Assembly: GCA_044375195.1 (NCBI GenBank)
Contig: JBILNB010000015.1
Span: 7,619-71,618 of the forward strand
Direction of reading: 5' to 3'
From: Rubrivivax sp.
GTDB taxonomy: Bacteria; Pseudomonadota; Gammaproteobacteria; Burkholderiales; Burkholderiaceae_C
DNA length: 64,000 bases
Shown here: one piece after another, positions 1-64,000 of the stretch
Numbering within the stretch: position 1 is the first letter of the stretch
Layout of the letters: every line of letters starts with the position of its first letter
Position numbers and translations under genes: made by a program
Notes under the pieces: generated by a model
Told to the model about the DNA's origin: nothing
Databases searched by the model: none
Seen by the model: only the letters and a program-made list of their open reading frames with translations

Positions 1-2
1 TC

Positions 3-1103
3 GCGTGGCCGCAACCCCCCGATGCCGCAGTGCGCCTGCATGCGCACCAGACCTACGCGCGACAGCAGGGGGCTGGTGCCCTCGTTTCAGTGCCGTTGCG
101 CTTGGACGACGAGGTCGTCGCCGTTCTCTGCCTGCAGCGCAAGGACGCCGGATTCGACGCCCAGGTCATCTGGGAACTGCGATTGATCGGCGAGGCCTGC
201 ATACGCAGGCTGTGGGAGCTGCATCGGACGGATCGGTGGTTCGGAGCCCGCTGGTGGTCCGCGTCGACCCGCTGGGTGGACCAGATGCTCGGCCCGAGCC
301 ACACGGGTTTGAAGCTGGCCGGCTTGGGTGCGGTCGGCACGCTGGCGACCGCAGCATTGCTTCCATGGCCGTATCGGGTCGACGCCCCGCTGTCCCTGCG
401 CAGCGAGGACGTCCTGTTCGTGCCGGCTCCCTTCGACGGCTATCTGCGGCGGGTCGATGTGCGTGTCGGCGATCAGGTGGAGACAGGTCGCGTTCTTCTG
501 GAACTTGATACGCGCGAGCTTGTCCTCGAGGAGTCGATGGCAGTTGCTGACGAATTGAGGTACCGGTACGAAGCCGAGAAGGCTCAGGGCAGCCGGCAGC
601 TGGCCGAAATGCAGATCGCCCGTGCGCGGCAGCAGCAGGCCGCCTCCAAGCTCGGCCTGATCCGGCACCAGCTCTCCAACGCTCATGTGCGTGCGCCGTT
701 CCCGAGCGTGGTGGTCGAGGGGGAACTGAAGAAGAACCTGGGTGCCCCGGTGCGCAAGGGCGATCTGCTGGTCAAGCTCGCGCGCGCTTCCGACACCTAT
801 CTCGAGGTCGAGGTCGATCAGGCCTACGTGCACGAGATCCAGACGGGCTCCAAAGGTGAGTTTGCACTGGTCGGGCGGCCTGACCTGAAGTACGCCTTTG
901 TCATCGACCGCATCGATCCGCAGTCCACCCAGCGCGAGACGCGCAACGTGTACCTGGTGCGCGGTCGCATCGAGGCGGGCTACCAGACGTGGTGGCGACC
1001 GGGTATGGGAGGCAGCGCACGCATCGATGTCGGACAGCGCAGCCTGCTGTGGATCATGACGCACAGGACGATACGGTTTCTGCGGGAGGTGTTCTGGATC
1101 TGA
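3..1103 (+). CDS. GAF-domain HlyD/MFP periplasmic adaptor (5'-partial, runs off window start)
   Basis: GAF-like tail (LVSVPLRLDDEVVAVLCLQR), TM helix, barrel-sandwich motif APFDGYLRRVDVRVGDQV, coiled hairpin, APFPSVV and C-terminal RPGMGGSARIDVG. The frame is open to the window edge. Confidence 0.85.
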   Translation, partial: AWPQPPDAAVRLHAHQTYARQQGAGALVSVPLRLDDEVVAVLCLQRKDAGFDAQVIWELRLIGEACIRRLWELHRTDRWFGARWWSASTRWVDQMLGPSHTGLKLAGLGAVGTLATAALLPWPYRVDAPLSLRSEDVLFVPAPFDGYLRRVDVRVGDQVETGRVLLELDTRELVLEESMAVADELRYRYEAEKAQGSRQLAEMQIARARQQQAASKLGLIRHQLSNAHVRAPFPSVVVEGELKKNLGAPVRKGDLLVKLARASDTYLEVEVDQAYVHEIQTGSKGEFALVGRPDLKYAFVIDRIDPQSTQRETRNVYLVRGRIEAGYQTWWRPGMGGSARIDVGQRSLLWIMTHRTIRFLREVFWI

Positions 1104-1105
1104 GC

Positions 1106-3082
1106 GTGGCAGGGGAGCAGGCTGCGGTCTGGCCGCTGCCCCGTGCTTCTCGCTTGCCCGAGGGCCTGGACCTGTACGCGCACGACGTGCGCGGCTGGTT
1201 GCGCCGCCGTCCTGCCCTTGGGCGTGAGTTGCGGCGGCTGTCGCTGGAGTGCGCGGCGGCCTGCGCCGCGCTGCAGGACTTGGGCGAGGACACATTCGAA
1301 GCCCGTATCGGTGAAGCTCGCGACGCCATGCGCCGAGATCCGCTGCGGGCCCGAGGTGGCCTTGTCGAGGTCCTTGCCGTCGTGGGCGAGGCAGCGGCGC
1401 GCGTCCTTGGGATGCGGCCCTACCCAGTGCAGTTCATGGCCGCCCTGGCGCTGCAGCGCGGCGTGCTTGCCGAGATGGCCACGGGCGAGGGCAAGACTCT
1501 CACCGTCGCGCTCGCTGGGGTGCTAGCTGGCTGGACCGGGCGACCTTGTCACGTCATCACGTCGAACGACTATCTGGCGAGCCGTGATGCGCATGAGATG
1601 GAGCCGCTGTATCGTCGGTGCGGCCTGTCGGTGGCCGGGGTGAATGCCGCCGTCGAGCCTGCGAAGCGGCCTGCGCTGTATGGCCGCGATGTGGTTTACG
1701 TGACCGCCAAGGAACTGTTGGCCGACCACCTGCGCGATGAACTTGCGGCCCGCGCAGGGCGTGACCCCCGGCGCCTGGCTTTCGAGAACTGGCTTCAGGG
1801 TCATGCCACTTCGCCATCGCCATCCACCATACTGCTGGTGCGTGGTCTGCATGCCGCTATCGTGGACGAGGCCGACAACGTCCTGATCGACGAAGCCGTC
1901 ACCCCCCTCATCCTGTCTGCGCCCCGCAACAGTCACGGCCTGGGCGATGCAGCGCGGCTCATGGCCGAGTTGGGGATGCGGTTGCGAGAAGGCGAAGACT
2001 ACGAACTCCTTCCCCAGCGGCGTACCGTGGCCCTGAGGGCTGGCGCACGACTGGCCTTGCGCGAGCTCACGTCTGCCTTGCCGCTGACCTGGCGCGCCGA
2101 GCCGAGGCGTGAGGAACTCCTCCGTCAGGCCCTGACGGTGAAGCACTTCATCCTGCCGAACCATCAGTACGTTGTTGACGACGGGAAGATCGTGCTGCTG
2201 GACGAATTTACGGGCCGTTTGACGCCCGGGCGGACGCTGATGGCAGGGCTGCACCAGGCCGTCGAGGCGAAGGAAGGCCTGGACATCACCGATCCGAACG
2301 AGTCACTGGGGCAGTTGAGCTTTCAGACCTTCTTCAGGCGCTTCCCGCGGCTGGCGGGCACCAGCGGTACGGCGCGCGAAGCGGCAGCCGAGTTCTGGCG
2401 AATCTACGGGCTCGTCGTTCTGCCCATCCCGACCCACCGTCCACGTCTGACGGTGACCGCGCCCGCGCGCGTGTTCGCCACCGCCCACGAGCGGTGGCAG
2501 GTCGTCACGCAGCATGTGGCGAGCCTGCACGAAAAAGGACAACCTGTGCTCGTCGGTGTGCGTAGCGTCGCCGCCAGCCTGGTGCTCGCGCGTGAACTCG
2601 AGGCCCGAGGGCTGCGGTTTGCGTTGCTGAACGCGGTTCTGCACGAGCAGGAGGCAGGCATCGTCGCCCAGGCTGGAGAAGCCGGACGCATCACCATTGC
2701 CACGAACATGGCCGGGCGAGGTACGGACATACGCCTCGGACCTGGGGTTGCAACGCTCGGCGGCTTGCATGTCGTCATCGCCGAGGCGAACGAGTCGGCG
2801 CGAGTGGCGCGGCAATTGGCTGGGCGCTGTGGCAGACAAGGCGACCCAGGCAGCGTTGCGATCTTGCTCAGTCTCGAGGACGGACTCGTGCTGCGCTTCA
2901 TGCCCGCCTTGCTGCGCAGTGTCCTTGCACCATTGGCCCGAACCGGGGCTGACTGGAAGCATGCGATCCTGGCCTGGGGTCTTCGCCTGGCGCAGCGTCG
3001 CGCCGAATCCGAGGCTTTCGCACGCCGCCGGGCCGTATTGAAGGCCGACGACTGGCTCGACAAGGCACTGCCCTTCGAGTGA
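1106..3082 (+). CDS. Short SecA paralog (DEAD motor and preprotein cross-linking region; lacks wing, two-helix finger and C-terminal tail)
   Basis: EMATGEGKT, HVITSNDYLASRD, DEADNVLIDEAVTPLIL, LHQAVEAKEG, TNMAGRGTDI, QLAGRCGRQGDPG. GTG at 1106 follows the upstream stop; only ~658 aa. Confidence 0.9.
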   Translation: MAGEQAAVWPLPRASRLPEGLDLYAHDVRGWLRRRPALGRELRRLSLECAAACAALQDLGEDTFEARIGEARDAMRRDPLRARGGLVEVLAVVGEAAARVLGMRPYPVQFMAALALQRGVLAEMATGEGKTLTVALAGVLAGWTGRPCHVITSNDYLASRDAHEMEPLYRRCGLSVAGVNAAVEPAKRPALYGRDVVYVTAKELLADHLRDELAARAGRDPRRLAFENWLQGHATSPSPSTILLVRGLHAAIVDEADNVLIDEAVTPLILSAPRNSHGLGDAARLMAELGMRLREGEDYELLPQRRTVALRAGARLALRELTSALPLTWRAEPRREELLRQALTVKHFILPNHQYVVDDGKIVLLDEFTGRLTPGRTLMAGLHQAVEAKEGLDITDPNESLGQLSFQTFFRRFPRLAGTSGTAREAAAEFWRIYGLVVLPIPTHRPRLTVTAPARVFATAHERWQVVTQHVASLHEKGQPVLVGVRSVAASLVLARELEARGLRFALLNAVLHEQEAGIVAQAGEAGRITIATNMAGRGTDIRLGPGVATLGGLHVVIAEANESARVARQLAGRCGRQGDPGSVAILLSLEDGLVLRFMPALLRSVLAPLARTGADWKHAILAWGLRLAQRRAESEAFARRRAVLKADDWLDKALPFE

Positions 3083-3194
3083 GGGCGCAGCGACAGGGTG
3101 CGGTTCGGGTCGCAGGCTGCCGCTCTGAGTTGTTCAAGGTCTGGTGCAGACTGCCGCAAGGCGCAGCGCGCCGAGGGCCACAGGCGCCACCTTT

Positions 3195-3668
3195 TCACCT
3201 CTCGCTGGGTGTCGGCGTATGAGCGGACCAGGCATGCCGCATCGTGCTCCAGCCGTCCAGTTCCGCCTGGTCGCGCCGCGCCTGCTCGGCTCGCCGCGCC
3301 TGCTGCGCGATCTCCAGCAGCTTGCGAGCCTGCAGCACGGAACGCTCGGCCTCGCCCAGCGTGCGCGCCGCGGCGTCGCGGAGCGCACGCGCGCTTTGCA
3401 CGTCCGTGCTGAGTTTGTCGGCCATCACCCGCAGGTTGTGCAGGAACAGGCGCTCGTTGCGCGTGTCGGCCATGGGGCGCGGGCGGCGCTGCGCCTCTGC
3501 CAGACGGTGCTGGTAGCCGCCGAGCATCGTGGTCACGCGATCGGCACTGCTCAGCAGCCGAGCCAGGCGCTGCTGGTGCTGCGCCAGTACCTCGGCGCAC
3601 TGCTGTGCGTGGCGTTGCGCCTTGTCCACGAGCACGGCTCGGGCGTCCTGTGATGTTTGGTCGCTCAT
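3195..3668 (-). CDS. fliJ: Flagellar export chaperone FliJ
   Basis: ~157-aa coiled-coil ORF right after fliI, ending EQARRDQAELDGW. Confidence 0.75.
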   Translation of the reverse strand: MSDQTSQDARAVLVDKAQRHAQQCAEVLAQHQQRLARLLSSADRVTTMLGGYQHRLAEAQRRPRPMADTRNERLFLHNLRVMADKLSTDVQSARALRDAAARTLGEAERSVLQARKLLEIAQQARRAEQARRDQAELDGWSTMRHAWSAHTPTPSER

Positions 3669-3678
3669 CCCCTCACCC

Positions 3679-5001
3679 TCAACCGCCCAGCAGGCGCTTG
3701 AGTGCTTCGCGGCACTCCGCATAGGGAGCCGGGGCGTTCATGTCCTGCCGCAGATAGTTCTCGAGCGCGGGACGCAGCTTTATCGCGAGGTCCAGGTCGC
3801 GGTTGCTGCCGCTCTCGTAGGCGCCCACCTGGATCAGGTCCTGGCTCTGCTGATATAGCGTCCACAGACGGCGGAAGCGATTGGCGCGCTCGAGGTCCTC
3901 GGGCGCGAGCAGTTGCGGCATCGCGCGCGAGATCGATCCCATCAGGTCGATGGCCGGGTAGTGCGAGGCATCGGCCAGGCGCCGCGAGAGCATGACCTGG
4001 CCGTCCAGCGAGGCGCGGGCGATGTCGACGATGGGGTCGTTGCCGTCGTCACCCTCGGCGAGCACGGTGTAGACGGAGGTGATCGACCCGTGGCCGCGGC
4101 GACCCGGGCCGCCGCGCTCGATGAGCGTGGGCAGCAGCGCGAACACCGAAGGGGGGTAGCCCTTCGCGGTGGGCGGCTCGCCGATGGCCAGGCCGACCTC
4201 GCGCTGCGCGTGGGCCACGCGTGTCAGGCTGTCCACCAGCATCAGCACATGGCGGCCCTGGTCGCGGAAGTGTTCGGCGATCCGGTGGGTGAGCTGCGCC
4301 GCCTTCAGCCTGAGCACCGGCGAGACATTGGCCGGCGCCGCGATGACGACCGACTTGGCCAGGCCCTGCGGCCCGAGCGACTCGTTGATGAAGGCCTGTA
4401 CCTCGCGCCCGCGCTCGCCGACGAGGCCGATGACGACGATCTCGGCCTCTGTGTAGCGCGTCATCATGCCCAGCAGCACGCTTTTGCCCACGCCGGAGCC
4501 GGCCACCAGGCCGATGCGCTGGCCACGGCCCATTGTCAGCAGCCCGTTGATGGCGCGTACCCCCACGTCGAGCACCTCACGGATCGGGCCACGCTCCATG
4601 GGGTTGAGGCTGTCGCCCTGAAGTACACCGCTGTGGCTGCACTGTGGTGGCGGGCGCCCGTCCAAGGGACGACCGCGGGCATCGATCACGCGCCCGAGCA
4701 ACGCTTGGCCCAGCGCCGCGTGCGCCGTCTGCCCGGTCACGCGCACGCGGCTGCCCGGCCCGATGCCCTGGGGCTCGGTGAAGGGCATGAGCAGCAGGCT
4801 CGAGCCCTGGAAGCCGACGACCTCGGCATCCACCATCTGGCCGTCGATGCCGGTAACCTCGCAGCAGGCTCCCAGCGGCGCGACGAGCCCGCTGGTCTCC
4901 AATCGAAGACCAACCAGACGGGTGACCACGCCGCAACGCGATGGCTCGGGCGCGTGGAGCTCGAGCACCAAGCGTTCGACCTCGAGCTCGAAGGCGGTCA
5001 T
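3679..5001 (-). CDS. fliI: Flagellar export ATPase FliI
   Basis: Walker A AGSGVGKS, GERGREV, DSLTRVAHAQREVGLAIGEPP, LDGQVMLSRRLA. ATG overlaps the fliH stop (ATGA). Confidence 0.95.
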   Translation of the reverse strand: MTAFELEVERLVLELHAPEPSRCGVVTRLVGLRLETSGLVAPLGACCEVTGIDGQMVDAEVVGFQGSSLLLMPFTEPQGIGPGSRVRVTGQTAHAALGQALLGRVIDARGRPLDGRPPPQCSHSGVLQGDSLNPMERGPIREVLDVGVRAINGLLTMGRGQRIGLVAGSGVGKSVLLGMMTRYTEAEIVVIGLVGERGREVQAFINESLGPQGLAKSVVIAAPANVSPVLRLKAAQLTHRIAEHFRDQGRHVLMLVDSLTRVAHAQREVGLAIGEPPTAKGYPPSVFALLPTLIERGGPGRRGHGSITSVYTVLAEGDDGNDPIVDIARASLDGQVMLSRRLADASHYPAIDLMGSISRAMPQLLAPEDLERANRFRRLWTLYQQSQDLIQVGAYESGSNRDLDLAIKLRPALENYLRQDMNAPAPYAECREALKRLLGG

Positions 5002-5879
5002 GACGACGCCGCCGCATCCTCGGCGCCGGTCGCTTGGCTCTGGAGCAACTGCGCGGCCAAGGCGTTGAGCCGGTTCTCCACCAAGTCCTGCACCAGCGTG
5101 CCGTCCGACATGGCTTCGACGCTGCCGCGCCGCAGATGTGCCGCCGGCTCGAGCGTGACAGTCTCGGCGAGCGTCTGGGTGAGCGGCCCCAGTGCGGCGA
5201 GATCCTCGGGATGCAGCCGCACCGTCACGTGCAGCGGATGCGGCCCCAGGGCCTGCAGCGCGTTGTCGACGAGGCGTGCAACCGCCTGCCCGCCCGAGCG
5301 CAGCTCGCCACGCAGCAGCTGCTCGGCCAGGTGCAGCGCCAATCGCCCCAGCGGCGCATGCAGACGCCGCGCGTCGCCGCGCAGCTCGTGAAGTGCGTGC
5401 AGGATCTCCTGTTGCAGGGCTGCCTGCCGCTCGGCCGCGGCGGCCCGGGCGGCGCCTGAGCTGCTCTCCCGGCGTGCGAGCTCGACCTCCGCCCGACGTT
5501 GTCCTTCGCGCACCCCCTGCGCGTGACCTTCGCTCCAGGCGGCCTGACGCTCCTCCTCCAGGCGTCGCTCCAGTGCCTCGCCATGGAGAGTGTGCATCGC
5601 GCCGGCCTGATCGTCCGACCCGCTCTCCCTGGGTTCGATCAGAGTGTGCTGCAAGAGATCGACACCGTCCTCGGTGCCGGGTTCGGAACCGGTGCCAGGT
5701 TTGCCGGCGAAGGGCGAGGGTAGCGACAGCTCGGGCAGGATCTCCCGGGGGCTGAAGCCGCGCGCGGGCTGTCGGTCGAGCGGCCAAGGCACGAAGGGCG
5801 CGTCGTCGCCGGCCGGCAGCAAGGCCGGCTCGGGTCGCCACGGGACCTGCGCGCGATCGGCCTCAGACGAAGTCATCAC
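4998..5879 (-). CDS. fliH: Flagellar assembly protein FliH
   Basis: AxxxGxxxG repeats (AWSEGHAQGVREG), VRLHPEDL; lies between fliG and fliI. Confidence 0.85.
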   Translation of the reverse strand: MMTSSEADRAQVPWRPEPALLPAGDDAPFVPWPLDRQPARGFSPREILPELSLPSPFAGKPGTGSEPGTEDGVDLLQHTLIEPRESGSDDQAGAMHTLHGEALERRLEEERQAAWSEGHAQGVREGQRRAEVELARRESSSGAARAAAAERQAALQQEILHALHELRGDARRLHAPLGRLALHLAEQLLRGELRSGGQAVARLVDNALQALGPHPLHVTVRLHPEDLAALGPLTQTLAETVTLEPAAHLRRGSVEAMSDGTLVQDLVENRLNALAAQLLQSQATGAEDAAASS

Positions 5880-7020
5880 CCCGTCCCGACAGCACCAGCT
5901 CGCCCTTGTCGGAGAGCTTGCGCGCGATGCGCATGATGGCCTTCTGCGCCTCCTCGACGTCGGTGATGCGCAGCGGCCCCTTGGACTCCATCTCGTCGAT
6001 GAACATCACGCGCGCGCGCGCCGACATGTTGTCGAAGAACTTGTCCTTCACGTACTCGTGCGCGCCCTTCAGCGCCGTCATCAGCATGTCGGGCTCGACG
6101 TTGCGCATCAGGGTCTGGATCGCGCGGTTGTCCACGGCCGAGAGGTTCTCGAACGTGAACATGTTGTCCTGGATCTTCTGCGTGAGGTCCGGGTCCAGCC
6201 GTGTCAGCTGGACCATGATCTGCGACTCCAGGTCGACCTTCACGAAGTTCATGATCTTGGCGGCGGCCTTGATGCCGCCGAAGCTCGAGGACTTGGCCGA
6301 CGAGCTGGTCGAGAACTGTTTCTTCATGATCGACTCCAGCTCCTCCATCGCCGAGGGCTGCACGGTCTCGAGGCTGGCCACGCGCTGCATGATCTCGGGA
6401 CGGGCGTCGGGCGGCAGGAAGTTCAGCACGTCGGCGGCGACGTCGTACTCCAGCACCGACAGGATGATGGCCACCACCTGAGGGTGCTCGCTGCGGATCA
6501 TCTCGGCGATGGAGCGCGCGTCCATCCACTTCAGGATCTCCAGCCCCTTGTTGCCCTGGCCCGGCATGATGCGGCTCAGCACCGAGGCGGCCTTGTCCTC
6601 GCCGAGCGCGCGCTTGAGCACCTTCTCGACGTAGTCGCCCGTGCCGAGACCGAGGTTGGTCTGCTTCTTCAGCATGGCGACGAAGTCGTCGAGCACGACG
6701 TTCACCGCTGCCTGCGACAGGTCGGCCACCGACACCATGGCCGCGCCCAGCGCCTGCACCTCCTTGGGGTTCAGGTAGCGGATGATCTCGGCCGCCTGCT
6801 GCTCGCCCAGCAGCAGCATCAGCACCGCGGCGCGCTGCGTGCTGGTGAGGGCGTCGAGCTCCTCGCGGAGCTCGGGCGTCATGACGATGTCGGGCGAGGC
6901 GGCGCCTTCCTCGGGGCCCTTGGCGTCCTTGCCCTCCGGCGCCTCCTTGCCCTTGGCGCCCTTGGCCTTGGGGTCGGCGGCGGCGCCCTTGCTGTCCTTG
7001 GGGTCCTTCTTGTCGGCCAT
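5863..7020 (-). CDS. fliG: Motor switch protein FliG
   Basis: QRAAVLMLLLGE, EHPQVVAIILS, MFTFENL, MSARAR, DVEEAQKAI; Lys-rich N-terminal extension. Confidence 0.95.
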   Translation of the reverse strand: MADKKDPKDSKGAAADPKAKGAKGKEAPEGKDAKGPEEGAASPDIVMTPELREELDALTSTQRAAVLMLLLGEQQAAEIIRYLNPKEVQALGAAMVSVADLSQAAVNVVLDDFVAMLKKQTNLGLGTGDYVEKVLKRALGEDKAASVLSRIMPGQGNKGLEILKWMDARSIAEMIRSEHPQVVAIILSVLEYDVAADVLNFLPPDARPEIMQRVASLETVQPSAMEELESIMKKQFSTSSSAKSSSFGGIKAAAKIMNFVKVDLESQIMVQLTRLDPDLTQKIQDNMFTFENLSAVDNRAIQTLMRNVEPDMLMTALKGAHEYVKDKFFDNMSARARVMFIDEMESKGPLRITDVEEAQKAIMRIARKLSDKGELVLSGRGDDFV

Positions 7021-7056
7021 GGCGTCGGCGGTGCGCGAAAGGGTGGGGCCGCAGCG

Positions 7057-8898
7057 TCAGCTGACGCGGATCATGGCCTTGAGGACGTTGGCCACCCGGC
7101 CTGAGTCCTCGGCCACCAGCATGCGGATCAGCGCCACCTTGTCGTCGTAGGTGTTGGCGGTGTCCAGCAGGTCGGCCGAGATGCTCGACTTCTTGGGCTT
7201 GAGCTTGGCCTTGATCTGCTCCAGGCTCTCGCCCTCGCCGATCTGGATCAGGCGCAGGTCCTCCTCGGTGAGCTCGCCCGATTCGGCGCGCGCCTTGGCG
7301 TCGGCTGCTGCCTGTTCGGCGGCCGCCTTGCGCGCCGCATAGAACTGCTGCAGGACGGGCCGCACGACGACGAAGAGGAAGGCGATGAACGCGAGCGCGA
7401 TCAAGCCGCTCTTGAGCCCCTCGTGGACACGGGTCTCGATGTACCAGGGGATGGTCTCGAGCGGCGGCGCCGGTTCGAAGCGCGCGGGCACCACCGTCAC
7501 CTCGTCGCCACGGCGCTGGTCGAAGCCGACGACGCTGCGCACGAGGTCGCGCATGCGGTCGAGTTCCTGCGGGGTGTAGGCCACGCGGGCGCCGGGCGCA
7601 GGCGCCGAGGCGCCCTCGGCCGGTGGCGGCACGGGGCGCTCGTTCACGACCACCGCGACGCTGATGCGCTGGATGCTGCCGGTGGCGTTCTTGACGTGGC
7701 GAACGCTGCGGTCGAGCTCGTAGTTGCGGGTGGACCGCGAGCTCATCGTCTGGTCCGACTCGCTGCGGCCCTCGGCCGCGTTGGCGGTCGTGTTGGGGGT
7801 CGTGGTGGGCGGCGTCGGCGCGGTGTTGGACAGGGCGCCGGGGATGCCCGCGGCGTCGCGCTTGGCCGCGCGGTCCTGCGCCAGGGTCTCCGAACGCGTC
7901 CTCGGGCCCTGGCCCCGGCTGTCGTAGTCCTCGGTCGTGCTCTCGACCTGGGTGAAGTCGAGCACCAGATTGACCTGGCCGCGCACATTGGTCTCCCCGA
8001 CCACCGGCGCCAGGATCTGCACGATGCGGTTGCGGTAGACCTCCTCGAGCTGCTGCTTGTGCTGCGTCTGGGCGGCGGTCATGCCGAGCTTCAGTTCCGA
8101 GGCCGACTCGGTGAGCAGCTGGCCGATGTTGTCGACCACGGTCACGTGTTCGGGCGCGAGGTAGGGCACGCTCGAAGAGACCAGGTGCACGATGGCCTGC
8201 ACCTGCGAGGGCGAGACCACGCGGCCGGGGTGCGGCGCGACGACCACCGAAGCCTTGGGCGGCGTGCGGTCGCGCACGAACACGCTCTGCTTGGGCTGGG
8301 CCAGGTGCACGCGCGCGCTCTGGACCGTGGCGATCTGCATGACGCTGCGCGCCAGCTCCTGCTCCATCGCCGCGTTGACGCGAACCTGTTCCATGAACTG
8401 GCTCGTCGTCATCGACGACTGGTCCTTCAACGCGTCCAGGCCGGTGTTGCTGGTGCGCGGCAGGCCCTGTGACGCCAGCAGCATCCGCGCCTCGTGGTAG
8501 CGCGTGCTGGGCACGGTGAGCTCGCCGCTGTTCGTGTCGATGCGCGGCTTGAAGTCGGCGTTGCGCAGCAGGTCGAAGGCCGCCTGGCGGTCGCCTTCGT
8601 TCATGCCCGGCAGCAGCGAACGGTAGGGTGTGGCCTGCATCGCCGCCCAGGTGATGGCAAAGATCACCAGCACCGCGACGATGATGATGGCCGGCAGGGA
8701 CCGCCGCACCGCGGGCTGGGCGAGCACGGCCCGCGCCGCCTGGGTCATCTGCTGCAGCGCGCCGCCCCCGGGGCGCAGCGCGGGCGCCGAGCCCGGCGCC
8801 GAGGTCACCGCGGACCCGGCCGCCGGCACGAGCGCCGCGCTGCCCGCCGCGCCTGCGCCTTCGCGGGTGGCCGATGTCGATGCGGGTGAGGTCGCCAC
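7057..8898 (-). CDS. fliF: MS-ring protein FliF
   Basis: Two TM segments, ARVHLAQPKQSVFVRD, KASVVV, NYELDRSVRHV, ISVAVVVN. Confidence 0.95.
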   Translation of the reverse strand: MATSPASTSATREGAGAAGSAALVPAAGSAVTSAPGSAPALRPGGGALQQMTQAARAVLAQPAVRRSLPAIIIVAVLVIFAITWAAMQATPYRSLLPGMNEGDRQAAFDLLRNADFKPRIDTNSGELTVPSTRYHEARMLLASQGLPRTSNTGLDALKDQSSMTTSQFMEQVRVNAAMEQELARSVMQIATVQSARVHLAQPKQSVFVRDRTPPKASVVVAPHPGRVVSPSQVQAIVHLVSSSVPYLAPEHVTVVDNIGQLLTESASELKLGMTAAQTQHKQQLEEVYRNRIVQILAPVVGETNVRGQVNLVLDFTQVESTTEDYDSRGQGPRTRSETLAQDRAAKRDAAGIPGALSNTAPTPPTTTPNTTANAAEGRSESDQTMSSRSTRNYELDRSVRHVKNATGSIQRISVAVVVNERPVPPPAEGASAPAPGARVAYTPQELDRMRDLVRSVVGFDQRRGDEVTVVPARFEPAPPLETIPWYIETRVHEGLKSGLIALAFIAFLFVVVRPVLQQFYAARKAAAEQAAADAKARAESGELTEEDLRLIQIGEGESLEQIKAKLKPKKSSISADLLDTANTYDDKVALIRMLVAEDSGRVANVLKAMIRVS

Positions 8899-8995
8899 GG
8901 CTCAGCGGTCCATCGTCAGGTGGATCGGGCGTGGCATGACCGACGTGCGTCCAGGCCTCGTCATCGCTCGGTCGTCGTGCGTTGGGGCCCCATCG

Positions 8996-9343
8996 TCACA
9001 CCGGCATGTTGAGGATGTCCTCGTAGGCCTTGAGCACCTTGTTGCGCATCTGCAGCGTGGCCTCGAAAGCCAGCGAGGACTTCTGCATCGCCAGCACCAC
9101 GTCCGTCAGCGGGACCTCGCCGCGCTCGTAGGCTTCCTGCATGCCGCGCGAGGCCAGCTGCGTGTCGTTGACCTCGGCCAGGGCCTGGCGCACCAGGTCG
9201 GCGAAGGGCGGCGCGGTCTGGGGGGCGGCCTGGGCGGATGCGGCGCTGCCCGGTTCGATGCCTGCGCCTGCCTCGGCCTGCAGCTTGCGCATGGTCTGCA
9301 GCATCGAGAGGATGTTGGCAGGGGAGGTGATGCGGTCGGACAT
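8996..9343 (-). CDS. fliE: Hook-basal body protein FliE
   Basis: FADLVRQALAEVN...DVVLAMQKSSLAFEATLQMRNKVLKAYEDILNMPV. Confidence 0.95.
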   Translation of the reverse strand: MSDRITSPANILSMLQTMRKLQAEAGAGIEPGSAASAQAAPQTAPPFADLVRQALAEVNDTQLASRGMQEAYERGEVPLTDVVLAMQKSSLAFEATLQMRNKVLKAYEDILNMPV

Positions 9344-9382
9344 GGCGGGGAAATCGGTGCGTGGGAGGTCGGTGTGCGGATG

Positions 9383-10843
<1,461 letters not shown>

Positions 10844-10855
10844 GATTGCGTGAGC

Positions 10856-10870
10856 GCAATTACCGTGCCA
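10856..10870 (-). promoter_or_regulatory. Sigma54 -24/-12 promoter of the fleT-like-fliEFGHIJ operon
   Basis: TGGCAC-GGTAA-TTGC on the minus strand. Confidence 0.85.
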
Positions 10871-10954
10871 GCAATTCAAAGCAGGTCAAGCGGTGACTTC
10901 ATCACCAAAGAGTTGAAAAAACGGCAAAACGGGTAAAACAGCATAACAGCGTGT

Positions 10955-10968
10955 GTCGGTTTATTGAC
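10955..10968. promoter_or_regulatory. FleQ-type binding box
   Basis: GTCGGTTTATTGAC (rc GTCAATAAACCGAC), close to the Pseudomonas FleQ consensus GTCaNTAAAtTGAC; ~85 bp upstream of the -24 element. Confidence 0.6.
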
Positions 10969-11048
10969 GCTTGCGGCTGGCGTGTGTTGTCGTGCCTGCG
11001 CTGCCCGCGGGCCGATTCGCTCATAGGGCCCGCAGGTGGTGCGTGCAC

Positions 11049-11252
11049 TCACCGGCCGGCGCTCTGTGGCGGCTTGGGATCGAACCCGCGACATTCCTGG
11101 CCCGAGGCCCGGTAGACCTCCTCCGAGGGCAGGGCCCGGGTCTTGATCTGCATGTTGCGGCAGAGGTAGGGCAGCCGCACGTCGTAGCTGATGGCCAGGT
11201 GCCTGCAGCGCCAGCAGGAGGGCGGGTCACGGGGAGGCTGACTGACAGGCAT
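11049..11252 (-). CDS. Small four-cysteine protein (putative metal binding)
   Basis: CWRCRH...LPYLC...SGQECRGFDPK, 67 aa, ATG start, directly downstream of fliS. Confidence 0.6.
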   Translation of the reverse strand: MPVSQPPRDPPSCWRCRHLAISYDVRLPYLCRNMQIKTRALPSEEVYRASGQECRGFDPKPPQSAGR

Positions 11253-11300
11253 TCCTGGCCGCGGCGCGCCGGCAAGGGGCAGGGCGGACCCGCCCTGGGA

Positions 11301-11723
11301 TCAACTGGGGCGCGCAGGCGCCGCCACGGGGGCACCGGCCGCCGGCGTCAGGGTGCGCCAGGCGTCGCGGATCTCGCGCATCAGTTCCGTGATCTCGTCG
11401 AGCGCGGCGAGGTCGTTGTAGGCGTGCACGTGCACGAGACGCCGGATCACGTAGCGGTACAACTCGTCGAGATTGCGGGCGACTTCGCCGCCGCGCTCGA
11501 AGTCCAGGCTGGACTGCAGCCCGATCACGATCCGCTGGACCTTGTTCACCTGGACGGACTTGGCCTGCGTCGACTGGTGCAGGATGTGCCCGCGAAGTGC
11601 AACCAAGGCGTCGACCAGGCCGTCGAACAGCATCTGCGTCAACTGCGCGCCGCGAGCGCCTGCCAGGCTGCTGGCGGCGTGGACGGAACCGTAGCTCCTG
11701 ATGGCGCGGGTCTGGTGCTGCAT
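11301..11723 (-). CDS. fliS: Flagellin chaperone FliS
   Basis: QLTQMLFDG, SLDFERGGEVARNLDELYRY, EIRDAW; GGAGG RBS. Confidence 0.9.
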   Translation of the reverse strand: MQHQTRAIRSYGSVHAASSLAGARGAQLTQMLFDGLVDALVALRGHILHQSTQAKSVQVNKVQRIVIGLQSSLDFERGGEVARNLDELYRYVIRRLVHVHAYNDLAALDEITELMREIRDAWRTLTPAAGAPVAAPARPS

Positions 11724-11758
11724 TCCAACCTCCGGGAATCGAATACGTCTTGATGAAG

Positions 11759-11785
11759 GATTCGACTCGAGGCCCCGCAACTTGA
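11759..11785 (-). promoter_or_regulatory. Candidate sigma28 promoter of fliS
   Basis: TCAAGTTG-N11-GTCGAATC; same geometry as the element upstream of flgM. Confidence 0.6.
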
Positions 11786-11819
11786 GTGTGGCGCTGTCGC
11801 GCGGCCTGCGCCCAGCTTT

Positions 11820-12464
11820 TCAGCGCGGGGGGCTGGCGGGGGCCGGCAGGGACGGCGTGGCCGGGGGCGCGGCGTCGGGGTCGGGCCCCATGAGCGTGTC
11901 CGACAGGCGGCTTCGCACCTCCAGGCGCGCCTTGCTGAACAGGTCGCGGACCGCGTCGTCCAGCGTCTGGCGCACCGAGGCCCACTGGGCCGGCCCCTGG
12001 GTCGCGAAGTCCTGCCCGCACTGGTAGACGAGTTGCGAGACGTTGGACGGCAGCCACGACTCCACGCTGCCGCGGGCGGTGTTGATGCGCCGCGCGCTCT
12101 GCGGCGTCTGGAACTTGCCGGCCTGACCGTCGCGCCGACCGTCCTCGAACAGGCCCTCGATGTGGCGGGTGAGCACGGGTTCGTAGCGCTGGCGCAGCAT
12201 CGAATCCTCGATCGCATCCAGCGGGTTCGCCTCGCTCGTCATCGTGTCCCACAGGGCCCGGCCGCTCAGGCTGCCGAAGGGGCCGCTCGGCGCGGCGGTG
12301 GCTGCCTGCGCGCCGCTCAGGCCCTTGACGGCCTCCATCGTGCTGCGCTCGATGCTGTTGACGCGGTCGATCAGGTAGATGGTCAGCAGCAGCACCAGCA
12401 GCATGGCCAGCGCGATCAGTCCCAGGAGCACGAGGTCCATGCTGAACTCAATGGCCCGTGACAC
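11820..12464 (-). CDS. Hypothetical protein with N-terminal TM anchor
   Basis: LVLLGLIALAMLLVLLLTIYLI followed by a globular region; overlaps the upstream ORF; start at 12464 (GTG) or 12440. Confidence 0.7.
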   Translation of the reverse strand: MSRAIEFSMDLVLLGLIALAMLLVLLLTIYLIDRVNSIERSTMEAVKGLSGAQAATAAPSGPFGSLSGRALWDTMTSEANPLDAIEDSMLRQRYEPVLTRHIEGLFEDGRRDGQAGKFQTPQSARRINTARGSVESWLPSNVSQLVYQCGQDFATQGPAQWASVRQTLDDAVRDLFSKARLEVRSRLSDTLMGPDPDAAPPATPSLPAPASPPR

Positions 12465-12984
12465 GGCCCGAAGAGCCGCTGTGGTCCGCTGGCGACGTGT
12501 CGTCCAGTTCTTCTCTCAGGAACTGCAGCACCTGGAACGGTTGCTCGAGCCTGAGTTCGATCAGGAACACGCGATCGGCGAGGTCCTGCATCTGGACGAT
12601 GGCCTGTTCGGCATTGATTTCGACGAGCTGGTACTGGCCGCCCAGGTCGAAGGCCCGCTGGGCGAACTCCTGGGGCAGGTAGACCCAGACCTGGCGGCCG
12701 CCCGCGGCGACGCGCTGGAACTCCGACGCCACCGGGGCTGGGGGGGCTTCCTTCCTGGCGACCAGGGCCCGTGCGGCTTGTGCCCGGTGGGCTGCGGTCT
12801 GCTCCGCGCCTTCGACGAAGGTCTTGTCCAGGTGGGCGCGGCACAGCAGCGCCATGCGGGTGCGCGCGCTGCGGGCGCTTTCGGGGTTGGCGCCGTGGCT
12901 GGCGGTCACCACCTTCTCGTAGGTGAGGCGGGCCTCTTCCTGGTCTTCGCCGGGGCCCGATGAGAAGAGTCGCTTCAGTATCAT
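12448..12984 (-). CDS. Hypothetical protein downstream of fliA
   Basis: 178-aa ORF with ATG 17 nt after the fliA stop; protein-like composition. Confidence 0.7.
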   Translation of the reverse strand: MILKRLFSSGPGEDQEEARLTYEKVVTASHGANPESARSARTRMALLCRAHLDKTFVEGAEQTAAHRAQAARALVARKEAPPAPVASEFQRVAAGGRQVWVYLPQEFAQRAFDLGGQYQLVEINAEQAIVQMQDLADRVFLIELRLEQPFQVLQFLREELDDTSPADHSGSSGRVTGH

Positions 12985-13001
12985 GGACGGTGTCGCAAGG
13001 G

Positions 13002-13715
13002 TCAGGGGGCCGGCTGCAGTTGCGCGCGCAGCTTGCGGGTCAAGCCAGACAGGATCTGGCTGACGCGGGATTCGGTCACTTCAAGAACCGCTCCGATCTC
13101 CTTCAGGTTCAGCTCCTCGACGTAGTAGAGCTTCAGGACCAGCCGCTCGCGCTCGCTCAACTCGTCGATGCTGCGAGCCAGAAGGTCGACCATCTGATGG
13201 TGCTCGAGGAGCGCGTCCGGTTGCCGCCGGCCGTCGTCGGCGACGTTCAGCGCCTCTTCGTCCACGACCTCGATCGAGTGCGTCTCATAGCGGTGCGCGG
13301 CATCGCGCTCCTTGTGGAACTGGGCCAGGTCCATCCCCAGGTGCGCGGCGACCTCGCTGGAGCGCGCGCGCCGTCCCACCTGCCCGGACACCTCGTTGAC
13401 GGCCGCTTCCTCGATGCGCTGGAACGCCACGGCCGAGCGCGGCATGCCCGTCATGCGGCGCACCTCGTCGACCATGGCGCCGCGGATGCGACTGAGGGCG
13501 AAACGCTCGAACTCCTCTCCCTTGGCGGGGTCGAAGGCTTGCGCGGCTTCGATCAAGCCCACCATGCCGACCTGCACGAGCTCCTCGGTGTCCATGAACG
13601 GGGGCAGGCGCACCTTCAGGTGCACCGCAACCCGCTTGACCATGGGCATATGCTCCCGGACCAGCGCCTCGGTCACGCTGGGCGCCGGTCGGTAGAGCTT
13701 CAAGGCGGCGTCCAT
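13002..13715 (-). CDS. fliA: Flagellar sigma factor sigma28
   Basis: ELVQVGMVGLIEAAQAFD, RIRGAMVDEVR, LYYVEELNLKEIGAVLEVTESRVSQI. Confidence 0.95.
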   Translation of the reverse strand: MDAALKLYRPAPSVTEALVREHMPMVKRVAVHLKVRLPPFMDTEELVQVGMVGLIEAAQAFDPAKGEEFERFALSRIRGAMVDEVRRMTGMPRSAVAFQRIEEAAVNEVSGQVGRRARSSEVAAHLGMDLAQFHKERDAAHRYETHSIEVVDEEALNVADDGRRQPDALLEHHQMVDLLARSIDELSERERLVLKLYYVEELNLKEIGAVLEVTESRVSQILSGLTRKLRAQLQPAP

Positions 13716-13737
13716 CCAGATCCCGAGGGCCTGCCGC

Positions 13738-14565
13738 TCAGGCGGTGGCGGACGGCAGCCCGACCATGCGCGGCAGCAGGAACTGGATGCGCCCGGAGGG
13801 CTTGAGCGCGGGCCCGAGTGCGGCCACCTTGCCGGCCAGCTGCCGGAAACTCCGCGCCGCCGTGCTGTCAGGCGCATGGCGATTGACGGGCAGGTAGCGC
13901 TCCTGGGCGGCCTGCACCGCGTCGTCGCGCTCGATCGACCCGAGATACCCCAGCTTCGCTCCGAGAAAGCGCTGCGCGACGTCGGCCATGTGGTTGAACA
14001 ACTTGCGGCCGTGCGCCTGGCTGTTGACCATGTTGGGCAGCAGGTAGACGTCCTCGAGGCCCTCCTCGAGGGTCAGGATCTTCAGCAGGCCGTAGGCGTC
14101 GGCGATGGAGGCGGGCTGGTCGCACACGACGACGAAGCGCCGCTGGCACGCGGCCATGAAGGAGACGACCGACGGCGTGATGCCGGCCGCCACGTCCACC
14201 AGCAGGCAGTCCACCGGCTCGTCCAGGTTGTCCATCACGTGGATCACGGACGAGACCTGCGCCTCGTCCATCGACGCCAGCTCGCGCAGGCCCGACGCGC
14301 CCGGGATGAGCCGCACGCCCGGCGCCGCATCGACCAGCACCTCGCCCAGCGTCTTCTCGCCGCGCAGCACGTGCCCCATGTTGAAGCTTGCGCGCACGCC
14401 CAGCGCCAGCTGCGCGTTCGCCAGCCCGAGGTCGGCGTCGAGCACCATGACCCGCAGCCCCCGCTCGGCCAGCGCAATGGCGAGGCTGACCGAGACCGTG
14501 GTCTTGCCCACGCCGCCCTTGCCGCTGGCCACGCCGATGACCATGGGCCGAAAATAGTCAGGCAT
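13738..14565 (-). CDS. flhG: MinD-like flagellar number regulator FlhG/FleN
   Basis: [33 protein letters not shown]; follows flhF. Confidence 0.9.
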
Positions 14566-15745
14566 GGCGCACCCCCGCGCTGTCGAGTTCGCCTGTTGGC
14601 ACGCTGGTCTCGCTTCTATTTTCGAGTAATGGCGTAAGAGTATCTTCAATCAGTTTACGCGTATTGACGGTCAGGGATGTCTCCCCCGAGGTGGCCCAGC
14701 GCGTTCCCGAGACCGCGCGCACCTGCCATGGTCTGCCGTCGAGCAGGTGGTCGATCAGCGGCCAGGGCCGTTCGGCAATGTCGAGTCGGGTCACGAGCAT
14801 GTTCGGGCCTTCTGCGGTGGCGGCCACCCGGCGCAGGGTCTGGACCGAGGCGTCGGCGGCGACCACTGCATGGAATTGGGCATCGTTTTCTGCGGTGAGG
14901 AAGGAGGCCAGGTCGGCAGCGAGTTGTCGTCCGTCGCTGTGCGCGGTGTCGACGAACACCGCCGAGCGGTCGGACAGCTCGTCGAGCAGCACGCTCAAGG
15001 CTTCGGGGTCGCGGGCGCGGTAGGCGTCGACGCCGCACTGTGCGGCCAGCGCCTGGGTCTGGCTCCAGGCGCCCATGCGCGCGTCCTGGTAGCTGATCCA
15101 GACCACATGGTCGGGGCCCAGACGCGAGGCGGCCTGGGCCACGAGGCGGGCGCACATCAGCGTCTTGCCGGCGCCCGCCGGACCGTAGAGCACGTGGATG
15201 CCGGACCAGTCCGTGTCCGAAGTGGTGCAGAACATCGGCTCCAGCAACCTGCCCAGGTGCTCGCCGAGGCGGCCGAAGGCTTCGGTGGCGGTCTGCGCCT
15301 GCGCCAGCGCGGGTGCCAGCCGCGCCTGCAGGCGCGAGGGCACGCCCTCGTCGAGCATCGCGTTCACCACGGCCCGCACCTCGGGGTGGGCGGTCGCGAT
15401 CGCGTGGTCCGCGCCGAGCCGGCTGCTCCACAGCATGTCCTGGCGGAGCTGTGCGATCTCGGACTTGATGGTGTCCACGATGTCGCGTTCGCGCACGGCC
15501 GGGACCGGCGCGCCCGGGCGATTGCGCTCGTTCGTCCCGGCAGCGGCCCGCGCCGCCTCCACGTCAACGGTCGCGGCCGTGTCGGTGACTGCCGCTGGCG
15601 CCTGCGTCGTCTCCACGGCGATGATCAGCTCGGTCATCCCCTCCAGCTCGGCGCTGGATATGAAGAGCGCGTTCTTGCCGTGCTCGAGAACTGCGCGTTC
15701 CGAGGCGGCGCGCAGGTCCCGGGCAACGATGCGTTTGAGTTCCAT
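14558..15745 (-). CDS. flhF: SRP-family GTPase FlhF (divergent)
   Basis: N-terminal [11 protein letters not shown]-loop [23 protein letters not shown]; lies between flhA and flhG. Confidence 0.8.
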
Positions 15746-15771
15746 GGCGTCTCGAGGCGTGGTTCTTCGGC

Positions 15772-17886
15772 TCAGGCCAGACGGCTTGCGCTCTCGGCCG
15801 CGACCGTGCGGATCACCTTCACCGACTGCTCGTCAGGTATCTCGGCATAGGACAGGACGGTCAGCGTGGGAATGCGATGCCTGGCTGCCCGCGCGAGCCA
15901 GGTGCGGATGCTCGGAGAGACCACGAGAACCGGCGACAGCCCCTGCGTCTCCATCTCTGCGGCACTTTCGCGCAGCGCGCCGAACAGGCGCTCGGCCAGA
16001 CCGGGCTCCAGCATCACGCCGGCACGCGGGTTGCTCTGCTGCACGACGTTGTGCAGCAACTGCTCCAGCCCCTGGTCCAGGGCCATGACGGTGAGGACGT
16101 CGCCGTTGTCGACCAGGCCCTGCACGATCATGCGGCCCAACCGGGGCCTGACGATGGCCATCAACTGATCCGGATCCTGGGTGGTGCCGCCGGCGTCGCT
16201 GAGCGTCTCGGCGATCGTGCGCATGTCGCGGATGGTCACCCCTTCGGCCAGCAGGTTCTGCAGCGTGCGGGTGACCACGCCCAGCGAGAGCTTGCCGGGG
16301 ACAAGTTCCCCGATCAGCTTGGGAGACTTCGCCGCCACCTTGTCGAGCAGCTTTTGCGTCTCGTCGTGGCTCAGCAGTTCCGCGGCGTTGTCCAGCAGCA
16401 CCTTGTTCAGGTGCGTGGCGATCGCAGTCGCCGGATCGACCACCGTGTAGCCCAGGGTGCGCGCGTAGTCGCGCTGGGACGGGTCGATCCAGGTGGCGTC
16501 CAGCCCGAATGCCGGCTCCTTGGTGGGCTGCCCTTCGAGCTTGCCGTAGACCGTTCCGGGGTTGATGGCGAGTTCGCGCCCGACCTTGACCTCGCCGCGG
16601 CCCCGGACCACGCCGTTGAGCACGATGTGGTAGGAATCCGGCGGCAGGTTCAGCGCGTCCCTGATGCGCACGGGCTGCACGAGGAAGCCGAGCTCCGAGG
16701 AGAGCTTCTTGCGGACGCCCTTGATGCGCGTCATCATCTGGCCGCCGCTCTCCGGATTGACCAGCGGTATCAGGCCGTAGCCGATTTCCATGCCGATCGG
16801 GTCGACGTGCTCCACGTCGTCCCAGTCGAGATCCCGGGCGGCTTCTGGCGTGGTCGAAGGGCCGGCCGCGGCCGGCGCCGCGGGCCGCTGCGCCGCGATC
16901 GCGCGGCTGCGCACGATGCCCGCCCCGATGGCCACGGTGAGCCCCGCCAGCAGCAGGAACACCACGTGCGGCATCCCGGGCACGATGCCGATGAGGGTCA
17001 GGATGCCCGCGGCAATGAACAAGGCCGAGGGGTTGGCGAGCTGGCTCTGCGCCTGCTCGGTCATCGACTCCGAGGTGGTGACCCGGGTGACGATGATCGC
17101 CGTGGCCAGCGACATCAGCAGCGCCGGCACCTGTGCCACCAGACCGTCACCGATGGTCAGCAGGACATAGATCCGGGTCGCCTCCGACAGCGGCAGGTTG
17201 TGCTGTGCCAGGCCCACCGCCAGGCCGCCGACGATGTTGATGATCAGGATCAGCAGGCCCGCGATCGCGTCGCCGCTGACGAACTTGGAGGCGCCGTCCA
17301 TGGAGCCGAAGAAGTCCGCCTCCTGGGACAGCTCCTCGCGCCTGCGCTTGGCCGTCTCCTGGTCGATCACGCCTGCATTGAGGTCGGCGTCGATCGACAT
17401 CTGCTTGCCCGGCATCGCATCCAGCGTGAAGCGGGCGTTGACTTCCGAAACCCGACCGGCCCCCTTCGTCACGACGAAGAAGTTCACGATCATCAAGATG
17501 ATGAAAATGATGAAACCGACAAAATAGTTCCCGCCCACCACGAAATGACCGAATGCGGCGATGACCTGACCGGCCGCGTCGGGCCCCTTGTGGCCTTCGA
17601 CCAGGATGACGCGCGTCGAAGCCACGTTCAGCGCCAGGCGCAGCATGGTCGCGAACAGCAGGACCGAGGGAAACGAGGAAAAGTCCAGCGGGCGCCGGGT
17701 GGCGATGGCCACCATGACGACGACGAGCCCGACCACGATGTTGAACGTGAAGAGGATGTCGAGCAGCAGCGGCGGCAGCGGCACGACGAGCATCGCCATG
17801 ATGGCGAGCACCAATGCCGGTATGCCCAAGCCCGAAGGCTCGAACCTGCGCATGCTCTGCCGGAAGATCGCCAGGGTGTCGGCCAT
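15772..17886 (-). CDS. flhA: Export gate protein FlhA
   Basis: RFTLDAMPGKQMSIDADLNAG, FFGSMDGASKFVSGDAIAG, cytoplasmic domain with VVDPATAIATHL. Confidence 0.97.
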   Translation of the reverse strand: MADTLAIFRQSMRRFEPSGLGIPALVLAIMAMLVVPLPPLLLDILFTFNIVVGLVVVMVAIATRRPLDFSSFPSVLLFATMLRLALNVASTRVILVEGHKGPDAAGQVIAAFGHFVVGGNYFVGFIIFIILMIVNFFVVTKGAGRVSEVNARFTLDAMPGKQMSIDADLNAGVIDQETAKRRREELSQEADFFGSMDGASKFVSGDAIAGLLILIINIVGGLAVGLAQHNLPLSEATRIYVLLTIGDGLVAQVPALLMSLATAIIVTRVTTSESMTEQAQSQLANPSALFIAAGILTLIGIVPGMPHVVFLLLAGLTVAIGAGIVRSRAIAAQRPAAPAAAGPSTTPEAARDLDWDDVEHVDPIGMEIGYGLIPLVNPESGGQMMTRIKGVRKKLSSELGFLVQPVRIRDALNLPPDSYHIVLNGVVRGRGEVKVGRELAINPGTVYGKLEGQPTKEPAFGLDATWIDPSQRDYARTLGYTVVDPATAIATHLNKVLLDNAAELLSHDETQKLLDKVAAKSPKLIGELVPGKLSLGVVTRTLQNLLAEGVTIRDMRTIAETLSDAGGTTQDPDQLMAIVRPRLGRMIVQGLVDNGDVLTVMALDQGLEQLLHNVVQQSNPRAGVMLEPGLAERLFGALRESAAEMETQGLSPVLVVSPSIRTWLARAARHRIPTLTVLSYAEIPDEQSVKVIRTVAAESASRLA

Positions 17887-17926
17887 CGGTCATGTCGTCG
17901 GCGGCGGGTCGCCGCCACGCAGTGAA

Positions 17927-17941
17927 GCAACCGCTGTGCCA
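17927..17941 (-). promoter_or_regulatory. Sigma54 promoter of the flhA operon
   Basis: TGGCAC-AGCGG-TTGC on the minus strand, 40 nt upstream of the flhA ATG. Confidence 0.85.
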
Positions 17942-17997
17942 TGCTTTTCCGACACCCCCCGGGGCCGCCGCCCTTCGGCGGGCGCGGCGTCCGCTCC

Positions 17998-18013
17998 CGG
18001 CAAGGGTTTGCCG
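17998..18013. promoter_or_regulatory. Palindromic enhancer candidate CGGCAA-N4-TTGCCG
   Basis: CGGCAAGGGTTTGCCG in the flhA/fliK divergent gap. Confidence 0.65.
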
Positions 18014-18047
18014 GTCACGGTTCTTGCTTTGTGGTGTCACGGTTCTT
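18014..18047. repeat. Direct repeat GTCACGGTTCTT x2, 22-bp period
   Basis: Exact 12-mers at 18014-18025 and 18036-18047. Confidence 0.7.
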
Positions 18048-18103
18048 TCCTGAGACATCCGTGCAAGACGTGTATTCAGAGCAAATGCTAGAAGGGCCCT
18101 CAT

Positions 18104-21073
18104 ATGGCTGATCCGCTGTCCCCGGCTGCGGCGCCGGCGACTGGAGCCGATTTCCTTGCGCCGGCGACGCTCGTGCGCGGCGACGCCGCCCGTGCGCCCG
18201 GCGTGCCGGCGTCCGCCGAGGCGGTCGGCGAGAGCTTCGACGCGCACTTGCAGCGCGCCCGCAGGCTTCAGCGCGGTGAGGCGCCTGGTGCCGATGCCGG
18301 CGCGCAGGGCACCGTCATGCCGCCTCCTGGCGGCATGGTGTTGCCGTCCGGCATGGGTGCGGCCGGTGTGGCGCCCGACGACGTCGTGGCGGAAGCGGTG
18401 CCCTCGCCGCTGGATCCCTTTGCGGCCGTGCCGCCGCCGGGCGTGCCGACATCGCCTGCCGCGCGGGACTTGACCGCCGGGCGGACCGAAGTCTGGTCCT
18501 TAGAAGAGGCGCAGGGGTTTGCGGGGGCGGGTCCCGCGGCGCAGGCGTCTGCGCGCGCGAGCGCCGGCGTCGTCCCTGTCGAGGCCACCGCGGTTGCGCT
18601 TGCCTCCCGTGCGGCGGCCGGGCCTTGGGCCGTACCTGGCCCCACCCCTGAAGCGGGTCGGGCGCCGCAGGCGGCGGAGTCGTCTGCGCCCCCGGGCGCA
18701 CCGGCGCTTTCCGCTGCGGCGCCGACCGACGCTCAGGGGGCGTGGGCAGGCCGACGGCAGCTGGCGCAGGCCGCGGACGGTGCACCGCCGCATCGAGACG
18801 CTCGTGCCGAGGGCGATGGAGTCTTCGCGGGCGCCAGCCTGCGCGCGGAGCTCCTGGCGCGCGGCGACGGCCCGCCCGTCGACAACGTCGCGCGCGCGTT
18901 CGAATCGGACGTCGCGGCCCGGGCCCGGGCGTTCCCGGTCGGCGTGATCGACACCGCGGCGCGGTCTCGCGCTTCCACCGATCTCGATGTGGATGCGGCG
19001 TCGGCTGAATCGGCGCAGGCGGTGTCCGCACTCGGCGCTGCGCCGCAGGCTGCCCCGTTGCAGCAAGACGTTCGCACCGACAGCGGCGCGGCCTTGCAGG
19101 CGCGGGCCTTGTCTGCGACCCGGTTCGAGACCGCGCCGCTGGCGCAGACGCCGGTGCAAGGGCCGTCCGAGCCGAGAACCCTGTGGGCGCCTGGCGTGAC
19201 GGCTGATGCGGCTGCTGCGGGTGGGGGGAGGGCGGCTGCTGACCCGCGCCCTGGCCTGGAGCCGGCCGGCGCGCGGGCACGAGCGCGCGGAGCTCAGGCA
19301 TCCGCTTCGCCCTTGCCCGTGGAGTTTTCATCCCGGCGCGCCGGGCTCGGCCGGCCCGGCTCGGTGCCGCCTCAGGCTTCCGAGCCAGGCCTCACGTCGG
19401 CGGTGTCCGGTTCGGCCTCACTGCCCCCTGGGTCGATCCCGGTGGCGCGAGCGGATGCGTTCGTGGCGGCCGGCGTGAAGGGGTCGACGCCGGGGCAGGA
19501 GGCTGCGGGCGAGGGCGCGCGCGCTGGCGCACCTGCCGCACCGCCGCAAGCCTTCGACCGCACGGTCAGCGCCGCGTCCCCCGACGTGATCAGCGGCGAA
19601 CGGGCGGGCAATGTCTGGCAGAACGGCGCGAGCGCAGGCTTTCCGGTACCGAGCGGTGCCCAGGAGCGCGTGACCACCCGAGCGCCGGGGCAGACGGCGG
19701 CGGGCGAGGGTGCCCGCGCTGGCGCACCGGCCGCACCGCCGCAAGCCTTCGACCGCACGGTCAGCGCGGCGTCCCCCGACGTGATCAGCGGCGAATGGGC
19801 GGGCAATGTCTGGCAGAACGGCGCGAGCGCAGGCTTTCCGGTACCGAGCGGTGCCCAGGAGCGCGTGACCACCCGAGCGCCGGGGCAGGAGGCTGCGGGC
19901 GAGGGCGCGCGCGCTGGCGCACCGGCCGCACCGCTGCAAGCTTTTGACCGCACCGTCAGCGCTGCGGTTTCCGACCTGATCCTTGGCGAGCTGGCGGGCA
20001 AGGCCTGGCGCAACGGCGCGGGTTCAGGCCTTTCGGGACCGAGGGGAGACAACGGGAACGCGGCCAACCAGGCCGCGGCCCAGGCGACCCTGGCTGCCAG
20101 TGGGGCGTCGCTCGATCCCGGGCGGGCCCTGCAATTCGCGCCGCTGGGCCCCGGGATCGACCTGATGGTCGGTCCCGAGCCCGAGCCCGCCATGCAGGAC
20201 CTGCTGGAGTTCGCGCGTGCCAGCGGCATCGGCGCCGACGCCCTGGAGCGTCTCTTCGGGCCGCAGGCGTCTACCGGATCGCGCTTGGGCGGCGGGGTGT
20301 CTCAAACATCGCTACCTACGCAAACAACGCAAACAGCGACATATCAGCAAACGACGCAAGCGCTGCCGGCGCCGCTTCCTGGCGCGTCGGCCTCGACCCT
20401 TGTCGCGCCGCCCTGGCTGGCGGCGGCAAGCCGTGTGGATGCGCGTGTGGACGGGGCGTCGGCGCGTCCCCGGAGCGCTTCGTTCGACGTCGACGGGGTG
20501 GATGCCCTGCTGGCGCCGACCGCCGCGTCCGGCGAGCGGTCGGATGTCCCGGCGTCGCCCGTGCTGTCTTCCGCCGCCGCCCCTTCGTCGGCTGCCGCGC
20601 AGCCCGCGCCCGCGCAAGCCGTGGCCGGCGCGGCGGTGCCGCCCGTCAGCTATGCCGAGATGTCCCATCGCGTCGCCCAGGCCGTGGCTTCGCGCATGGT
20701 GGCGGGTCTGCGCGAGGGCAGCGGCTCCCTGCGCCTGCAACTCGAGCCCCAGTCGCTGGGCCGCGTCGAGGTCCAGATGGCGCTCCAGGACGGCCGGCTC
20801 GAGGCCACCATCGCCGCGCATCAGGCCGGCACGCGAGATCTGCTGACCGACGGCATCGTGCGGCTGCGGGAGACGCTCGGACAGCTCGGCATGAATGTTG
20901 CGGTGATCAACGTCATCGATGGGTCCGGTGGCCGAGGCGACGGAAAGCCGACACGCCAGCGCCCCGGAGATACCGCCTACTCGCGCCAGGGCGCCGGCGC
21001 GGGCCGGGTGGAGGGTGCCTCGGAGGCCGGGCGGCCCAGTCGTGGCGTCAGTGGCCTGGATGTCTGGGCCTGA
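18104..21073 (+). CDS. fliK: Hook-length control protein FliK, 989 aa
   Basis: Low-complexity Ala/Pro N-terminal region, C-terminal T3S4 domain LRLQLEPQSLGRVEV...LRETLGQLG; heads the fliLMNOPQR-flhB run. Confidence 0.9.
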   Translation: MADPLSPAAAPATGADFLAPATLVRGDAARAPGVPASAEAVGESFDAHLQRARRLQRGEAPGADAGAQGTVMPPPGGMVLPSGMGAAGVAPDDVVAEAVPSPLDPFAAVPPPGVPTSPAARDLTAGRTEVWSLEEAQGFAGAGPAAQASARASAGVVPVEATAVALASRAAAGPWAVPGPTPEAGRAPQAAESSAPPGAPALSAAAPTDAQGAWAGRRQLAQAADGAPPHRDARAEGDGVFAGASLRAELLARGDGPPVDNVARAFESDVAARARAFPVGVIDTAARSRASTDLDVDAASAESAQAVSALGAAPQAAPLQQDVRTDSGAALQARALSATRFETAPLAQTPVQGPSEPRTLWAPGVTADAAAAGGGRAAADPRPGLEPAGARARARGAQASASPLPVEFSSRRAGLGRPGSVPPQASEPGLTSAVSGSASLPPGSIPVARADAFVAAGVKGSTPGQEAAGEGARAGAPAAPPQAFDRTVSAASPDVISGERAGNVWQNGASAGFPVPSGAQERVTTRAPGQTAAGEGARAGAPAAPPQAFDRTVSAASPDVISGEWAGNVWQNGASAGFPVPSGAQERVTTRAPGQEAAGEGARAGAPAAPLQAFDRTVSAAVSDLILGELAGKAWRNGAGSGLSGPRGDNGNAANQAAAQATLAASGASLDPGRALQFAPLGPGIDLMVGPEPEPAMQDLLEFARASGIGADALERLFGPQASTGSRLGGGVSQTSLPTQTTQTATYQQTTQALPAPLPGASASTLVAPPWLAAASRVDARVDGASARPRSASFDVDGVDALLAPTAASGERSDVPASPVLSSAAAPSSAAAQPAPAQAVAGAAVPPVSYAEMSHRVAQAVASRMVAGLREGSGSLRLQLEPQSLGRVEVQMALQDGRLEATIAAHQAGTRDLLTDGIVRLRETLGQLGMNVAVINVIDGSGGRGDGKPTRQRPGDTAYSRQGAGAGRVEGASEAGRPSRGVSGLDVWA
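19490..20020 (+). repeat. 195-bp (65-aa) in-frame tandem repeat, ~2.7 copies, inside fliK
   Basis: Units start at 19490, 19685 and 19880 (PGQEAAGEGARAGAPAAPPQAFDRTVSAAS...). Copies 1 and 2 are nearly identical; copy 3 decays. Confidence 0.95.
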
Positions 21074-21155
21074 GGCGTGCGCTTGCTGATGCGCGCCCCC
21101 GCAGGGGGATGGGTCAACCCGGGAGCGGCCCTTCGTTGACTCGAGAGTGACGCAG

Positions 21156-21740
21156 ATGGCTGAGGAAGAAAAGCAGGCAGAAGGCAAACGCAAGCTGCCG
21201 TTGTTGAAGGTGCTCGTGCTGGTGACCGGCGCGCTCGTCCTGCTGGGTCTGGTGGTCATGGCCTCGCTGGTGCTGACCGGCTACTTCGACAAGGTGGACG
21301 AACGCTCGGTCGAGGCGCAGCTCGAGCAGGTCCGCCGCGAGGCTGCGGCGTCGGCGCCTGCGCCCGGCAAGCGCGCCAGTGACGCTGACCGTGGCGCCAA
21401 GGCCAAGAAGGAGCAGCCGCGCTACGAGTACCGGTACCTGGAGTACGAGCGCCCGCTCGTGGCCAACGTCGCCAGCTCGCGCCGGGTAATGCAGGTGCAG
21501 ATCGCCTTCATGACCCGGTTCGACGAGCGCGTGACCAACAACCTGAAGAAGCATGAATTCGCGCTGCGCTCCGCGGCGCTGGATGTCATGCGGCAGGCCA
21601 CCGAGGCCGAACTCGGCAACCCGGACTTCCGCAAGATCCTCGGCGAGCGGCTTCGCACCGAGATCAACGCGGTGCTCGAGAGGCTCGAGGAATTCGGCGG
21701 CGTCGAGGAGGTGTACTTCACCTCCTTCGTCGTGCAGTGA
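21156..21740 (+). CDS. fliL: Basal-body-associated FliL (copy 1)
   Basis: N-terminal TM, LVANVASSRRVMQVQIAF, GVEEVYFTSFVVQ. Confidence 0.9.
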   Translation: MAEEEKQAEGKRKLPLLKVLVLVTGALVLLGLVVMASLVLTGYFDKVDERSVEAQLEQVRREAAASAPAPGKRASDADRGAKAKKEQPRYEYRYLEYERPLVANVASSRRVMQVQIAFMTRFDERVTNNLKKHEFALRSAALDVMRQATEAELGNPDFRKILGERLRTEINAVLERLEEFGGVEEVYFTSFVVQ

Positions 21741-21771
21741 GGGCGCAGCCCGTCAGCGGGGTGTTCGTACC

Positions 21772-22803
21772 GTGAGCATAGATCCGAACCAACCCCTGCT
21801 CTCCCAGGACGAGCTCACCGCCTTGTCGGCGGTCATGGCCGCCTCCTCAGGCGGCACGTCGACCCCGTACAACGTGAACCTGTCCCTGGTCAAGCACGAC
21901 CTGACCTCCGAGGACAGCAGCCTCGGCGTCAACGTCGCCTCGCTCGACATGATCAACGAGCGCTTCATCCGTCTGTTCCGCCTGGGATTGATGGAGTTGT
22001 TGCGCACGAGTCCGAAGCTGAACCCGAGCCGGGTCCAGATCCTGCGCTTCGGCGACTACCTGAAGAACCTGAAGCTGCCGCTGTCGGTCAACACGCTGCG
22101 GATGAACCCTCTGCGCGGCCAGACCATGGTCGTCATCGAACCCGGGCTGATCTTCAGCTCGCTCGACAGCTTCTTCGGCGGTTTCGGGCGCAGCGTGGGG
22201 CACCTCAGCCCGGGGCGCCTGTTCACGCCCACCGAGACGCGCATCATCAACCTGATCCTGCAGGTCTTCTTCCGCAGCATGAAGGAGGCCTGGTCGCCCA
22301 TCGCCGCGGTGGAGTTCGACCCGGTGGGCTCGGAAATCAATCCGCAGTTCGCGCAGATCGCCGACGACAACGATCTCGTCGTGCTCAGCCGCTTCGAGCC
22401 CGAGCCCGCGGGCGAGGCCAGCGGCGCCACCGGTTTCATCGACCTGGTCATCCCCTACATCTCGCTGAAGCCCGTGCGCGATCTGCTGCGCAGCCGGGTG
22501 CAGACCGGCGATGGCAACGACGAATCCGACAAGGTCTGGCGCCAGGAATTGACGGCCGCGGTCGACGAGGCGGCACTCGAATTGCGCGTCAACTTCGGCG
22601 AGATCGACATCTCGTTGCAGCAACTGCGGTCCTTCCAGCCGGGTGACCTGCTGTACTTCAAGAAGCCTGACTGGGCCCGCGCCTACCTGTGCGGCGTTCC
22701 CGCCTTCGAAGTGGAGGTCGGCTCCTCGGGCCAGCAGGTGGCGTGCCGAATCGTGAAATCCATCCGCCCCGAGGCGGATGCCCAGCCTTCGAAAACATCA
22801 TGA
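21772..22803 (+). CDS. fliM: Switch protein FliM
   Basis: LLSQDELTAL, DMINERFIRLFR, SEINPQFAQI, C-terminal SpoA domain; GTG start. Confidence 0.92.
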   Translation: MSIDPNQPLLSQDELTALSAVMAASSGGTSTPYNVNLSLVKHDLTSEDSSLGVNVASLDMINERFIRLFRLGLMELLRTSPKLNPSRVQILRFGDYLKNLKLPLSVNTLRMNPLRGQTMVVIEPGLIFSSLDSFFGGFGRSVGHLSPGRLFTPTETRIINLILQVFFRSMKEAWSPIAAVEFDPVGSEINPQFAQIADDNDLVVLSRFEPEPAGEASGATGFIDLVIPYISLKPVRDLLRSRVQTGDGNDESDKVWRQELTAAVDEAALELRVNFGEIDISLQQLRSFQPGDLLYFKKPDWARAYLCGVPAFEVEVGSSGQQVACRIVKSIRPEADAQPSKTS

Positions 22804-23105
22804 ACCAGACGATGGATGAAGCCCAGACGCCGGCGGCGGAGACCGCGGCGATACGTCCCGAGGTGCTGCAGAACATCTCGGTGACGATGTCGATCGAAGT
22901 CGGCCGGGCGTCGATCAGGATCAAGGACCTGCTGCGTCTGACGCAGGGCAGCGTGGTCGAACTCGACCGCATCGCCGGCGAGCCGCTGGACCTGCTGATC
23001 AACAACACCGTCGTCGCGCAAGGCGAGGTCGTGCTGGTCAACGAGCGCTACGGCATCCGCCTGACGCGGGTGGTCGCCCCTTCGGAGCGGCTGGGCCAGC
23101 CCTGA
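22800..23105 (+). CDS. fliN: Switch protein FliN
   Basis: ISVTMSIEVGR, GSVVELDRIAGEPLD, GEVVLVNERYGIRLT. Confidence 0.95.
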   Translation: MNQTMDEAQTPAAETAAIRPEVLQNISVTMSIEVGRASIRIKDLLRLTQGSVVELDRIAGEPLDLLINNTVVAQGEVVLVNERYGIRLTRVVAPSERLGQP

Positions 23106-23131
23106 AGAGGGCCGGGCGGGCGGCAGCAGGG

Positions 23132-23455
23132 ATGGATTCGAGCGCACTGTCATCGGGAGTGGGTCTGCTGGCTGCGGTGGCTCTGCTGCTGGTGCTGCTC
23201 GCCGCGGCCTTGTGGGCACTGCGCCGCGGCGCCGCGGGGGCCGGCTGGTGGCGCGCGCCGCCGCGGCGCCTGCAACTGGTGGAAGCGCGCGCCCTCGGCC
23301 CGCGGCACCGCGTGGTCCTGATGCGTGTGGACGACAAGGAGGTGCTGATCGGCGTGTCGCCCAGCCAGATCAGCGTCATCGACCGGTGGGCCGTCGACCC
23401 GCAGCCCCTGCCCGTCGCCGGCGACGCGGACCGGGCGGCGATGGAGCGCCCATGA
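23132..23455 (+). CDS. fliO: FliO
   Basis: TM followed by LGPRHRVVLMRVDDKEVLIGVSPSQI. Confidence 0.85.
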   Translation: MDSSALSSGVGLLAAVALLLVLLAAALWALRRGAAGAGWWRAPPRRLQLVEARALGPRHRVVLMRVDDKEVLIGVSPSQISVIDRWAVDPQPLPVAGDADRAAMERP

Positions 23456-24216
23456 ACCGGCGCGTCGTCGCGGGCGTTGCGGCCGGCCTGGCCCTGGCCG
23501 GGCTGGTGTTGATGGGCGGCGCGGCGGGCGCGGCCGAGGTCTTCCCAGCGGTGACGGTCACCAATGCGCGTGGCGGCACGCAGTACAGCCTGACGCTGCA
23601 GTTGCTGGCGCTGATGACGGCGCTGACGCTGCTGCCGTCGATGCTGCTGGCGATGACGTCTTTCGTGCGCATCGTGATCGTGCTGTCCCTGCTGCGCCAG
23701 GCGCTGGGCACCGCGCAGACGCCGCCCAACACCGTCATCGTCGGCATCTCGATGTTCCTGACCTTCTTCATCATGCAGCCGGTGTTTTCCGAGGTCTACA
23801 CCCAGGCGCTCGTGCCCTACATGGATGGCAAGGTCGCCTTCCAGCCCGCGCTCGAGGCCGCGCAGGCGCCGTTTCGGGAGTTCATGCTGCGGCAGACCCG
23901 CCAGGACGACATCGCGATGTTCATGGAGATCGCGCGCGCGGGCCCGGTCAAGTCGCCCGAAGACGTGCCGTTCACGACGCTGGTGCCCGCCTTCCTGATC
24001 TCCGAGCTCAAGAGCGCGTTCACGATCGGCTTCCTGATCTTCATCCCCTTCCTGGTCATCGACCTGATCGTCGCGAGCGTGCTGATGTCGATGGGCATGA
24101 TGATGCTGTCGCCGATGATGATCTCGATGCCCCTGAAGCTGATGCTGTTCGTGCTGATCGACGGCTGGAACCTGATCGTGGGCTCGCTCGCGTCAAGCTT
24201 CGTCATGCCGCGCTGA
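23452..24216 (+). CDS. fliP: Export gate FliP
   Basis: MTSFVRIVIVLSLLRQALG, PAFLISELKSAF, KLMLFVLIDGW. Confidence 0.96.
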   Translation: MNRRVVAGVAAGLALAGLVLMGGAAGAAEVFPAVTVTNARGGTQYSLTLQLLALMTALTLLPSMLLAMTSFVRIVIVLSLLRQALGTAQTPPNTVIVGISMFLTFFIMQPVFSEVYTQALVPYMDGKVAFQPALEAAQAPFREFMLRQTRQDDIAMFMEIARAGPVKSPEDVPFTTLVPAFLISELKSAFTIGFLIFIPFLVIDLIVASVLMSMGMMMLSPMMISMPLKLMLFVLIDGWNLIVGSLASSFVMPR

Positions 24217-24247
24217 AGCGCCTCGGTCTCGACAAGGAAGGGCTCTC

Positions 24248-24517
24248 ATGGATACCGCAGCCGTCATGGAGATCGCGCGTCAGACGCTGTGGGTCACCAT
24301 CATCGTCAGCGCGCCGCTGCTGGGGGCGGCGCTGGTCGTCGGCCTGCTGGTGGGTGTCATCCAGGCCGCGACGTCCATCAACGAGATGACCTTGAGTTTC
24401 ATCCCGAAGCTGCTGGCCATGGCCCTGGCGCTGGCGGTGACGGGGAGCTGGCAGATCGCCACCATCGCTGATTTTGCACGCGCCATCTTCCAGCGCATTC
24501 CGGCGCTGTTCGGGTGA
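24248..24517 (+). CDS. fliQ: Export gate FliQ
   Basis: QAATSINEMTLSFIPK. Confidence 0.96.
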   Translation: MDTAAVMEIARQTLWVTIIVSAPLLGAALVVGLLVGVIQAATSINEMTLSFIPKLLAMALALAVTGSWQIATIADFARAIFQRIPALFG

Positions 24518-24551
24518 CGCGGGATCGGCGCAGCGGCCCGGGACAGCCATC

Positions 24552-25322
24552 GTGAACGTGCTCGCAGGCGACATCGTGGAGCGTTTCCAGACGCTGCTGT
24601 GGCCGCTCCTGCGCATCTCCGCCATGCTGTTGACGGCGCCGCCCTTTTCCACCGACGCCTTCAACCTGCGGCTGCGCATCCTCCTGGCCGCGGTGCTGAC
24701 CTGGTGGGTCTATCCCATGTACGCCTGGCCCGTGGTGGACCCGGTCTCCGCGCGCGGGCTGGCCGAGGTGTTCAACCAGATCCTGATCGGCGTGGTCATG
24801 GGTCTGGTGCTGCAGGTGGTGGTCGCCGCGCTCGTGGTCGCAGGCCAGGCGCTGTCGGCGGCCATGGGTCTGTCGATGGCCAACCTGATCGACCCGACGG
24901 TGGGCAACGTGCCGGTGCTGTCGCAGTTCCTGCTTGTGGTCTCGACCCTGGTCTTCGTCGGCTTCGGCGGTCATGCGCTGCTGGCCAAGCTGGTGGTGCA
25001 GAGTTTCGACACCTTGCCGGTGGGCGCGCAGTTCGCCGGGCAGGAGCTTTACGGCCGCGTGGTGCGCTGGAGCGCGATGACCTTCCTCGGGGCGGTCCTG
25101 CTGTCGCTGCCGGTGCTGGCCACGCTGCTGTTCGTCAACGTGGGCCTGGGGGTCGTGACCCGGGCCGCGCCGAGCCTGAACATCTTCGCGGTGGGCTTTC
25201 CCGCGCTGATCCTGGTCGGCTTCCTGGTGCTGATGCTGTCCCTGGGCAGCGTGGGCGGCCGCATCGAGTGGCTGTGGATGCAGGGCTTTGACGTCCTGCG
25301 TGACCTGCTGGGGCTGGTGTAG
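24552..25322 (+). CDS. fliR: Export gate FliR
   Basis: LLRISAMLLTAPPFS, GLSMANLIDP, RAAPSLNIFAVGFP. Confidence 0.93.
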   Translation: MNVLAGDIVERFQTLLWPLLRISAMLLTAPPFSTDAFNLRLRILLAAVLTWWVYPMYAWPVVDPVSARGLAEVFNQILIGVVMGLVLQVVVAALVVAGQALSAAMGLSMANLIDPTVGNVPVLSQFLLVVSTLVFVGFGGHALLAKLVVQSFDTLPVGAQFAGQELYGRVVRWSAMTFLGAVLLSLPVLATLLFVNVGLGVVTRAAPSLNIFAVGFPALILVGFLVLMLSLGSVGGRIEWLWMQGFDVLRDLLGLV

Positions 25323-25324
25323 CC

Positions 25325-26488
25325 ATGGCAGAGAACTCCGGCCAGGACCGCACCGAAGCCCCGACCGCGCGCAAGCTCAGCAAGGCGCGCGAGGACGGAC
25401 AGGTTGCGCGCTCGGTCGAGCTGCCCGCGGCGGCCGTGGTGATCGGTGCCTTCCTGTTCCTGATGCTGAGCGGCCAGTGGGTGTTCACGCAGGTGGGCGA
25501 GCAGATGATCGCTGCCTTCCGCTTCGACCCCAAGCTGCTCTCGCAGCCCGCGCTGCTGCCCGCGGAACTCGGGCGCCAGATCGTCGATGGCTTGCTGATC
25601 ATCTCCCCGCTGGTGGTGTTCTGTGGCGTGATCGCTGTGCTTGCATCGGGCCTGACGGGCGGCTACCTGTTCAGCCTGAAGAGCGTGCAGCCGCGTGCCA
25701 GCAAGATCAGCCCGGTCGAGGGTTTCAAGCGCATGTTCGGCGCCCATGCCGCGGTCGAGCTGGCCAAGGCGCTGCTGAAGTTCACCCTCGTCGCGGGCAT
25801 CCTGTGGGCCGTCATCATCGCCGACATCGACAGGTTGCTGGCCCTGGGCGGGATGGCCCTCGAGCCGGCCATGGGATCCCTCGGGTCGCTGCTCGCGCGC
25901 TCGGCGCTCGGCGTGTCCCTGAGCCTGCTCGTCATTGCCCTGATAGACGTCCCGTGGCAGCGGCACCGCTTCATGCAGCGCATGAAGATGACCAAGCAGG
26001 AAGTGCGCGACGAGATGAAGGACATCGAGGGCCGCCCGGAGGTGAAGGCGCACATCCGCCAGCGCCAGCGCGAGCTCGCCAACGCGCGGATGATGCAGCG
26101 CGTGCGTGACGCCGACGTCGTCATCACCAACCCGGAACACTTCGCGGTCGCCCTGGCCTACGACGCCGATCGCGACGAGCCGCCCATCGTCGTCGCCAAG
26201 GGGGCCGACCTGATGGCCCAGCGGGTGCGCGAAGAGGCCGCGCGGCACGGGATCCACGTCTTCCAGGCGCCCGAGCTGGCGCGTGCCCTGTACTTCACGA
26301 CCGACCTGGAGAAGGCGATACCCGACTCGCTGTACCTGGCCGTGGCCCAGGTCATCGCCTACGTGTACAGCCTCGAGGGCATGCGCCCTGCGGGTGGCGT
26401 GCCCCGCCGCCCCGAGCCGCAGGTGCCCGGGTCGATGCTGTTCGATGCCCACGGGCGGCGTCAGCCGCCCGCCCAGCCCACCGCCTGA
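25325..26488 (+). CDS. flhB: Export switch protein FlhB
   Basis: RTEAPTARKLSKAREDGQV, MTKQEVRDEMKDIEGRPEVK, autocleavage site NPEH. Confidence 0.96.
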   Translation: MAENSGQDRTEAPTARKLSKAREDGQVARSVELPAAAVVIGAFLFLMLSGQWVFTQVGEQMIAAFRFDPKLLSQPALLPAELGRQIVDGLLIISPLVVFCGVIAVLASGLTGGYLFSLKSVQPRASKISPVEGFKRMFGAHAAVELAKALLKFTLVAGILWAVIIADIDRLLALGGMALEPAMGSLGSLLARSALGVSLSLLVIALIDVPWQRHRFMQRMKMTKQEVRDEMKDIEGRPEVKAHIRQRQRELANARMMQRVRDADVVITNPEHFAVALAYDADRDEPPIVVAKGADLMAQRVREEAARHGIHVFQAPELARALYFTTDLEKAIPDSLYLAVAQVIAYVYSLEGMRPAGGVPRRPEPQVPGSMLFDAHGRRQPPAQPTA

Positions 26489-26517
26489 ATCACGCCGAGC
26501 ACCGGGACCACGACACC

Positions 26518-26859
26518 ATGAAGATACCCTCCTTCAACCCGGCTGGCGTGCTGCGCCCGGCGAGCATGGACCGCAACCGTAGCGACGCGGGCGCGCGGGC
26601 GGCCGCTCGCCAGGGTGCTGCGCGCGTCGACCCGCCGCCCTTCACGTCGATGCAGGTCAAGCGGCTCGTGCCCGGCCGGCAGAACAAGGGTCTCGTCATC
26701 GACATGGAGGACGTCTCCACCGCCGCCGCCCCCGCGACCGTGTCGCCGTCGGACGAGGCGCTGATACGCGCGAGCAAGACCCGGCTGGCGTCGCGGGTGC
26801 AGCGCTTGCGCGAAACGGTGTCCGGCCTGCGGCTGGACATCGAGGCCCTGCGTCGGTGA
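26518..26859 (+). CDS. Hypothetical protein with C-terminal coiled coil
   Basis: 113-aa ATG ORF 29 nt after flhB, co-oriented. Confidence 0.55.
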   Translation: MKIPSFNPAGVLRPASMDRNRSDAGARAAARQGAARVDPPPFTSMQVKRLVPGRQNKGLVIDMEDVSTAAAPATVSPSDEALIRASKTRLASRVQRLRETVSGLRLDIEALRR

Positions 26860-26934
26860 CGAGCCCGACAGCCCTGCCGCTGCGTCCATGCCGCCCTTCG
26901 AGCCGCCCCCATCGAATCATCCAGGAGAAACCCC

Positions 26935-27912
26935 ATGAGCACCGAGTCCCCCACCGACGCCCCCCGACCCCAGCCCGCCCAGGCCGAAGCTGTGGAGCCC
27001 CCTGTCGAAGGTGCAGGGCGGCGGGGCCCGATGCAGGACGTCGAAGATGCGGTGCCGCGTGCTGCCGCGGGCAGCGCCGGATCCGGCGCGCGGTCTGCGT
27101 CGCCCGCGGTGGTCGAGCGCGAGGAATTCGAGGCGCTGAGCAACGCGGTGCTCGAGGCCGCCGACGTCGCCTCGCAGGCGGCGCTCGCCGCCTCGCTCGC
27201 CGGTCGCGAGCTGAAGAACACGGCCGGCTTGCTCTCGGAGGTGACCTTCGGCTTGAACAAGCGTTCGATATGGGCCCTGGGCATCCTGTGCGGGCTGCTC
27301 GTGCTGTCGATCGGATTCTTCAGCGTCATGGCCGTGCGCATGATCAGCAAGACCAACCGCCTCGAAGCCACCTTGCTCGTCGTCGGCAAGCGTGTCGTGG
27401 AGCTCGACGCCGGCCTGACCGGGCTGCGCGCCATCCAGGAGAACCTGGACTCCCTCACCGAGCGCATCGCCACGCTGACCAAGGCGAATGCCGAGCTGGG
27501 TCAGCGTGTGGACAACTCGGTGCAGCAGTCGGCGGCGCTCGTGCAGCAGGTTCCGGAAAAGACCGCCAAGCAGGTTGCCACGACCAGCAGCGACCTGACC
27601 AAGCAGGTCCAGGCCCTGAGCGGACGCATGCAGGCCCAGGCCGGGGCCGTGCAGTCGCAGGCCACGGCGGTGAACGCCCTGGGCGAGGAGCTGAAGGCGC
27701 TGAAGGGCTCGGTGGCGGAGATCGCCGGCGTCAAGCGCGACGTCCAGGCCCTGGTCACGCTGCAGCGCGAAAGGTTCCTGGAAGTGGTGCAGAAGCAGGG
27801 TCAGGTCGTCGCCGACGCCAACGCCTTGCGCTTCCCGCGGCCGCAGCCGGCGCGGCAGGCCGCCGGCGCCGCAGCCCCCGCGGCCGCAGCCAGCGCGGCG
27901 ACCGGCCGTTGA
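26935..27912 (+). CDS. Single-TM protein with long coiled coil
   Basis: AGGAG RBS, TM IWALGILCGLLVLSIGFFSVMAV, then ~170 aa of heptad repeats. Confidence 0.8.
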   Translation: MSTESPTDAPRPQPAQAEAVEPPVEGAGRRGPMQDVEDAVPRAAAGSAGSGARSASPAVVEREEFEALSNAVLEAADVASQAALAASLAGRELKNTAGLLSEVTFGLNKRSIWALGILCGLLVLSIGFFSVMAVRMISKTNRLEATLLVVGKRVVELDAGLTGLRAIQENLDSLTERIATLTKANAELGQRVDNSVQQSAALVQQVPEKTAKQVATTSSDLTKQVQALSGRMQAQAGAVQSQATAVNALGEELKALKGSVAEIAGVKRDVQALVTLQRERFLEVVQKQGQVVADANALRFPRPQPARQAAGAAAPAAAASAATGR

Positions 27913-27962
27913 TCTTGCTGGAGTGTCATCGGCCGCCCGGCCTTTTTCTCGGCCTGCGGTCC

Positions 27963-28553
27963 TTACTGCACGACGAAGGAGGTGAAGTACACCTCCTCGA
28001 TCCCGCCGAAATTCTCCAGCCGGTCGAGAACGGCGTTGAACTCGGTGCGCATCTTCTCGGCCATCAGCTTGCGGAACTCGGGCTTCTGGACCTCGGCTTC
28101 CACGCTCTGCCGCATGATGTCGAGCGCGGCCGAGCGCATCGCGGACTCGTGGCGCTTGATGTTGTTCACGACGCGGTCGTCATAGCGTGTCATGACGGCG
28201 ATCTTCACGAGCATGAAGCGCTTGGACCCCGACAGGTTCGCGAGCAGTTCCTTCTCGAACTCGACGTACCGGTACTCGAAGCGTGCCTGTTCGGGCGACG
28301 CCTTGGTCATCAGCTTCGGCGCGGCGCCTGACGCCCCTGGCGCCGCGCCGTCCGCAGCCCCGCTGCCGGACTGCGTGCCCTTGGCCTCAGCGGCCTCTGC
28401 GGCCAGGGACTCCTTGTTCTGGAAGAAGCCCGTGAAGGCCAGGGTGCCGACGATCGATCCCCCCACCAGGACCAGCACGAGCAGCACCGCCACGATCAGC
28501 AGCAGCATCGAGGGCTTCTTGCCCCCTTCGGTTTCCTGGGTCTCATCGGCCAT
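27963..28553 (-). CDS. fliL: Second FliL paralog
   Basis: Colinear with copy 1 (LLANLSGSKRFMLVKIAV; GIEEVYFTSFVVQ); has its own sigma54 promoter. Confidence 0.9.
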   Translation of the reverse strand: MADETQETEGGKKPSMLLLIVAVLLVLVLVGGSIVGTLAFTGFFQNKESLAAEAAEAKGTQSGSGAADGAAPGASGAAPKLMTKASPEQARFEYRYVEFEKELLANLSGSKRFMLVKIAVMTRYDDRVVNNIKRHESAMRSAALDIMRQSVEAEVQKPEFRKLMAEKMRTEFNAVLDRLENFGGIEEVYFTSFVVQ

Positions 28554-28621
28554 GTGCGTTCATCCCAACGTTCGTGCGCCGGCTGGTCCTGTTTCGCGAC
28601 ACGGGCGCCAGGAGCCAGGAG

Positions 28622-28636
28622 GCAATATCCGTACCA
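28622..28636 (-). promoter_or_regulatory. Sigma54 promoter of the second fliL
   Basis: TGGTAC-GGATA-TTGC on the minus strand. Confidence 0.8.
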
Positions 28637-28725
28637 GCACCCCTAGGTGAGGTGCGGCCGCTTGTCATGCACGTCGGCCGGCGCCGACTGCCGCCGGGGT
28701 CGACCTGGCGAGTCTTCGGTCATGG

Positions 28726-28741
28726 CGGCAGGTTCTTGCCT
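28726..28741. promoter_or_regulatory. Variant enhancer palindrome
   Basis: CGGCAG-GTTC-TTGCCT, 90 bp upstream of the fliL2 -24 element. Confidence 0.5.
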
Positions 28742-29654
28742 AGCGTTGCGCGGTCTTGCCGTGCGCGGCTGGCGCTGCAGCAGGCACCGCCGCCGCGGCC
28801 GGCGGGTTGGCTGGGGTGCCAGCAAGCAGGGCGCGCAACTTCGCCACCTGCTCGCGGCTGAGTCCGACGGGACTGCGCAGCCGGTAGAAGCTCACACCAC
28901 CACTGCAAGGCGGCACCGGCAACACGCCGGTGTAGAGGTCGTAGCCCAGGTTCTCCGGCAGCAGCGATGCCGGGTCCACGGAGACCGTGCCGACCTCGGC
29001 GGGCGCCGCCCCGGCGGCCGGAACGTGCTGCGCCATCGTCCACAGCGTGCGGTTCTGGAACGCCGACTCGCGCAGGGGCACGCTGACGGCGATCAACTTG
29101 CCGTCCTGGGTGCGGTGCACGAACTGGGCGACCAGTGCCGCGGCCATGCCGGCGAAGAGGCCCTGGGGTGGCTGGTGCACGTCCACGTTGATCAACTCGG
29201 CTGTCTCGCCGCCGACCTTCAACACCCCCCCGGGGGCCGGGTAGAGCCTGATCGACTGCCCGGTGTGCGCGACGCGCAGCGGGCCCTGGCGGTAGCGCGG
29301 CTCGAGCGCGGCGGGGCGGGTGTCCGCCTTGGCGGGCTGCGCGGTCAGCGGAGTGTCCCTGGCCAGCTGGCAGGCCTGCTGCGTGTCCGTGCCGGCGACC
29401 GCGACCAGGCCACCCCCCGCCTTCTCCAGCGCTCTCAGCCGCGCCTCCCGGTTGCGGGCCGTCGTCTCCAGCGCCTCGACGTCGGTCTCGAGCGCACTGA
29501 TGCGATCGCGCTGGGTGGCGACGATCTCGGCCAGCTTCTCCGCCTCGGACCGGTGATGCGCCGCCTGTCCCCACTTCACCGCGGCCAGAGTGCCCAGGGC
29601 CGCCATCAGGGCCCCGAGCAAGCCGAACAGAATGATGCGCAAAAACAGTTTCAT
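28740..29654 (-). CDS. Membrane-anchored alpha-carbonic anhydrase homolog, predicted catalytically inactive
   Basis: TM, coiled coil, then colinear alpha-CA motifs with substitutions: HTGQSI (NGHTI), NVDVH (QFHFH), VAQFVH (EAHFVH), LLP..LGY..YTGVLPVPPC (GSLTTPPC). Confidence 0.75.
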   Translation of the reverse strand: MKLFLRIILFGLLGALMAALGTLAAVKWGQAAHHRSEAEKLAEIVATQRDRISALETDVEALETTARNREARLRALEKAGGGLVAVAGTDTQQACQLARDTPLTAQPAKADTRPAALEPRYRQGPLRVAHTGQSIRLYPAPGGVLKVGGETAELINVDVHQPPQGLFAGMAAALVAQFVHRTQDGKLIAVSVPLRESAFQNRTLWTMAQHVPAAGAAPAEVGTVSVDPASLLPENLGYDLYTGVLPVPPCSGGVSFYRLRSPVGLSREQVAKLRALLAGTPANPPAAAAVPAAAPAAHGKTAQR

Positions 29655-29737
29655 TTAGAGAACGTGCTTTGAATTTTTTGAATAACGATCGAGGAGTTTA
29701 TAGTACGCGGGCTTGCATGCACATGGCTGCGACGAAC

Positions 29738-30235
29738 ATGAAACTCCTGCTTGGTGGCGTGGCGCTCGGAATGGCCTTGATGGCGGGCATCGTCGGCATC
29801 GTTTCCGTGGTCACGGGCGACAGCAGTGCGCCCGACATCCCGCAGGACATCGGCGCGGTCAAGCGTGACGGGTCTGTCATTGACCTGATCTGCGAACTGC
29901 AGCTCGATCTGGACGGTCAGGTCGCGCTCGGGATCCAGGCCAACGAGCCGCCGCGCATGGCGATGGCCCAGATCGACCTGGCCAGGAAGTCCGGCTGGTA
30001 TCAGGGACGGCTGGCGATCTCCGAGGGGCGCGGCGGCAATCTGGAGGTGAAGGCGCAGCAGTTCGTCGTCAGCCGGCCTGCGATGTTCCAGCGCTTCGGC
30101 ACCGTCATCACGCGCGAGGCCTTCGTCATCGACCGGGCCACGGGCGCCTTCACGCAGACGCTGGACACCCAGGACGGGCGCACGGTGAAGCTCATCCGCG
30201 GCACGTGCGCGCGGGTGCTGAAACCCCCGTTCTGA
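29738..30235 (+). CDS. Hypothetical exported or membrane-anchored protein
   Basis: Hydrophobic N-terminus and a beta-rich domain with two Cys; divergent from the CA-like gene. Confidence 0.7.
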   Translation: MKLLLGGVALGMALMAGIVGIVSVVTGDSSAPDIPQDIGAVKRDGSVIDLICELQLDLDGQVALGIQANEPPRMAMAQIDLARKSGWYQGRLAISEGRGGNLEVKAQQFVVSRPAMFQRFGTVITREAFVIDRATGAFTQTLDTQDGRTVKLIRGTCARVLKPPF

Positions 30236-30295
30236 ACCTGGCCTCAGCGGTCCGGGCGCTCGGCCTGCCTTGCTGCGGCGCCCCGCGGGTTCACC

Positions 30296-30520
30296 TCAGA
30301 CGAGGCACCACAGGCCCACGCACCAGCCGAACATCCACTCCAGCGCCAGGTCCAGCGTCAGGCCCAGCAGCAGTATGGGCAAGCCGATGCTCCAGACCAG
30401 GAGCCAGGCGCCCGCGGCGGTCATGCGTGGGCCCTCGATGCGATGGCCCATGACGGTCTGCGACGGCGGAATATCCAGGGAAGACTTCTTCGAGGCCTGT
30501 TTCATCATGCGCCCGGTCAT
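30296..30520 (-). CDS. Small membrane protein
   Basis: GHRIEGPRMT followed by hydrophobic segments, ending WCVGLWCLV; start may be at the internal MGHRIEG. Confidence 0.55.
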   Translation of the reverse strand: MTGRMMKQASKKSSLDIPPSQTVMGHRIEGPRMTAAGAWLLVWSIGLPILLLGLTLDLALEWMFGWCVGLWCLV

Positions 30521-30536
30521 CGGCTCGGAAGATTCT

Positions 30537-31475
30537 ATGCAGGGATGGAGCGTTCGCTGGGACCTGGCCGACAGCGGCGACTGGGACCGTCTGCATCACC
30601 AGGCCGCGGGCAGTCTGCAGCAGTCGTGGCGCTACGGGCAGGCCATGCAGGCGCTGGGCATCCCCTGCCTGCGCGCGCTGGTGCGCGACGGCGACCGGAT
30701 CGTCGGCGCAGCGCAGTTCCTGCAGCAGCGCCTTCCCTGGTTCGTCCGTTCTGCCTTGTGCAGCCGCGGGCCGCTGTGGCACCCGGAGCTCTCGGTGGCG
30801 CAGCAGGCAGTCGCAGTCGAGATGATCCGCAAGACTTTGCCGGTGCGGCGCCCGCGCGTGGCCATCTTCACGCCCGAGCTCGAGCAGCACGAGGCCCTGC
30901 GCGCAGGCAACCCCTGCGCCGGGCTGCGTCGGGTGATGACGGGATACTCGACCGTGCTCGTCGACCTGCGCCGCAACGCCACCGACCTGCGGCGCCGGCT
31001 CGACGGCAACTGGCGCAACCGGCTGGTGGCGGTCGAGCGCTCCGCCGTCGAGGTCTGCGACGAGAGCGCCGACGCGCCGGCGCACGAGGCCATGGTGGCC
31101 GCAGAGTGGGAGCAGCGACGCAGCCGGGGCTACTTTTCGCTGCCGCGGGCGTTCGTCGCCGCGTGGCGGGTCGTGCCGCCTGCCGAGGGTGCCACCCTGC
31201 TGCTGTCGGCGCGGCTGGCCGGCGAGCGAGCGGCCGCGGTCCTGTTTCTCGTCCACGGGCGCACGGCGACCTACCACCTGGGCTGGACCGGGCCGGCGGG
31301 CCGGCAGTCCCACGCCCACAACCTCCTGATGTGGCGGGCCTTCGTCGCGCTGCAGGACCGCGGCGTGGAGGTGCTGGATCTCGGCGGTGTGGACACGGTT
31401 CGGGAGCCCGGCATCGCGCGGTTCAAGATCGGCACCGGCGGGCGCGTCTGCACGCTCGTGGGCAGCTACGCCTGA
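30537..31475 (+). CDS. FemAB-like GNAT acyl/aminoacyl transferase
   Basis: LQQSWRYG, RGPLW, TVLVDL...WRNRL, ATYHLGW, HNLLMW, LDLGG, GIARFKIGTGG. Confidence 0.8.
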   Translation: MQGWSVRWDLADSGDWDRLHHQAAGSLQQSWRYGQAMQALGIPCLRALVRDGDRIVGAAQFLQQRLPWFVRSALCSRGPLWHPELSVAQQAVAVEMIRKTLPVRRPRVAIFTPELEQHEALRAGNPCAGLRRVMTGYSTVLVDLRRNATDLRRRLDGNWRNRLVAVERSAVEVCDESADAPAHEAMVAAEWEQRRSRGYFSLPRAFVAAWRVVPPAEGATLLLSARLAGERAAAVLFLVHGRTATYHLGWTGPAGRQSHAHNLLMWRAFVALQDRGVEVLDLGGVDTVREPGIARFKIGTGGRVCTLVGSYA

Positions 31476-31540
31476 GGAGCCGGAGCCCGCCTTGCACGCC
31501 GCCAGGCCCGCAGGCCCGGCCGCTGCCGGGCACCGACCGG

Positions 31541-32005
31541 TCAGCCCGGCGGGCCGTCGTAGTCGGCGCAGACCATGCCGAACAGCAGCGCGAACGGGGT
31601 GCCCGGCACGATCTTGCGCCAGTAACCCATCTCCTGCACGTCGAAGACCTGTGCGCCGCTGAGCAGCGGCCCGGCATGGCTGCTGATCCGGCCGATGCGG
31701 AACATCTGGTGCCGGCACTCGTATTCGGCCGTGTAGCGGCGCGAAAGCACGCCGTCGCTGTCCTTTTCCTTGAGGCTCTGCATCTCGATGACGCGGCGGA
31801 TCTGCCCGTCGCGCTGAAGCGAGCCGGCCTGCACGTAGACGGTGGCGAGCGCCGTCTCGCCCATGCGGCGCCATCCCGGCGGCGACTCCGGGGCTGCGGG
31901 CACCGCGCTGGCGGACGTCTGCCGCGAAGCCGCTCCGAAGGCGGCTGCGCAGAGGGCCAGACAGATGGCGATTCGAGTAGTGTTTTTGATTGTTGGATGG
32001 TGCAT
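31541..32005 (-). CDS. Surface-adhesin E family exported protein
   Basis: Signal peptide, GW...VYV...SLQRDG, EYEC, WRKIVPGT...VC. Confidence 0.6.
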   Translation of the reverse strand: MHHPTIKNTTRIAICLALCAAAFGAASRQTSASAVPAAPESPPGWRRMGETALATVYVQAGSLQRDGQIRRVIEMQSLKEKDSDGVLSRRYTAEYECRHQMFRIGRISSHAGPLLSGAQVFDVQEMGYWRKIVPGTPFALLFGMVCADYDGPPG

Positions 32006-32106
32006 GACGATAGAATCAATTCGCAAAGTTTATTCGTTTGACGCGCGGTGCTCAGCCGGTGACCCGCCGGCCGGTCCGCTGCGGTCATCGATACAGAGGG
32101 TGGGCG

Positions 32107-32970
32107 ATGTTCTTCTTCATTGGACTGATCGTGGTGTTCGTCGCGGTGCTCGGCGGGTACGTCGCTGCCGGTGGCAAGCTCGGCCCCATCATCAAGGCGG
32201 CTCCGTTCGAGTTCGTCATCATTGCCGGGGCGGCCATCGGCGCGTCCCTCGTGGGCAACAGCTTCCCGGTGTTCAAGGCGGCGATGGCCGGCATCGGCCG
32301 CTGCATCTCGGGCCCCAAGTGGAAGCCCCAGGATTACCTGAACCTGATCACGCTCGTGGGCAAGCTGCTGGCCGTGATGAAGCGCGAGGGGGTCGTGGCG
32401 CTGGAGGCGCACGTCGAGAACCCGGACTCGAGCCCGATCTTCGGGGAGTTCCCCAAGCTCGCCAAGGACCATTCGGTCGTGCAGATGATCTGCGACCCGC
32501 TGCGGCTGGCGGTGATCTCCCAGGGCAACCTCGACCCGGAGTCGGTGGAGGAGATCATGGGTACCGCCATCAAGGTGCATCACCACGAGGCGATGCGCGC
32601 GCCTGCGGCGCTGACGACGATCGCCGGGTCGCTGCCGGCCCTGGGCATCGTGGCCTGCGTGCTGGGTGTCGTCAAGACCATGGGCGCCATCGACCAGCCG
32701 CCAGCGGTGCTCGGCGCCCTCATCGGCGCGGCGCTCGTGGGCACGATGCTCGGGGTGTTCCTGTCCTATGCCATGTTCGAGCCCTTCGCCAACCGCCTGG
32801 GGCAGATCGTCGAGGAGGAGGCCCAGGTCTACAAGGTCATCCAGCAGATGATCGTGGCCAATCTGCGCGGGCATCCGCAGCCCATCGTCATCGAGGCGGC
32901 GCGGGCGTGCATCGATCACGCCAACCAGCCGTCCTTCTCCGAGGTCTTCGACACCTTGCGTGGCGCATGA
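32107..32970 (+). CDS. motA: Stator protein MotA
   Basis: Four-TM pattern, KREGVVALEAHVENP (Arg90/Glu98 equivalents), LPALGIVACVLGVV. Confidence 0.95.
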   Translation: MFFFIGLIVVFVAVLGGYVAAGGKLGPIIKAAPFEFVIIAGAAIGASLVGNSFPVFKAAMAGIGRCISGPKWKPQDYLNLITLVGKLLAVMKREGVVALEAHVENPDSSPIFGEFPKLAKDHSVVQMICDPLRLAVISQGNLDPESVEEIMGTAIKVHHHEAMRAPAALTTIAGSLPALGIVACVLGVVKTMGAIDQPPAVLGALIGAALVGTMLGVFLSYAMFEPFANRLGQIVEEEAQVYKVIQQMIVANLRGHPQPIVIEAARACIDHANQPSFSEVFDTLRGA

Positions 32971-32999
32971 CGCAGGGCTTGCAGCGGGTGAGCTGAACG

Positions 33000-33989
33000 A
33001 TGGCTGCTGCCCAGGAGCCGGCTGAGAAGCCCCAGGAGCAGGCCGCGCCGGCCGCCGCGCCTGCTCCTGCGCCCGCCCCGGCGCCAGACGATGGAGGGTC
33101 CGACAAGCGGCCGATCATCGTCAAGAAGATCATCGACGAGGGCCACGGCGGCCACCACGGCGGCGCCTGGAAGATCGCGCTGGCCGACATGATGACGGCG
33201 ATGATGGCCTTTTTCCTGCTGATGTGGCTGCTTGGCGCCACCACCGAGGACAGGCGCAAGAGCGTGGCCGACTACTTCCGCCCGGCTTCTCACAGCCAGA
33301 TCAAGTTCGGCGAGATGGCCGGGTCGGACGGCCTGCTCGGGGGCTCGTCGGTGGTGGATGTCGACGGGTTCCCGTTCACGGCCAGGCAGAGCTCGCTGCT
33401 GGAGCGGCTCACGCCGAAGGCGCAGGGCGGCGCGAACGCGACCGAGGGCGGGGCGGCAGACCAGCGCAGCCGCGACGGCACCAGCGATTCGGAGCCGAAG
33501 CCGCAAGCTTCCGCGGCCGACCAGGAGAACTTCGAGAAGCTCGAGGCCCAGTTGCGCGAGGACCTGTCGAAGAACCCGCAGCTGCAGGCGGTCAAGGACA
33601 CGGTCAGCATCGTGCGCGAGAGCGACGGCCTGCGCATCGAGATCATCGACAAGGCCGACTTCTCGATGTTCCGCCTTGGCACGGCCGACCTGGACCCGCG
33701 CGCTGCAGCGCTGCTGGGCGAGGTTGCGCGCTCGCTGCAGGCGCTGCCCAACCGGTTGGCGGTGCGCGGCCATACCGACAGTCTCGGCTTCGCCGACGCC
33801 AGCGGGCGCAGCAACTGGTCCTTGTCCACCGAGCGCGCCGACGCGACGCGCCAGTTGATGGTCGGCGCGGGCGTGAACGCGCAGCGCTTCTCCCGCATCG
33901 AGGGCGTGGCCGACACGCAGCCGTTCGTGCCGCGCAACCCGGCCGATCCGCGCAACCGGCGCGTGAGCATCACCGTGCTCAATCAGTGA
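33000..33989 (+). CDS. motB: Stator protein MotB
   Basis: HGGAWKIALADMMTAMMAFFLLMWL with the conserved Asp; OmpA-like domain GHTDS...NWSLSTERA...NRRVSI. Confidence 0.95.
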   Translation: MAAAQEPAEKPQEQAAPAAAPAPAPAPAPDDGGSDKRPIIVKKIIDEGHGGHHGGAWKIALADMMTAMMAFFLLMWLLGATTEDRRKSVADYFRPASHSQIKFGEMAGSDGLLGGSSVVDVDGFPFTARQSSLLERLTPKAQGGANATEGGAADQRSRDGTSDSEPKPQASAADQENFEKLEAQLREDLSKNPQLQAVKDTVSIVRESDGLRIEIIDKADFSMFRLGTADLDPRAAALLGEVARSLQALPNRLAVRGHTDSLGFADASGRSNWSLSTERADATRQLMVGAGVNAQRFSRIEGVADTQPFVPRNPADPRNRRVSITVLNQ

Positions 33990-33999
33990 CGGGATGCGC

Positions 34000-35178
34000 C
34001 TAGCGCTTCAGCCCGTACTTGGCCAGCTTCTCGATCAGTGTGGTGCGCTGCAGACCCAGCAGCCGCGCCGCCTGGGAGACGTTGCCCCTGGAGCGGTCCA
34101 TCGCCTGCTCGATGAAGCTGCGCTCGATCGAGTTGATGCGGTCGCGCAAGGAGATTCCCTGCTCGCCCAGCAGGTCCAGGCCGAGCGCCATCCGGATCGC
34201 GTCCTCGGCGGGATTGGTGGCGGCCTCGTCGCCTGCCGGGGCAGGGGCCTGGGCGCCGTCGAGTGTCGCCTCGGCCTCGGCTTCCTGTGCCGTGTCTTTC
34301 CAGGCCGTCTCATGCAGGAGGTGCTCGGCGCCGGGCGCGTCCGACAGCAGCGCCTCGCGCGGCGGCCCGGACGTCTGCGCCCCGCTGCCGGCCCGGGCGC
34401 GGGCCAGTGCCGCCGGCAGCATCCACACCGGGATGGACTCCAGGCTCAGGACCTGGGACGGGTACAGGGCCGAGAAGCGATCCACGAGATTGGACAGTTC
34501 GCGCACGTTGCCGGGCCAGTCGTAGGCGCGCAGCGCCTCCAGCATGCAGGCGTCGAAGGTCACGGGCTCGAAGCCGGGCGCACTGTGATGACGGGCGTAG
34601 AAGGACAGCATCTCCGGCACGTCCTCCGGACGCTCGCGCAAGGGCGCGGTGCGCATCGGGATGACATTGAGCCGATAGAACAGGTCCTCGCGGAACCGAC
34701 CCTGCTGGACGTCCCGCTCCAGGTCGCGGTTGGTGGCGGCGACGATGCGCACGTCGATGGGCACGCTTTCAATCGAGCCCAGCGGCTCGATGCGGCGCTC
34801 CTGCAGCACGCGCAGCAGCTTCACCTGCGTGTCCACGGGCAGGTCGCCGACCTCGTCGAGGAAGAGCGTGCCGCCGTTGGCCATCTCGAAGCGTCCGGTT
34901 CGGTGGGCCAGCGCGCCGGTGAAGGCTCCGCGCCGGTAGCCGAAGAGCTCGCTCTCGATCAGGTCCTTGGGAATGGCGCCGCAGTTGATCGGGATGAAGG
35001 GACCGTCCTGCCGAGGCCCGCTTGCATGCAGTGCCTGGGCCACCAGTTCCTTGCCGGTGCCGCTCTCACCGGTGATCAGCACCGTGGCGCGGGACGCCGC
35101 AACGGTCTGGATGAGTTCGCGCAGCACCCGCATGGGCTCGCTGCGGCCGATCAAGGGCGGTGTGGGGGCTCCTCTCAT
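34000..35178 (-). CDS. fleQ: FleQ/FlrA-like sigma54 activator lacking an N-terminal regulatory domain
   Basis: Starts immediately at the AAA+ domain (LIGRS, GESGTGKE, GAFTGA); FleQ-like HTH AARLLGLQRTTLIEKL. Confidence 0.75.
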   Translation of the reverse strand: MRGAPTPPLIGRSEPMRVLRELIQTVAASRATVLITGESGTGKELVAQALHASGPRQDGPFIPINCGAIPKDLIESELFGYRRGAFTGALAHRTGRFEMANGGTLFLDEVGDLPVDTQVKLLRVLQERRIEPLGSIESVPIDVRIVAATNRDLERDVQQGRFREDLFYRLNVIPMRTAPLRERPEDVPEMLSFYARHHSAPGFEPVTFDACMLEALRAYDWPGNVRELSNLVDRFSALYPSQVLSLESIPVWMLPAALARARAGSGAQTSGPPREALLSDAPGAEHLLHETAWKDTAQEAEAEATLDGAQAPAPAGDEAATNPAEDAIRMALGLDLLGEQGISLRDRINSIERSFIEQAMDRSRGNVSQAARLLGLQRTTLIEKLAKYGLKR

Positions 35179-35249
35179 CCTCTTACTGCTTGTTCGACAT
35201 GACTTTGGCGGGTGCTCCGCGGGGGTGTTGAGCCCGGCGCCCGGGCGCC

Positions 35250-35282
35250 TGTCGGCGATTTGACACCTGTCGAAGAGTTGGC
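35250..35282. promoter_or_regulatory. Tandem FleQ-type boxes upstream of fleQ
   Basis: TGTCGG-CGAT-TTGAC (35250-35264) and TGTCGA-AGAG-TTGGC (35268-35282); same pattern as the box at 10954-10968. Confidence 0.55.
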
Positions 35283-35387
35283 GGATGTTATCCGATGAAT
35301 ATGCAAAAAAAATGTAAAGTGTTCGTAAAGATAGAAACTCTCGCGGAATACATTCCCTGTTCCATGAGGCGACCAGATTCGTTCAAC

Positions 35388-35417
35388 TGCGCGTGCGCGT
35401 GCGTGTGCGCGTGCGCG
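35388..35417. repeat. 30-nt perfectly alternating pyrimidine/purine tract
   Basis: TGCGCGTGCGCGTGCGTGTGCGCGTGCGCG. Confidence 0.8.
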
Positions 35418-35458
35418 GGCGCCGTCCCGCCGGGTGGTCTGGGCCCGGGGGTCGGGTC

Positions 35459-36823
35459 ATGAGCCGCGCCCACTGGCCCGAGGAGACGCTGGACACCGAC
35501 GTCGGCTCGCCGCGGCTGTATGACGCGGGCGCCGTCGAGGACTGGGTGGACATCCTGGTCGCGCGTCGCAGCAGTCTGCTGCTGTGCGGTGACGACTCGG
35601 CCCTGGACCGGCAGGCGCAGCTGCTGCTCCAGGGGCTGCGCAAGGCCGGCGGCGTGGAGACCGCGCTCATCTTCGACATGGACCGCTCGCTGCTGCTCGA
35701 GCGCTTCAACCGCCTGCTGTCCGACATGACGGTGGACCAGGCGCGTGCGGCGGCCCCGGGCGTTGCTCGCGTCTGGGTGTTCCAGGTCCAGGCCGATGCC
35801 GAGCTCGACCAGGCCCGCCTGCTGCTGCGCCTGAGCCAGGACCTGCCCGGCGCCGGCGTGGTCGTGCTGCTGCTCGCCTCCGTGCGGCTGGCACGTGAAC
35901 TGGCGCCCGAGGGCAGTGGCCGGCGCCTGCAGGTGCGCGTGATCGGCGACCCCTGGGCCCGATCCGGCGGCCCCGAGGAGCCGGGCGCCGCGCGCCAGGA
36001 GCCGCCGATGGTGCCACCGTCGGCTGCGTCGGCTTCGGCGTCGGCTTCGGCGTCGGCGACCACGCCGGCGCCCAAGCGCGGCACGAAGCTGCGCACCACG
36101 GTCCTGGCCGGGGTCGCGCTGCTACTGGCGAGTGCAGGTGCGGTCATCTTCCTGCGCCCGGCCGAACTGCGTCTTGCCCTGGGGCCTGTTGCCAAGCCCG
36201 CCGCGGCAGCGTCTGCAGTGGCGCCCGAGGCCTCTGCGCCTGCGTCTGCGGTCGCACAGGCGCTTCCTGCCCCGGCCACGGCATCGGCATCGGCTGCCCA
36301 GGCCGTCGCGGTGGCACCAGCCGCGGCCGCATCCGCCCCTGCCCTCAAGCCGGCGCCAGCGCCCGGGCCGGTTGCAGCGGTCCCGCCCGGCCAGCCGCAG
36401 CCGGCCGCCGCCGGCACGACCGTGCCTGCAGCGGCCGGCAAGAGCTTGCCGCCGACCGGCGACGCCTTGGCCTCGGCGCGCGAGCAGGTGGCACGCAGCG
36501 CCAGCTGGATCGACGCCCAGCCCGAGTCGAGCTGGCTGGTGCAGCATGCGGTGAGCGGGCGCGCGAGCGACTTGCTCGACCTGCGCCTGAGCCAGCCTGC
36601 GCTGGCCGACGCCCGCATCATTGCCACCTTCCGCAGTGACGGGCGCGTGTACTTCGCGCTGGTGTCGGGGCCCTTCGATTCCGCCGCCGACGCGCGCAGC
36701 TTCGAGCAAGGTCTGCCGAAGCTTGCCACGCCCAGCTTCGTGCGCAGCATCTCGCGCGTGAAGAGGGAGCTCGTGGAACCGACGAGCCCGAACGTCCCGG
36801 GCCTGCCGCCGGTCGCGCGTTGA
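35459..36823 (+). CDS. Membrane protein with Ala/Pro linker and C-terminal SPOR-like (DamX-type) domain
   Basis: Cytoplasmic N-domain, one TM, PA-rich linker, WLVQ...YFALVSGPFDSAADARSFEQGLP...FVRSI. Confidence 0.7.
   Translation: MSRAHWPEETLDTDVGSPRLYDAGAVEDWVDILVARRSSLLLCGDDSALDRQAQLLLQGLRKAGGVETALIFDMDRSLLLERFNRLLSDMTVDQARAAAPGVARVWVFQVQADAELDQARLLLRLSQDLPGAGVVVLLLASVRLARELAPEGSGRRLQVRVIGDPWARSGGPEEPGAARQEPPMVPPSAASASASASASATTPAPKRGTKLRTTVLAGVALLLASAGAVIFLRPAELRLALGPVAKPAAAASAVAPEASAPASAVAQALPAPATASASAAQAVAVAPAAAASAPALKPAPAPGPVAAVPPGQPQPAAAGTTVPAAAGKSLPPTGDALASAREQVARSASWIDAQPESSWLVQHAVSGRASDLLDLRLSQPALADARIIATFRSDGRVYFALVSGPFDSAADARSFEQGLPKLATPSFVRSISRVKRELVEPTSPNVPGLPPVAR
36436..36451. 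promoter_or_regulatory. Palindrome CGGCAA-N4-TTGCCG (intragenic)
   Basis: CGGCAAGAGCTTGCCG, ~375 bp upstream of the candidate flgP promoter. Confidence 0.45.
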
Positions 36824-36825
36824 CC

Positions 36826-36840
36826 GGGCTCAAGACTTGC
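36826..36840 (+). promoter_or_regulatory. Candidate sigma54 promoter of flgP
   Basis: GGGCTC-AAGAC-TTGC (GG-N10-GC spacing exact, imperfect -24). Confidence 0.5.
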
Positions 36841-36912
36841 ATGCGGACGCCGAATCCTTGACGGCGGGGCGTCTTGCGCCGCCGTTGTTCGCATCGTCAG
36901 GAGGGAGTGCCG

Positions 36913-37488
36913 ATGTTCAATCGAAGCCGCACGTGGGCGCTGTGCCTGGCAGCCCTGGGTCTGTCGGCCTGTCAGCACGTGGCGCTGCCGCCCATGGGCG
37001 AGAACGCCGCGGAGCCTGCCCGGCCCGTTCGCGACATGAACGCCAAGGAACTCAAGGCGGAAATGTCCGCCGGCGTCCGGGCGCCGAGCCCGCCGGTGTC
37101 GATGATCGAGCCCTTGATCGAGAAGCGCGACACGCTGGTGGCCACGGGCTACGCGGTCGTCAGCGTGCAGAAGCACAGCAACCCGGCCCAGCAGCGCCTG
37201 CTGGCGATCCGGGCCTCCAAGCTCGACGCCTACCGGTCGCTGACCGAGCAGGTCTACGGTCAGTATCTGGACGCGACGACCACCGTGGCCGACATGACCG
37301 TGATGAGCGACACCTTCCGCGCCAAGGTCGAAGGGGTGATCTACGGCGCCGTGCTGGTGAGCATCTCGCCGGTGGGCGACGACACCTACGAGACCTCGCT
37401 GTCGCTGGACAGCGCGGTCGTCAACGACCTGCGGCTGCTGTACCTGGGTCAGCTCGCCTCGAAGCAGCGCGCCCGGCGCGCCCAGTGA
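36913..37488 (+). CDS. flgP: Flagellar lipoprotein FlgP (LPP20 family)
   Basis: Lipobox LSAC; ATGYA, QRLLAIRASKLDAYRSLTEQVYG, RAKVEGVIYGA. Confidence 0.85.
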   Translation: MFNRSRTWALCLAALGLSACQHVALPPMGENAAEPARPVRDMNAKELKAEMSAGVRAPSPPVSMIEPLIEKRDTLVATGYAVVSVQKHSNPAQQRLLAIRASKLDAYRSLTEQVYGQYLDATTTVADMTVMSDTFRAKVEGVIYGAVLVSISPVGDDTYETSLSLDSAVVNDLRLLYLGQLASKQRARRAQ

Positions 37489-37522
37489 CCCGGCCGTGGC
37501 GGGGGGCGCCTTGACCAGGAGC

Positions 37523-38890
37523 GTGGACCGACGGCGCGCAGGCTTGCACAGGCCGCACACCCTGGGCGCGTGCGCGGTCGGCTGCCTGGCGGGTCTGCTC
37601 CTGGCTGCGCTGTCGGAAGGTGTGGCGGCCCAGAACGCACCCCGCGGCGCCGCATCCGCAGCCGCTCCTGCGCCCGCAGCTGCACCCGCACCCGCACCCG
37701 CACCCACAGCGTCTGGTGCCGCCCGCGCGCCTGCGCCTGCTGCCGCGCGTCCGCCCGCCACCGCGCGCGCCCCCGCTGCCGCGGCACGACCGGCGGCCGC
37801 TGCCAGAGCGGGCGCCGTGGCACCCGCCGCCGTTCCCGCGGCCGTGGCTGCTGTTGCGGCGCCGGTGGACGACCCGGAAAAGCTGCTGCAGGCCATCCGG
37901 GCTTCACTCATCGATGCCGCCACCAGCGCCCCCACCCGGGTCGTCAGCTCGGCCTGGGTCGACGAGAGTGGCGCCCTGCACGAATCGACCCAATGGCACA
38001 GCCAGCTTCGCTTGCGGGGGGTGCGGGTGCTGGAGTACCTGGAGCCCGAGAAACCCGAGCGCGACGAAAAGCAACGCCGCTGGAACGTCCAGGCGCTCGT
38101 CGAGCCGGCGGGGCGGCGCTCCGCGGTCAGCGCCCAGGAGTGCCTGGACGCCGTGCGGCCCTGGCGCATGGCCATGCGGCTGGAAGTCAGCCAGGATTCG
38201 CGCCTGCACGGCCCCGATGCCGCGGTGGCGGCGCTGCTGGCCCAGCAGACCCGGGCCTGGTGGGCGAGCCAGGGTGCCAGCCTGCCGCGCTGGTATGCGC
38301 AGGTGCCGGTGCCGGCGTTCGGCCTGCCCGTGGGCACGGCAACGGCCATGCCGCAGCCGCCCTCGGCCTACCAGCAGGCCCTCATCGGCGCGCCGCCCCG
38401 GGTGTCGGGCGCCGTGCTGCGCATGCATCTCACGGCGTCTGCCACCGGTGGCTCCGGCGGGCTGTCTGCCAGCCTCGTCTTCGACGACGGCGACGGCCGC
38501 GTGCTCTGGCGTCAGACCCAGCCCCTCGCCGGCCAGGCGCCGCAGGCTTTCGCCGGGGCCTCCGAACAGGCGGCCCTCGAGGCCTTGCTGCAGCGCTGGC
38601 GCGAGGTCCTGGCCACGCTGGCGCCCTGCGAGTTCCCGCGCTTCGACGTCGTCGCGGCGCCGCAGCAGCGCTGGGTGCTGCCGGTCGGCCCGGAGTCGGG
38701 CTTCCTGCCCGGGCAGCGTGTCTTCATCGCCGACCGTGCCCGCGTGCCCGAGCGCCTGCTCGAGCCCGACGCGCTGGGCCAGACCGCCCTGGCCGAGGTT
38801 GTTTCGGTATCCACCAACGAGGTTGCGCTGCGCCAGGTGGCCGGCCCCCGCCTCAGTGCCGGCGTGCGCTGGGTGGCCTGGCCCCTGTGA
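37523..38890 (+). CDS. FlgT-like periplasmic protein
   Basis: Signal peptide, PA-rich linker, C-terminal PCEFPRFDVV...VGPESGFLPGQRVFI resembling the FlgT C-domain; adjacent to flgP. The N-terminal part is divergent. Confidence 0.5.
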   Translation: MDRRRAGLHRPHTLGACAVGCLAGLLLAALSEGVAAQNAPRGAASAAAPAPAAAPAPAPAPTASGAARAPAPAAARPPATARAPAAAARPAAAARAGAVAPAAVPAAVAAVAAPVDDPEKLLQAIRASLIDAATSAPTRVVSSAWVDESGALHESTQWHSQLRLRGVRVLEYLEPEKPERDEKQRRWNVQALVEPAGRRSAVSAQECLDAVRPWRMAMRLEVSQDSRLHGPDAAVAALLAQQTRAWWASQGASLPRWYAQVPVPAFGLPVGTATAMPQPPSAYQQALIGAPPRVSGAVLRMHLTASATGGSGGLSASLVFDDGDGRVLWRQTQPLAGQAPQAFAGASEQAALEALLQRWREVLATLAPCEFPRFDVVAAPQQRWVLPVGPESGFLPGQRVFIADRARVPERLLEPDALGQTALAEVVSVSTNEVALRQVAGPRLSAGVRWVAWPL

Positions 38891-38900
38891 AGCCCGCACC

Positions 38901-39500
38901 ATGCCCGGAGATGTGCCCATGCAAGCATTCGAGCGCTTCCTGACGGCGGCCCGCCCCCTGTTCGCGCCGATGGCGCGCGCAGGCTCTGCGGGAGCCTGTC
39001 TGTGGCCTGTCGTCCTGGTGGCCGCGGCGCTGGGCGCTGGTCGCGCGCATGCGGCCACGGCCGTCGAGGGGCTGTCCGAGCAGGGTCAGGCGGCGCTGCA
39101 GCACCTGCTGCACCCGCAGGCCGGCGGCGGCGCCGCGCGGGCCGACGGCGCAGCCCATGCCGAGGCCGCCGGGACCCGCGCGCGGGTCGTGCTGCAGCGT
39201 GGCGAGACCCTGGACCGCGTGATCGCCCGCACCCTGCGCGACAGCCCCTTCCGCGTCGAAGTGCTGCGCGAGGCCTACATGCGCCTGAACCGCAGTGCCT
39301 TTCCCCGCGGCACCCCGCAATCGCTCGTGGCCGGCTCGACCCTGGTCGTGCCGACCCCGGCCGACGTGCTCGGTATCGTCGACCCGCAGCGCCAGTGGTC
39401 TGCGCCCCCTGCCCCCGCCCACGCGCCGGCTGCCATGCCGGCACGGGCTGCCACGCCGGCGCTCGACACGGATCGCCGCAACTGGATCCGCTACCCCTAG
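38901..39500 (+). CDS. Exported protein with FimV-type LysM domain
   Basis: Signal ending AHA; RGETLDRVIA...AYMRLNRSAFPRGTPQSLVAGSTLVVP; start at 38901 or 38919. Confidence 0.7.
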   Translation: MPGDVPMQAFERFLTAARPLFAPMARAGSAGACLWPVVLVAAALGAGRAHAATAVEGLSEQGQAALQHLLHPQAGGGAARADGAAHAEAAGTRARVVLQRGETLDRVIARTLRDSPFRVEVLREAYMRLNRSAFPRGTPQSLVAGSTLVVPTPADVLGIVDPQRQWSAPPAPAHAPAAMPARAATPALDTDRRNWIRYP

Positions 39501-39519
39501 CCGGGCGGGGAGCCCGCCC

Positions 39520-40728
39520 GTGAGCCTGCCCCTGCCCGGGTCCGAGACCGTCTCGCTCGCGGCGCGGCCTTCAGCCATCTTCCCGGCGGGGCCCTACCCG
39601 GTGCTCGGCGTGGCGGAGGTGCGCCAGCTCGGGCTGAGCGACTGCCAGATCGTGCGTCCCACGGTCGAGGTCCGCAACGAGCGCCTCACGCTGTTGCTCG
39701 ACGGCAGGGTGATCGAGTGGCCGGGCGGCGCGCCGCCGCGCGTTGGCGCGGGCTCGCCGCTGGCCATGACGGCCTGGATGGTGCGGCTGCTGGCCAACGG
39801 CTCCGCGCAGCTGCTGCCGGTGCGCGGCCGCGAGGCTGCGCCCGAGCCGCCCGTGCCGGCGGCGGGTCTGCCCCGGTCCGACACGCCGGGCGCTGCGGCG
39901 GCGCCCCCGCCGCAGCCGTCCGGGCCGCCGGGCCTGCCACCGCGCTGGGCCCAGTTGCTCGTGCGCCCCGCGACCCTGGCCGCATGGACCGCCGCCCTGC
40001 GGTCCGTGCCCGTCGGCAGCCCGGCACCCGCCCAGGCACCTGCCCAGGTGTCTGCCGGCACCGCCGCCGCGGCGGCGACCCCCATCCCGCCGCCGCTGAC
40101 GTCGTTGATCAGCATGGGCTTGCTCGACGGGGCTGCCCTGCGCGATGCGGTGCGGCGCAGCGGACTGTTTGCCGAGTCCCGGCTGGCGCGCGGCGAGCGC
40201 GTGGGCCTGTCCGACGTCAAGCTGGCCCTGCTGGCGCGGCTCAACAACGCCGACGCCGACACCGGGCCGGCGTCGGCCGCCCTGGCTTCGGCGCTGGAGG
40301 ATGTCGAGGCGGCGCAGTTGCAGTCCCTGGCGGCCAGCGCCGACGGCGGCGTGGTGCTGCATCTGGCGCTGGGTTTCCGGGATGCGCCGCCGCTGTCCGT
40401 GCGGCTGGTCCGCGACCCACCGCCCGCCGGGGGCGACCCTTCGGGTGGCGGCGCCTGGACGGTGGACATTCACAGCCACGGCGGGGCCTGGGGCCCGCTG
40501 TGGCTGCAGACACGCGTCGAGGCCGACGGTCGCATCGGGCTCGTGATGTGGGCCGAGCGCGAAGCGGTGTGCGACGCCGCGCGCGCCGACGCCCAGCGCC
40601 TGGGCGGCCTGCTGAGCGACGAGGGCCTGCGGCTGGAGCGCTTCCAGGTCATTCACGGCGCGCGGCGCGATCCGGTGCCGTCCCAGGCCACTGCGCGCTC
40701 AGGCGCCGTGCTGGACCTCCGGGCCTGA
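39520..40728 (+). CDS. Second protein with FliK-like C-terminal domain
   Basis: WTVDIH...WGPLWLQTRV...MWAEREA...LGGLLSDEGLRL; paired with a FlhB-C-like gene. Confidence 0.65.
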   Translation: MSLPLPGSETVSLAARPSAIFPAGPYPVLGVAEVRQLGLSDCQIVRPTVEVRNERLTLLLDGRVIEWPGGAPPRVGAGSPLAMTAWMVRLLANGSAQLLPVRGREAAPEPPVPAAGLPRSDTPGAAAAPPPQPSGPPGLPPRWAQLLVRPATLAAWTAALRSVPVGSPAPAQAPAQVSAGTAAAAATPIPPPLTSLISMGLLDGAALRDAVRRSGLFAESRLARGERVGLSDVKLALLARLNNADADTGPASAALASALEDVEAAQLQSLAASADGGVVLHLALGFRDAPPLSVRLVRDPPPAGGDPSGGGAWTVDIHSHGGAWGPLWLQTRVEADGRIGLVMWAEREAVCDAARADAQRLGGLLSDEGLRLERFQVIHGARRDPVPSQATARSGAVLDLRA

Positions 40729-40833
40729 ATGGCCGGGAGTCTGTCGCCCATGTCCGCCTTGCACGCCAAGACAGCGCGTCCCGTCCTTGCAAACCCTTGC
40801 CGGGGCCCGAGCCGTGGCTGCGGTTTGCGCCCG

Positions 40834-40848
40834 CGGCCGCATCGTTGC
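40834..40848 (+). promoter_or_regulatory. Candidate sigma54 promoter of the FlhB-C-like gene
   Basis: CGGCCG-CATCG-TTGC, preceded by the variant palindrome TTGCAA-ACCC-TTGCCG at 40787-40802. Confidence 0.4.
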
Positions 40849-40910
40849 GGCGCGCCGAGCGGGCGCGGCGCAAGCCTTCCCGGCCTGTGACGGCCGCACG
40901 AGTGCGCACC

Positions 40911-41222
40911 ATGCCACGTCCACCGCGAGACGCCTACCCCTTCCAGGCCGTGGCCTTGCGCTATGACGGCCTGCGCGCCCCGGTGGTGAGCGCCAAGGGC
41001 GACGAAGACCTGGCGCGGCGCATCGTCGAGGAGGCCCGGCTGCAGGGCGTGCATGTCACCGAAGACCCGCAGCTGCTCGCGCTGCTGGCGCGTCTGGACC
41101 TGGACCAGGAGATTCCGCCCTCGCTGTACGCGGCCGTGGCCGCCATCCTGTCGTGGGTGTACTGGCTGCAGGGCCTGCGTCCGGAGCAGGCGCGTCAGCA
41201 CGACGCAGCCCGAGGGACGTGA
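40911..41222 (+). CDS. Stand-alone FlhB C-terminal domain protein (FlhX/EscU-like)
   Basis: AVALRYDG..APVVSAKG, EDPQL, EIPPSLYAAVAAILSWVY. Confidence 0.88.
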   Translation: MPRPPRDAYPFQAVALRYDGLRAPVVSAKGDEDLARRIVEEARLQGVHVTEDPQLLALLARLDLDQEIPPSLYAAVAAILSWVYWLQGLRPEQARQHDAARGT

Positions 41223-41240
41223 AGCCCACCTCTCAGGCTC

Positions 41241-41651
41241 TCAGGCCTCGGCGATCCCGCGCCCGGCGCCGCGGCCGCGCATCTGCCCGAGGCGGTCGTA
41301 GATCTCCACGCCTTGGAGCGGTGTGCCGGCGGACAGCGCCTGCAGGGCGCCCCGCACGGCTTCGAGGTGGCGCTGCAGCAGCGTCTCGTTGCGGCGGTGG
41401 GCGTCACGGCAGCGCAGCAGCCAGTCGCGGCACTCGGTGTCCTGAACGAAGGTCGCCGCAGCGCGCTCGGGCTCGGTCTGCCAGGCCGACAACTGGGCCA
41501 GCAGCTGTTCCTTGGTGGGCTGCAGACGCTCGAAGTAGCCCAGATCGCGGCGCTTGAGGGCTTCGAACTCCTGGTCGAGCGATTCGAGGAGTTGTTGCAG
41601 CAGTGCGAGCGCGTGCCCGCGGGCTTCCGGGACGCTCCGGGGCTCAGGCAT
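41241..41651 (-). CDS. flgN: Chaperone FlgN
   Basis: EFEALKRRDL...KEQLL, CRDAHRRNETLL, YDRLG; follows flgM. Confidence 0.8.
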   Translation of the reverse strand: MPEPRSVPEARGHALALLQQLLESLDQEFEALKRRDLGYFERLQPTKEQLLAQLSAWQTEPERAAATFVQDTECRDWLLRCRDAHRRNETLLQRHLEAVRGALQALSAGTPLQGVEIYDRLGQMRGRGAGRGIAEA

Positions 41652-41952
41652 CGATCAGCCGCTCGATGGCGACGAAGCTTTCTGCGATGCGGCGGCTGTC
41701 GAGCGGGTAGTTGCCGTCGCGCAGCGCCAGCTTGATGGCTTCGACCTTGCTGCGGTCGAAGGTGTCGGCCTGCAAGGCGCTGCGTGCGGCCTCGCTGAGC
41801 ACGAATTCGTCGCGAGCCGGCGCGGCGGCGACCAGCGCACCGGTGCCGCTGGGGGGCGCATCCGAGGACTCGCTGGCCCGGTCGCTCTGACCGCTGCGCA
41901 CCCCGGCGTCGAACCGCCCGAGGCGGCCGTACATCGAAATCGGGTCGGTCAT
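41644..41952 (-). CDS. flgM: Anti-sigma28 factor FlgM
   Basis: DEFVLS...FDRSKVEAIKLALRDGNYPLDSRRIAES. Confidence 0.92.
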   Translation of the reverse strand: MTDPISMYGRLGRFDAGVRSGQSDRASESSDAPPSGTGALVAAAPARDEFVLSEAARSALQADTFDRSKVEAIKLALRDGNYPLDSRRIAESFVAIERLIDA

Positions 41953-42016
41953 GGTCAGGCTCCTTGAACAGATCGCAGGCTCGGTCGAATGACTGAAATC
42001 CTACTCCTCATGGAGA

Positions 42017-42043
42017 GGTTCGACGCGAAGAACGAGAACTTTA
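42017..42043 (-). promoter_or_regulatory. Candidate sigma28 promoter of flgM
   Basis: TAAAGTTC-N11-GTCGAACC. Confidence 0.65.
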
Positions 42044-42087
42044 GCGTCGAAGCGGAAGTGTCTGGCATGCGGGGCTCCCGGTGCTGC

Positions 42088-42954
42088 TCAGGGTAGGCGG
42101 GCCGCGTTCGGCCCGACGACCACCGCGCTGACGATGCGGTCCGATTCGCGGTTGCGCAGTCGCACGGTCTCGCCGAAGCGCCCGTCCTGCAGGGCTTCGA
42201 GCCTCGCCGTGATCGTCAGTCCGGGCACGCCCTGCATGGTGACGACGATGAACTGCCCTTTTCGCACCAGCAGGGTGGGCTGGATGTCGTTGGTGTAGAG
42301 CACCTGGCCGGCCTGCTTGTCGCGCACCAGTTCCATGTGCTCGAGCCCTGCCGGGTCTTCGATGGGGTCGCCCAGGCCGCGCTGCAGCGGCACGTCGAGG
42401 GTGGCCGCAGTGACGCTCGCGGCCTCGAGCGGCGCGCCGCGGCGCAGGTCCTGGCGCAGCGTCAGCACCTGACGCGGCCGGCTTTCGGGGGGCCGAGGGG
42501 GCAGGGCGGCCGTGGTCGCGTCGCGGCCTGGAGCCGGCGGCGTTGCCGCGCGGCGTTCGGGTGCCACCGGCGGGCCCGCGCCCGGGTCCGCAGGCGGCCG
42601 CGTCGCGGCCGGGTCCTGCGCGCCCCGCAGCGCGACGGTCGAGCGCAGGAAGACCTGCAGGCGCGGCTGGGCGCAGCGCGCCCGCACCGCCTGCAGGTCG
42701 GAGAAGGGCAGGTCGAAGCGCCAGCCGCTGGGGCAGGGCGTCGCGGCCGTGCGGGCGTCGGGTGGCAGGAACAGCGCCCCCGCGGCCGGTGCCGTCGGGC
42801 GCTGCGTCTGCGCCCAGGCCTGGGCGGCCTCGATCAACGGGCCGTCGGCCTTGGGCGGCAAGTCGTTGCCGGCGGCGCCCGTGACCGCGCCGCACAGCAG
42901 GAGTGCCCACACCCTGACGAGCACGAGGAATCGGAAACGGCACGCAGATTGCAT
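42088..42954 (-). CDS. flgA: P-ring assembly chaperone FlgA
   Basis: Signal peptide, SAF domain, LVRKGQFIVV, ALQDGRFGETVRLRNRESDRIVSAVV; start approximate. Confidence 0.9.
   Translation of the reverse strand: MQSACRFRFLVLVRVWALLLCGAVTGAAGNDLPPKADGPLIEAAQAWAQTQRPTAPAAGALFLPPDARTAATPCPSGWRFDLPFSDLQAVRARCAQPRLQVFLRSTVALRGAQDPAATRPPADPGAGPPVAPERRAATPPAPGRDATTAALPPRPPESRPRQVLTLRQDLRRGAPLEAASVTAATLDVPLQRGLGDPIEDPAGLEHMELVRDKQAGQVLYTNDIQPTLLVRKGQFIVVTMQGVPGLTITARLEALQDGRFGETVRLRNRESDRIVSAVVVGPNAARLP
42856..42871. promoter_or_regulatory. Palindrome CGGCAA-N4-TTGCCG (inside flgA)
   Basis: CGGCAAGTCGTTGCCG, 67 bp upstream of the plus-strand sigma54 site. Confidence 0.6.
42938..42952 (+). promoter_or_regulatory. 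Sigma54 promoter of the LysM-transglycosylase gene
   Basis: CGGCAC-GCAGA-TTGC. Confidence 0.75.
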
Positions 42955-43077
42955 GGGAGTCGCGGGTGGCGCTGACGCGAGTGGCGCGCCACAGCCCCCG
43001 GCCGGCGTGCAAGAACGAGGCCAGGGAATCCCGACAGCGCCGCTGCGCAGACCCCCTTTCCCTGGACGATCGACCTC

Positions 43078-44247
43078 GTGCCTCAGGTTCCAGAACGATC
43101 CCCGCTGACCGCCGCGGCAGGCGCGCCCGCCCCGGCACCGCGCCGCGCGGCCCTGGCCGCCGCGGCGACGGACGCCCAGGGCGGCCCTCGCTGGCGCGTG
43201 GTGTCCGGTGCCGTCCTCGGCGAAGCCGGTGACCGTGTCGTGGTGCGCCAGGGCGACACGCTCTGGAAGCTGGTCTCGCAGCGCCTGCAGGCCCTGGGCC
43301 GCGACGCATCGGTGACCGCGGTGCGCCAAGGTGTCAGGGACGTGGCCGCGCGCAACGGCATCGCCGATCCCGCCCGCATCTTCGTGGCTGATGCGCTGGA
43401 CTTCTCGGTGCTGCGCGGTGCGGCTTCGGCGCCTTCTGCGGCCGCGGCAGCCACGCCTGCCGTGCCGTCTGCGGCGCCCGTGGTGCCGCGGATCGCGCCA
43501 GCTGCGGCCCCTGCTGCCGCTCCTGCCACCTCCGCCACCTCCGCCACCGGTAGCGCCCCTGGCACCGGCACCGGCGCGCTGCTCGAGGCCACGCTGGCCC
43601 GGGCGGTGCGCAAGGGCTACGTCCCGGCGGCCGACGTCGATCGCGTGCGCGAGCGCATCCAAGGCATCGCGGCCGCGCAAGGGTTCTCCGTGGACGACCT
43701 GGCCCAGGTGGCCCTGATGGAAAGCGACGGCTTCAACCCCCGCGCCAGCAACGGGCGCTGCTTCGGCATCCTGCAGTTCTGCGAAGGCGAGGGCCGGGGC
43801 GCAGACAGCGTGGGCATGCGCGGGCGCGCCGCCGAGATCACCTCGCGCAGCGTCTGGGAACAGCTCGGCTTCGTCGAGCGCTACCTCGCCGATGTGGGCG
43901 CCGCGAGCGCGTCGCCCAAGGCGCTGGACGACCTCTACCTTGCCGTGCTGATGCCTGCCGCGCGCGCGCAGACCAGTCCGCAGGCTGCGCTCGAGATCCC
44001 CGGTCGCCAGGCGCGGCTGCTGCATGAAGGGGCCGACCGCGCGCGGCCGATCACGCGCGCCTCCCTCGTTGCCGGCCTGCGCCAGCACGCGCAGCAGGTG
44101 CTCGCGGCGGACCTGCCGTCCCGGCCTGCGGCTGCCGCCGGCGGCAATGCGGCGGCCGTGCAGCGGCAAGGCCTTGCCGCCGTCGCGCTGTACGAAGGTG
44201 TCGTCAGCGCCGGTCTCCTGGCCCTGGCTGGCGAGCGGGCGCGTTGA
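43078..44247 (+). CDS. LysM plus lytic transglycosylase (SLT/lysozyme-like) protein
   Basis: LysM VVRQGDTLWKLV...NGIADPARIFV; catalytic-type LMESDGFNPRA and GILQF; no clear signal peptide. Confidence 0.75.
   Translation: MPQVPERSPLTAAAGAPAPAPRRAALAAAATDAQGGPRWRVVSGAVLGEAGDRVVVRQGDTLWKLVSQRLQALGRDASVTAVRQGVRDVAARNGIADPARIFVADALDFSVLRGAASAPSAAAAATPAVPSAAPVVPRIAPAAAPAAAPATSATSATGSAPGTGTGALLEATLARAVRKGYVPAADVDRVRERIQGIAAAQGFSVDDLAQVALMESDGFNPRASNGRCFGILQFCEGEGRGADSVGMRGRAAEITSRSVWEQLGFVERYLADVGAASASPKALDDLYLAVLMPAARAQTSPQAALEIPGRQARLLHEGADRARPITRASLVAGLRQHAQQVLAADLPSRPAAAAGGNAAAVQRQGLAAVALYEGVVSAGLLALAGERAR
44164..44179. promoter_or_regulatory. Palindrome CGGCAA-N4-TTGCCG upstream of the flgB promoter
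   Basis: CGGCAAGGCCTTGCCG, 156 bp upstream of the -24 element. Confidence 0.6.
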
Positions 44248-44334
44248 AGGTGCCGAGGTTCTCTCGCAGCGGCCTGCGCCGGCCCAGGCCCGCGTCGGCT
44301 GCGCCCGCGAGCTTGCCACCCGTCTGGCCCTGGC

Positions 44335-44349
44335 TGGCACGGGAGTTGC
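44335..44349 (+). promoter_or_regulatory. Sigma54 promoter of the flgB-L operon
   Basis: TGGCAC-GGGAG-TTGC. Confidence 0.88.
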
Positions 44350-44430
44350 GGACGGTGTCTGCGTCCACAGCTTCGGTCTGCGCTTGCCGCAGGCCATGAC
44401 CACCAAGGCAGATCGGGAAGGCACGGGCCG

Positions 44431-44823
44431 ATGATGCGCATCCTCGAAGGCAGTCTGGGCTTGCACGAACAGGTGCTGGGCCTGCGCTCGCGCCGGCTCG
44501 AGGTGCTGGCGCGCAACATCGCCAACGCCGACACGCCGCACTACAAGGCGCAGGACCTGGACTTCAAGGGCGCGCTATCGCGCCTGGACAACGAGCCCTC
44601 AGCGATGAGCGCCACCCACCCGAGCCACTTCCCCGTGGGTGATACGGCCGGCTCCGACGGCCTGCGCTTTCGCATCCCGTTCAACACCTCGATGGACGGC
44701 AACACGGTGGAGCTGAGCGTCGAGCAGGCGCACTACGGCAAGGCGGCGTCCGACTACCAGGCCACGCTGAGCTTCCTCGAGAACCGGGTCTCGGGCATCC
44801 GCAAGGCCCTGCGGGGCGATTGA
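44431..44823 (+). CDS. flgB: Rod protein FlgB
   Basis: LARNIANADTPHYKAQDL, DGNTVEL. Confidence 0.95.
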   Translation: MMRILEGSLGLHEQVLGLRSRRLEVLARNIANADTPHYKAQDLDFKGALSRLDNEPSAMSATHPSHFPVGDTAGSDGLRFRIPFNTSMDGNTVELSVEQAHYGKAASDYQATLSFLENRVSGIRKALRGD

Positions 44824-44836
44824 AGGAACCAGGGCC

Positions 44837-45262
44837 ATGGGCTTCGACAGGATCATCGGCATTGCCGGCACGGCGCTGAACGCGCAGATGACGCGCATGA
44901 ACGCCACCGCCTCCAACCTCGCGAATGCCGGCACGGTGGCCGGCACCGAGGCCGGCGCCTTCCGCGCCAAGCGGCCGGTGTTCAAGGCCCTTCTCGACGA
45001 GGCCATGACGCACGAAGCCGCGCCCTACGTCGGCGGCGTCAAGGTCGACCACATCGTCGACGACCCGACGCCGGTGCGCCGCGTCCACGACCCGGCCAGT
45101 CCCCTGGCCGACCCGCAGGGCTTCGTCTTCCAGTCCAACGTCAGCGAGGTCTCCGAGATGGTGGAGATGATGGCCGCGGCGCGGGCCTACCAGAACAACG
45201 TCGAAGTCATCAACACCGCGCGCCAGTTGATGGCGCGCACGATCGAGATCATCCGCGCCTGA
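44837..45262 (+). CDS. flgC: Rod protein FlgC
   Basis: ASNLANAGT, HDPASPLAD, EMVEMMAAARAYQNN. Confidence 0.95.
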   Translation: MGFDRIIGIAGTALNAQMTRMNATASNLANAGTVAGTEAGAFRAKRPVFKALLDEAMTHEAAPYVGGVKVDHIVDDPTPVRRVHDPASPLADPQGFVFQSNVSEVSEMVEMMAAARAYQNNVEVINTARQLMARTIEIIRA

Positions 45263-45293
45263 GCGCCGGACCCGCCACCTTCCAGGACCGGAC

Positions 45294-45998
45294 ATGGCCA
45301 TCGAGAGCAGCCCCACCTCCTCCACCTTCGCGAACCTGGGTTCGATCGCGCGGAAGTCTTCCAAGACCACTCCCGAAGTGACCACCGCTGCCGACGAGAC
45401 GATGGGCCGCGACGCCTTCCTGACGCTGTTCACCACGCAGCTGAAGAACCAGGACCCGCTCGACCCGGTGAAGAACGAGGCCTTCGTGGCCCAGCTCGCG
45501 CAGTTCTCGCAGCTCGAGACGTCCACGCGCATGGCGGACTCGCTCGATGCGATGACGAGCTCGATGCAGAGCGAGCGGATCCTCTCGGGTGCCGCCCTGA
45601 TCGGGCGCAAGGTGGCGGCGCCCGGCGGCAAGGCGCAACTCGTCGACGGGGCCACGATCAGCGGCGTCATCAGCGTCCCCGAGGGAGCCAGCTCGGTGCG
45701 CCTGAACGTCTACGACGAGCTGGGGCGCAGCGTCTACACCGAGCAGCTCGGCCGCCAGAAGCCCGGTGAGGTCGTCGTGCGCTGGAACGGCAGCGACCAG
45801 ACCGGCCAGCGCATGCCCGCCGGGCGCTACACGGTCAACGCGAGCATCGACACCTTCGGCAAGGTGACCCAGGTGCCGATCACGACGCCCACCACCGTGC
45901 GCAGCGTCACCTACAGCAGCGCGGCCAACGGTCTGGTGCTCGAGCTCGACGACGGCTCGACCGTGCCGCTGTCGCAGGTCAAGCGCGTGGACGGCTGA
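45294..45998 (+). CDS. flgD: Hook cap FlgD
   Basis: AFLTLFTTQLKNQDPLDP, AQLAQFSQLE. Confidence 0.95.
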   Translation: MAIESSPTSSTFANLGSIARKSSKTTPEVTTAADETMGRDAFLTLFTTQLKNQDPLDPVKNEAFVAQLAQFSQLETSTRMADSLDAMTSSMQSERILSGAALIGRKVAAPGGKAQLVDGATISGVISVPEGASSVRLNVYDELGRSVYTEQLGRQKPGEVVVRWNGSDQTGQRMPAGRYTVNASIDTFGKVTQVPITTPTTVRSVTYSSAANGLVLELDDGSTVPLSQVKRVDG

Positions 45999-46115
45999 CA
46001 GGCCGAGAGGCTGAGACGCCGAGACGACGAACACCCCCTGAGCGCCGCGCCACCGAATACGCACGAGCGGCATCCGCCTGAACAGAACAGATCACCGACC
46101 GCAGGAGCACCGACC

Positions 46116-48926
46116 ATGTCCTTCTACACCTCGCTGACCGGCCTGAACGCCGCGACGACGCAGCTCAGCGTCACGAGCAACAACATCGCCAACGTCGGCA
46201 CCACGGGCTTCAAGCGTTCGCGCGCCGACTTCGGCGACATCTTCGCCACCTCCCCGCTGCAGCGTGCCTCGGCCGTGGTCGGCCAGGGCGTGTCGCTGAA
46301 GTCGGTGAGCCAGGAGTTCAGCCAGGGCAACATCCAGTTCTCGGCCAACTCGCTGGACATCGCGATCACCGGCGACGGCTTCTTCCCGCTGAAGTCGGCC
46401 GACAGCCTGCAGGACATCTACACCCGCAACGGCACCTTCCTGCTGAACGACTCGTTCGCGGTCGTCAACTCCGCCGGGCAGTCCCTGATGGCCGCGGCGG
46501 TGGACTCCAGCGGCAAGGCCGACCTGGGCAACCTGCGCAAGCTGATCGTGCCGCGCTCGACCACCGGTGACGCGCGCAAGACCACCGCCATCGAGCTTGG
46601 CCTGAACCTGCCGGCCAATGCCCAGGTCATCAGCAACGAGTCCTTCGACCGCACCGACCCGTCGACCTACAACCTGACGACCGCGATCACCGTGTTCGAC
46701 CAGGGGGGCAACGAGTACCTGGCGAACGTCTACTACGTCAAGACCCAGCGCGCCAGCCCCGACGACCAGACCAACAAGTGGCAGACCCACGTCTACATCG
46801 GCGACACCAAGCTCGACGAATTCCTGTCCCAGGCCACCGGTGACACGGGCGAGAAGCTCTTCGTCAACAAGTACGGCCAGGTCCGGCCCGAGAGCGAGAT
46901 CGAGCCGCAGCTGATCGCCCGCGGCGTGAGCAAGCTGTTCAACCTCGACGACCTGAAGAACCTGCAGGCCTCGGTGCCCGCCGAGTACGACGGCGATGCC
47001 TTCGAGGCCGCCGACCTGACCATGCTCAAGAGCGGCACCTTCAGCATCGCCGACAAGCTGGGCACCACCGACGGGCCCAAGGGCATCGCCTTCCGGGTCA
47101 ACATCGACGATTCGCCCACCGACGCGGTGGTCGACCTGTCCGACCTCTACGACGTCGACGCCGACCCGATGAGCGGCGTCGAGATGGCGCGCGTGCTCGA
47201 AGCGCGCATCAATCAGGTCTATGGCGACCGGCGCAACTTCAACCTGTCCTCGCTGGAGGACGGCGCGACCGCCAACAAGATCAATCTGTTCCGCATGCGG
47301 GTGGCCACGGCCACCGAGGGCAATGGCGAAGAGGACATTGCCGTCACGCTGGGCGCAGGCGACGACATCAAGTCCCTCAGCCCTGCGCGCCTGGAGGAGC
47401 TGATCAACGCCGCTCTGGCGCAGAAGTTCACCGACGGTGACCTGCCGATCCAGATCACGGCCGAGTACTCCGCGCCGCAGCAGACCTTCCTGTTCAAGTC
47501 CACCATGGCCTCGGAGATCGGCGTCAAGGCCTACGGCACGACCAGCGCGAACGAGATCTTCAGCCTGACGCAGAACTATTCGACGGTCAACGGCGAGACC
47601 GGCAACTACGGCGGGCAGGTGATTCCCAACGGTCAGGCGCTGCGCGACTTCAACTCCAACTACACGCTCAGCGACCAGCGCTACGGCGTGCGGGTGCGCT
47701 TCGACGACACCGTAGGCGTGTTCAGCATCCTGTCGGGCACCACCGGGGACTCGTCGTCCGTGGCCGTGGTGGCCCCCCCGAGCGGCGACGCCGCGGCCGC
47801 TGCGAAGTTCGCCAACTTCCAGAAGATCTTCAACTTCAACCCGGGCGTCGAGGACGCCGAGCAGGTGCCCACGCGCGGCGTGCAGTCCACCGCGGCCGTG
47901 GTCACCGGCACGGCCATCGGTGTGAACCTGGACAACAAGTTCCGGCTCAACAGCGAGACGAACAAGTTCACGGTCACGGTCGACAACGTCACCGGGCTGG
48001 TGGCGCTGCCGGTCGGGCAGGACTTCACGAAGGAGAGCTTCCGGGTCCTGCTGGAGCAGCGCATCAATTCGCTGCAGGACACGCTGGGCCGCACCGTCAG
48101 TGGCGTGCGCGTGGAGTTCGTGACCCAGGGCACGCAGACGGTGCTGAAGTTCACCTCCGGCACCCAGGGCGACGACTCCTTCCTGAAGATCAGCGGCCCC
48201 AGCTACTGGGGGCTGAACGACCTGGAGAGCGGGCGCGGCAAGACCGAGCGCTGGATCGCGCCGCCGCAGGCGGTCAACGACGCGGGCGTGGCCTTGTATG
48301 TCGACCGCGACGGCAACGAAACCACCGAGGCGGGTGACTTCTCGGAGACCGAGTCGCGCGACCTGTGGTCGGCCATCTACCTGGACAAGGGCGAACTGAC
48401 CTTCGACACCGGCGGCAACCTCGTCTCGCCCTCGGTGCCCATCGCCTTCAAGCCCAACACCATCGGCGAGACCGGCGCGACGCTGGAGTTCTCGATCGAC
48501 TACGAGGGCTCGACCCAGTACGCCTCGGGCTTCGCGGTGCTGGCGCAGAGCCAGAACGGCCGCCCCGAGGGCGATCTGATCGGCCTGAACATCGGCGACG
48601 ACGGCCTGGTGTCGGCCAACTACTCCAACGGCACGCAGAAGAACCTGGCCAAGATCATCCTGGCGAACTTCACCGCGCCCACGGGTCTGCGGCAGTTGGG
48701 CGACAGCAGCTACCTGTCCACGTCCCAGTCCGGCGCCGCGACCCTGGGCGAGGCCGGCACGGCCGGCTTCGGCACGGTGCGGGCCGGCGCGCGCGAGCGT
48801 GCCAACGTGGACCTGACGCAGGAACTGATCGAACTCATCACCTCGCAGCGCAACTTCCAGGCCAACGCGAAGGCGATCGAGACCAACAACACGCTGACCC
48901 AGGCCATCATCAACCTGCGTTCCTGA
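46116..48926 (+). CDS. flgE: Hook protein FlgE, enlarged (936 aa)
   Basis: SNNIANVGTTGFKRSRADF, LDIAITGDGFF, YTRNG; C-terminal ANVDLTQELIELITSQRNFQANAK; large central insert. Confidence 0.95.
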   Translation: MSFYTSLTGLNAATTQLSVTSNNIANVGTTGFKRSRADFGDIFATSPLQRASAVVGQGVSLKSVSQEFSQGNIQFSANSLDIAITGDGFFPLKSADSLQDIYTRNGTFLLNDSFAVVNSAGQSLMAAAVDSSGKADLGNLRKLIVPRSTTGDARKTTAIELGLNLPANAQVISNESFDRTDPSTYNLTTAITVFDQGGNEYLANVYYVKTQRASPDDQTNKWQTHVYIGDTKLDEFLSQATGDTGEKLFVNKYGQVRPESEIEPQLIARGVSKLFNLDDLKNLQASVPAEYDGDAFEAADLTMLKSGTFSIADKLGTTDGPKGIAFRVNIDDSPTDAVVDLSDLYDVDADPMSGVEMARVLEARINQVYGDRRNFNLSSLEDGATANKINLFRMRVATATEGNGEEDIAVTLGAGDDIKSLSPARLEELINAALAQKFTDGDLPIQITAEYSAPQQTFLFKSTMASEIGVKAYGTTSANEIFSLTQNYSTVNGETGNYGGQVIPNGQALRDFNSNYTLSDQRYGVRVRFDDTVGVFSILSGTTGDSSSVAVVAPPSGDAAAAAKFANFQKIFNFNPGVEDAEQVPTRGVQSTAAVVTGTAIGVNLDNKFRLNSETNKFTVTVDNVTGLVALPVGQDFTKESFRVLLEQRINSLQDTLGRTVSGVRVEFVTQGTQTVLKFTSGTQGDDSFLKISGPSYWGLNDLESGRGKTERWIAPPQAVNDAGVALYVDRDGNETTEAGDFSETESRDLWSAIYLDKGELTFDTGGNLVSPSVPIAFKPNTIGETGATLEFSIDYEGSTQYASGFAVLAQSQNGRPEGDLIGLNIGDDGLVSANYSNGTQKNLAKIILANFTAPTGLRQLGDSSYLSTSQSGAATLGEAGTAGFGTVRAGARERANVDLTQELIELITSQRNFQANAKAIETNNTLTQAIINLRS

Positions 48927-48966
48927 TGCGCACCGACCCGACGGCGGCTGACGCGGTGGCGAGCCC

Positions 48967-49725
48967 ATGGACAAGCTGATCTTCAATCCGCTGGCGACGC
49001 TGCGCGAGCAGGCCGTGGTGCGCCAGGCCATCGTGCACGAACTCAGCAACGTGGCCACGGTCGGCTTCAAGCGCAGCTTCGAGACGGCGCTGCGCAGCCT
49101 GAAGTTCGAGCGCGAGGGCTTCGACACGCGCTACCAGGCGCAGGCCCTGTACAGCGACCGCATCGACCTGAAGCCCGGCGCCTTGATGGCCACCGGCCGG
49201 CCGCTGGACGTGGCCATGGTCGGCAACACGGTGCTCACGGTGCAGGCCGCCGACGGGCAGCCCGCCTACACCCGCCGCGGCGACCTGCGCGTCAACCCTT
49301 CCGGCCAGGTCGAGACGGGCAGCGGCGCCCTCGTGCTCGGCGAGGCCGGGCCCTTGTCGGTGCCGGCGGGCTTCGACATCACGATCACCACCGACGGCCA
49401 GGTCTTTGCCCGGGACCCCGGGCAGGTCGGTGTGGCGGCCCCGGCCGCCGTGGGCCGCCTGCGCCTGCGCGACGCCACCGAGACGCCGCTGTCGCGGCGC
49501 GAGGACGGGCTGTTCCAGGTCGCCGGCCAGCCGCCAGGCGCCGAGCTGCCCGCCGGTGGCACGACGGTCGTCCAGCCGCGCGCCCTCGAGGGCAGCAATG
49601 TCGGCGCCGTCGACGCGATGACCCGGATGATCGACCACGCACGCAGCTTCGAGACCCAGATCCGCGTCATCAAGGAGATGAAGGAACTGGATGCAAGCGG
49701 CGCTTCGATGATGAGGCAAGGCTGA
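48967..49725 (+). CDS. flgF: Rod protein FlgF
   Basis: ELSNVATVGFK, TGRPLDVA, YTRRGDL, LEGSNV. Confidence 0.92.
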   Translation: MDKLIFNPLATLREQAVVRQAIVHELSNVATVGFKRSFETALRSLKFEREGFDTRYQAQALYSDRIDLKPGALMATGRPLDVAMVGNTVLTVQAADGQPAYTRRGDLRVNPSGQVETGSGALVLGEAGPLSVPAGFDITITTDGQVFARDPGQVGVAAPAAVGRLRLRDATETPLSRREDGLFQVAGQPPGAELPAGGTTVVQPRALEGSNVGAVDAMTRMIDHARSFETQIRVIKEMKELDASGASMMRQG

Positions 49726-49776
49726 GGCCCCGCCCAGCCGCCGCCCCCGCCCTGATACCCCAGAGGAGACCGCACC

Positions 49777-50562
49777 ATGGATGCGTCGATGTGGATTGCC
49801 AAGACCGGCCTGGACTCGCAGCAGATGCGCATGTCGGTCATCTCGAACAACCTGGCCAACGTCAACACCACGGCCTACAAGCGCGACCGCGCGACCTTCG
49901 AGGACATGCTGTACCAGGCAGTGCGCCTGCCCGGCGCGCAGACCCAGGGCGCGGCGGCTTCGCCGACCGGCCTGATGATCGGCACGGGCGTGCGCATCGT
50001 CGCCACCGAGAAGAACTACCAGCAGGGCTCGATCATCAGCACCAAGGCGCCGCTGGACATCGCGATCGCCGGCGACGGCTTCTTCCCGATCCAGCAGCCC
50101 GACGGCACGACGGCCTACACCCGCGACGGCGGCTTCAAGCGCTCGTCCACCGGGCAGCTCGTCACCGCCAGCGGTGACCTGCTGCTGCCCGCCATCACCA
50201 TTCCGGCCAATGCCACGACGCTGACGATCGGCCAGGACGGCTCGGTCGCGGTGGAGCTGCCCGCAGGAGCGGGCTCGCAGACGCTGGGGCAGTTGCAGCT
50301 GGCCCGCTTCGTCAACCCCTCGGGCCTGCAGTCCGTGGGCCAGAACCTGCTGCGCGAGACCGGTGCCAGCGGCCCGCCGCAGCTGCTCGCACCCGGCCAG
50401 GGCGGGGCGGGGCGCACCTTGCAGGGCTCGCTCGAGGCCTCGAACGTCAACGTCGTCGAGGAAATGGTCAACATGATCGAGACCCAGCGGGCCTACGAGA
50501 TCAATTCCAAGGCGGTGTCGGCGGTCGACGGCATGCTGCGCTTCCTGAACAACAACCTCTGA
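49777..50562 (+). CDS. flgG: Distal rod protein FlgG
   Basis: SNNLANVNTTAYK, YTRDGGF, LEASNVNVVEEMVNMIETQRAYEINSK. Confidence 0.97.
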   Translation: MDASMWIAKTGLDSQQMRMSVISNNLANVNTTAYKRDRATFEDMLYQAVRLPGAQTQGAAASPTGLMIGTGVRIVATEKNYQQGSIISTKAPLDIAIAGDGFFPIQQPDGTTAYTRDGGFKRSSTGQLVTASGDLLLPAITIPANATTLTIGQDGSVAVELPAGAGSQTLGQLQLARFVNPSGLQSVGQNLLRETGASGPPQLLAPGQGGAGRTLQGSLEASNVNVVEEMVNMIETQRAYEINSKAVSAVDGMLRFLNNNL

Positions 50563-50570
50563 GGCGGGCC

Positions 50571-51386
50571 ATGACGATCCAGAAGCAGTCCCGTGAACCC
50601 CGACACGTTCAAGCTGAGCGCGTTGGCGTCGATTCAACTCGTATGCGGGCTTCGATCCTCAGCCTTTCAGCCGCCGCGGGCCCGGGTGTGCTTGCGAGCG
50701 TGTGCCGTGCGGGCCGTCCTGCCGCGGTCTTGCTCATGGCCATGCTGGCCGCCGCGTGTGCCACACCTCAGCCGCCCAAGCTCGCACACACCCCCAGCTT
50801 CGAGCCTGTCCACCCCATTCCCGCCGACCCGGTGCGCCATGCAACTGGCAGCATCTACAACGGCCGGCAGAGCGACAACTGGTTCGGCCGGGGGCGCAGT
50901 TACCAGGTGGGCGACGTCATCACCGTGCTTTTGAACGAGTCGGCGCAGGCCGCGCGCCAGCAGAGCCGCAATGTCTCGCGCGAGTCCAGCAACGACGTGG
51001 TGCCCAGTGGCATCGCTGCGACGCTGGCGGGCCAGAGTGCGCGGCTGGCCGGCCTGAACCTCAACGGCGCCGCCATCTCCAGCGAAGGGCAGGGCACGGC
51101 CGGGCAGCGGGCCAGCCTGACGGGCTCGGTAGCCGCCACCGTGGTGCAGGTGTTGGCCAACGGCAACCTGGTCATCCGCGGCGAGAAGCAACTCGCGCTG
51201 GCCGAAGGTACCGAGCTGATCCAGGTCAGCGGCGTGATCCGCCCCGAGGACATCTCGGCGAACAACGTGGTCCAGTCGCGCCGTCTGGCCAACGCCCAGT
51301 TCACCTATCGAGGCACGGGTGAGCTCGACGATGCCAGCCGTACCGGCTGGGGCACGCGGCTGGCCTTGAAGTTCTGGCCCTTCTGA
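50571..51386 (+). CDS. flgH: L-ring lipoprotein FlgH
   Basis: Lipobox LAAAC, VGDVITVLLNES, LANGNLVIRGEKQ, GVIRPEDI; the true start may be 50643. Confidence 0.93.
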   Translation: MTIQKQSREPRHVQAERVGVDSTRMRASILSLSAAAGPGVLASVCRAGRPAAVLLMAMLAAACATPQPPKLAHTPSFEPVHPIPADPVRHATGSIYNGRQSDNWFGRGRSYQVGDVITVLLNESAQAARQQSRNVSRESSNDVVPSGIAATLAGQSARLAGLNLNGAAISSEGQGTAGQRASLTGSVAATVVQVLANGNLVIRGEKQLALAEGTELIQVSGVIRPEDISANNVVQSRRLANAQFTYRGTGELDDASRTGWGTRLALKFWPF

Positions 51387-51417
51387 GGCTCGTGCCAGGC
51401 AAGCGAAAAGGTTCGTG

Positions 51418-52602
51418 ATGAAGAAGCAAATGACTTGCGCGCGAAAGTCGGTGTGGCAGGCCCTCTCCCGGTGGAAGGCGAAACTGCTGCTTCTCGCGCT
51501 GGGGCTGCTCGCCGCCTCGGGTCCGTCGTGGGCCGAGCGCATCAAGGACTTGGCCAGCGTGGCCGCCGTGCGGCCCAACCAGCTCATCGGCTATGGGCTC
51601 GTGGTTGGCCTCGAGGGCAGCGGTGATGGAGCCGATGTGTCCTTCACCGCGCAGAGCATGCGAGCCATGCTCAGCCGTCTGGGCGTCAACGTCGACGGAC
51701 CTCTGTCGGACTTCGATACCGCCGGCGGTGGAGGCGGCAAGATCGACATCAAGAACGTTGCGGCCGTGATGGTGACGGCCGAGCTTCCCGGGCTGGCCAA
51801 GCCAGGGCAGCGCATCGATGTCAACGTCTCGGCGATCGGCAAGGCCTCCAGCCTGCGCGGCGGCAACTTGCTGCTGACCAGCCTGCGCGGTGTGGACGGC
51901 GAGATCTACGCGCTCGCGCAGGGGCCGCTCACCGCCACCGCCGTGGACGAAGGCGCAGCAGGCTCAAGGGTCAAGGTGGGCGTGCCCACTTCGGCGCGTA
52001 TCCCTGGTGGGGCCTTCGTGGAGCGCATCGTCGACACGCCTTTCGACAAGTCGGACCACGTGGTGCTCAATCTGCGAGAAGCCGATTTCACCACCGCGAA
52101 TGCCATCGTCCAAGCGGTCAACGGCCAGTTCGGCGCGGGGGTCGCGCGTGCCATCGACGCCGTTTCCGTGGCGATCCGCGCCCCGCAGGACCTCTCCAGC
52201 CGGGTGGCCTTCGTCAGCATGGTCGAGAACATGGACGTCAAGCCTGGCGAGCCGCCGGCGAGGGTGGTCGTCAATGCACGGACCGGCACTGTCGTCATCA
52301 GCCGCAACGTGCGGGTCAATGCCGCTGCCGTCTCGCACGGCACGATCTCCGTGGCCATCTCGGCGACCAACGAGGTGTCGCAGCCCAACCCCCTGGCTGG
52401 TGGCCAGACTGCAGCCGTTCAGAACGCCCAGGTGCAAGTGCAGGACCCGAAGAACCCGATGTTCCTCTTCCAACCCGGGGTCGACCTGCGGCAGATCGTC
52501 GATGCCGTCAACCAGGTGGGTGCCACACCTTCGGCTTTGATCGCCATCCTCGAGGCGCTGAAGAGCTCTGGCAGCCTGCGTGCCGACCTGATCGTGCTGT
52601 GA
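51418..52602 (+). CDS. flgI: P-ring protein FlgI
   Basis: ERIKDLAS, NQLIGYGLVVGLEGSGD, SLRGGNLL, VVVNARTGTVV. Confidence 0.96.
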   Translation: MKKQMTCARKSVWQALSRWKAKLLLLALGLLAASGPSWAERIKDLASVAAVRPNQLIGYGLVVGLEGSGDGADVSFTAQSMRAMLSRLGVNVDGPLSDFDTAGGGGGKIDIKNVAAVMVTAELPGLAKPGQRIDVNVSAIGKASSLRGGNLLLTSLRGVDGEIYALAQGPLTATAVDEGAAGSRVKVGVPTSARIPGGAFVERIVDTPFDKSDHVVLNLREADFTTANAIVQAVNGQFGAGVARAIDAVSVAIRAPQDLSSRVAFVSMVENMDVKPGEPPARVVVNARTGTVVISRNVRVNAAAVSHGTISVAISATNEVSQPNPLAGGQTAAVQNAQVQVQDPKNPMFLFQPGVDLRQIVDAVNQVGATPSALIAILEALKSSGSLRADLIVL

Positions 52603-52627
52603 AGACCTGCGTCCCCGCGAATCATTC

Positions 52628-53110
52628 ATGAGCGACGTCGCCGCCACCGCCCGCAGCTTCCTCGACTTCGAAGGTCTCGGTCGACTTCGCGGACAGGCCC
52701 GTGCCGACGGGGCCGATCCCGAGGCTCTGCGCGAGGCAGCGCGCCAGTTCGAGGCGCAGTTGCTGAACATGATGCTGCAGTCCATGCGCAAGGCCGTCGT
52801 GCGTGACGAGCAGAACGGCTCGGGCACGCAGGACCTGTACCAGGAGATGATGGACCGCGAGGTGGCGTTGCTGGTGGCCCGGCGTGGCGGCATCGGTTTG
52901 GCCGACAGCATGGTCAGGCAATTGGGTGGCGCCGGTCTGGCCGGCGGGTCCAGTTCCGGGGATGATCAGGCGACGCGGCTGCGCCCCGCCCTCCCGGCAG
53001 TTGTGCCGTTGGCGCCTGCTGCCGAACCCGACACGTGGCGCGTGCTACGCGACCGCGCAGCCGGTACCGGGCTGCCGCTGTCGCCTGCCGCGCGGGGTGA
53101 AGCGCGATGA
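52628..53110 (+). CDS. flgJ: Single-domain FlgJ (rod cap only, no muramidase)
   Basis: AARQFEAQLLNMMLQSMRKA, YQEMMDRE, GIGLADSMVRQL; ends at 160 aa. Confidence 0.9.
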   Translation: MSDVAATARSFLDFEGLGRLRGQARADGADPEALREAARQFEAQLLNMMLQSMRKAVVRDEQNGSGTQDLYQEMMDREVALLVARRGGIGLADSMVRQLGGAGLAGGSSSGDDQATRLRPALPAVVPLAPAAEPDTWRVLRDRAAGTGLPLSPAARGEAR

Positions 53111-55839
53111 GCGACCTGCTCGGCCTGGGCTCCACCGGCGTGCTGGCCTACCAGCGTGCGTTGACGACGGTCGGCAACAACATCGCCAATGTCGCCACCG
53201 ACGGCTACTCGCGCCAGGAGGCGCTTCTGGTGTCCATGCCGCCGCGGCCTGTGGGCACTCAGTCCATCGGCATGGGTGTGCTGGCGCAGACCGTGCGCCG
53301 CCACTACGACGAGTTCGTCGAATCCAACCTGCGCCAGAGTGCCAGCAACCTGACGAGCCAGGCTCCGCTGGTGCAGTATGCGGGCCGCGTTCTCGACCTG
53401 ATGGCAGGCCAGCAGACGGGGCTGATCGGTGCGATGGCGCGTTTCTTCGACAGCGCCCGCGACGTCTCGGTCGATCCGGCTTCGCCGATCTCTCGCGCCG
53501 CCTTCCTCGGCGAGGCTGGCACGCTGGCGACGACCGTCACGCAACTGCGGGCCCGCATCGACGACATCGACACCGAGACCCGCGGGGGCTTCGACAACGC
53601 GGTTGCGCGCGTCAACACCCTGGCCGGGCAGATCGCGCTCGTCAACCGACAACTGCAGAAGCGTACCGAACTCGACCGCCAACCGCCGGAGCTGTTGGAC
53701 CAGCGCGACCGCCTGCTGCGCGAACTCGCGGAGGTGGTGCAGGTGCGCACGGCCTTCGAACGCAATGGTGAGGTCTCCGTCAGCCTCAGCGAGAGCATGC
53801 GTACCGGCTTGGTGGTGGATCGGGGCCAGGCAGTCGAGGCCACGTCGGTTCACACTCCCGCCACCGGCAGGGTTGAGCTTCAACTCGGCCCGCGCAACCG
53901 GCGCGAGACGATTGCCGGCCTGACGGGCGGAGAGATCGGTGGCCTGCTGGCGTTCCGTGAGCAAGTGCTCGCCCCCACGCGGCAGCGCCTTGACGACATC
54001 GCCAGCGCCTTCGTCGAGGGCGTCAATGCTGTGCACCGCAGCGGCATGGACCTGCTCGGGCAGATGGGTGGCGACCTCTTCGGGGTCGAGGCCGGGCGCA
54101 GCGCCTCGGCCGGACTGCGGGTGTTGGTGAGCGACCCGAACCGCGTGGCTGCAGCTGGCCTGTTCCGTGCCGTGGTCGACCCCGACAACGTGGGCACTGC
54201 CGTCGCCACGGTGGCCTACATTTCACCTCGCCCCGAGGGCCCGGCGCAGGTGCTGGACCAGCGCTTTGCCAGCACCGGACTACCCAGCGCGGCGCAGGAC
54301 GTTGCCATCGGCCTCGGGCAGCAGGCGGTGGCGGTCGTCCCGGCCGGTCTACGTGACGCGGCGGTGTATTTCGACCCGGCCGCCGGACAGTGGCCGCAGG
54401 TGATCACGCGCGAAGGGCGCCACCTTCTGGGCAGCGCGCTGACCGTGGACCAGCAGCGCGACGTCCTCGCCCTGCCAGGCATGACGCCGGGTTCCACCTA
54501 CAGCGCCGAGCACCTGAACAAGGGAGGCACCTCGGATGCCTACCTGAACGGTGACTATTTCCTGGGTGCCCTGGCGCGCTCGGCGGTGGTGCCTTCCTAT
54601 GATCCTCTCACCGGTGAAGAGGTGGGCACCGTCGTCGCGCCGGCCCGGCTGGACGGTGGGCCCATGGCCACGAGCTGGCCTGCTGGTGGCATCCCGGCGG
54701 GCGCGCTCGTGCTCAACGGGACTGCTTTGCCTGCGCTCGCCAACCCGGTCGATGCCTCCGGGATGGCAGCCTGGATCAATGCGCACAGCGCCCAGACCGG
54801 CGTGACCGCCACTGCCACGCAGGCCGTGCGCTTGCCTGCGGGCAGCGTCTTCGCGCTCAACGCCGTGGCCAGCCAGGTGACGCTGAAGGCCGCAGGCCCC
54901 GGCTACGCCACAGCCCAGATCGTCACTCCCGCAGGCGGATGGTCGAGCGTGGACGAACTCGCGGCGGCGATCAACGCCCAGGCGGCCGCCAGCGGCGTGT
55001 GGGCCCACGTCTCGAGCCATGGAGACCTGGTGCTGACCAACCCGGACGCCGAGGCGGTAACCATCGGCGGGGACCTGCTCGCCACGCGCGGCACCTTCGG
55101 CGCGAGCTTGAGCCTGGCTGCTGCGAACTCCGACGATGACATCCGTCTCGGCTTGGGTACCGGCGGCACGCCGGACATGCTGACGCGCCTGGGCTTGCAT
55201 ACCGGGGTGCACTGGCTCGGCGAGGCACCCCAGGACCTGGTCGTGCTGCTGGCGGGCGAAGGCCGGGCGCAGGTGTCGGCGGCCTATGAGACGCAGGCGG
55301 GCTTCGACCTGCGCGACGCCCTTCGCGCTGCGCCGTTCGCCGTCGAGTTTTCTGATCCCACGCGTTACCGGGTGGTCGACTTGGCGTCGGGGTCGGTGTT
55401 GGCCGAGCGCGCCTACGATCCCGCCGACACCGCAGCCGTCATCGACTACCGCGGGCTGCAATTGCGGCTGTCCAAGCCGCCGCTGGCCGGAGACCGCTTC
55501 ACGATCGACGGCAACCGCAGCGGTGTCGGCGACAACCGCGCCATGCTGGACCTGGCCGCCCTCGGTGACGCCGATCTGCTGCCTGGCCGCCTGACGCTGC
55601 AGAACGCCTACCTGCAACACTCCAGCGGTGTAGGCAACGTGGCGCGCCAGGCCACTATCGCCGAGGAGGCCTTGACCGTGGTGTACCAGCAGTCGGTTCA
55701 ACTGCGCGAGAACGTGGCCGGCGTCAATCTCGACGAGGAGGCCGCTGACCTGATCCGCCTGCAGCAAGCCTACCAGGCCAGCGCGCGGGTGATGCAGACG
55801 GCCACGACCATGTTCGACACCCTGTTGCAGATTCGCTGA
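53107..55839 (+). CDS. flgK: Hook-filament junction FlgK, enlarged (910 aa)
   Basis: GNNIANVATDGYSRQ, LLDQRDRLL, SVAGVNLDEEAADLIRLQQAYQASA-type C-terminus; insert with IN motifs. Confidence 0.93.
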   Translation: MSDLLGLGSTGVLAYQRALTTVGNNIANVATDGYSRQEALLVSMPPRPVGTQSIGMGVLAQTVRRHYDEFVESNLRQSASNLTSQAPLVQYAGRVLDLMAGQQTGLIGAMARFFDSARDVSVDPASPISRAAFLGEAGTLATTVTQLRARIDDIDTETRGGFDNAVARVNTLAGQIALVNRQLQKRTELDRQPPELLDQRDRLLRELAEVVQVRTAFERNGEVSVSLSESMRTGLVVDRGQAVEATSVHTPATGRVELQLGPRNRRETIAGLTGGEIGGLLAFREQVLAPTRQRLDDIASAFVEGVNAVHRSGMDLLGQMGGDLFGVEAGRSASAGLRVLVSDPNRVAAAGLFRAVVDPDNVGTAVATVAYISPRPEGPAQVLDQRFASTGLPSAAQDVAIGLGQQAVAVVPAGLRDAAVYFDPAAGQWPQVITREGRHLLGSALTVDQQRDVLALPGMTPGSTYSAEHLNKGGTSDAYLNGDYFLGALARSAVVPSYDPLTGEEVGTVVAPARLDGGPMATSWPAGGIPAGALVLNGTALPALANPVDASGMAAWINAHSAQTGVTATATQAVRLPAGSVFALNAVASQVTLKAAGPGYATAQIVTPAGGWSSVDELAAAINAQAAASGVWAHVSSHGDLVLTNPDAEAVTIGGDLLATRGTFGASLSLAAANSDDDIRLGLGTGGTPDMLTRLGLHTGVHWLGEAPQDLVVLLAGEGRAQVSAAYETQAGFDLRDALRAAPFAVEFSDPTRYRVVDLASGSVLAERAYDPADTAAVIDYRGLQLRLSKPPLAGDRFTIDGNRSGVGDNRAMLDLAALGDADLLPGRLTLQNAYLQHSSGVGNVARQATIAEEALTVVYQQSVQLRENVAGVNLDEEAADLIRLQQAYQASARVMQTATTMFDTLLQIR

Positions 55840-55853
55840 GCGGCCTCGACGCC

Positions 55854-56777
55854 ATGAAGATCTCCACCGCCTACTTCTACGACCGAGCAACCCGCAACAT
55901 CAGTGACGCACAGTTGCGTCTGTCCACGACCCAGGCCAAGCTGGCCAGTGGCAAGCAACTGGCTGCGCCCAGCGAAGCGCCCGATCAGGCGCTGGGCATC
56001 GAACGGCTGCGGGCGGCCGTGCAGCACCAGGATGCGTTGACCGGGCAGTTGCGCTCGGTCCAGGCGCGCCTGGGGGCGGAGGAGACCACGCTCGTATCGA
56101 CCAACCGCCTCCTGATCAGTCTGAAGGAACTGTCGATAGCCGCCGTGAACGACCCTTTCAACTCTGACAACCGCACCGCTATGGCACGCGAGATGACCGT
56201 GCTGCGGGACGAACTGCTCACGCTTGCCAACACCCGCGACGACCGGGGGCAGTACCTGTTCGCAGGCTCGGCTGTGGGCGAGCCACCCTACGCCGCTGAT
56301 GCCGAGGGCCGCATCGACTATCGTGGTGACCAGACCGAGGCTTGGCTGCGCTCGGGCGATCAACGGATCGTGCGCTTCAACCGTGCCGGCAACGATGTCT
56401 TCGTGCGTGTGCTGCGCGGCGGCGAGGACAACCCTGTGGGCGTGCCCTTCTTCGACGTGATCGACGATGCGATCGCCGCCGTCGAGGCGGGAGACTCCGG
56501 GGCGATGAGCCGCAGCATGGGCGAGATTGATCAACTCCTGCGCGGCAACGAACTCGCGCTGGTGCAGACCGGCGCCGACCAGAAGACGGTGGAGAACCAG
56601 ACCATCCGTATCGAGGACAACACGCTGCTGCTGCGTGGCCTCCAGTCCGACCTCGAAGACCTCGACTACGCCGAGGCCATCACCCGCATGAACCAGGAGA
56701 TGAACGCCCTGCAGGCAGCGATGACCAGCTTCGGCAAGGTGTCCCAGCTGACGCTGTTCAACGTGATCGACGTTTGA
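55854..56777 (+). CDS. flgL: Hook-filament junction FlgL
   Basis: KLASGKQLAAPSEAP, GQYLFAG, DLEDLDYAEAI, SFGKVSQLTLF. Confidence 0.93.
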   Translation: MKISTAYFYDRATRNISDAQLRLSTTQAKLASGKQLAAPSEAPDQALGIERLRAAVQHQDALTGQLRSVQARLGAEETTLVSTNRLLISLKELSIAAVNDPFNSDNRTAMAREMTVLRDELLTLANTRDDRGQYLFAGSAVGEPPYAADAEGRIDYRGDQTEAWLRSGDQRIVRFNRAGNDVFVRVLRGGEDNPVGVPFFDVIDDAIAAVEAGDSGAMSRSMGEIDQLLRGNELALVQTGADQKTVENQTIRIEDNTLLLRGLQSDLEDLDYAEAITRMNQEMNALQAAMTSFGKVSQLTLFNVIDV

Positions 56778-56889
56778 TGGACTTGGTGGGGTCCGCCTGC
56801 CGTACCTGCCCGTCTCCTCATCCTCGTGATCGGTTCCTGGATGTCCGCGTCGAGCGCGGCGGGGCCCTCGCCGTCGCCTGGAGGTGCTC

Positions 56890-57585
56890 TCAAGTGAGTA
56901 TCAAGGGACTGCACAGCGTGTAGCCAACCTTGTGGATCGCCTTGATGCCGGGGGGCTCCGCGCCGATTGCGGCGAGCTTCTTGCGCAAGCGCGTGATGCG
57001 CATTTCCAGTGTGCCCGTCGAAGGCAGGTTCTGGCCCTCGCCGCCGATGACCTCGGCCGGTTGCCAGCGCTCCAGCGAACGGCCTGGCGCGCGCGCGAAG
57101 GCGCTGAGAATCGTGGTTTCGCCCGCGCTCAGCGGGACTTCGCCGCCCGGCCCGCTGAGTCTCATGCTCGACGCCTTGAGTGTCAGCGCGTTCGCCGCAC
57201 CGGGCGCACTGCGCAGCCGGAGGGCCAGCGACTCGAGGCTCGCGATCAGTTCCTCCGGGTCCACCGGCTTGGTGAGGTAGAGGTCGGCGCCACTGCGGTA
57301 GCCGAGCACCCTGTCGCCGATCCGCGACAGCGCGGTCGTGACGATGATGCCCACGCCAGGGTGCGCGGCGCGCAGCCTGCGGGTCAGGCCGAGGCCGTCC
57401 TCGGCCGGCAGCATCAGGTCGATGATGTACAGGTCGGGCAGGAAGCCGCCCTCGACGTCGTTCACCTCCTCGGCCGAAGACACCCCCCGCACGTAGTGAC
57501 CGTGGCGCTGCAGGAAGGCGAGCGTGGCCTCGCGCAGCGCATCGTTGTCTTCGACGACCAGGATCTTGAGTGCGAACTTCTGCAT
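56890..57585 (-). CDS. OmpR-family response regulator
   Basis: ILVVEDND, DLYIIDLMLP, GADLYLTKP, winged HTH LEMRITRLRKKL. Confidence 0.92.
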   Translation of the reverse strand: MQKFALKILVVEDNDALREATLAFLQRHGHYVRGVSSAEEVNDVEGGFLPDLYIIDLMLPAEDGLGLTRRLRAAHPGVGIIVTTALSRIGDRVLGYRSGADLYLTKPVDPEELIASLESLALRLRSAPGAANALTLKASSMRLSGPGGEVPLSAGETTILSAFARAPGRSLERWQPAEVIGGEGQNLPSTGTLEMRITRLRKKLAAIGAEPPGIKAIHKVGYTLCSPLILT

Positions 57586-57659
57586 GGGACATTCGGCGCG
57601 GCAGCCTCGCCTGGGAGGCTCTCAGTGTGCGGTGGCGTCCAGCGCAATCCCAACGAGTC

Positions 57660-58010
57660 CTAACGGCTGCCTGTCCGCGCAGGCAGCCAGAACTCGAACA
57701 CCGCCCGACCCTCTCGTGCCTCGAAGCGGATCGTCCCCTGCATCAACTCGAGGATCCCGCGCACCAGGAACAGGCCGAGCCCGGAGCCCGACTGGTGCCG
57801 GGCGCCGGGGCTTCGGTAGTACTTCTGGAACAGCCTGCCGGCGTCGGGCAGGCCGGCCGGCCCTGGCTGGTTGCAGATCTCCCAGGCCCAGCCGGCGCGG
57901 CCGTCCAGGCTCTGCGCCCGAAGGTGCACGGTGGTCGGGCTCTGCGGCACGCCGTACTTGGCGGCGTTGTCCAACAGGTTGACCAGCACGATCGACAGCA
58001 TCTGCAGATC
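57660..58010 (-). pseudogene. Histidine kinase fragment (HATPase domain only)
   Basis: N box NLLDNAAKY, F box LFQKYYR and G2 box GSGLGL; no H-box or sensor domain upstream. Confidence 0.8.
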
Positions 58011-58535
58011 GGCGACGGTGCGGCCGCCATCGTGCTGTGCTCAGACGCCATGGTTCGTCGCGCTGGCGTTTCCCGGCCGGTGTGGATCCGCGCCAGCACC
58101 GTGGTGACCGCGCTGCCCGACCAGCCCCAGGCGTCGGTGTGTGCCATCCGCGCCGCGCAGGCCGCCTACGAGCAGTCCGGCATCGGCCCCGGCGACATCC
58201 ACGTCGCGGAATTGCACGACGCGTCGGCGCCGGCCGAGTTGATCCACTACGAGAACCTGGGCTTCTGCAAGCCGGGCGAAGCCGGCGACCTGCTGCGCAG
58301 CGGCGCCACCGAGCTGGGCGGCCGCGTCAGCGTCAACCCGAGCGGCGGCTTGCTCAGCAGGGGCCATCCGGTGGGCGCCACCGGCGCGGCGCAGATCGTG
58401 GAGATCACCCAGCAGCTGCGCGGCCAAGCCGGCGCCCGCCAGCGGCCCGGCGCGCAGGTCGGCTTGGCCGAGAACAACGGCGGCCAGGTCGGCCATGACG
58501 CCGCCGTCGCGGTGGTCACGCTGCTTTCCACCTGA
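58008..58535 (+). pseudogene. Thiolase (SCP-x type) C-terminal fragment
   Basis: IGDGAAAIVL, VAELHDA, VNPSGGLLSRGHPVGATG; the N-terminal half is absent. Confidence 0.85.
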
Positions 58536-58542
58536 GGACACC

Positions 58543-59535
58543 ATGCACACACCCGTCTTCCGCACCCGCATCACCGAGCTGTTCGGCATCCGCCACCCCA
58601 TCCTGTGCGGCGGGCTGCAGTGGCTGGCCGACGCCCGCTACGTGGCAGCCGTGGTCAACGCCGGCGGCATGGGCTTTATCACCGCCATGTCCTTTCCGGA
58701 CGATCCCGACGGATTCCGCGTCGCGCTGCGCCAGTGTCGCGATCTGACCGACGGCCGAGACTTCGGCGTCAGCTTGGCCATCTCCCGCCGCCTGGGCGCC
58801 AACGAGCGCCTGGTGCCGTACATCGATGCGGCGATCGAGGAGCGCGTGAAGTTCATCGAAACCTCCGGCGACAGCCCGGAGCGCTTCCTGTCGCGCCTGA
58901 AGGACGCCGGCTGCATCGTGATCCACAAGGTGCCCGCCGTGCGCTACGCCGTTAGCGCGCAGAAGCTGCCGGTTGACGCGATCACCGTACTGGGCGCGGA
59001 GGCGGGCGGCCATCCCGGCACGCGGCTGGTGCCGCAGATCATCCAGGCGCCGCTGGCCGCCGACGCGGTCACCAAGCCCCTGGCGCTGGGTGGCGGCATG
59101 TCCACCGGTCGCCACCTCGTCACCGCGCTCGCGATGGGCGCCGACGCCATCCTGCTCGGCTCGCGCATGGTGGTGGCCGAGGAAGTCTGGGCCCACCGGC
59201 GCTACAAGCAGCGCATCGTGGAGCTGGACGAGACCGGCCACCGCCTGCAGATGCGCGTGTTCAACCACCACCACCGGGTGCTGGACAACGAGACCTCGCG
59301 CGCAGTCGCGGCGCTGGAGGATGCGGGCGTGGGCGACTTCGCCCGCTACCAGCCGCACGTGCGCGGCGACCTGGCGCGCCGCGCCTACGAGAGCGGCGAA
59401 TGGGAGCGGGGAATGCTGGACATGGGGCCCTCGGCGGTATTCGCACGCGAGGCCAAGCCCGTGGCGGCCATCTTCGACGAAATCCTGGACGAGGCGGCGC
59501 GCGCGCGGGAGCGGGTGCAGGCCTTGTCCGTCTGA
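58543..59535 (+). CDS. Nitronate monooxygenase / FabK-like flavoprotein
   Basis: GIRHPILCGGL, GAEAGGHPG, ALAMGADAILLGSR. Confidence 0.85.
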   Translation: MHTPVFRTRITELFGIRHPILCGGLQWLADARYVAAVVNAGGMGFITAMSFPDDPDGFRVALRQCRDLTDGRDFGVSLAISRRLGANERLVPYIDAAIEERVKFIETSGDSPERFLSRLKDAGCIVIHKVPAVRYAVSAQKLPVDAITVLGAEAGGHPGTRLVPQIIQAPLAADAVTKPLALGGGMSTGRHLVTALAMGADAILLGSRMVVAEEVWAHRRYKQRIVELDETGHRLQMRVFNHHHRVLDNETSRAVAALEDAGVGDFARYQPHVRGDLARRAYESGEWERGMLDMGPSAVFAREAKPVAAIFDEILDEAARARERVQALSV

Positions 59536-59563
59536 CGACATGCAACCCGTGAGGAGATAGACG

Positions 59564-60553
59564 ATGAGCAAGCGTTCCACCTTCAACCTGCGCCGGGGCC
59601 TGTTGGCGGCCGGCCTTGCCCTCCCGTTCGCGGCGCCGGGCCGCGTACTGGCACAGGGCACATACCCCGACAAGCCGCTGAAGCTGGTTATCCCCTTCGC
59701 TGCCGGCGGCGCGATCGACGTGCTCGGCCGCACCTTCGCCTCCCGGCTGTCGGAGGAGCTGAAGCAGCAGATCGTGGTCGACAACCGCGCCGGCGCCACC
59801 GGCCACGTGGGCAGCGAGTACGTCGCCCGCTCGCCCGCCGATGGCTACACCCTGCTCTTCACGCCCAGCAGCACCCAGGTGGTCAGCCCGCACGTGCTGA
59901 ACCTGCGCTACAAGCCGATGGAGGATCTGGTGCCGGTGACGCTGGCGGCCACGGTCCCAAACCTGGTGGTCGTCAACGCGGCCCTCCCGGCCACCACGCT
60001 GCAGGAGTTCATCGACTACGCCCGGGCGCGTCCGGGCCAGCTTTCGTATGCCTCGTGGGGCATCGGCAGCAACCTGCATCTGGCCACGGAGCTGCTTTCG
60101 CTCCAGTCGGGCCTGAAGATGGTTCACGTTCCGTACTCCGCGCCGACGCTGGTGCAGGACCTTGTGGCCGGCCGGGTGCAATTCCACATCGGCAACATCG
60201 TGGAACTGGAGTCCTTCATCCGCACCGGGCAGGTCCGGCTCCTGGCGGTGACCGGGCCCGAGCGGTTGCCTGCGTTTCCCAACGCGCCGACAGTGGCCGA
60301 GAGAATTCCGGGCTACGTGGTGCGCTCCTGGGGCATGCTGATGGCGCCAGCGCGCACGTCGCCGGAGGTGCTGGCGCGGCTCAACGCGGCCAGCGTGCGG
60401 GCGCTGGCCAGTCCGGAGTTGCGCGAAGCCTTCGAGAAGCTGAGGTTCACACCGGCGCCGCTCTCGCTCGAGCGCACCGCCGAGTTCCTGCGCGCTGACA
60501 ACGATCTGTGGGGCCGCGCGGTGCGAGATGCCAACGTGCGCTTGAACAACTAA
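59564..60553 (+). CDS. Bug/TctC tripartite tricarboxylate transporter substrate-binding protein
   Basis: Tat-like RRGLL, YPDKPLKLVIPFAAGGAID, VDNRAGATG, ADGYTL, PNAPTVAE. Confidence 0.92.
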   Translation: MSKRSTFNLRRGLLAAGLALPFAAPGRVLAQGTYPDKPLKLVIPFAAGGAIDVLGRTFASRLSEELKQQIVVDNRAGATGHVGSEYVARSPADGYTLLFTPSSTQVVSPHVLNLRYKPMEDLVPVTLAATVPNLVVVNAALPATTLQEFIDYARARPGQLSYASWGIGSNLHLATELLSLQSGLKMVHVPYSAPTLVQDLVAGRVQFHIGNIVELESFIRTGQVRLLAVTGPERLPAFPNAPTVAERIPGYVVRSWGMLMAPARTSPEVLARLNAASVRALASPELREAFEKLRFTPAPLSLERTAEFLRADNDLWGRAVRDANVRLNN

Positions 60554-60564
60554 GAAGGCCGATC

Positions 60565-61080
60565 ATGCAGACATCGGCCATTCTTTCCGGCTCGTGGCGA
60601 AGTTCTCATCACATGATCAAGGAAGTTGCCGTGAAGGCGGAACCCGCCGACGAGCGCGAATGGGTTCCCCAAGGCGACCAGATCTGGTTTCGACCATTGC
60701 TGCTGGACCGCACGACCGGCACCGTGGCCAACTTGCTGCGTGTTCGCCGCGGGGGCCAACTCGGCCGTCACATCCACCATGCCCCCGTCTGGGGCTACGT
60801 CATTCGTGGCAGCTGGCGGTATCTGGAGCACGACTGGGTGGCGACGGCCGGCAGCTTCGTATTCGAGCCACCCGGCGAGGTCCACACGTTGGTGGTCGAC
60901 CACATCACGCACGACGACGAGATGGTGACCTTTTTCGTCGTGCAGGGCGGGCTGGTTAAGGTGGACGATGGCGGTCGCCCATGCGGTTGGGAGAACGCGC
61001 TGACCAAGATCGAGTTGTGCGAACAATGGTACGAACAATGCGGGCTCGGCCGAGAATTTGTCGAGCAGTACGTGCGTTGA
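60565..61080 (+). CDS. Cupin dioxygenase, 2,4'-dihydroxyacetophenone dioxygenase family
   Basis: WVPQ...WFRPL, RHIH...GSWRYLEHDW, EPPGEVHTL. Confidence 0.8.
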   Translation: MQTSAILSGSWRSSHHMIKEVAVKAEPADEREWVPQGDQIWFRPLLLDRTTGTVANLLRVRRGGQLGRHIHHAPVWGYVIRGSWRYLEHDWVATAGSFVFEPPGEVHTLVVDHITHDDEMVTFFVVQGGLVKVDDGGRPCGWENALTKIELCEQWYEQCGLGREFVEQYVR

Positions 61081-61117
61081 AGCGTGAGCGGCTGGGCATC
61101 TCATGCGCATCGCCGCG

Positions 61118-61428
61118 TCACGGGATGCGCGGCAGCTCGTCGGGCTCGAAGATCGCGAACTCGCACACCAGGCCGTCGGCTATCAATGCCTTGTGGCCGT
61201 CCCCGGTGTTGGTAAAGGCCCAGTCCGGCGGGCGCGCGACGGCCAGCCAGTCCAGGTTCGCCAGGTAGCGCGGCCTCGCGCCCTGCCGTACGACGACGAA
61301 AAGTCCAGGTCCGACCAGGCGTCGGCGCGCGCCGTCTCCTGCCTGATCGAGCCCAGGCCGAGCAGGCCGAGCGCGTCCTCGCGCGAGGCCAGCGGCGCCG
61401 GCAGCGGGGGGTGCGTGGGGGTGTTCAT
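61118..61428 (-). pseudogene. Frameshifted nucleotidyltransferase-like gene
   Basis: LLGLGS...DAWSDLDF, then a -1 slip at the T4 run (61299-61302). The other frame continues FVVVRQG...DGHKALIADG..CEFAIFEPDEL to a stop. Confidence 0.6.
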
Positions 61429-61464
61429 CGTCTGTGGGGCGGGTGGTGATCCGGGTGTCGGCGC

Positions 61465-61974
61465 TCAGCGGCAGCGTCGGCTGGTCTGCACGACGCAGCA
61501 GCCGCTCCAGTGGCGCACCGCCTCCAGCGTCCAGCGGCGGTCGGCGGGCAGCGTGCCGAACAGCCGCCGGCCCTGGCCGATCAGCACCGGCACCGTGGTG
61601 ACGGTGACGCGTTCGATGAGGTCGTCGCGAAGGCAGGCTTGGATCAGCTAGCCGCCGTCGAGGTTGACAGGCCGCACGCCTGCCGTGCCCAGCGCGGCCA
61701 GCGCCGGCTGGAGCGTCAGCACGTGCACAGGCGTGCAGGGGTAGGGCCAGGGGTCGAAGCCGAGCACTGTGTCGAAGCTCTTGCGCCCCATCACCGGCGC
61801 GTCGACGCCGGCCATGAACGCAGCGTAGCCGAAGTCCTCGCCCGCCGGCGCCGCTGCCTGGGCCTGTATCAGCCAGTCGAGCGTGCCGTCAGGGCGGGCG
61901 ATGAAGCCATCGAGCGAAGTGGCGATGAAGACCTCGACCCGGGGCCAGGCGGCGGGCGAGGGCGAGGGCGGCAT
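61465..61974 (-). pseudogene. Dihydrofolate reductase/RibD-C family pseudogene
   Basis: FIATSLDGFIA, MGRKSF, DGG then in-frame TAG at 61648-61650, after which LIQACL..DLIE..TVPVLIGQGRRLF continues; internal segment missing. Confidence 0.8.
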
Positions 61975-62016
61975 GGCGGGGGGAGGGCGGGTCGGGAGCT
62001 CAGCGGGTCAGCAGGA

Positions 62017-62400
62017 TCAGAGGTTCGGGCACACCGCGTCCGCCGCCGGATCGACGGCCAGTAGCGCGCTGCCCGCGGGCGGGTCGACGCAGTCCTGTGG
62101 CGAGAGCACCACCACCAGGCGGCCTTCGGCCACGCGCACGCGCAGCGCCGCGGCGGCGACGCCGGGGACGCCGCCGGTGTGGCCGATCAGGCGGCCCTCG
62201 TCCATGCCGCTGACGCCGAAGCCCCAGCTCCAGCCCCAACCACGCGCGATGCCGTCGGCGCGGCGCGGAGTGAACTCGTGCTGCAGCGACGTCAGCGCCT
62301 CGAAGGTGACCGGGCGCAGCAGCCTGCCTTCGGCCAGCGCGCGCGAAGCGGTGCAGGTCATGCGCGGTGGCGAAGGCGCCGCCCTCATGTCCGCGATTCT
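62017..62400 (-). pseudogene. Serine hydrolase (beta-lactamase family) C-terminal fragment
   Basis: GGAFATAHDLHRFA in one frame, LAEGRLL...GHTGGVPG in another; slip at a (GC)n run near 62340. Confidence 0.6.
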
Positions 62401-62469
62401 CCTGATGGGCAGAACCCTTCTCGTTTACGTTGGTACGGCTGGAGGGGAGCAGGTCACTGAGCTGGCATA

Positions 62470-62745
62470 TGCCCCCGGGAGTGGCCACCGGGTCTGAAGC
62501 TGCGGCTACGGCAGCGCGAGCTCGAATTACCACACCCCGGCCACCGGGTCCGGCGCCGGCCAGCGCCTCGGCATGCGAGTCCTGGCGCGAGTTCATCCAG
62601 GCCCGACTGCGCCAGCGTGACCCCGAGCAGTTCGACCGCCTGGAGTTCACCCCCGGTGAGGGGGCGCAGGTCGATTGCGGTGAAGGCGTGCTCACCTTCG
62701 ACGCGATCACCCAGCGCTGGCGCCGCCCGAGGCCGACTCCCGGAA
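62470..62745 (+). mobile_element. IS21-family transposase (IstA) remnant
   Basis: SACESWREFI joined to FDRLEFTPGEGAQVDCGEG...RWRRPR; no complete catalytic core and no istB. Confidence 0.6.
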
Positions 62746-62787
62746 TCAGGCTAACTTGGGTGGCTCGACACTTTTGGCCTCTTGCGG

Positions 62788-63876
62788 TCAGCGGGGCAGC
62801 GACAGCGGCACCCTCAGCTGCATGCCCGGCACTTCGATGCCGCCGCGCGCCCCGATGGCCAGTGAACCGTAGCGAGCGGCGAAGGCCGGCGGCAACTCAC
62901 GGGCGCCGGGTGCGGCCAGCCACAGGCGCAGAAGGTGCCGTCGCTCCAGGGGGTCGGGGGAGTCCTCGAACGCCGTACGGTCGTGGAGCAGCACGTGGTT
63001 GTGGACGAACTGGATGTCGCCGGGTGCGAGGCGCATGCGCAGGTGCAGTCGCGGATCTTCGGCGAGGCGGTCGAAGGCGTCCAGCGCTTCCACGTCGGCA
63101 GGCTGCAGGCGTGGGGCCGCTTCGAAGCGCTGCGCGCTGTCGACGTACTGTCGCTGGTAGAACACGGTGAGCTCGTTGGCGTACCAGCTGAGCACAGGGA
63201 TCATGAAGAACGGCATCTGGCCCGCGGGCACCTCGCCCCGGCGGTCATGCGCCATCGGGCTGAGCAGTCGTACCGCCAGGTCGGGGCGATCGCGACGCAG
63301 CTCGTTGAACAGCGTCAGTGCGCTCACCAGCAGCGAGTCGCCGCCCTTTCGTGCTTCCTGAAGGCACAACAGGCCGACGATGTCGCAGGAGTCCGTGTGA
63401 AAGGTCTGACGCTCGCGGGTCTGGTACAGGCGGACGTGGGGATCGCTGCTGGACAGCCCCATGTCGCGTACATGACCCAGCACATGACCGAGCGCGTTCT
63501 GCGATCGGGCCCGACCCAGATGCGCCCCCAGCCCCATGAACAGCACTGCAGACTCGACCATCGAGTAGCGTTCCACGGGCAGCCGCCGGATCAGCGCGAA
63601 TCCACGGCCGTGCAGCAACTCTCTTCGAAGGTCCGCGAGTCTTCCCTCCAGGCGGGGCAGGGGGAAGTCAGCGGCGGTGATGCCCCCCAGCCGTTCAGCC
63701 ACATCGTCGCCGCGAGCGAGAAAGCGGCGCATCGCCCCCTCCAACTCGAGGATGTCCGCCTCGTCGAGCGGCTCGATCCAGTCGTTCGAATCGATCCAGT
63801 CGGCACCCCGCCAGGCGGCGGGGCCCTGCTGGATTTCCGGGAGCAGCGCAGGACCAAAGGTTGGATGCGTGACCAT
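62788..63876 (-). CDS. TauD/TfdA-family Fe(II)/2-oxoglutarate dioxygenase
   Basis: GPAAWRG, GRGFALIR, HxD motif FHTDSCD, distal His in FVHNHVLLHDRTAF, RHLLRLWL. Confidence 0.88.
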   Translation of the reverse strand: MVTHPTFGPALLPEIQQGPAAWRGADWIDSNDWIEPLDEADILELEGAMRRFLARGDDVAERLGGITAADFPLPRLEGRLADLRRELLHGRGFALIRRLPVERYSMVESAVLFMGLGAHLGRARSQNALGHVLGHVRDMGLSSSDPHVRLYQTRERQTFHTDSCDIVGLLCLQEARKGGDSLLVSALTLFNELRRDRPDLAVRLLSPMAHDRRGEVPAGQMPFFMIPVLSWYANELTVFYQRQYVDSAQRFEAAPRLQPADVEALDAFDRLAEDPRLHLRMRLAPGDIQFVHNHVLLHDRTAFEDSPDPLERRHLLRLWLAAPGARELPPAFAARYGSLAIGARGGIEVPGMQLRVPLSLPR

Positions 63877-64000
63877 ATCTGACGACAGGATAGCAAGGCT
63901 CGAGCGCTGAACCGACCTTCCCATCGACGAGTTGCCGCCCCATCTCGATCAGACTACAACCACGGGTCCCGAGATGACGCGCTGGTAGCGCCGCATCGGC

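What the first reader, a model, noticed from the sequence alone, without database searches (positions are those of the whole stretch)
3..3082. Truncated SecA paralog coupled to a GAF-HlyD type I secretion adaptor
Seen: a ~658-aa SecA with intact motor motifs that stops shortly into the scaffold helix, starting 2 nt after a GAF-HlyD adaptor gene. Established: canonical SecA needs the downstream scaffold/two-helix finger to push preproteins through SecYEG, and HlyD proteins serve ABC/TolC systems, not Sec. Inference: this may be an ATPase repurposed to energise or feed a type I-like exporter, perhaps replacing the ABC ATPase for a giant substrate encoded upstream. I know of no experimental characterisation.
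Basis: partly seen in the sequence, partly recalled or inferred. Interest (0 to 1): 0.72.

Follow-up and report, generated by a model that had tools for sequence, protein, structure and literature searches.

The report
SecA-like motor of giant-protein exporter
This is a naturally shortened copy of the SecA protein-export motor that sits in a conserved gene set with TolC-type channel parts and a membrane protease instead of the usual ABC pump. That gene set was noted by computer analysis in 2015, has never been tested, and appears dedicated to exporting some of the largest bacterial proteins known.

Summary
Window 1106-3082 (+) encodes a 658-aa SecA paralog with an intact ATPase motor and preprotein-binding domain. 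It ends about 30-40 residues into the scaffold helix, in a conserved tail (DDWxxSALPF). It starts 2 nt after the stop codon of a GAF-HlyD adaptor gene (window 3-1103, the last 366 of 621 aa).

The short length is family-wide, and no SecA C-terminal remnant follows the gene.

The same contig from metagenomes shows, upstream: the end of a giant repeat protein, a metalloprotease-HlyD fusion with intact HExxH/NPLxxxD motifs, SapC and a TolC-like protein. No ABC ATPase is present.

Linkage is conserved. Of 12 short SecAs in species genomes, 10 have the protease-HlyD gene directly upstream, against 0 of 68 canonical SecAs.

This module was already described computationally (Kamneva, Poudel and Ward 2015, PMC4452313). 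I found no experimental work on it.

What I add concerns the cargo. In proteobacterial relatives the operon is followed by giants of 13,168-22,385 aa. Each starts with a basic leader plus VE[RK]LEDRxLLSAEP, which is NCBIfam's LEPR-XLL domain. Conversely, 26 of 33 such giant N-termini have the SecA-like gene just upstream.

Best reading: an ABC-less, SecA-powered, TolC-linked exporter that recognises an N-terminal signal on giant proteins. It is a new member of a known but uncharacterised kind.

The parts
3..1103 (+). C-terminal 366 aa of a 621-aa GAF-HlyD membrane fusion protein. The gene is cut by the window start; the stop codon is 1101-1103. The window holds the end of the cytoplasmic GAF domain, one membrane helix and the periplasmic adaptor domain.
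   Evidence: Pfam HlyD_3 4.6e-13, HlyD_D23 6.6e-11 and partial GAF. The full-length gene in L001 7049-8914 passes the GAF_2, GAF and HlyD_3 cut-offs. Homologs have a single hydrophobic helix between GAF and HlyD.
306..368 (+). Predicted single transmembrane segment of GAF-HlyD (GLKLAGLGAVGTLATAALLPW).
   Evidence: Position found. The equivalent segment passes the hydropathy threshold in 7 of 8 homologs, but not in this protein. This is therefore an inference by alignment position.
1106..3082 (+). SecA-like ATPase of 658 aa: motor domains NBD1 and NBD2, preprotein cross-linking domain, and the first part of the scaffold helix. It lacks the helical wing domain, two-helix finger and C-terminal linker.
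   Evidence: The predicted structure has mean pLDDT 77; SecA structures are the top PDB matches, with TM-scores up to 0.78.
1154..1171 (+). Family-specific N-terminal motif LPEGLD (residues 17-22), inside an N-terminal region of about 85 aa with no match to solved SecA structures.
   Evidence: G20 and D22 are invariant; L17 and P18 are near-invariant in 21 homologs. The PDB alignment starts only at residue 86. Any role in docking is inferred.
1475..1498 (+). Walker A motif MATGEGKT (residues 124-131).
   Evidence: Invariant in the family alignment; coordinates.
1862..1876 (+). DEAD-like Walker B motif VDEAD (residues 253-257).
   Evidence: D254, E255 and D257 are invariant; coordinates.
1961..2266 (+). 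Preprotein cross-linking domain (residues 286-387).
   Evidence: Pfam SecA_PP_bind 7.1e-18 over residues 286-387.
2822..2851 (+). NBD2 motif GRCGRQGDPG (residues 573-582), which contains the arginine-finger region.
   Evidence: Invariant in the family; coordinates.
2954..3043 (+). Retained first part of the scaffold helix (residues 617-646).
   Evidence: AlphaFold secondary structure shows helix H617-646. It aligns to T. maritima SecA up to residue 650.
3047..3079 (+). Family-specific C-terminal tail DDWLDKALPFE (residues 648-658), predicted flexible.
   Evidence: D648, W650, A654, L655, P656 and F657 are invariant. pLDDT is below 50 for residues 644-658. The tail profile hits only proteins of 634-721 aa at their C-terminus. 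A docking role is inferred.
3083..3194 (.). Intergenic gap between the end of the locus and the convergent fliJ gene. No SecA remnant lies here.
   Evidence: The simple scan found no promoter-like or terminator-like site.

Best explanation
The 658-aa protein is the cytoplasmic ATPase of a dedicated, ABC-less secretion machine that spans the cell envelope and exports giant surface proteins.

Shown by sequence:
- It keeps SecA's ATP-driven motor and polypeptide clamp.
- It has lost the parts that couple SecA to SecYEG (wing domain, two-helix finger, C-terminal linker).
- It ends in a conserved tail of its own.
- It is co-encoded with HlyD-type adaptors. One carries a cytoplasmic GAF domain. One is fused to a polytopic membrane metalloprotease with intact zinc-site motifs. 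In most relatives there is also a small periplasmic adaptor.
- In Proteobacteria the set also includes a TolC-like outer-membrane channel, SapC, and a giant protein that starts with a basic leader followed by VE[RK]LEDRxLLSAEP (the LEPR-XLL domain).

Inferred:
- The adaptors and TolC form the periplasmic and outer-membrane duct.
- The SecA-like motor docks on the cytoplasmic domains of the GAF-HlyD or protease-HlyD proteins through its private N- and C-terminal motifs.
- It binds the N-terminal leader and threads the unfolded giant protein N-terminus first. Export could then begin during translation, which would suit proteins of 13,000-36,000 aa.
- The metalloprotease domain removes the leader and may contribute the inner-membrane passage.
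- The GAF domain gates or regulates the process.

In this window's organism the gene order is rearranged: giant protein, protease-HlyD, SapC, TolC, GAF-HlyD, SecA-like.
For: Motor and truncation:
- The motor is intact and the truncation is conserved.

Linkage from the SecA side:
- Among 80 species-genome loci, 10 of 12 short SecAs have the protease-HlyD gene directly upstream, and GAF-HlyD too where the contig reaches.
- None of the 68 canonical SecAs (787-1224 aa) does. My hand hypergeometric calculation gives p of about 4e-11.

Operon in Proteobacteria:
- Azohydromonas australica, a Magnetococcales genome and four Comamonadaceae-like contigs carry SapC, OEP, small HlyD, GAF-HlyD, protease-HlyD, SecA-like and a protein of about 300 aa.
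- In four of these six loci a giant gene follows: 13,168, 14,668, 14,552 and 22,385 aa. The Magnetococcales contig ends before any giant, and L092 shows none downstream.

Cargo signal:
- All four visible giant N-termini carry LE[DE]RxL[LM]SA[ED]P. One scores above the NCBIfam NF012209 cut-off.
- An Opitutaceae locus has an LEPRLLL protein 1 kb downstream of the SecA-like gene.

Linkage from the cargo side:
- 26 of 33 metagenome loci that encode this giant N-terminus and have at least 3.1 kb of upstream sequence carry the SecA-like gene on the same strand.
- The leader has net charge of about +7 and no hydrophobic core.

Protease and adaptor:
- H214, E215, H218 and FNxNPLxRxD316 are invariant in the protease-HlyD protein, which has 6-7 membrane helices.
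- Its best NCBIfam hit is the HExxH intramembrane metalloprotease of daptide clusters, E 5e-56.
- Its periplasmic part folds like MexA and MacA, with an alpha-hairpin.

No ABC ATPase:
- No ORF with ABC motifs occurs in 888 kb of family loci, against 13 in 1.235 Mb of control loci.

Literature:
- PMC4452313 describes the same module and the same ATPase idea.
- Preprint 10.64898/2026.03.19.712371 reports that the Chlorobium chlorochromatii giants (36,806 and 20,647 aa) have LEPRxLL N-termini, flanking sapC and tolC, and a co-expressed, recently acquired 'secA'.
Against: - There is no experimental evidence of any kind.
- No component is an obvious inner-membrane protein-conducting channel.
- The S2P-type fold of the protease domain rests on motifs and sub-threshold family hits. 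The PDB profile hit to the S2P structure 3B4R was not significant (E 0.38).
- In this window's organism the N-terminus of the giant protein is off the contig, so its leader is unseen.
- The small HlyD and the 300-aa protein are not in the visible 8.9 kb upstream.
- Most loci from Planctomycetota and Verrucomicrobiota show no adjacent giant gene.
- 7 of 33 giant N-termini lack the operon upstream.
- An ABC transporter encoded elsewhere in the genome cannot be excluded.
- SecA's signal-peptide groove is partly built from the missing two-helix finger, so how a leader would be bound is unclear (my knowledge of SecA structures).
Confidence: 0.6

Rival explanations
1. The SecA-like protein is a cytoplasmic chaperone, unfoldase or targeting factor that holds or delivers the giant protein. 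Translocation itself is driven by something else, such as an ABC transporter encoded elsewhere or the proton-motive force.
For: No component is a recognisable protein-conducting channel or energy coupler in the membrane. The clamp domain is retained. SecA fragments without the C-terminal third are soluble ATPases; the E. coli N68 fragment (5K9T) is among the structural matches.
Against: No ABC ATPase lies within 10 kb in any of about 70 loci. The SecA-like gene overlaps or abuts the membrane components throughout the family, which suggests a stoichiometric complex. All ATPase motifs are invariant.
Confidence: 0.2
2. It is an accessory SecA that still works through SecYEG, as Gram-positive and mycobacterial SecA2 do. 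It would move the giant protein into the periplasm, where the HlyD/TolC parts pick it up (two-step export).
For: It is a second SecA-type gene with a dedicated substrate set. In the 2015 tree its clade is sister to actinobacterial SecA2. The predicted model superposes best on SecY-engaged SecA (6ITC TM-score 0.78), although this may be a modelling artefact.
Against: It lacks the two-helix finger, wing domain and C-terminal linker, whereas solved SecA2 structures align over their whole length. It scores below every SecA2 model cut-off. No SecY2 or accessory Sec genes lie nearby. The leader has no hydrophobic core, so it is not a Sec signal peptide.
Confidence: 0.1
3. The module processes and exports a small peptide, as in modified-peptide (RiPP) or signalling systems. 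Its position next to giant genes is incidental.
For: The protease domain's nearest named relatives are leader peptidases of peptide natural-product clusters: daptide HExxH at 5e-56 and YydH/LiaK at 8e-9. JGI names it 'putative peptide zinc metalloprotease'. Most Planctomycetota and Verrucomicrobiota loci show only the four core genes.
Against: Adjacency to giant genes holds when tested from both directions. No small precursor or modification genes lie in the operons, whose genes are contiguous. SapC and TolC are also paired with LEPRxLL giants in Chlorobium.
Confidence: 0.06
4. It is a decaying or truncated secA pseudogene with no function.
For: It has lost about a third of canonical SecA. Its GC3 (0.77) is lower than that of neighbouring genes.
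Against: The length, all catalytic motifs and a private C-terminal motif are conserved across phyla. No C-terminal remnant follows the gene.
Confidence: 0.02

Closest known systems
Secondary SecA_DEAD protein / type-I-secretion-like module (Kamneva, Poudel and Ward, PLoS One 2015, PMC4452313)
   Same: The same family and gene set: a SecA_DEAD protein without the wing/scaffold domain, Peptidase_M50-like HlyD, GAF-HlyD, a further HlyD, sometimes OEP, and no ABC transporter. That paper also proposed that the SecA-like protein supplies the ATPase and noted horizontal transfer.
   Different: That work named no substrate and did not mention giant proteins, SapC or an N-terminal signal. It treated the M50 domain as a possible pore and did not check its catalytic motifs. 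In this window the gene order is rearranged and the small HlyD is not seen.
Classical type I secretion systems (HlyBD-TolC; LapBCE for giant adhesins)
   Same: A HlyD-type adaptor plus a TolC-type channel, one-step export of very large repetitive proteins, and genes clustered with the substrate.
   Different: There is no ABC transporter. Several adaptor paralogs replace the single one. The signal appears to be N-terminal rather than C-terminal. No RTX repeats occur in the last 828 aa of the local giant protein. A membrane metalloprotease is fused to one adaptor.
Accessory SecA2 systems (Gram-positive SecA2/SecY2, mycobacterial SecA2)
   Same: A second SecA paralog dedicated to special, often very large or glycosylated, substrates.
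   Different: By my knowledge of these systems, SecA2 keeps the scaffold and two-helix finger and works with SecY or SecY2. This protein lacks them, has no SecY2 nearby, and pairs instead with HlyD and TolC parts. All SecA2 models score below cut-off.
E. coli SecA-N68, the engineered C-terminal truncation (PDB 5K9T)
   Same: Nearly the same domain content: motor plus preprotein-binding domain.
   Different: N68 is a laboratory fragment. By my knowledge, removing the C-terminal regulatory part raises its uncontrolled ATPase activity. The natural protein adds half the scaffold helix, a conserved SALPF tail and a distinct N-terminus.
Peptidase-containing ABC exporters and HExxH intramembrane leader peptidases (daptide MpaP-like, YydH/LiaK)
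   Same: A leader-cleaving protease physically joined to the export machinery. The protease domain is homologous to the HExxH intramembrane family.
   Different: Here the protease is fused to a periplasmic adaptor rather than to an ABC transporter, and the presumed substrates are thousands of times larger.
SecA_DEAD domains embedded in giant Omnitrophota proteins (preprint 10.1101/2023.11.21.568195)
   Same: SecA motor and preprotein-binding domains without the scaffold/wing domain, associated with giant proteins and proposed to help their own export.
   Different: There the domain is part of the giant protein itself and neighbours type II secretion-like genes. Here it is a separate 658-aa protein in an operon with HlyD and TolC.

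Membership tests
Canonical SecA (NCBIfam TIGR00963 / NF009538) | DEAD-type motor (NBD1 and NBD2) with Walker A, Walker B and the arginine-finger motif | tested here: met
Canonical SecA (NCBIfam TIGR00963 / NF009538) | Preprotein cross-linking domain | tested here: met
   Pfam SecA_PP_bind 7e-18.
Canonical SecA (NCBIfam TIGR00963 / NF009538) | Complete scaffold domain, wing domain and two-helix finger | tested here: not met
   No SecA_SW hit. The alignment ends at T. maritima residue 650 of 871. No homolog of the C-terminal part occurs anywhere in the window.
Canonical SecA (NCBIfam TIGR00963 / NF009538) | Score above the curated family cut-off | tested here: not met
   486 bits against 800, and 488 against 814.
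Accessory SecA2 (TIGR03714, TIGR04221, TIGR04397, NF012136) | Score above the curated cut-off | tested here: not met
   423 against 930, 384 against 725, 445 against 1085, and 327 against 1100.
Accessory SecA2 (TIGR03714, TIGR04221, TIGR04397, NF012136) | Accessory Sec partners (SecY2, Asp proteins) nearby, or use of SecYEG | tested here: not met
   No such genes lie in the locus or its relatives. Use of SecYEG cannot be tested with these tools.
Secondary SecA_DEAD / T1SS-like module (PMC4452313) | SecA_DEAD protein lacking the wing/scaffold domain | tested here: met
Secondary SecA_DEAD / T1SS-like module (PMC4452313) | Co-encoded Peptidase_M50-like HlyD protein | tested here: met
   L001 2486-4651, on the same contig and 4.3 kb upstream of the SecA-like gene.
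Secondary SecA_DEAD / T1SS-like module (PMC4452313) | Co-encoded GAF-HlyD protein | tested here: met
   Window 3-1103, which corresponds to L001 7049-8914.
Secondary SecA_DEAD / T1SS-like module (PMC4452313) | Third, small HlyD adaptor of about 290 aa | tested here: inconclusive
   Present in the related loci that extend across the core genes, but not found in the window or in the visible 8.9 kb upstream, where the contig ends inside the giant gene.
Secondary SecA_DEAD / T1SS-like module (PMC4452313) | A canonical secA also present in the genome (the protein is a second copy) | not testable with these tools
The 2015 paper reports that these proteins are secondary copies.
Classical type I secretion system | ABC transporter as the inner-membrane energiser | tested here: not met
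   No ORF has Walker A plus the ABC signature in the window or in 888 kb of related loci. Control loci gave 13.
Classical type I secretion system | HlyD-family adaptor and TolC-family outer-membrane protein | tested here: met
Classical type I secretion system | C-terminal secretion signal, usually with RTX GGxGxD repeats | tested here: not met
   No GGxGxD motif and no RTX Pfam hit in the last 828 aa of the adjacent giant protein. A non-RTX C-terminal signal cannot be excluded.
LEPR-XLL domain proteins (NCBIfam NF012209), as the presumed cargo class | N-terminal LEPRxLL-type motif scoring above the cut-off | tested here: met
   Met for the Azohydromonas giant protein (21.6 bits against 17). 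The motif is seen in 4 of 4 related giants and in 50 ORF N-termini from the 56 metagenome loci. NCBI names such fragments as LEPR-XLL. Not testable for this window's own giant protein, whose N-terminus is off the contig.

The most novel reading that the evidence does not exclude
The short N-terminal LEPR-XLL leader (a basic stretch followed by VERLEDRxLLSAEP) is the address label of a distinct secretion pathway. That pathway consists of a SecA-derived motor, several HlyD-type adaptors (one fused to a leader-cleaving intramembrane metalloprotease, one carrying a GAF sensor domain) and TolC. It would export the largest bacterial proteins (13,000-36,000 aa) N-terminus first, possibly while they are still being translated, and without an ABC transporter. 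This would be a separate type of Gram-negative secretion system, and it would explain how giants such as Chlorobium chlorochromatii Cag_663 and Cag_665 leave the cell.
Probability: 0.45. Interest if true: 0.85.

Novelty: new member of a known kind. Interest (0 to 1): 0.6.

Why it matters
How bacteria export proteins of tens of thousands of residues is an open question. A C-terminal type I signal would require the whole chain to be made and kept unfolded before export can start.

This locus belongs to a widespread but untested gene set that swaps the ABC pump of type I secretion for a stripped-down SecA motor and a membrane protease. My survey ties it to giant proteins that share an N-terminal leader. 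That makes the question testable. The module occurs in the cultured strain Azohydromonas australica and, according to the 2015 paper, in the genetically tractable Methylobacterium extorquens AM1.

If confirmed, three things would follow:
- a new secretion route would be defined;
- thousands of 'SecA' and 'hypothetical' annotations could be reassigned;
- a compact N-terminal tag for exporting very large proteins would become available.

Tried and rejected
- Species-genome scan. It gave only 12 short SecAs and no pair of short plus canonical secA from one assembly, so I could not confirm the housekeeping copy that way.
- Look-up of P0104 found no record.
- Promoter and terminator scan of the 3' end found nothing.
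- S2P fold of the protease domain. A PDB profile search gave only an insignificant hit to 3B4R (E 0.38). The fold search of the whole model returned only the adaptor part, matching MexA and MacA. The protease assignment therefore rests on invariant motifs and sub-threshold family hits.
- Protein search with the giant leader alignment returned only short fragments, so it gave no size distribution.
- No RNA runs hold the locus; only lake-water DNA metagenomes do. Expression is untested.
- Greedy longest-ORF calling picked antisense ORFs in these high-GC loci. I relied instead on homology-anchored ORFs and the collection's own gene calls.
- Considered and rejected: a frameshifted or split secA, and a functional link to the adjacent flagellar genes, which are on the opposite strand and are absent from the related loci examined.


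Full report
**What is in the window**

Two co-directional genes occupy window 3-3082. The first runs off the window start and ends with TGA at 1101-1103. The second starts with GTG at 1106, two bases later, and ends at 3082.

The first gene product is the last 366 aa of a 621-aa protein. Its full-length form, read from an identical metagenome contig (L001), passes the Pfam cut-offs for GAF, GAF_2 and HlyD_3. Homologs have one membrane helix between the GAF and HlyD parts. That places about 340 aa in the cytoplasm and the adaptor domain in the periplasm.

The second gene product (658 aa) has the SecA_DEAD, SecA_PP_bind and P-loop_SecA domains but no wing/scaffold domain. It scores far below the curated cut-offs of every NCBIfam SecA and SecA2 model. 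The Walker A motif, the DEAD-like Walker B motif, TNMAGRGTD and GRCGRQGDPG are all present and invariant across 21 homologs.

**Where the protein ends**

Sequence alignment to solved structures stops at residue 650 of 871 in Thermotoga maritima SecA and at residue 603 of 841 in Bacillus subtilis SecA.

An AlphaFold model (mean pLDDT 77) ends in one long helix, residues 617-646, followed by a low-confidence tail. Its best PDB matches are SecA structures, with TM-scores up to 0.78. The engineered E. coli N68 truncation is also among the matches.

The protein therefore keeps the motor, the clamp domain and roughly the first half of the scaffold helix. It lacks the wing domain, the two-helix finger and the C-terminal linker.

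**This is not a broken gene**

- More than 120 database clusters share the same three domains at 616-719 aa.
- The last 11 residues (DDWLDKALPFE) contain six invariant positions.
- A profile of the 69-aa tail, searched against 1.84 billion representative proteins, found 181 matches. Every full-length match was 634-721 aa, with the match at its extreme C-terminus.
- The C-terminal 270 aa of a canonical SecA finds nothing in the window or in any related locus. That excludes a frameshifted or split gene.

**Upstream context in this organism**

The same contig recovered from lake-water metagenomes shows, in order:

- the C-terminal 828 aa of a repeat protein (DUF5649 repeats, no RTX motif) whose start lies off the contig;
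- a 721-aa protein whose start overlaps that gene's stop;
- SapC;
- a 533-aa OEP/TolC-family protein;
- GAF-HlyD;
- the SecA-like gene.

The 721-aa protein has an N-terminal domain of about 150 aa, then 6-7 membrane helices. These carry invariant HExxH (H214, E215, H218) and FNxNPLxRxD316 motifs. A final membrane helix and a periplasmic adaptor follow.

Its best named relatives are HExxH intramembrane metalloproteases of peptide natural-product clusters, at E 5e-56 but below the cut-off. Its modelled periplasmic part matches MexA and MacA, including an alpha-hairpin.

Downstream of the SecA-like gene, on the other strand, a large flagellar cluster begins. It fills most of the rest of the window and looks unrelated.

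**Conserved linkage**

A scan of species-representative genomes returned 80 SecA loci.

- 68 encode canonical SecA of 787-1224 aa. None has a protease-HlyD or GAF-HlyD neighbour.
- 12 encode short SecAs. Ten of these have the protease-HlyD gene directly upstream, and GAF-HlyD upstream of that where the contig reaches. My own hypergeometric calculation gives p of about 4e-11.
- The ten come from Opitutaceae, Planctomycetaceae, Tepidisphaerales, Phycisphaerae, Burkholderiales and Rubrivivax.

A small, signal-peptide-bearing HlyD of about 290 aa completes a four-gene core in the loci that extend across the core genes.

Six proteobacterial loci were examined: Azohydromonas australica, a Magnetococcales genome and four Comamonadaceae-like contigs. 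All contain SapC, OEP, small HlyD, GAF-HlyD, protease-HlyD, SecA-like and a conserved unannotated protein of about 300 aa, usually in that order. In Azohydromonas, SapC instead follows the SecA-like gene. In four of the six a giant gene of 13,168, 14,668, 14,552 or 22,385 aa follows.

No ORF with ABC-ATPase motifs occurs in 888 kb of these loci. The same test found 13 in 1.235 Mb of canonical-secA loci.

**Prior knowledge**

Kamneva, Poudel and Ward (PLoS One 2015, PMC4452313) reported 'secondary SecA_DEAD domain proteins' that have lost the wing-scaffold domain. They found these co-encoded with Peptidase_M50-like, HlyD and GAF-HlyD proteins, and sometimes OEP, without an ABC transporter.

They suggested that the SecA-like protein supplies ATPase activity and that the M50 protein might form the pore. 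They named no substrate.

I found no experimental follow-up in the paper library. The held part of a large 2021 review of tripartite systems (the first 300,000 characters) does not mention the variant.

**What this analysis adds: the likely cargo and its signal**

All four giant proteins whose N-terminus is visible begin with a basic stretch followed by LE[DE]RxL[LM]SA[ED]P.

- The Azohydromonas protein scores above the cut-off for NCBIfam NF012209, the LEPR-XLL domain. NCBI names related fragments the same way.
- An Opitutaceae locus has an ORF with LEPLEPRLLLDA 1 kb downstream of its SecA-like gene.

The reverse test started from an alignment of the giant N-termini and searched metagenomes. 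It returned 56 loci.

- Of the 33 with at least 3.1 kb of upstream sequence, 26 carry the SecA-like gene on the same strand. Usually the whole operon is present.
- The leader sits at a median position of 26, is preceded by a net charge of about +7, and has no hydrophobic core. It is therefore not a Sec signal peptide.

A 2026 preprint (10.64898/2026.03.19.712371) reports related observations in Chlorobium chlorochromatii.

- The two giants, of 36,806 and 20,647 aa, carry N-terminal LEPRxLL domains.
- They are flanked by sapC and tolC.
- They are co-expressed with a recently acquired 'secA', Cag_1676.
- The authors propose C-terminus-first type I export and do not assign a role to that secA.

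I could not verify that Cag_1676 is the short form.

**Proposed mechanism**

Shown by sequence:
- a motor with intact ATPase motifs and a clamp domain, without the SecY-coupling parts, and with private N- and C-terminal motifs;
- several adaptor paralogs, one with a catalytically intact membrane metalloprotease and one with a cytoplasmic GAF domain;
- TolC;
- no ABC ATPase;
- giant neighbours with a shared N-terminal leader.

Inferred:
- The adaptors and TolC build the duct.
- The motor docks on their cytoplasmic domains, recognises the leader and threads the chain N-terminus first, possibly during translation.
- The protease removes the leader.
- The GAF domain regulates the process.

The main gap is the inner-membrane passage, which no component obviously provides. 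I give this reading a confidence of 0.6.

The rivals are:
- a chaperone or targeting role, with energy supplied from elsewhere (0.2);
- an accessory SecA that still uses SecYEG in a two-step route (0.1);
- a small-peptide processing system (0.06);
- a pseudogene (0.02).

**Limits for this particular window**

- The giant protein's N-terminus, the small HlyD and the 300-aa protein are not visible, because every contig breaks inside the giant gene.
- The gene order differs from that of relatives.
- A canonical secA in the same genome was not confirmed.
- Third-position GC content (GC3) of the two genes (0.77 and 0.81) is below that of the flagellar neighbours (0.88-0.97). That fits the horizontal transfer proposed in 2015.

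**Verdict**

The locus is a new, rearranged member of a module that was described computationally in 2015 and has never been tested. Its link to LEPR-XLL giant proteins appears not to have been drawn in the papers I could search, and it makes the module worth experimental attention.

Noticed in passing
window 3195-56777 (both strands): Most of the rest of the window is a flagellar gene cluster (fliJ, fliI, fliH, fliG, fliF, fliE, flhA, fliM, flgE, flgI, flgK). Several products are unusually long: a 989-aa FliK-like protein (18104-21073), a second FliK-like ORF of 477 aa (39295-40728), a 936-aa FlgE (46116-48926) and a 910-aa FlgK (53107-55839). An 817-aa ORF (42088-44541) has a FlgA chaperone domain only at its C-terminus.
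   Followed up: partly
window 35383-38349 (-): A 988-aa ORF with coding-like GC3 (0.81) has no Pfam hit. It lies at the edge of the most GC-rich part of the window (0.73-0.77).
   Followed up: no
window 3-3082 compared with 3679-17886: GC3 of the SecA-like gene (0.77) and GAF-HlyD gene (0.81) is clearly lower than that of the neighbouring flagellar genes (0.88-0.97). This is consistent with horizontal acquisition of the secretion locus.
   Followed up: partly
L086 12739-13701; L088 9705-10379; L089 and L090 12043-12903; L091 12034-12954; L092 12028-12957: A conserved protein of about 300 aa, with no Pfam or NCBIfam hit and a shared GWLAAG...PF.T.Y C-terminal motif, sits between the SecA-like gene and the giant gene in proteobacterial operons. 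It is absent from the visible part of this window's locus and from loci of Planctomycetota and Verrucomicrobiota.
   Followed up: partly
L119, L128, L141, L146 (metagenome loci): Some LEPR-XLL giant N-termini are preceded only by a HlyD-like ORF (about 310-390 aa) and no SecA-like operon. They may be additional cargo genes served by an operon elsewhere in the genome.
   Followed up: no
L068 9827-11785; L079 9584-11767: Two planctomycete genomes (Thermoguttaceae, Pirellulaceae SH467) have short SecA ORFs (652 and 727 aa) that are closer to canonical SecA. They have no HlyD or protease neighbours and no C-terminal ORF nearby. These may be the SecA domain rearrangements noted for Planctomycetes in the 2015 paper.
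   Followed up: partly
L027 12584-21709 (-): In a Rubrivivax genome the operon lies next to a convergent ORF of more than 3,041 aa with RHS repeats and cadherin, Big_9, PKD and dockerin domains. This is a different kind of giant protein from the beta-helical ones elsewhere.
   Followed up: partly
L001 2486-2489: The protease-HlyD start codon overlaps the stop codon of the giant repeat protein by 4 nt, which suggests translational coupling of cargo and exporter in this organism.
   Followed up: no
window 3-3082: The sequence is present at 97% or more of sampled words in 20 lake-water metagenome runs, so the host is a recurrent freshwater bacterium. The closest named relative of the SecA-like protein is from Azohydromonas australica (66% identity).
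   Followed up: partly

Follow-up and report, generated by a model that had tools for sequence, protein, structure and literature searches.

The window, i.e. the whole 64-kb stretch of DNA analysed, contains a flagellar gene cluster with two genes for sigma-54 activators. The first activator, EBP1, is FlrC-like (486 aa; 9383..10843, minus strand) and consists of a pseudo-receiver, an AAA+ domain with GAFTGA and an HTH_8 domain. Its best solved relative was the AAA+ domain of Vibrio cholerae FlrC (252 bits vs. 207 for FleQ), to which the AAA+ domain of EBP1 showed 49-52% identity with a TM of 0.86-0.89. The JGI annotation names the homologues of EBP1 FlrC. The helix-turn-helix (HTH) 'LGISPRTLR(Y/H)K' was invariant among 29 homologues.

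The N-terminus of EBP1 gave no Pfam REC match and no sequence match in the PDB. In a structural model, this part adopted a (beta-alpha)5 fold, and the position expected for the phospho-accepting Asp, at the end of beta3, was taken by Arg57. No kinase gene adjoins the EBP1 gene: the adjacent genes are small ORFs on the fliS side and fliE. As EBP1 lacks both a phosphorylatable receiver and an adjacent kinase gene, it is not a canonical FlrC. No canonical FleR/FlrC gene was found in the gamma-proteobacterial loci examined.

The second activator, EBP2, is FleQ-like (392 aa; 34000..35178, minus strand) and consists of an AAA+ domain and an HTH_8 domain. It starts at the AAA+ domain and has no N-terminal FleQ domain. 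EBP2 was closest to Pseudomonas aeruginosa FleQ (313 bits), and the recognition helices are nearly the same (QRTTLIEKLAKYG in EBP2 vs. RRTTLVEKMRKYG in P. aeruginosa FleQ). The original prediction, made on this DNA beforehand, had labelled the two genes 'fleT-like' and 'fleQ', and these labels fit an FlrC-type and a FleQ-type gene, respectively.

The palindrome CGGCAANNNNTTGCCG was found exactly four times without mismatches in the window, at 17998, 36436, 42856 and 44164, which are the four positions originally predicted. No perfect palindrome occurred in 100 shuffles of the window, and 300 dinucleotide shuffles contained 0.017 on average (a maximum of 1). The expectation from hexamer frequencies was 0.024, compared to four observed. 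The chance frequency of ~0.01 copies given beforehand was therefore of the right order of magnitude. Each site is a perfect 6+4+6 inverted repeat with invariant half-sites and a free spacer, an architecture that suits a dimeric HTH protein.

A generic scan for sigma-54 promoters at two mismatches had no specificity (80 matches vs. 84.5 expected). Hence, a promoter was accepted only if it had at most one mismatch or was conserved. The palindrome centres were located at about -90 for flhA (from the predicted start), -100 for orf43078 (from the promoter), -190 for flgB (from the start) and -408 for the flgP-like gene (from the promoter), i.e. at looping distance from the -24/-12 promoters. The gaps between the palindromes and the -24/-12 elements were as predicted (57, 67, 156 and 375 bp, in the same order). 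It was also correct that three of the four copies are intragenic: they lie in orf35393, at the 5' end of flgA and at the 3' end of orf43078.

Palindrome A (CGGCAAGGGTTTGCCG; 17998..18013) is non-coding and lies between the divergent genes flhA and fliK. At this position, no mismatch was found in the related loci L088 and L090 and one in L089, while the spacer varied. The sigma-54 promoter of flhA (TGGCACAGCGGTTGC; 17927..17941, minus strand) was identified by the motif scan and is conserved in L088 and L089. On the fliK side, palindrome A is abutted by the element GTCACGGTTCTTGC (18014..18027, plus strand), which resembles a -24/-12 promoter except that GG is replaced by GT. This element is kept in L008, L010, L088, L089 and L090. 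Palindrome A had been assigned to flhA, which belongs to class II in Vibrio and Pseudomonas. Given its location between the divergent genes, palindrome A may serve fliK as much as flhA.

Palindrome B (36436..36451) lies within orf35393, where it is read in the frame G-K-S-L-P. The orthologous position showed no mismatch in L004, L005 and L007 and one in L001, and the Leu codon was TTG in all of them. The sigma-54-like promoter of the flgP-like gene (GGGCTCAAGACTTGC; 36826..36840, plus strand) is kept directly 3' of the stop codon of the orf35393 homologue in L001, L004, L005 and L007.

Palindrome C (42856..42871) lies within the 5' end of flgA, which is encoded on the minus strand. It had no mismatch in L006 and L007 and one in L005. 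The sigma-54 promoter of orf43078 (CGGCACGCAGATTGC; 42938..42952, plus strand) was found by the motif scan. The label 'LysM-SLT' given to orf43078 beforehand did not hold, as Pfam yielded only a sub-threshold LysM fragment of 11 residues.

Palindrome D (44164..44179) lies within the 3' end of orf43078 in the frame R-Q-G-L-A. It was perfect in six of six taxa, where the rare codons CAA and CTT retain it. An auxiliary CGGCAA half-site (44142..44147, plus strand) is located 22 bp upstream, and GGCAA was present there in five of the six taxa. The sigma-54 promoter of flgB (TGGCACGGGAGTTGC; 44335..44349, plus strand) was again identified by the motif scan.

Transcript data were consistent with two of the predicted starts. 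In four lake metatranscriptomes, the flgB contigs began at 44371-44426, which is 10-65 nt after the predicted start, and coverage was absent from 42107 to 44370, directly upstream of them. For flhA, a single RNA contig ended at 17903, with the predicted start at ~17915. As the metatranscriptome cover was thin, start mapping is limited to flgB and, weakly, to flhA.

Besides the perfect copies, two copies with one mismatch were found that had not been predicted, at 18331 and 30827. The former (CGGCATGGTGTTGCCG; 18331..18346) lies in the 5' coding part of fliK and is conserved: orthologues were found in the fliK 5' region of L008, L009, L010, L088, L089 and L090 and of many gamma-proteobacteria. 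Copies with two mismatches are individually not significant. Two of these, at 28726 and 40787, had been proposed as near-copies linked to promoters, and both exist. The first (CGGCAGGTTCTTGCCT; 28726..28741) is a candidate site only. It lies ~90 bp upstream of the fliL2 promoter (TGGTACGGATATTGC; 28622..28636, minus strand), a good match in the motif scan, with its centre at ~-124. The copy at 40787 was rejected as an enhancer: it has no recognisable promoter, and in L007 and L001 the matching intergenic region measures just 15-32 bp.

The palindromes were highly conserved. Ten related loci contained 12 perfect copies, and all 12 were located at the four orthologous positions. Of the 12 motif columns, 11-12 were invariant, compared to 15-33% of the flank columns (Fisher p = 2e-4 to 6e-7), and the spacers varied. 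In L003, the most distant syntenic relative, no copy with ≤2 mismatches was present at the orthologous positions.

The reading frames differ between the copies: copy D reads R-Q-x-L-A, copies B and C read G-K/N-x-L-P, and copy A is non-coding. Synonymous-site conservation in orthologues had been named beforehand as a check of the prediction, and rare codons do retain the motif inside genes. TTG and CTT account for 7.6% and 3.0% of Leu codons, respectively, and CAA for 8.5% of Gln codons.

The fliK genes of other genera also contained the motif, in either reading frame and in one case in the 5' UTR. Its occurrence in the fliK 5' region of beta- and gamma-proteobacteria in two frames and once outside the coding sequence means that the DNA itself is under selection. 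A set of 80 flhA-anchored loci yielded 10 perfect copies compared to 0.12 expected, and 48 with ≤1 mismatch compared to 4.3 expected. For many of these, the fliK sigma-54 promoter was located 200-430 bp upstream. With respect to the transcription start, the four perfect copies of the window lie upstream, and the copy at 18331 and the fliK copies of ~16 other genera lie downstream.

The palindrome is thus a real, evolutionarily conserved cis-element at the DNA level upstream of flagellar sigma-54 promoters. Both the DNA-level conservation and the distances to the sigma-54 promoters, which are typical of enhancers, agree with its original description as a candidate enhancer.

A second, distinct box had been predicted as well, and it is conserved at both activator genes. 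The form GTCGG-N4-TTGAC occurred in the window only at 10955 and 35251, which is weakly significant (two of 100 shuffles reached two copies). Neither TGTC-N8-GACA nor the Pseudomonas FleQ consensus was enriched in the window. The support for the box comes from its conserved position.

The first of these boxes (GTCAATAAACCGAC on the gene strand; 10955..10968, minus strand) is centred at ~-118 relative to the start of the FlrC-like gene, and 98-100 bp separate it from the downstream sigma-54 promoter (10856..10870, minus strand) of the operon that this gene forms with fliEFG. The promoter was identified by the motif scan and in relatives. Both the box and its spacing are kept in L088, L089 and L090. 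The box has the GTC-N8-GAC geometry and matches 11 of the 13 specified positions of the published FleQ consensus GTCaNTAAAtTGAC. The second box (GTCGGCGATTTGAC; 35251..35264) lies between the FleQ-like gene and orf35393. Here, TGTC-N8-GACA is kept in L001, L003, L005 and L007 and degenerate in L004, and the box and its orthologues retain the GTC-N8-GAC form. The claim that this box is confined to the promoters of the two activator genes was correct as far as its positions are concerned. However, no recognisable -24/-12 promoter was found for the FleQ-like gene.

Most likely, the palindrome is the docking site of the FlrC-like activator from the same cluster. More specifically, we consider it probable, judging from sequence comparison, that the palindrome is an upstream activating sequence of the later flagellar sigma-54 promoters in this freshwater Burkholderiales-type bacterium and is read by EBP1 in a cascade from a FleQ-type to an FlrC-type activator. 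The FlrC-like gene would head the fliEFG operon and have its own sigma-54 promoter, with the box GTCRA-N4-YCGAC ~100 bp upstream and an AT-rich spacer in between. As this box fits the FleQ-like activator, EBP2 would stand at the top of the cascade. An EBP1 dimer would then bind the palindrome via its C-terminal Fis-type helix-turn-helix, with one CGGCAA half-site per monomer and the half-sites one helical turn apart. The bound EBP1 would assemble into an AAA+ ring and contact the sigma-54 RNA polymerase at -24/-12 by DNA looping, and ATP hydrolysis would open the promoter. The predicted targets are flhA and/or fliK, the flgP-like gene, orf43078, flgB and perhaps fliL2.

The half-site is not without precedent. 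According to second-hand citations, CGGCAA has been proposed as the half-site of V. cholerae FlrC. FlrC sites are true enhancers, and among the members of the FlrC-dependent class III are the fliK and flgB operons, FlgP/O/T and FliL. The targets in the window overlap with this class, as copies are present at flgB, the flgP-like gene and fliK/flhA and the candidate copy lies at fliL2. There are also differences from the V. cholerae system. The site is one perfect 16-bp inverted repeat, and flhA has a palindrome as well. [quoted passage not shown] Moreover, the pseudo-receiver of EBP1 carries Arg in place of the phospho-Asp, and its gene has no adjacent kinase gene.

The cascade from FleQ to FleSR in Pseudomonas is similar in that the second box lies at the promoter of the operon of the second activator and that the helix of EBP2 is nearly identical. 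It differs in that EBP2 lacks the N-terminal FleQ domain, no fleS-type kinase gene adjoins the EBP1 gene and the second box is not enriched within the window. NtrC-family enhancers (e.g. at glnA) likewise consist of dyad sites for Fis-type HTH dimers, located at least ~100 bp upstream of -24/-12, and in some cases an AT-rich bend separates site and promoter. Their sequence is different, and they consist of tandem strong sites, whereas a promoter here usually has a single strong dyad and no more than a weak auxiliary half-site in addition.

In the original prediction, the two boxes formed an enhancer code separating class II promoters (FleQ alone) from class III promoters (FleQ and FleT). The two conserved boxes stand, and a code of this kind is plausible. 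It largely corresponds to the known FleQ/FlrC hierarchy. The scheme 'FleQ alone vs. FleQ+FleT' is that of Rhodobacter (Cereibacter) sphaeroides, where FleQ activates class II and FleQ/FleT activate class III. There, a FleQ/FleT hetero-oligomer recognises the related class III sites via the DNA-binding domain of FleQ. This scheme is not needed here since EBP1 has an invariant HTH of its own. It is plausible that the assignment is simpler, with the FleQ-type protein at the GTC..GAC box and the FlrC-type protein at the palindrome.

Even so, the palindrome might be read in the R. sphaeroides style, by the FleQ-like activator or by a mixed ring of the FleQ-like and the FlrC-like protein. We consider this unlikely. 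The cluster does resemble R. sphaeroides Fla1: the order is activator-fliE-fliF-fliG, so that the second activator gene is the first of an operon that depends on a sigma-54 promoter, FleQ has neither an N-terminal nor a receiver domain, a 'late' site is present at flhA, and nearly all other flagellar promoters are in the later class. Directly adjoining the -24 element of flhA is a conserved GGTGTCGGAAA block that corresponds to half of a FleQ-type box. However, FleT has no DNA-binding domain and acts only in the hetero-oligomer, while EBP1 keeps the conserved HTH_8. The recognition helix of EBP2 is similar to that of Pseudomonas FleQ, and the FleQ consensus is GTC..GAC and not CGGCAA. Furthermore, pseudomonads, with separate FleQ and FleR, have the same palindrome at fliK.

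It is less probable still that the palindrome binds another protein (a repressor, a nucleoid protein or a cell-cycle regulator) and that the link to sigma-54 is only indirect. The only high-throughput FleR motif found, the HT-SELEX motif of P. syringae FleR, is TGTATACA and differs from CGGCAA. On its fliK side, palindrome A also directly adjoins a non-canonical element that is conserved. On the other hand, the positions at five promoters are typical of enhancers. The half-site is the one proposed for FlrC, and the gene set matches FlrC class III.

A role of the repeats as RNA hairpins in the transcripts (stability, processing or termination) is very improbable. Each copy can fold into a hairpin of 6-7 bp with -14 to -16 kcal/mol (32-nt context), but the z-scores are only -0.95 to -2.25 and the arms are invariant, with no covariation. 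In addition, copy A lies between two divergent promoters, where transcription is not expected, copies are found on either coding strand, and none is followed by a U-tract. Hardly any weight is left for a by-product of the conserved peptide G-K/N-x-L-P: this peptide is found at copies B and C and in many FliK N-termini, but a different frame gives R-Q-x-x-A at copy D and in fliK of L009, L010 and L016, neither copy A nor the copy of L033 is coding, Leu is encoded throughout by the rare codon TTG and the host proteins are mutually unrelated. Both the peptide-motif and the RNA-hairpin reading were rejected on the basis of frames, codons, invariant non-covarying arms and weak z-scores.

With EBP1 as the preferred reader, the palindrome represents a good instance of an already known type of switch, and no new mechanism emerges from it. 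As CGGCAA has already been proposed as the FlrC half-site, the element is less novel than the original prediction implied. The full palindrome was not described as a consensus in the literature searched, where only the hexamer or the conflicting SELEX motif was found and the structural paper on FleR gives no binding site. Tentatively, the palindrome may be a general operator of the FleR/FlrC branch across beta- and gamma-proteobacteria, including an intragenic downstream enhancer that codon choice would retain in the 5' coding part of fliK in either of two frames. Its cognate activator in this freshwater lineage would then be a kinase-less, DNA-binding form with a pseudo-receiver.

The palindrome is a concrete candidate operator for FlrC/FleR-type activators, whose sites are poorly defined in the literature searched. 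Regulatory DNA constrains the codon choice in flagellar genes, namely in fliK, flgA and two unnamed genes. Finally, the flagellar hierarchy of uncultured freshwater Burkholderiales becomes legible from the sequence, where one operon has a FleQ-type box and the others have the palindrome.

The palindrome CGGCAA-N4-TTGCCG (16 bp) occurs exactly four times without mismatch in the window, at 17998 (copy A), 36436 (copy B), 42856 (copy C) and 44164 (copy D). By chance, ~0.02 perfect copies are expected per window, as estimated from 300 dinucleotide shuffles (mean: 0.017, a maximum of 1) and from the product of hexamer frequencies (0.024). Six copies with at most one mismatch were found vs. 0.41 expected, and single CGGCAA half-sites numbered 78 vs. 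51 ± 7. Palindromes with two mismatches, including those at 28726 and 40787 that the original prediction had listed as near-copies, were individually without significance in the window. The G+C content of the window is ~70%; it is markedly higher in 36000–44000 (74–75%) than elsewhere (67–71%). A related dyad, CGGCACGACCGTGCCT, lies at 36412–36427, 24 bp upstream of copy B, and is kept in two related loci (L004 and L007). A copy with one mismatch, CCGCAAGACTTTGCCG, lies at 30827–30842 within a GNAT/FemAB-like gene, ~1.2 kb upstream of motA, and no promoter was assignable to it.

The genes were mapped by NCBIfam and Pfam scans and synteny. On the minus strand, fliG, fliF and fliE are followed by the sigma-54 activator EBP1 (9383–10843). 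Then come fliS, fliA, flhG, flhF and flhA (15772–17886, minus strand), and divergent from flhA, fliK (18104–21073) with fliLM..PQR-flhB. A second fliL (fliL2, 27963–28553, minus strand) precedes motAB. The second activator, EBP2 (34000–35178, minus strand), is followed by orf35393, a flgP-like lipoprotein gene, two unnamed genes, a second FliK-like gene (39520–40728, Flg_hook domain) and a stand-alone gene for the FlhB C-terminal domain (40911–41249); the last two form a pair that is syntenic in all relatives. After flgN, flgM and flgA (minus strand), orf43078 (43078–44247) leads into flgBCDEFGHIJK. The hook protein FlgE (46116–48926) is very long with 936 aa, as in relatives (935 aa), and so is FlgK (53107–55839) with 910 aa, a length conserved in relatives. 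The named relatives nearest by FlhA (70–78% identity) were Comamonas, Limnohabitans and Burkholderiales MAGs, and the sequence was seen again in lake-water metagenomes.

Ten related loci were retrieved via homologues of orf43078 and EBP1 (protein identities of 46–87%). Each of the 12 perfect palindromes in these loci falls on a position orthologous to copy A, B, C or D. Copy D was present in five of six loci, 65–86 bp ahead of the orf43078 stop. Copy B was perfect in three loci (~385–395 bp ahead of the orf35393 stop), copy C in two (in the 5' end of flgA) and copy A in two (between flhA and fliK), each with one further locus carrying one mismatch. In site-anchored alignments, 11–12 of the 12 half-site columns were invariant vs. 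15–33% of flank columns (Fisher p 2e-4 to 6e-7), and the four spacer bases were variable. A Limnohabitans MAG (L010) carries an additional perfect palindrome upstream of fliS (15866–15881 of that locus); the matching place in the window is merely a 40-bp gap.

It is the DNA that is under selection, rather than an encoded peptide or RNA. Copy A lies in non-coding sequence, copy D encodes R-Q-G/A-L-A with the codons CAA and CTT, and copies B and C encode G-K/N-x-L-P with the codon TTG. In the cluster, TTG and CTT make up 7.6% and 3.0% of Leu codons, and CAA 8.5% of Gln codons. A wider sample of 80 loci anchored on flhA, taken from other beta- and gamma-proteobacteria, held 10 perfect palindromes vs. 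0.12 expected, and 48 with at most one mismatch vs. 4.3 expected. About 20 of these copies sit within fliK near the 5' end of its coding sequence, mostly in the G-K/N-x-L-P frame (e.g. pseudomonads), while three loci (L009, L010 and L016) use an R-Q-x-x-A frame. The one-mismatch copy at 18331 in the window and its orthologues in six loci (L008–L010 and L088–L090) occupy the same fliK position. In ~16 loci, a sigma-54 promoter lies 200–430 bp upstream of the intragenic copy; in L033, the palindrome is in the fliK 5' UTR, 36 bp past a perfect sigma-54 promoter. An RNA hairpin was rejected: folding was unremarkable (z of -0.95 to -2.25), and the arms were without covariation.

Good -24/-12 elements were found for EBP1 (10856–10870), flhA (17927–17941) and fliL2 (28622–28636) on the minus strand, and for orf43078 (42938–42952) and flgB (44335–44349) on the plus strand. 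For the flgP-like gene, there is a conserved GGGC..TTGC element (36826–36840). The original distances of 57, 375, 67 and 156 bp between palindromes and promoters are correct. Relative to predicted starts, the palindrome centres are at ~-90 (A, flhA), ~-408 (B, flgP-like gene), ~-100 (C, orf43078) and ~-190 (D, flgB), and the fliL2 near-copy (28726) is centred at ~-124. These positions are ordinary for enhancers.

In four lake metatranscriptomes, assembled transcripts start at 44371, 44377, 44390 and 44426 (predicted flgB start: ~44361), with no coverage of 42107–44370. One contig ends at 17903 vs. a predicted flhA start of ~17915. For the other promoters, the coverage was too thin. The support for the predicted starts is only modest because the data are contigs and may contain DNA. 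The best-covered parts of the cluster were fliS (11334–11742) and flgM (41400–41998), where the contig ends point to a separate promoter close upstream of each gene.

On the fliK side, palindrome A is adjoined by GTCACGGTTCTTGC (18014–18027), which is present twice in the window (again at 18036–18047) and conserved across genera (L008, L010 and L088–L090). It resembles a sigma-54 promoter, but has GT instead of the near-invariant GG at -24; a canonical fliK promoter was not found in this lineage. The flhA -24 element is immediately preceded by a conserved block, GGTGTCGGAAAnGCA (17942–17960, minus strand; also in L088, L089 and L011). As its TGTCGG is half of a FleQ-type box, it could be a candidate promoter-proximal FleQ contact. 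The EBP1 ATG lies exactly 12 nt past the -12 GC in four of four taxa (10841–10870 in the window; L088–L090). This would make the EBP1 mRNA leaderless or nearly leaderless, without space for a ribosome-binding site.

The nearest solved relative of EBP1 is the AAA+ domain of V. cholerae FlrC (252 bits vs. 207 for FleQ; 49–52% identity, TM 0.86–0.89), and its homologues are labelled 'response regulator FlrC' by JGI. EBP1 has GAFTGA, and its HTH_8 core LGISPRTLR(Y/H)K is invariant in 29 homologues (50–94% identity). The N-terminal 120 residues matched no REC profile or PDB sequence. They were modelled as a (beta-alpha)5 fold (pLDDT ~82–88) with Arg57 at the expected phospho-Asp position, and whole-model matches were receiver-plus-AAA+ regulators; this makes EBP1 a pseudo-receiver protein. 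No kinase gene adjoins EBP1, and the retrieved FlrC-annotated family had no Pfam receiver domain among the 120 matches listed. EBP2 scores highest against FleQ of P. aeruginosa (313 bits; FlrA 273, FlrC 218), has no N-terminal domain and carries a recognition helix nearly identical to that of FleQ.

A second, FleQ-type box has the joint consensus GTCRA-N4-YCGAC and is not statistically remarkable within the window alone. The box at 10955 (GTCAATAAACCGAC on the gene strand) agrees in 11 of 13 positions with the FleQ consensus published for P. aeruginosa, GTCaNTAAAtTGAC. Measured start to start, it precedes the EBP1 sigma-54 promoter by 98 bp, with a spacer of 44% G+C; box and spacing (98–100 bp) were found again in three loci (L088–L090). 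The box at 35251, between EBP2 and orf35393, is ~70 bp from the EBP2 ATG, and a TGTC-N8-GACA element is kept at this position in five relatives. No -24/-12 element was found for EBP2 itself. This placement of the box would suit a role in EBP2 autoregulation or in controlling the divergent gene.

CGGCAA is cited as the FlrC binding motif in two papers, both of which credit Correa and Klose (2005) for it, and one describes conserved CGGCAA copies at Pseudomonas PflgB and PflgF. The full 16-bp dyad was not given in the searchable literature, and a P. syringae HT-SELEX study reports a FleR motif, TGTATACA, different from CGGCAA. According to a review, FlrC sites are as a rule found downstream of the transcription start and still act as true enhancers, and FlrC class III comprises the fliK operon, flgB..., FlgP/O/T and FliL. 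These are essentially the genes adjoining palindromes in the window.

The palindrome is a real and conserved element of the enhancer type. The original prediction had two boxes separating promoters of FleQ alone (class II) from those of FleQ plus FleT (class III). The idea of two boxes is right in outline, but the mechanism taken over from R. sphaeroides is not required. By analogy with that species, a mixed activator complex reading the palindrome is possible. The most economical reading is a cascade from a FleQ-type to an FlrC-type activator, in which the palindrome would be read by the FlrC-like pseudo-receiver protein EBP1. The element is of a known kind, with a sharper consensus.

Follow-up and report, generated by a model that had tools for sequence, protein, structure and literature searches.

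The 64,000-nucleotide stretch of freshwater bacterial DNA analysed here (henceforth the window) encodes a flagellar hook-length control protein, FliK, whose spacer contains a tandem array of 65-aa units, and comparison with independent assemblies and metagenome runs showed that the copy number of this unit is genuinely polymorphic in nature. The explanation that we consider best, and towards which we lean on balance, is that this FliK is a ruler with natural two- and three-unit alleles, each unit likely adding to the length of the hook.

The open reading frame at 18104–21073, which the earlier note had called a 989-aa FliK, does encode the FliK of a Rubrivivax-like freshwater betaproteobacterium that is uncultured, given its Flg_hook domain, its match to the structure 2RRL, its flagellar synteny and its conserved N-terminal motif. 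Specifically, Pfam Flg_hook (PF02120) matched aa 867–943 (E 1.8e-15; 56.9 bits, the cut-off being 29.8) and the C-terminal domain of Salmonella FliK (PDB 2RRL) matched with E 6.5e-6, while a search of NCBIfam returned no FliK model or family at E<=0.001. The identical gene call was found in both JGI and ENA assemblies. The gene belongs to a flagellar cluster with the order fliA-flhG-flhF-flhA / fliK-fliL-fliM-fliN-fliO-fliP (where flhG denotes an flhG-like gene), and its main features are as follows.

15772–17886, − strand: flhA (export gate), divergent neighbour of fliK (Pfam FHIPEP, E 1.4e-257)
18104–21073, + strand: fliK, three-unit allele encoding a 989-aa flagellar hook-length control protein (open reading frame; Flg_hook; 2RRL)
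18218–18271, + strand: N-terminal helix, aa 39–56, with the motif xSF(D/E)xxL(Q/R)RA (AF2 helix, pLDDT about 60)
20129–20260, + strand: conserved motif, aa 676–719, LQFAPLGPGIDLMVGPEPEP...LLEFARASGIGADALERLFG (sequence conservation; AF2 helices at 696–718)
20642–20932, + strand: T3S4 / Flg_hook C-terminal domain, aa 847–943 (Pfam; 2RRL alignment; AF2)
21147–21740, + strand: fliL, directly 3' of fliK (Pfam FliL)

Gene callers place the fliL start 9 nt further on, giving a protein of 194 aa. A sigma-70 promoter scan of 17800–21300 gave no match, and inspection of the flhA-fliK spacer by eye found no correctly spaced sigma-54 or sigma-28 match. Freshwater metatranscriptome contigs cover fliK, and the junction into the second unit of the array was seen in metatranscriptome run X28, with the caveat that such libraries may include DNA. 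The host is known from metagenomes alone and has been described as an abundant lake bacterium; since FlhF and an FlhG-like protein are both present, its flagellum is probably polar.

In its layout the protein resembles Salmonella enterica FliK (405 aa), with which it shares an N-terminal end, a spacer and a C-terminal T3S4/Flg_hook switch domain encoded in a flagellar cluster, but it is 2.4 times longer; nor does any of the 149 nearest family representatives reach its length, their median being 509 aa and the longest measuring 912. AF2 was run from the single sequence (mean pLDDT 37) and used only to locate folded islands. One of these is the N-terminal helix, in which F45 is invariant in an alignment with four distant FliK relatives and which, by analogy with the N-terminal part of Salmonella FliK, is presumed to be the export end or hook-cap-contacting end of the ruler. 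Another is the T3S4 region, where aa 847–941 were modelled as an alpha-beta-beta-beta-alpha-beta fold (pLDDT 70–79); we presume this to be the switch domain that contacts FlhB. The motif at aa 676–719 is also kept in P0020, P0021, P0024, P0026, P0028 and P0074. Over aa 60–654 pLDDT was below 50 with almost no secondary structure, and the array, which lies between the helix at aa 39–56 and the T3S4 domain, had pLDDT below 50 and no secondary structure at all. The spacer is of low complexity and rich in A, G, P and S (A 23%, G 12%, P 10%). In contrast to that of Salmonella FliK, it is A/G/P-rich and predicted to be disordered rather than helical (low model confidence being weak evidence of disorder), and part of it is a natural 65-aa tandem array of variable copy number in the wild. 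Relatives align with the window protein at both ends only, the central spacer being poorly conserved. Between strains we counted 16 amino-acid changes in aa 1–462 versus none in the C-terminal 332 aa, by which measure the N-terminal and spacer half is the fast-evolving part of the protein.

TRF reported the array as a 195-bp period with 2.9 copies at 19488–20043 (score 881), and a repeat search of the window delimited three full in-register units, c1 to c3, over 19488–20072. No other tandem repeat with a TRF score of 80 or more occurs in the 64-kb window. The units and the exact repeats within them are as follows.

19488–19682, + strand: unit c1, 195 nt, 65 aa (TRF; repeat search; alignment)
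19602–19693, + strand: 92-nt exact repeat, copy 1, tail of c1 plus 11 nt of the c2 head (sequence identity)
19683–19877, + strand: unit c2, 96% identical to c1 (repeat search; allele comparison)
19797–19888, + strand: 92-nt exact repeat, copy 2, tail of c2 plus 11 nt of the c3 head (sequence identity)
19878–20072, + strand: unit c3, about 80% identical to c1 and c2 (repeat search; alignment)

As 195 nt make 65 codons, the array is in frame and corresponds to aa 463–657 (in the PGQ register). Units c1 and c2 differ at eight nucleotides (unit positions 12, 13, 17, 29, 32, 47, 86 and 114), all within the first 114 nt and amounting to five synonymous and two non-synonymous codons (E466T and R500W). 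They have exact stretches of 27, 38 and 92 nt in common. The longest consists of their identical final 81 nt together with the following 11 nt; judged by its sequence, it is the longest substrate for unequal recombination, and its k=31 contig in run X1 was found at about twice depth. Unit c2 is the most polymorphic of the three, being missing or fused with c1 in alleles of 924 aa; c3 showed no variation in any allele seen and has been described as the older copy. An HMM of the unit had no match outside the immediate lineage, and one relative (L003/P0020, 66% identical) has a single c3-like unit.

These results bear out most of the earlier note's description, namely an in-frame 195-bp unit in about 2.7 copies, the first two nearly identical, produced by a recent tandem duplication. 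The frame, the near-identity of c1 and c2 and the lengthening of the spacer by tandem duplication of 65 aa all hold, whereas the count fell a little short of the three full units present (the third strongly diverged in its 3' half) and "recent" applies in a relative sense only. Given the five synonymous differences of c2, its polymorphism and its presence in a diverged background (P0019), the duplication predates the present diversity of the population.

The earlier note had also raised the concern that the repeat might be an assembly artefact. In that case, either assembly would have duplicated the third unit spuriously, or two-unit contigs would be collapsed versions of a three-unit gene. 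There are grounds for such suspicion: the GTDB representative MAG has fliK on two contigs broken at the array (L001/L002), several cluster members are fragments beginning within it, and an assembler bypassing the c2 loop would yield exactly [c1][c3]. As the key test, we read branches and depth from Logan k=31 contigs of lake metagenome runs. At least 12 contigs from independent JGI and ENA assemblies have the three-unit form, c2 has eight private nucleotides, and the junction from a unit tail to the c2 head occurs as exact 31-mer contigs in 12 lake metagenome DNA runs (X1–X4, X9–X13, X15, X16 and probably X14). By contrast, in two-unit runs X5, X7 and X8 (with flanks at 22, 29 and 14x, respectively) and X17, X18 and X19 the k=31 graph is unbranched after the unit tail: the unit body forms one 209-nt contig, equal in depth to the flanks, that leads directly into a c3-type head, and c2-head words are absent from the k=31 contigs of these six runs at up to 29x. 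Moreover, in contig L014 the unique flank is joined to a c2'-type head with only 12 nt common to both, a join that a de Bruijn path cannot make. Considering these junctions, depths, unbranched graphs and repeated independent assemblies, we rejected an artefact as exceedingly improbable. Since the array does break or shorten short-read assemblies, FliK lengths in MAG catalogues need care.

Comparison of copy number among strains, which the earlier note had proposed, yielded two- and three-unit alleles with junctions resembling those left by homologous recombination, evident both in assemblies and in the k=31 contigs of 18 runs. The 924-aa proteins (P0002–P0007) are two-unit alleles with exactly 65 aa fewer. 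Near-clonal two- and three-unit contigs differ from the window by 0–7 SNPs over about 6–8 kb of flank; when the flanks were compared from fixed anchors, most contigs had 0–2 SNPs per side (L013 had 5 downstream). At position 18945 the T of the window is private, all near-clonal two- and three-unit contigs carrying C. On these nearly identical flanks we found at least six structurally different arrays. Among two-unit alleles, L004–L008 have a pure c1, L013 has c1 with T114, X5, X7 and X8 combine the c1 head with G86 and T114 of c2 (100% of depth), and L014 has a c2'-type unit immediately after the unique flank. In a diverged strain, P0007 (two units) and P0019 (three units) are identical at the protein level outside the array, and the P0007 unit joins the head of P0019 unit 1 to the tail of P0019 unit 2. 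Several two-unit alleles are thus c1/c2 hybrids that differ in where the crossover lies, a pattern indicating that unequal recombination has contracted the array repeatedly, and the events that can be read from these sequences are mostly contractions from three units to two rather than expansions. The pure [c1][c3] alleles, however, could be ancestral instead of contracted. Neither the assemblies nor the k=31 contigs yielded an allele of more than three units, although short reads cannot exclude such alleles, and the alleles compared included no product of expansion, whether an array of four units or a c1/c3 hybrid unit.

At least six array structures on nearly identical flanks mean that the array changes much faster than its surroundings, and the 92-nt repeat would be a good substrate for RecA-dependent deletion or duplication. 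Both observations are what one would expect of a contingency locus, i.e., a high-frequency, reversible, phase-variation-like switch by which each population would retain a mixture of hook lengths. Yet one allele dominates each sample examined (G86/T114 make up 100% of word depth in X5, X7 and X8, and X17 has no c2 words at 22x), the expected expansion products were not seen, and the same alleles recur across many samples, as one would expect if lineages inherit them and not if they switched constantly. Mixed array lengths within one population were not seen in the runs examined, the sensitivity being for variants above roughly 10% of depth. We therefore regard a contingency locus as highly unlikely, and the heritable "dial" of the earlier note, if meant as frequent reversible switching, finds no support in this comparison.

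Under the explanation that we favour, FliK would act as a secreted ruler and terminator of hook growth, exported via the growing hook with its N-terminal end held at the tip. Once the hook is long enough, the T3S4 domain would reach FlhB at the export gate and switch export from hook to filament protein; with one end at the tip and the other at the gate, hook length would be set by the FliK chain between them. The spacer would have been built partly by duplication of the 65-aa unit, first giving c1/c3 and later c1/c2. Unequal homologous recombination or replication slippage would then delete a unit through the exact stretches common to c1 and c2, and gene conversion would shuffle the variants, so that natural populations have rulers of both 924 and 989 aa on chromosomes that otherwise hardly differ. 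In Salmonella, engineered FliK proteins of 363–785 aa gave hooks of 42–135 nm, with linear lengthening from 405 to 785 aa at 0.2 nm per inserted residue and with motility falling as length departed from that of the wild type (PMC6126814). By analogy, one 65-aa unit, which at 0.2 nm per residue would correspond to about 13 nm, most likely adds about 10–13 nm of hook, on a slope that was obtained with helical YscP inserts over 363–785 aa (989 aa lies outside this range) and from which a disordered, A/G/P-rich unit may depart in length per residue. Hook length thus probably varies naturally among lake populations; what we infer is the operation of the ruler mechanism in this host, the magnitude of the change in length and any consequence for swimming.

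Alternatively, the variation may be a neutral length polymorphism of a recombination-prone, weakly constrained, disordered spacer and leave hook length and fitness without measurable change, because hook length is buffered or depends on a different part of FliK or on the supply of hook protein. The low-complexity composition, the predicted disorder and the fast evolution of the N-terminal and spacer half would fit this, and such arrays arise often: a fixed-offset identity scan detected internal repeats (30-aa windows with an identity of 60% or more at fixed offset) in 9/149 FliK representatives. A preprint further argues that FliK limits maximal hook length without being a strict tape measure, since shortened Salmonella variants left hooks unshortened (10.1101/2020.03.25.007062). 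On the other hand, all insertion lengths tested in Salmonella FliK lengthened the hook and lowered motility (PMC6126814), and YscP behaves likewise. The five synonymous versus two non-synonymous codons between c1 and c2 also suggest some purifying constraint, albeit from small numbers. We consider neutrality possible, though rather doubtful.

Hook length is very tightly controlled, and the reason for this has, to our knowledge, been studied almost exclusively with engineered Salmonella FliK variants. The alleles described here provide a natural pair of rulers, 924 and 989 aa long, in genomes that hardly differ. The buckling force and torque of a polar hook drop as hook length rises, so alleles differing in hook length would set different "flick" behaviour. 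A more ambitious and, in our judgement, unlikely reading is therefore that populations of this lake bacterium carry heritable hook-length alleles, arising by loss and perhaps gain of the 65-aa unit, that differ in flick reorientation and are possibly under ecological selection, the dominant allele differing among lake samples. If true, this would be a natural experiment on the reason for hook-length control. Hook length has been predicted to shift the buckling threshold for flick turns in polar flagellates (Spöring et al., PMC6126814, citing Son et al. 2013), and alleles that differ in hook length would allow a direct test both of this prediction and of selection on hook length.

The closest precedent is Yersinia YscP, the ruler of injectisome needle length, which is likewise a type III ruler that is secreted, has its T3S4 domain at the C terminus and varies in repeat number among strains. 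According to PMC3469391 (citing Wagner 2009), its natural repeats of 14, 25 and 46 aa vary among Y. enterocolitica strains, giving proteins of 452, 515 and 538 aa, and needle length is linear in YscP length. YscP, however, is plasmid-borne and serves the virulence injectisome of a pathogen, whereas the window ruler is flagellar, chromosomal and from a free-living freshwater bacterium; the repeat units are unrelated in sequence, and the variation described here occurs within near-clonal metagenomic populations, with readable recombinant junctions. The present case extends to a flagellar ruler a mode of evolution, by gaining and losing repeats, that had until now been described for YscP. We found nothing relevant in the literature on natural tandem-repeat variation in FliK, which is not proof of its absence. 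Other FliK proteins with internal repeats (among them P0074 with 33-aa repeats, P0157, P0131 and P0080) also have them in tandem between the N-terminal motif and T3S4, but their units are shorter (18–41 aa) and unrelated to that of the window. With about 6% of FliK representatives bearing internal repeats, repeat gain and loss is possibly a general route of FliK length evolution.

The 989-aa FliK proposed in the earlier note is indeed encoded by the window, and the gene is, judged by sequence, fliK: the protein carries a Flg_hook domain at aa 867–943 (Pfam, E = 1.8e-15), its final 157 aa match the structure determined for the C-terminal domain of Salmonella FliK (2RRL, E = 6.5e-6), and flagellar genes lie on both sides. 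The same 157 aa weakly matched the injectisome 'ruler protein' 5CUK (E = 0.12). The testable features that define FliK (i.e., domain, gene context and flexible spacer) are present. The combination of fliA, an FlhG-like gene, flhF and flhA is typical of polar flagellar systems, and a polar flagellum is suggested because FlhF and the FlhG-like protein, as generally known regulators, are both encoded.

13002–17886, reverse strand: fliA (sigma-28 family), a MinD/FlhG-like ATPase gene, flhF and flhA, upstream of fliK
18104–21073, forward strand: fliK, ATG start, 989 aa
Directly after fliK, forward strand: fliL, fliM, fliN, fliO and fliP, flagellar neighbours

Tandem Repeats Finder detected a single array in this gene (period 195 bp, 2.9 copies, 19488–20043, score 881), the sole array scoring at least 80 within the 64 kb. 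The array is in frame because its 195-nt period equals 65 codons, and it spans FliK aa 463–657. The 195-bp in-frame unit thus agrees with the earlier note, but its count of about 2.7 copies gives way to three full units in register.

19488–19682, forward strand: repeat unit c1, 195 nt
19683–19877, forward strand: repeat unit c2, 96% identical to c1
19878–20072, forward strand: repeat unit c3, about 80% identical, with 39 differences from c1 and 44 from c2

The first two units are nearly identical, as had been claimed: they differ at 8 nt, every one within the first 114 nt, giving five synonymous codon changes plus the replacements E466T and R500W. The final 81 nt of these two units, together with the 11 nt that follow, make up a 92-nt exact repeat (19602–19693 and 19797–19888). 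Unit c3 differs from c1 by 8 synonymous and 23 non-synonymous codons, mainly in its 3' half.

In an AlphaFold model built from the single sequence, three islands were confident: a helix at aa 39–56, which contains a motif with an invariant Phe common to distant FliK relatives; two helices at aa 696–718; and a domain at aa 847–941 (alpha-beta-beta-beta-alpha-beta, pLDDT 70–79). As the rest of the protein, array included, was modelled at pLDDT below 50 and without secondary structure, the array probably lies within a disordered spacer between two ends important for ruler function. A motif running from LQFAPLGPGIDLMVGPEPEP to LLEFARASGIGADALERLFG (window 20129–20260, FliK aa 676–719), which includes the predicted helices at aa 696–718, is kept in distant relatives. 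In one of them, P0074, this motif stands near the N-terminus, ahead of that protein's own 33-aa repeats; lineages have therefore inserted spacers on different sides of it.

A search with the C-terminal 330 aa of FliK against 1.84 billion representative proteins gave 2653 matches. Among the best 149 of these (own cluster left out) the median length was 509 aa, six proteins reached at least 700 aa and the maximum was 912 aa, so that the 989-aa FliK is longer than all of them. The closest full-length relatives among the matches listed (704–729 aa) have no 65-aa unit, and the nearest relative (contig L003, protein P0020) has one c3-like unit; by this comparison the unit is lineage-specific, c3 being the old copy and c2 the youngest. 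Internal repeats with a period of 18–41 aa occur in the same part of the protein in 9 of the same 149 representatives (P0074, P0157, P0131, P0080, P0105, P0059, P0103, P0138 and P0033). In the 912-aa P0033 the entire Flg_hook/T3S4 domain occurs as five repeats, an odd feature in a ruler.

The earlier note had asked for a comparison of copy number among strains, and both two-unit and three-unit alleles were found, in assembled contigs and in k=31 data. Seven of 5.8 billion protein clusters matched, six of which have 924 aa, i.e., 989 minus exactly one unit. The three-unit gene was present on 12 contigs, and P0004 alone, the two-unit protein met most often, is encoded on 8, in both cases from independent JGI and ENA assemblies. 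Outside the array, near-clonal contigs with two units (L004–L008, L013, L014) or three (L009–L012, L016) differed from the window by 0–7 SNPs in about 6–8 kb, mostly 0–2 per side. At one base, 18945, the window stands alone with T (Val281), C (Ala281) being present in all other contigs examined.

An assembler that skips the c2 loop would yield exactly [c1][c3], and we therefore inspected k=31 contigs in 20 sequencing runs. Twelve runs (X1–X4, X9–X13, X15, X16 and probably X14) gave the three-unit signature, i.e., contigs joining a unit's 3' end to the c2 start and to the c3 start. In six others (X5, X7, X8, X17, X18, X19) a single 209-nt unit-body contig ran unbranched into a c3-type head, unit body and flank had equal depth (e.g., 23.3 vs 22.1, 34.7 vs 29.4 and 25.8 vs 22.3), head words common to c1 and c3 stood at about twice that depth, and c2-head words were absent from the k=31 contigs. 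In the raw words themselves, whatever the assembler's repeat resolution, these six runs show a two-unit gene, which excludes an assembly artefact at that level and leaves it with next to no credibility. Copy number varies.

The junctions within two-unit genes differ. In X17–X19 and L004–L008 the first unit is pure c1. In X5, X7 and X8 a c1 head (T47) is joined to G86/T114 of c2 at 100% of depth, a hybrid with its crossover at nt 48–85, and the unit of L013 is c1 with T114 (crossover at nt 87–113). L014 has a c2-variant unit (G12, C24) immediately after the unique flank, and that variant recurs as the middle unit of the three-unit contig L016. A diverged strain background, with 16 changes in FliK aa 1–462, includes a three-unit protein (P0019) and a two-unit protein (P0007) identical outside the array, and the P0007 unit combines the head of P0019 unit 1 with the tail of its unit 2. 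Such c1/c2 hybrids are expected if c1 and c2 of a three-unit gene undergo unequal homologous recombination or slippage, and at least three independent junctions, probably five, are represented. Three-unit genes are also mosaic: the middle unit of X9, X11 and X12 joins a c2 head to a c1-like body, and X14 has G86/T114 in its first unit. Since at least six structurally different arrays share flanks only a few SNPs apart, the array evolves much faster than its surroundings.

Of the expansion and contraction by recombination that had been suggested, only contraction-type products appeared. No c1/c3 hybrids, expected from expansion by c1–c3 mispairing, were seen in the alleles examined, and no four-unit protein occurred in the 5.8 billion clusters, although short reads could mask one. 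A phase-variation-like switch between alleles is accordingly improbable, as one allele dominates each single sample examined and expansions were not seen. The duplication itself, which the earlier note called recent, is so only in relation to c3 and not to present diversity: c2 carries five private synonymous changes, is itself polymorphic and is found in both strain backgrounds, so the c1/c2 duplication predates that diversity. In the diverged strain (L015, P0007, P0019), 27 SNPs fall within 2.1 kb on the upstream side of the array (window 17374–19484 vs L015) and 2 within 3.6 kb on the downstream side, and the C-terminal 332 aa are unchanged; either the N-terminal and spacer half of fliK is a hot spot of divergence, or this half is a mosaic made by recombination.

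In Salmonella, FliK secretion during hook growth is intermittent, and the C-terminal domain ends growth. Engineered versions of 363–785 aa gave tightly controlled hooks of 42–135 nm, each inserted residue adding 0.2 nm, and cells were most motile at the wild-type length (PMC6126814). On this scale each 65-aa unit should add about 13 nm of hook, or roughly 10 nm if the slope is 0.15 nm per residue. Extending the Salmonella line would place the hook of the 989-aa FliK near 160–170 nm, with wide error because this lies beyond the tested range and the slope comes from helical inserts. Longer FliK gave longer hooks in all published series; in a preprint, shortened FliK did not give shorter hooks, and FliK was seen as a maximal-length limiter (10.1101/2020.03.25.007062). 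For polar flagellates, critical buckling torque and force decrease with hook length and its square (Spöring et al., PMC6126814), and hook length should therefore alter 'flick' reorientation. The serious rival, a neutral recombination-prone spacer whose variation is phenotypically silent, is possible, though we consider it rather unlikely.

The injectisome ruler YscP behaves as the Salmonella FliK series does, and among Y. enterocolitica strains the number of its 14-, 25- and 46-aa repeats varies (452, 515 and 538 aa; PMC3469391). Like YscP, FliK here differs in repeat number from strain to strain. The FliK family, the ruler principle and repeat-polymorphic injectisome rulers are already known; new is a flagellar ruler that is polymorphic inside near-clonal wild populations and whose recombination junctions can be read. 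In the literature searched, of limited coverage, we found no account of FliK varying naturally in tandem-repeat copy number.

The runs holding the fliK sequence are all metagenomes of lake water or freshwater. The closest genome, Rubrivivax sp. D4_MAG_00017 (GTDB species representative), is a MAG from a pond; its unit number is unreadable because its fliK is broken at the array over two contigs (L001 ends at window 19610, L002 starts at 19827). Several cluster members (P0010, P0012–P0014, P0016, P0017) are gene fragments whose start lies inside the array or immediately ahead of it. In metatranscriptome runs from freshwater, lake and river, whose libraries can include some DNA, contigs cover fliK, and one such run (X28, with the same reservation) contains the c1-tail-to-c2-head junction. 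A contig of metatranscriptome X25 has a loose end at window 19712 and continues as ACGCCGGGGCTCGAGGCTGCAGCGCAGGCC (PGLEAAAQA), the unit head of L003, a 66%-identical relative from an uncultured betaproteobacterium; a related lineage therefore co-occurs, in the same metatranscriptome library too. In the flhA–fliK intergenic region we saw no correctly spaced sigma-70, sigma-54 or sigma-28 match. An 11-nt sequence, TCACGGTTCTT, is directly repeated there, at 18015 and at 18037 (region 18015–18047), and contigs of X25 and of a second metatranscriptome, X27, both start at 18052, 52 nt upstream of the fliK start; the repeat may be a regulator site and 18052 a transcript 5' end.
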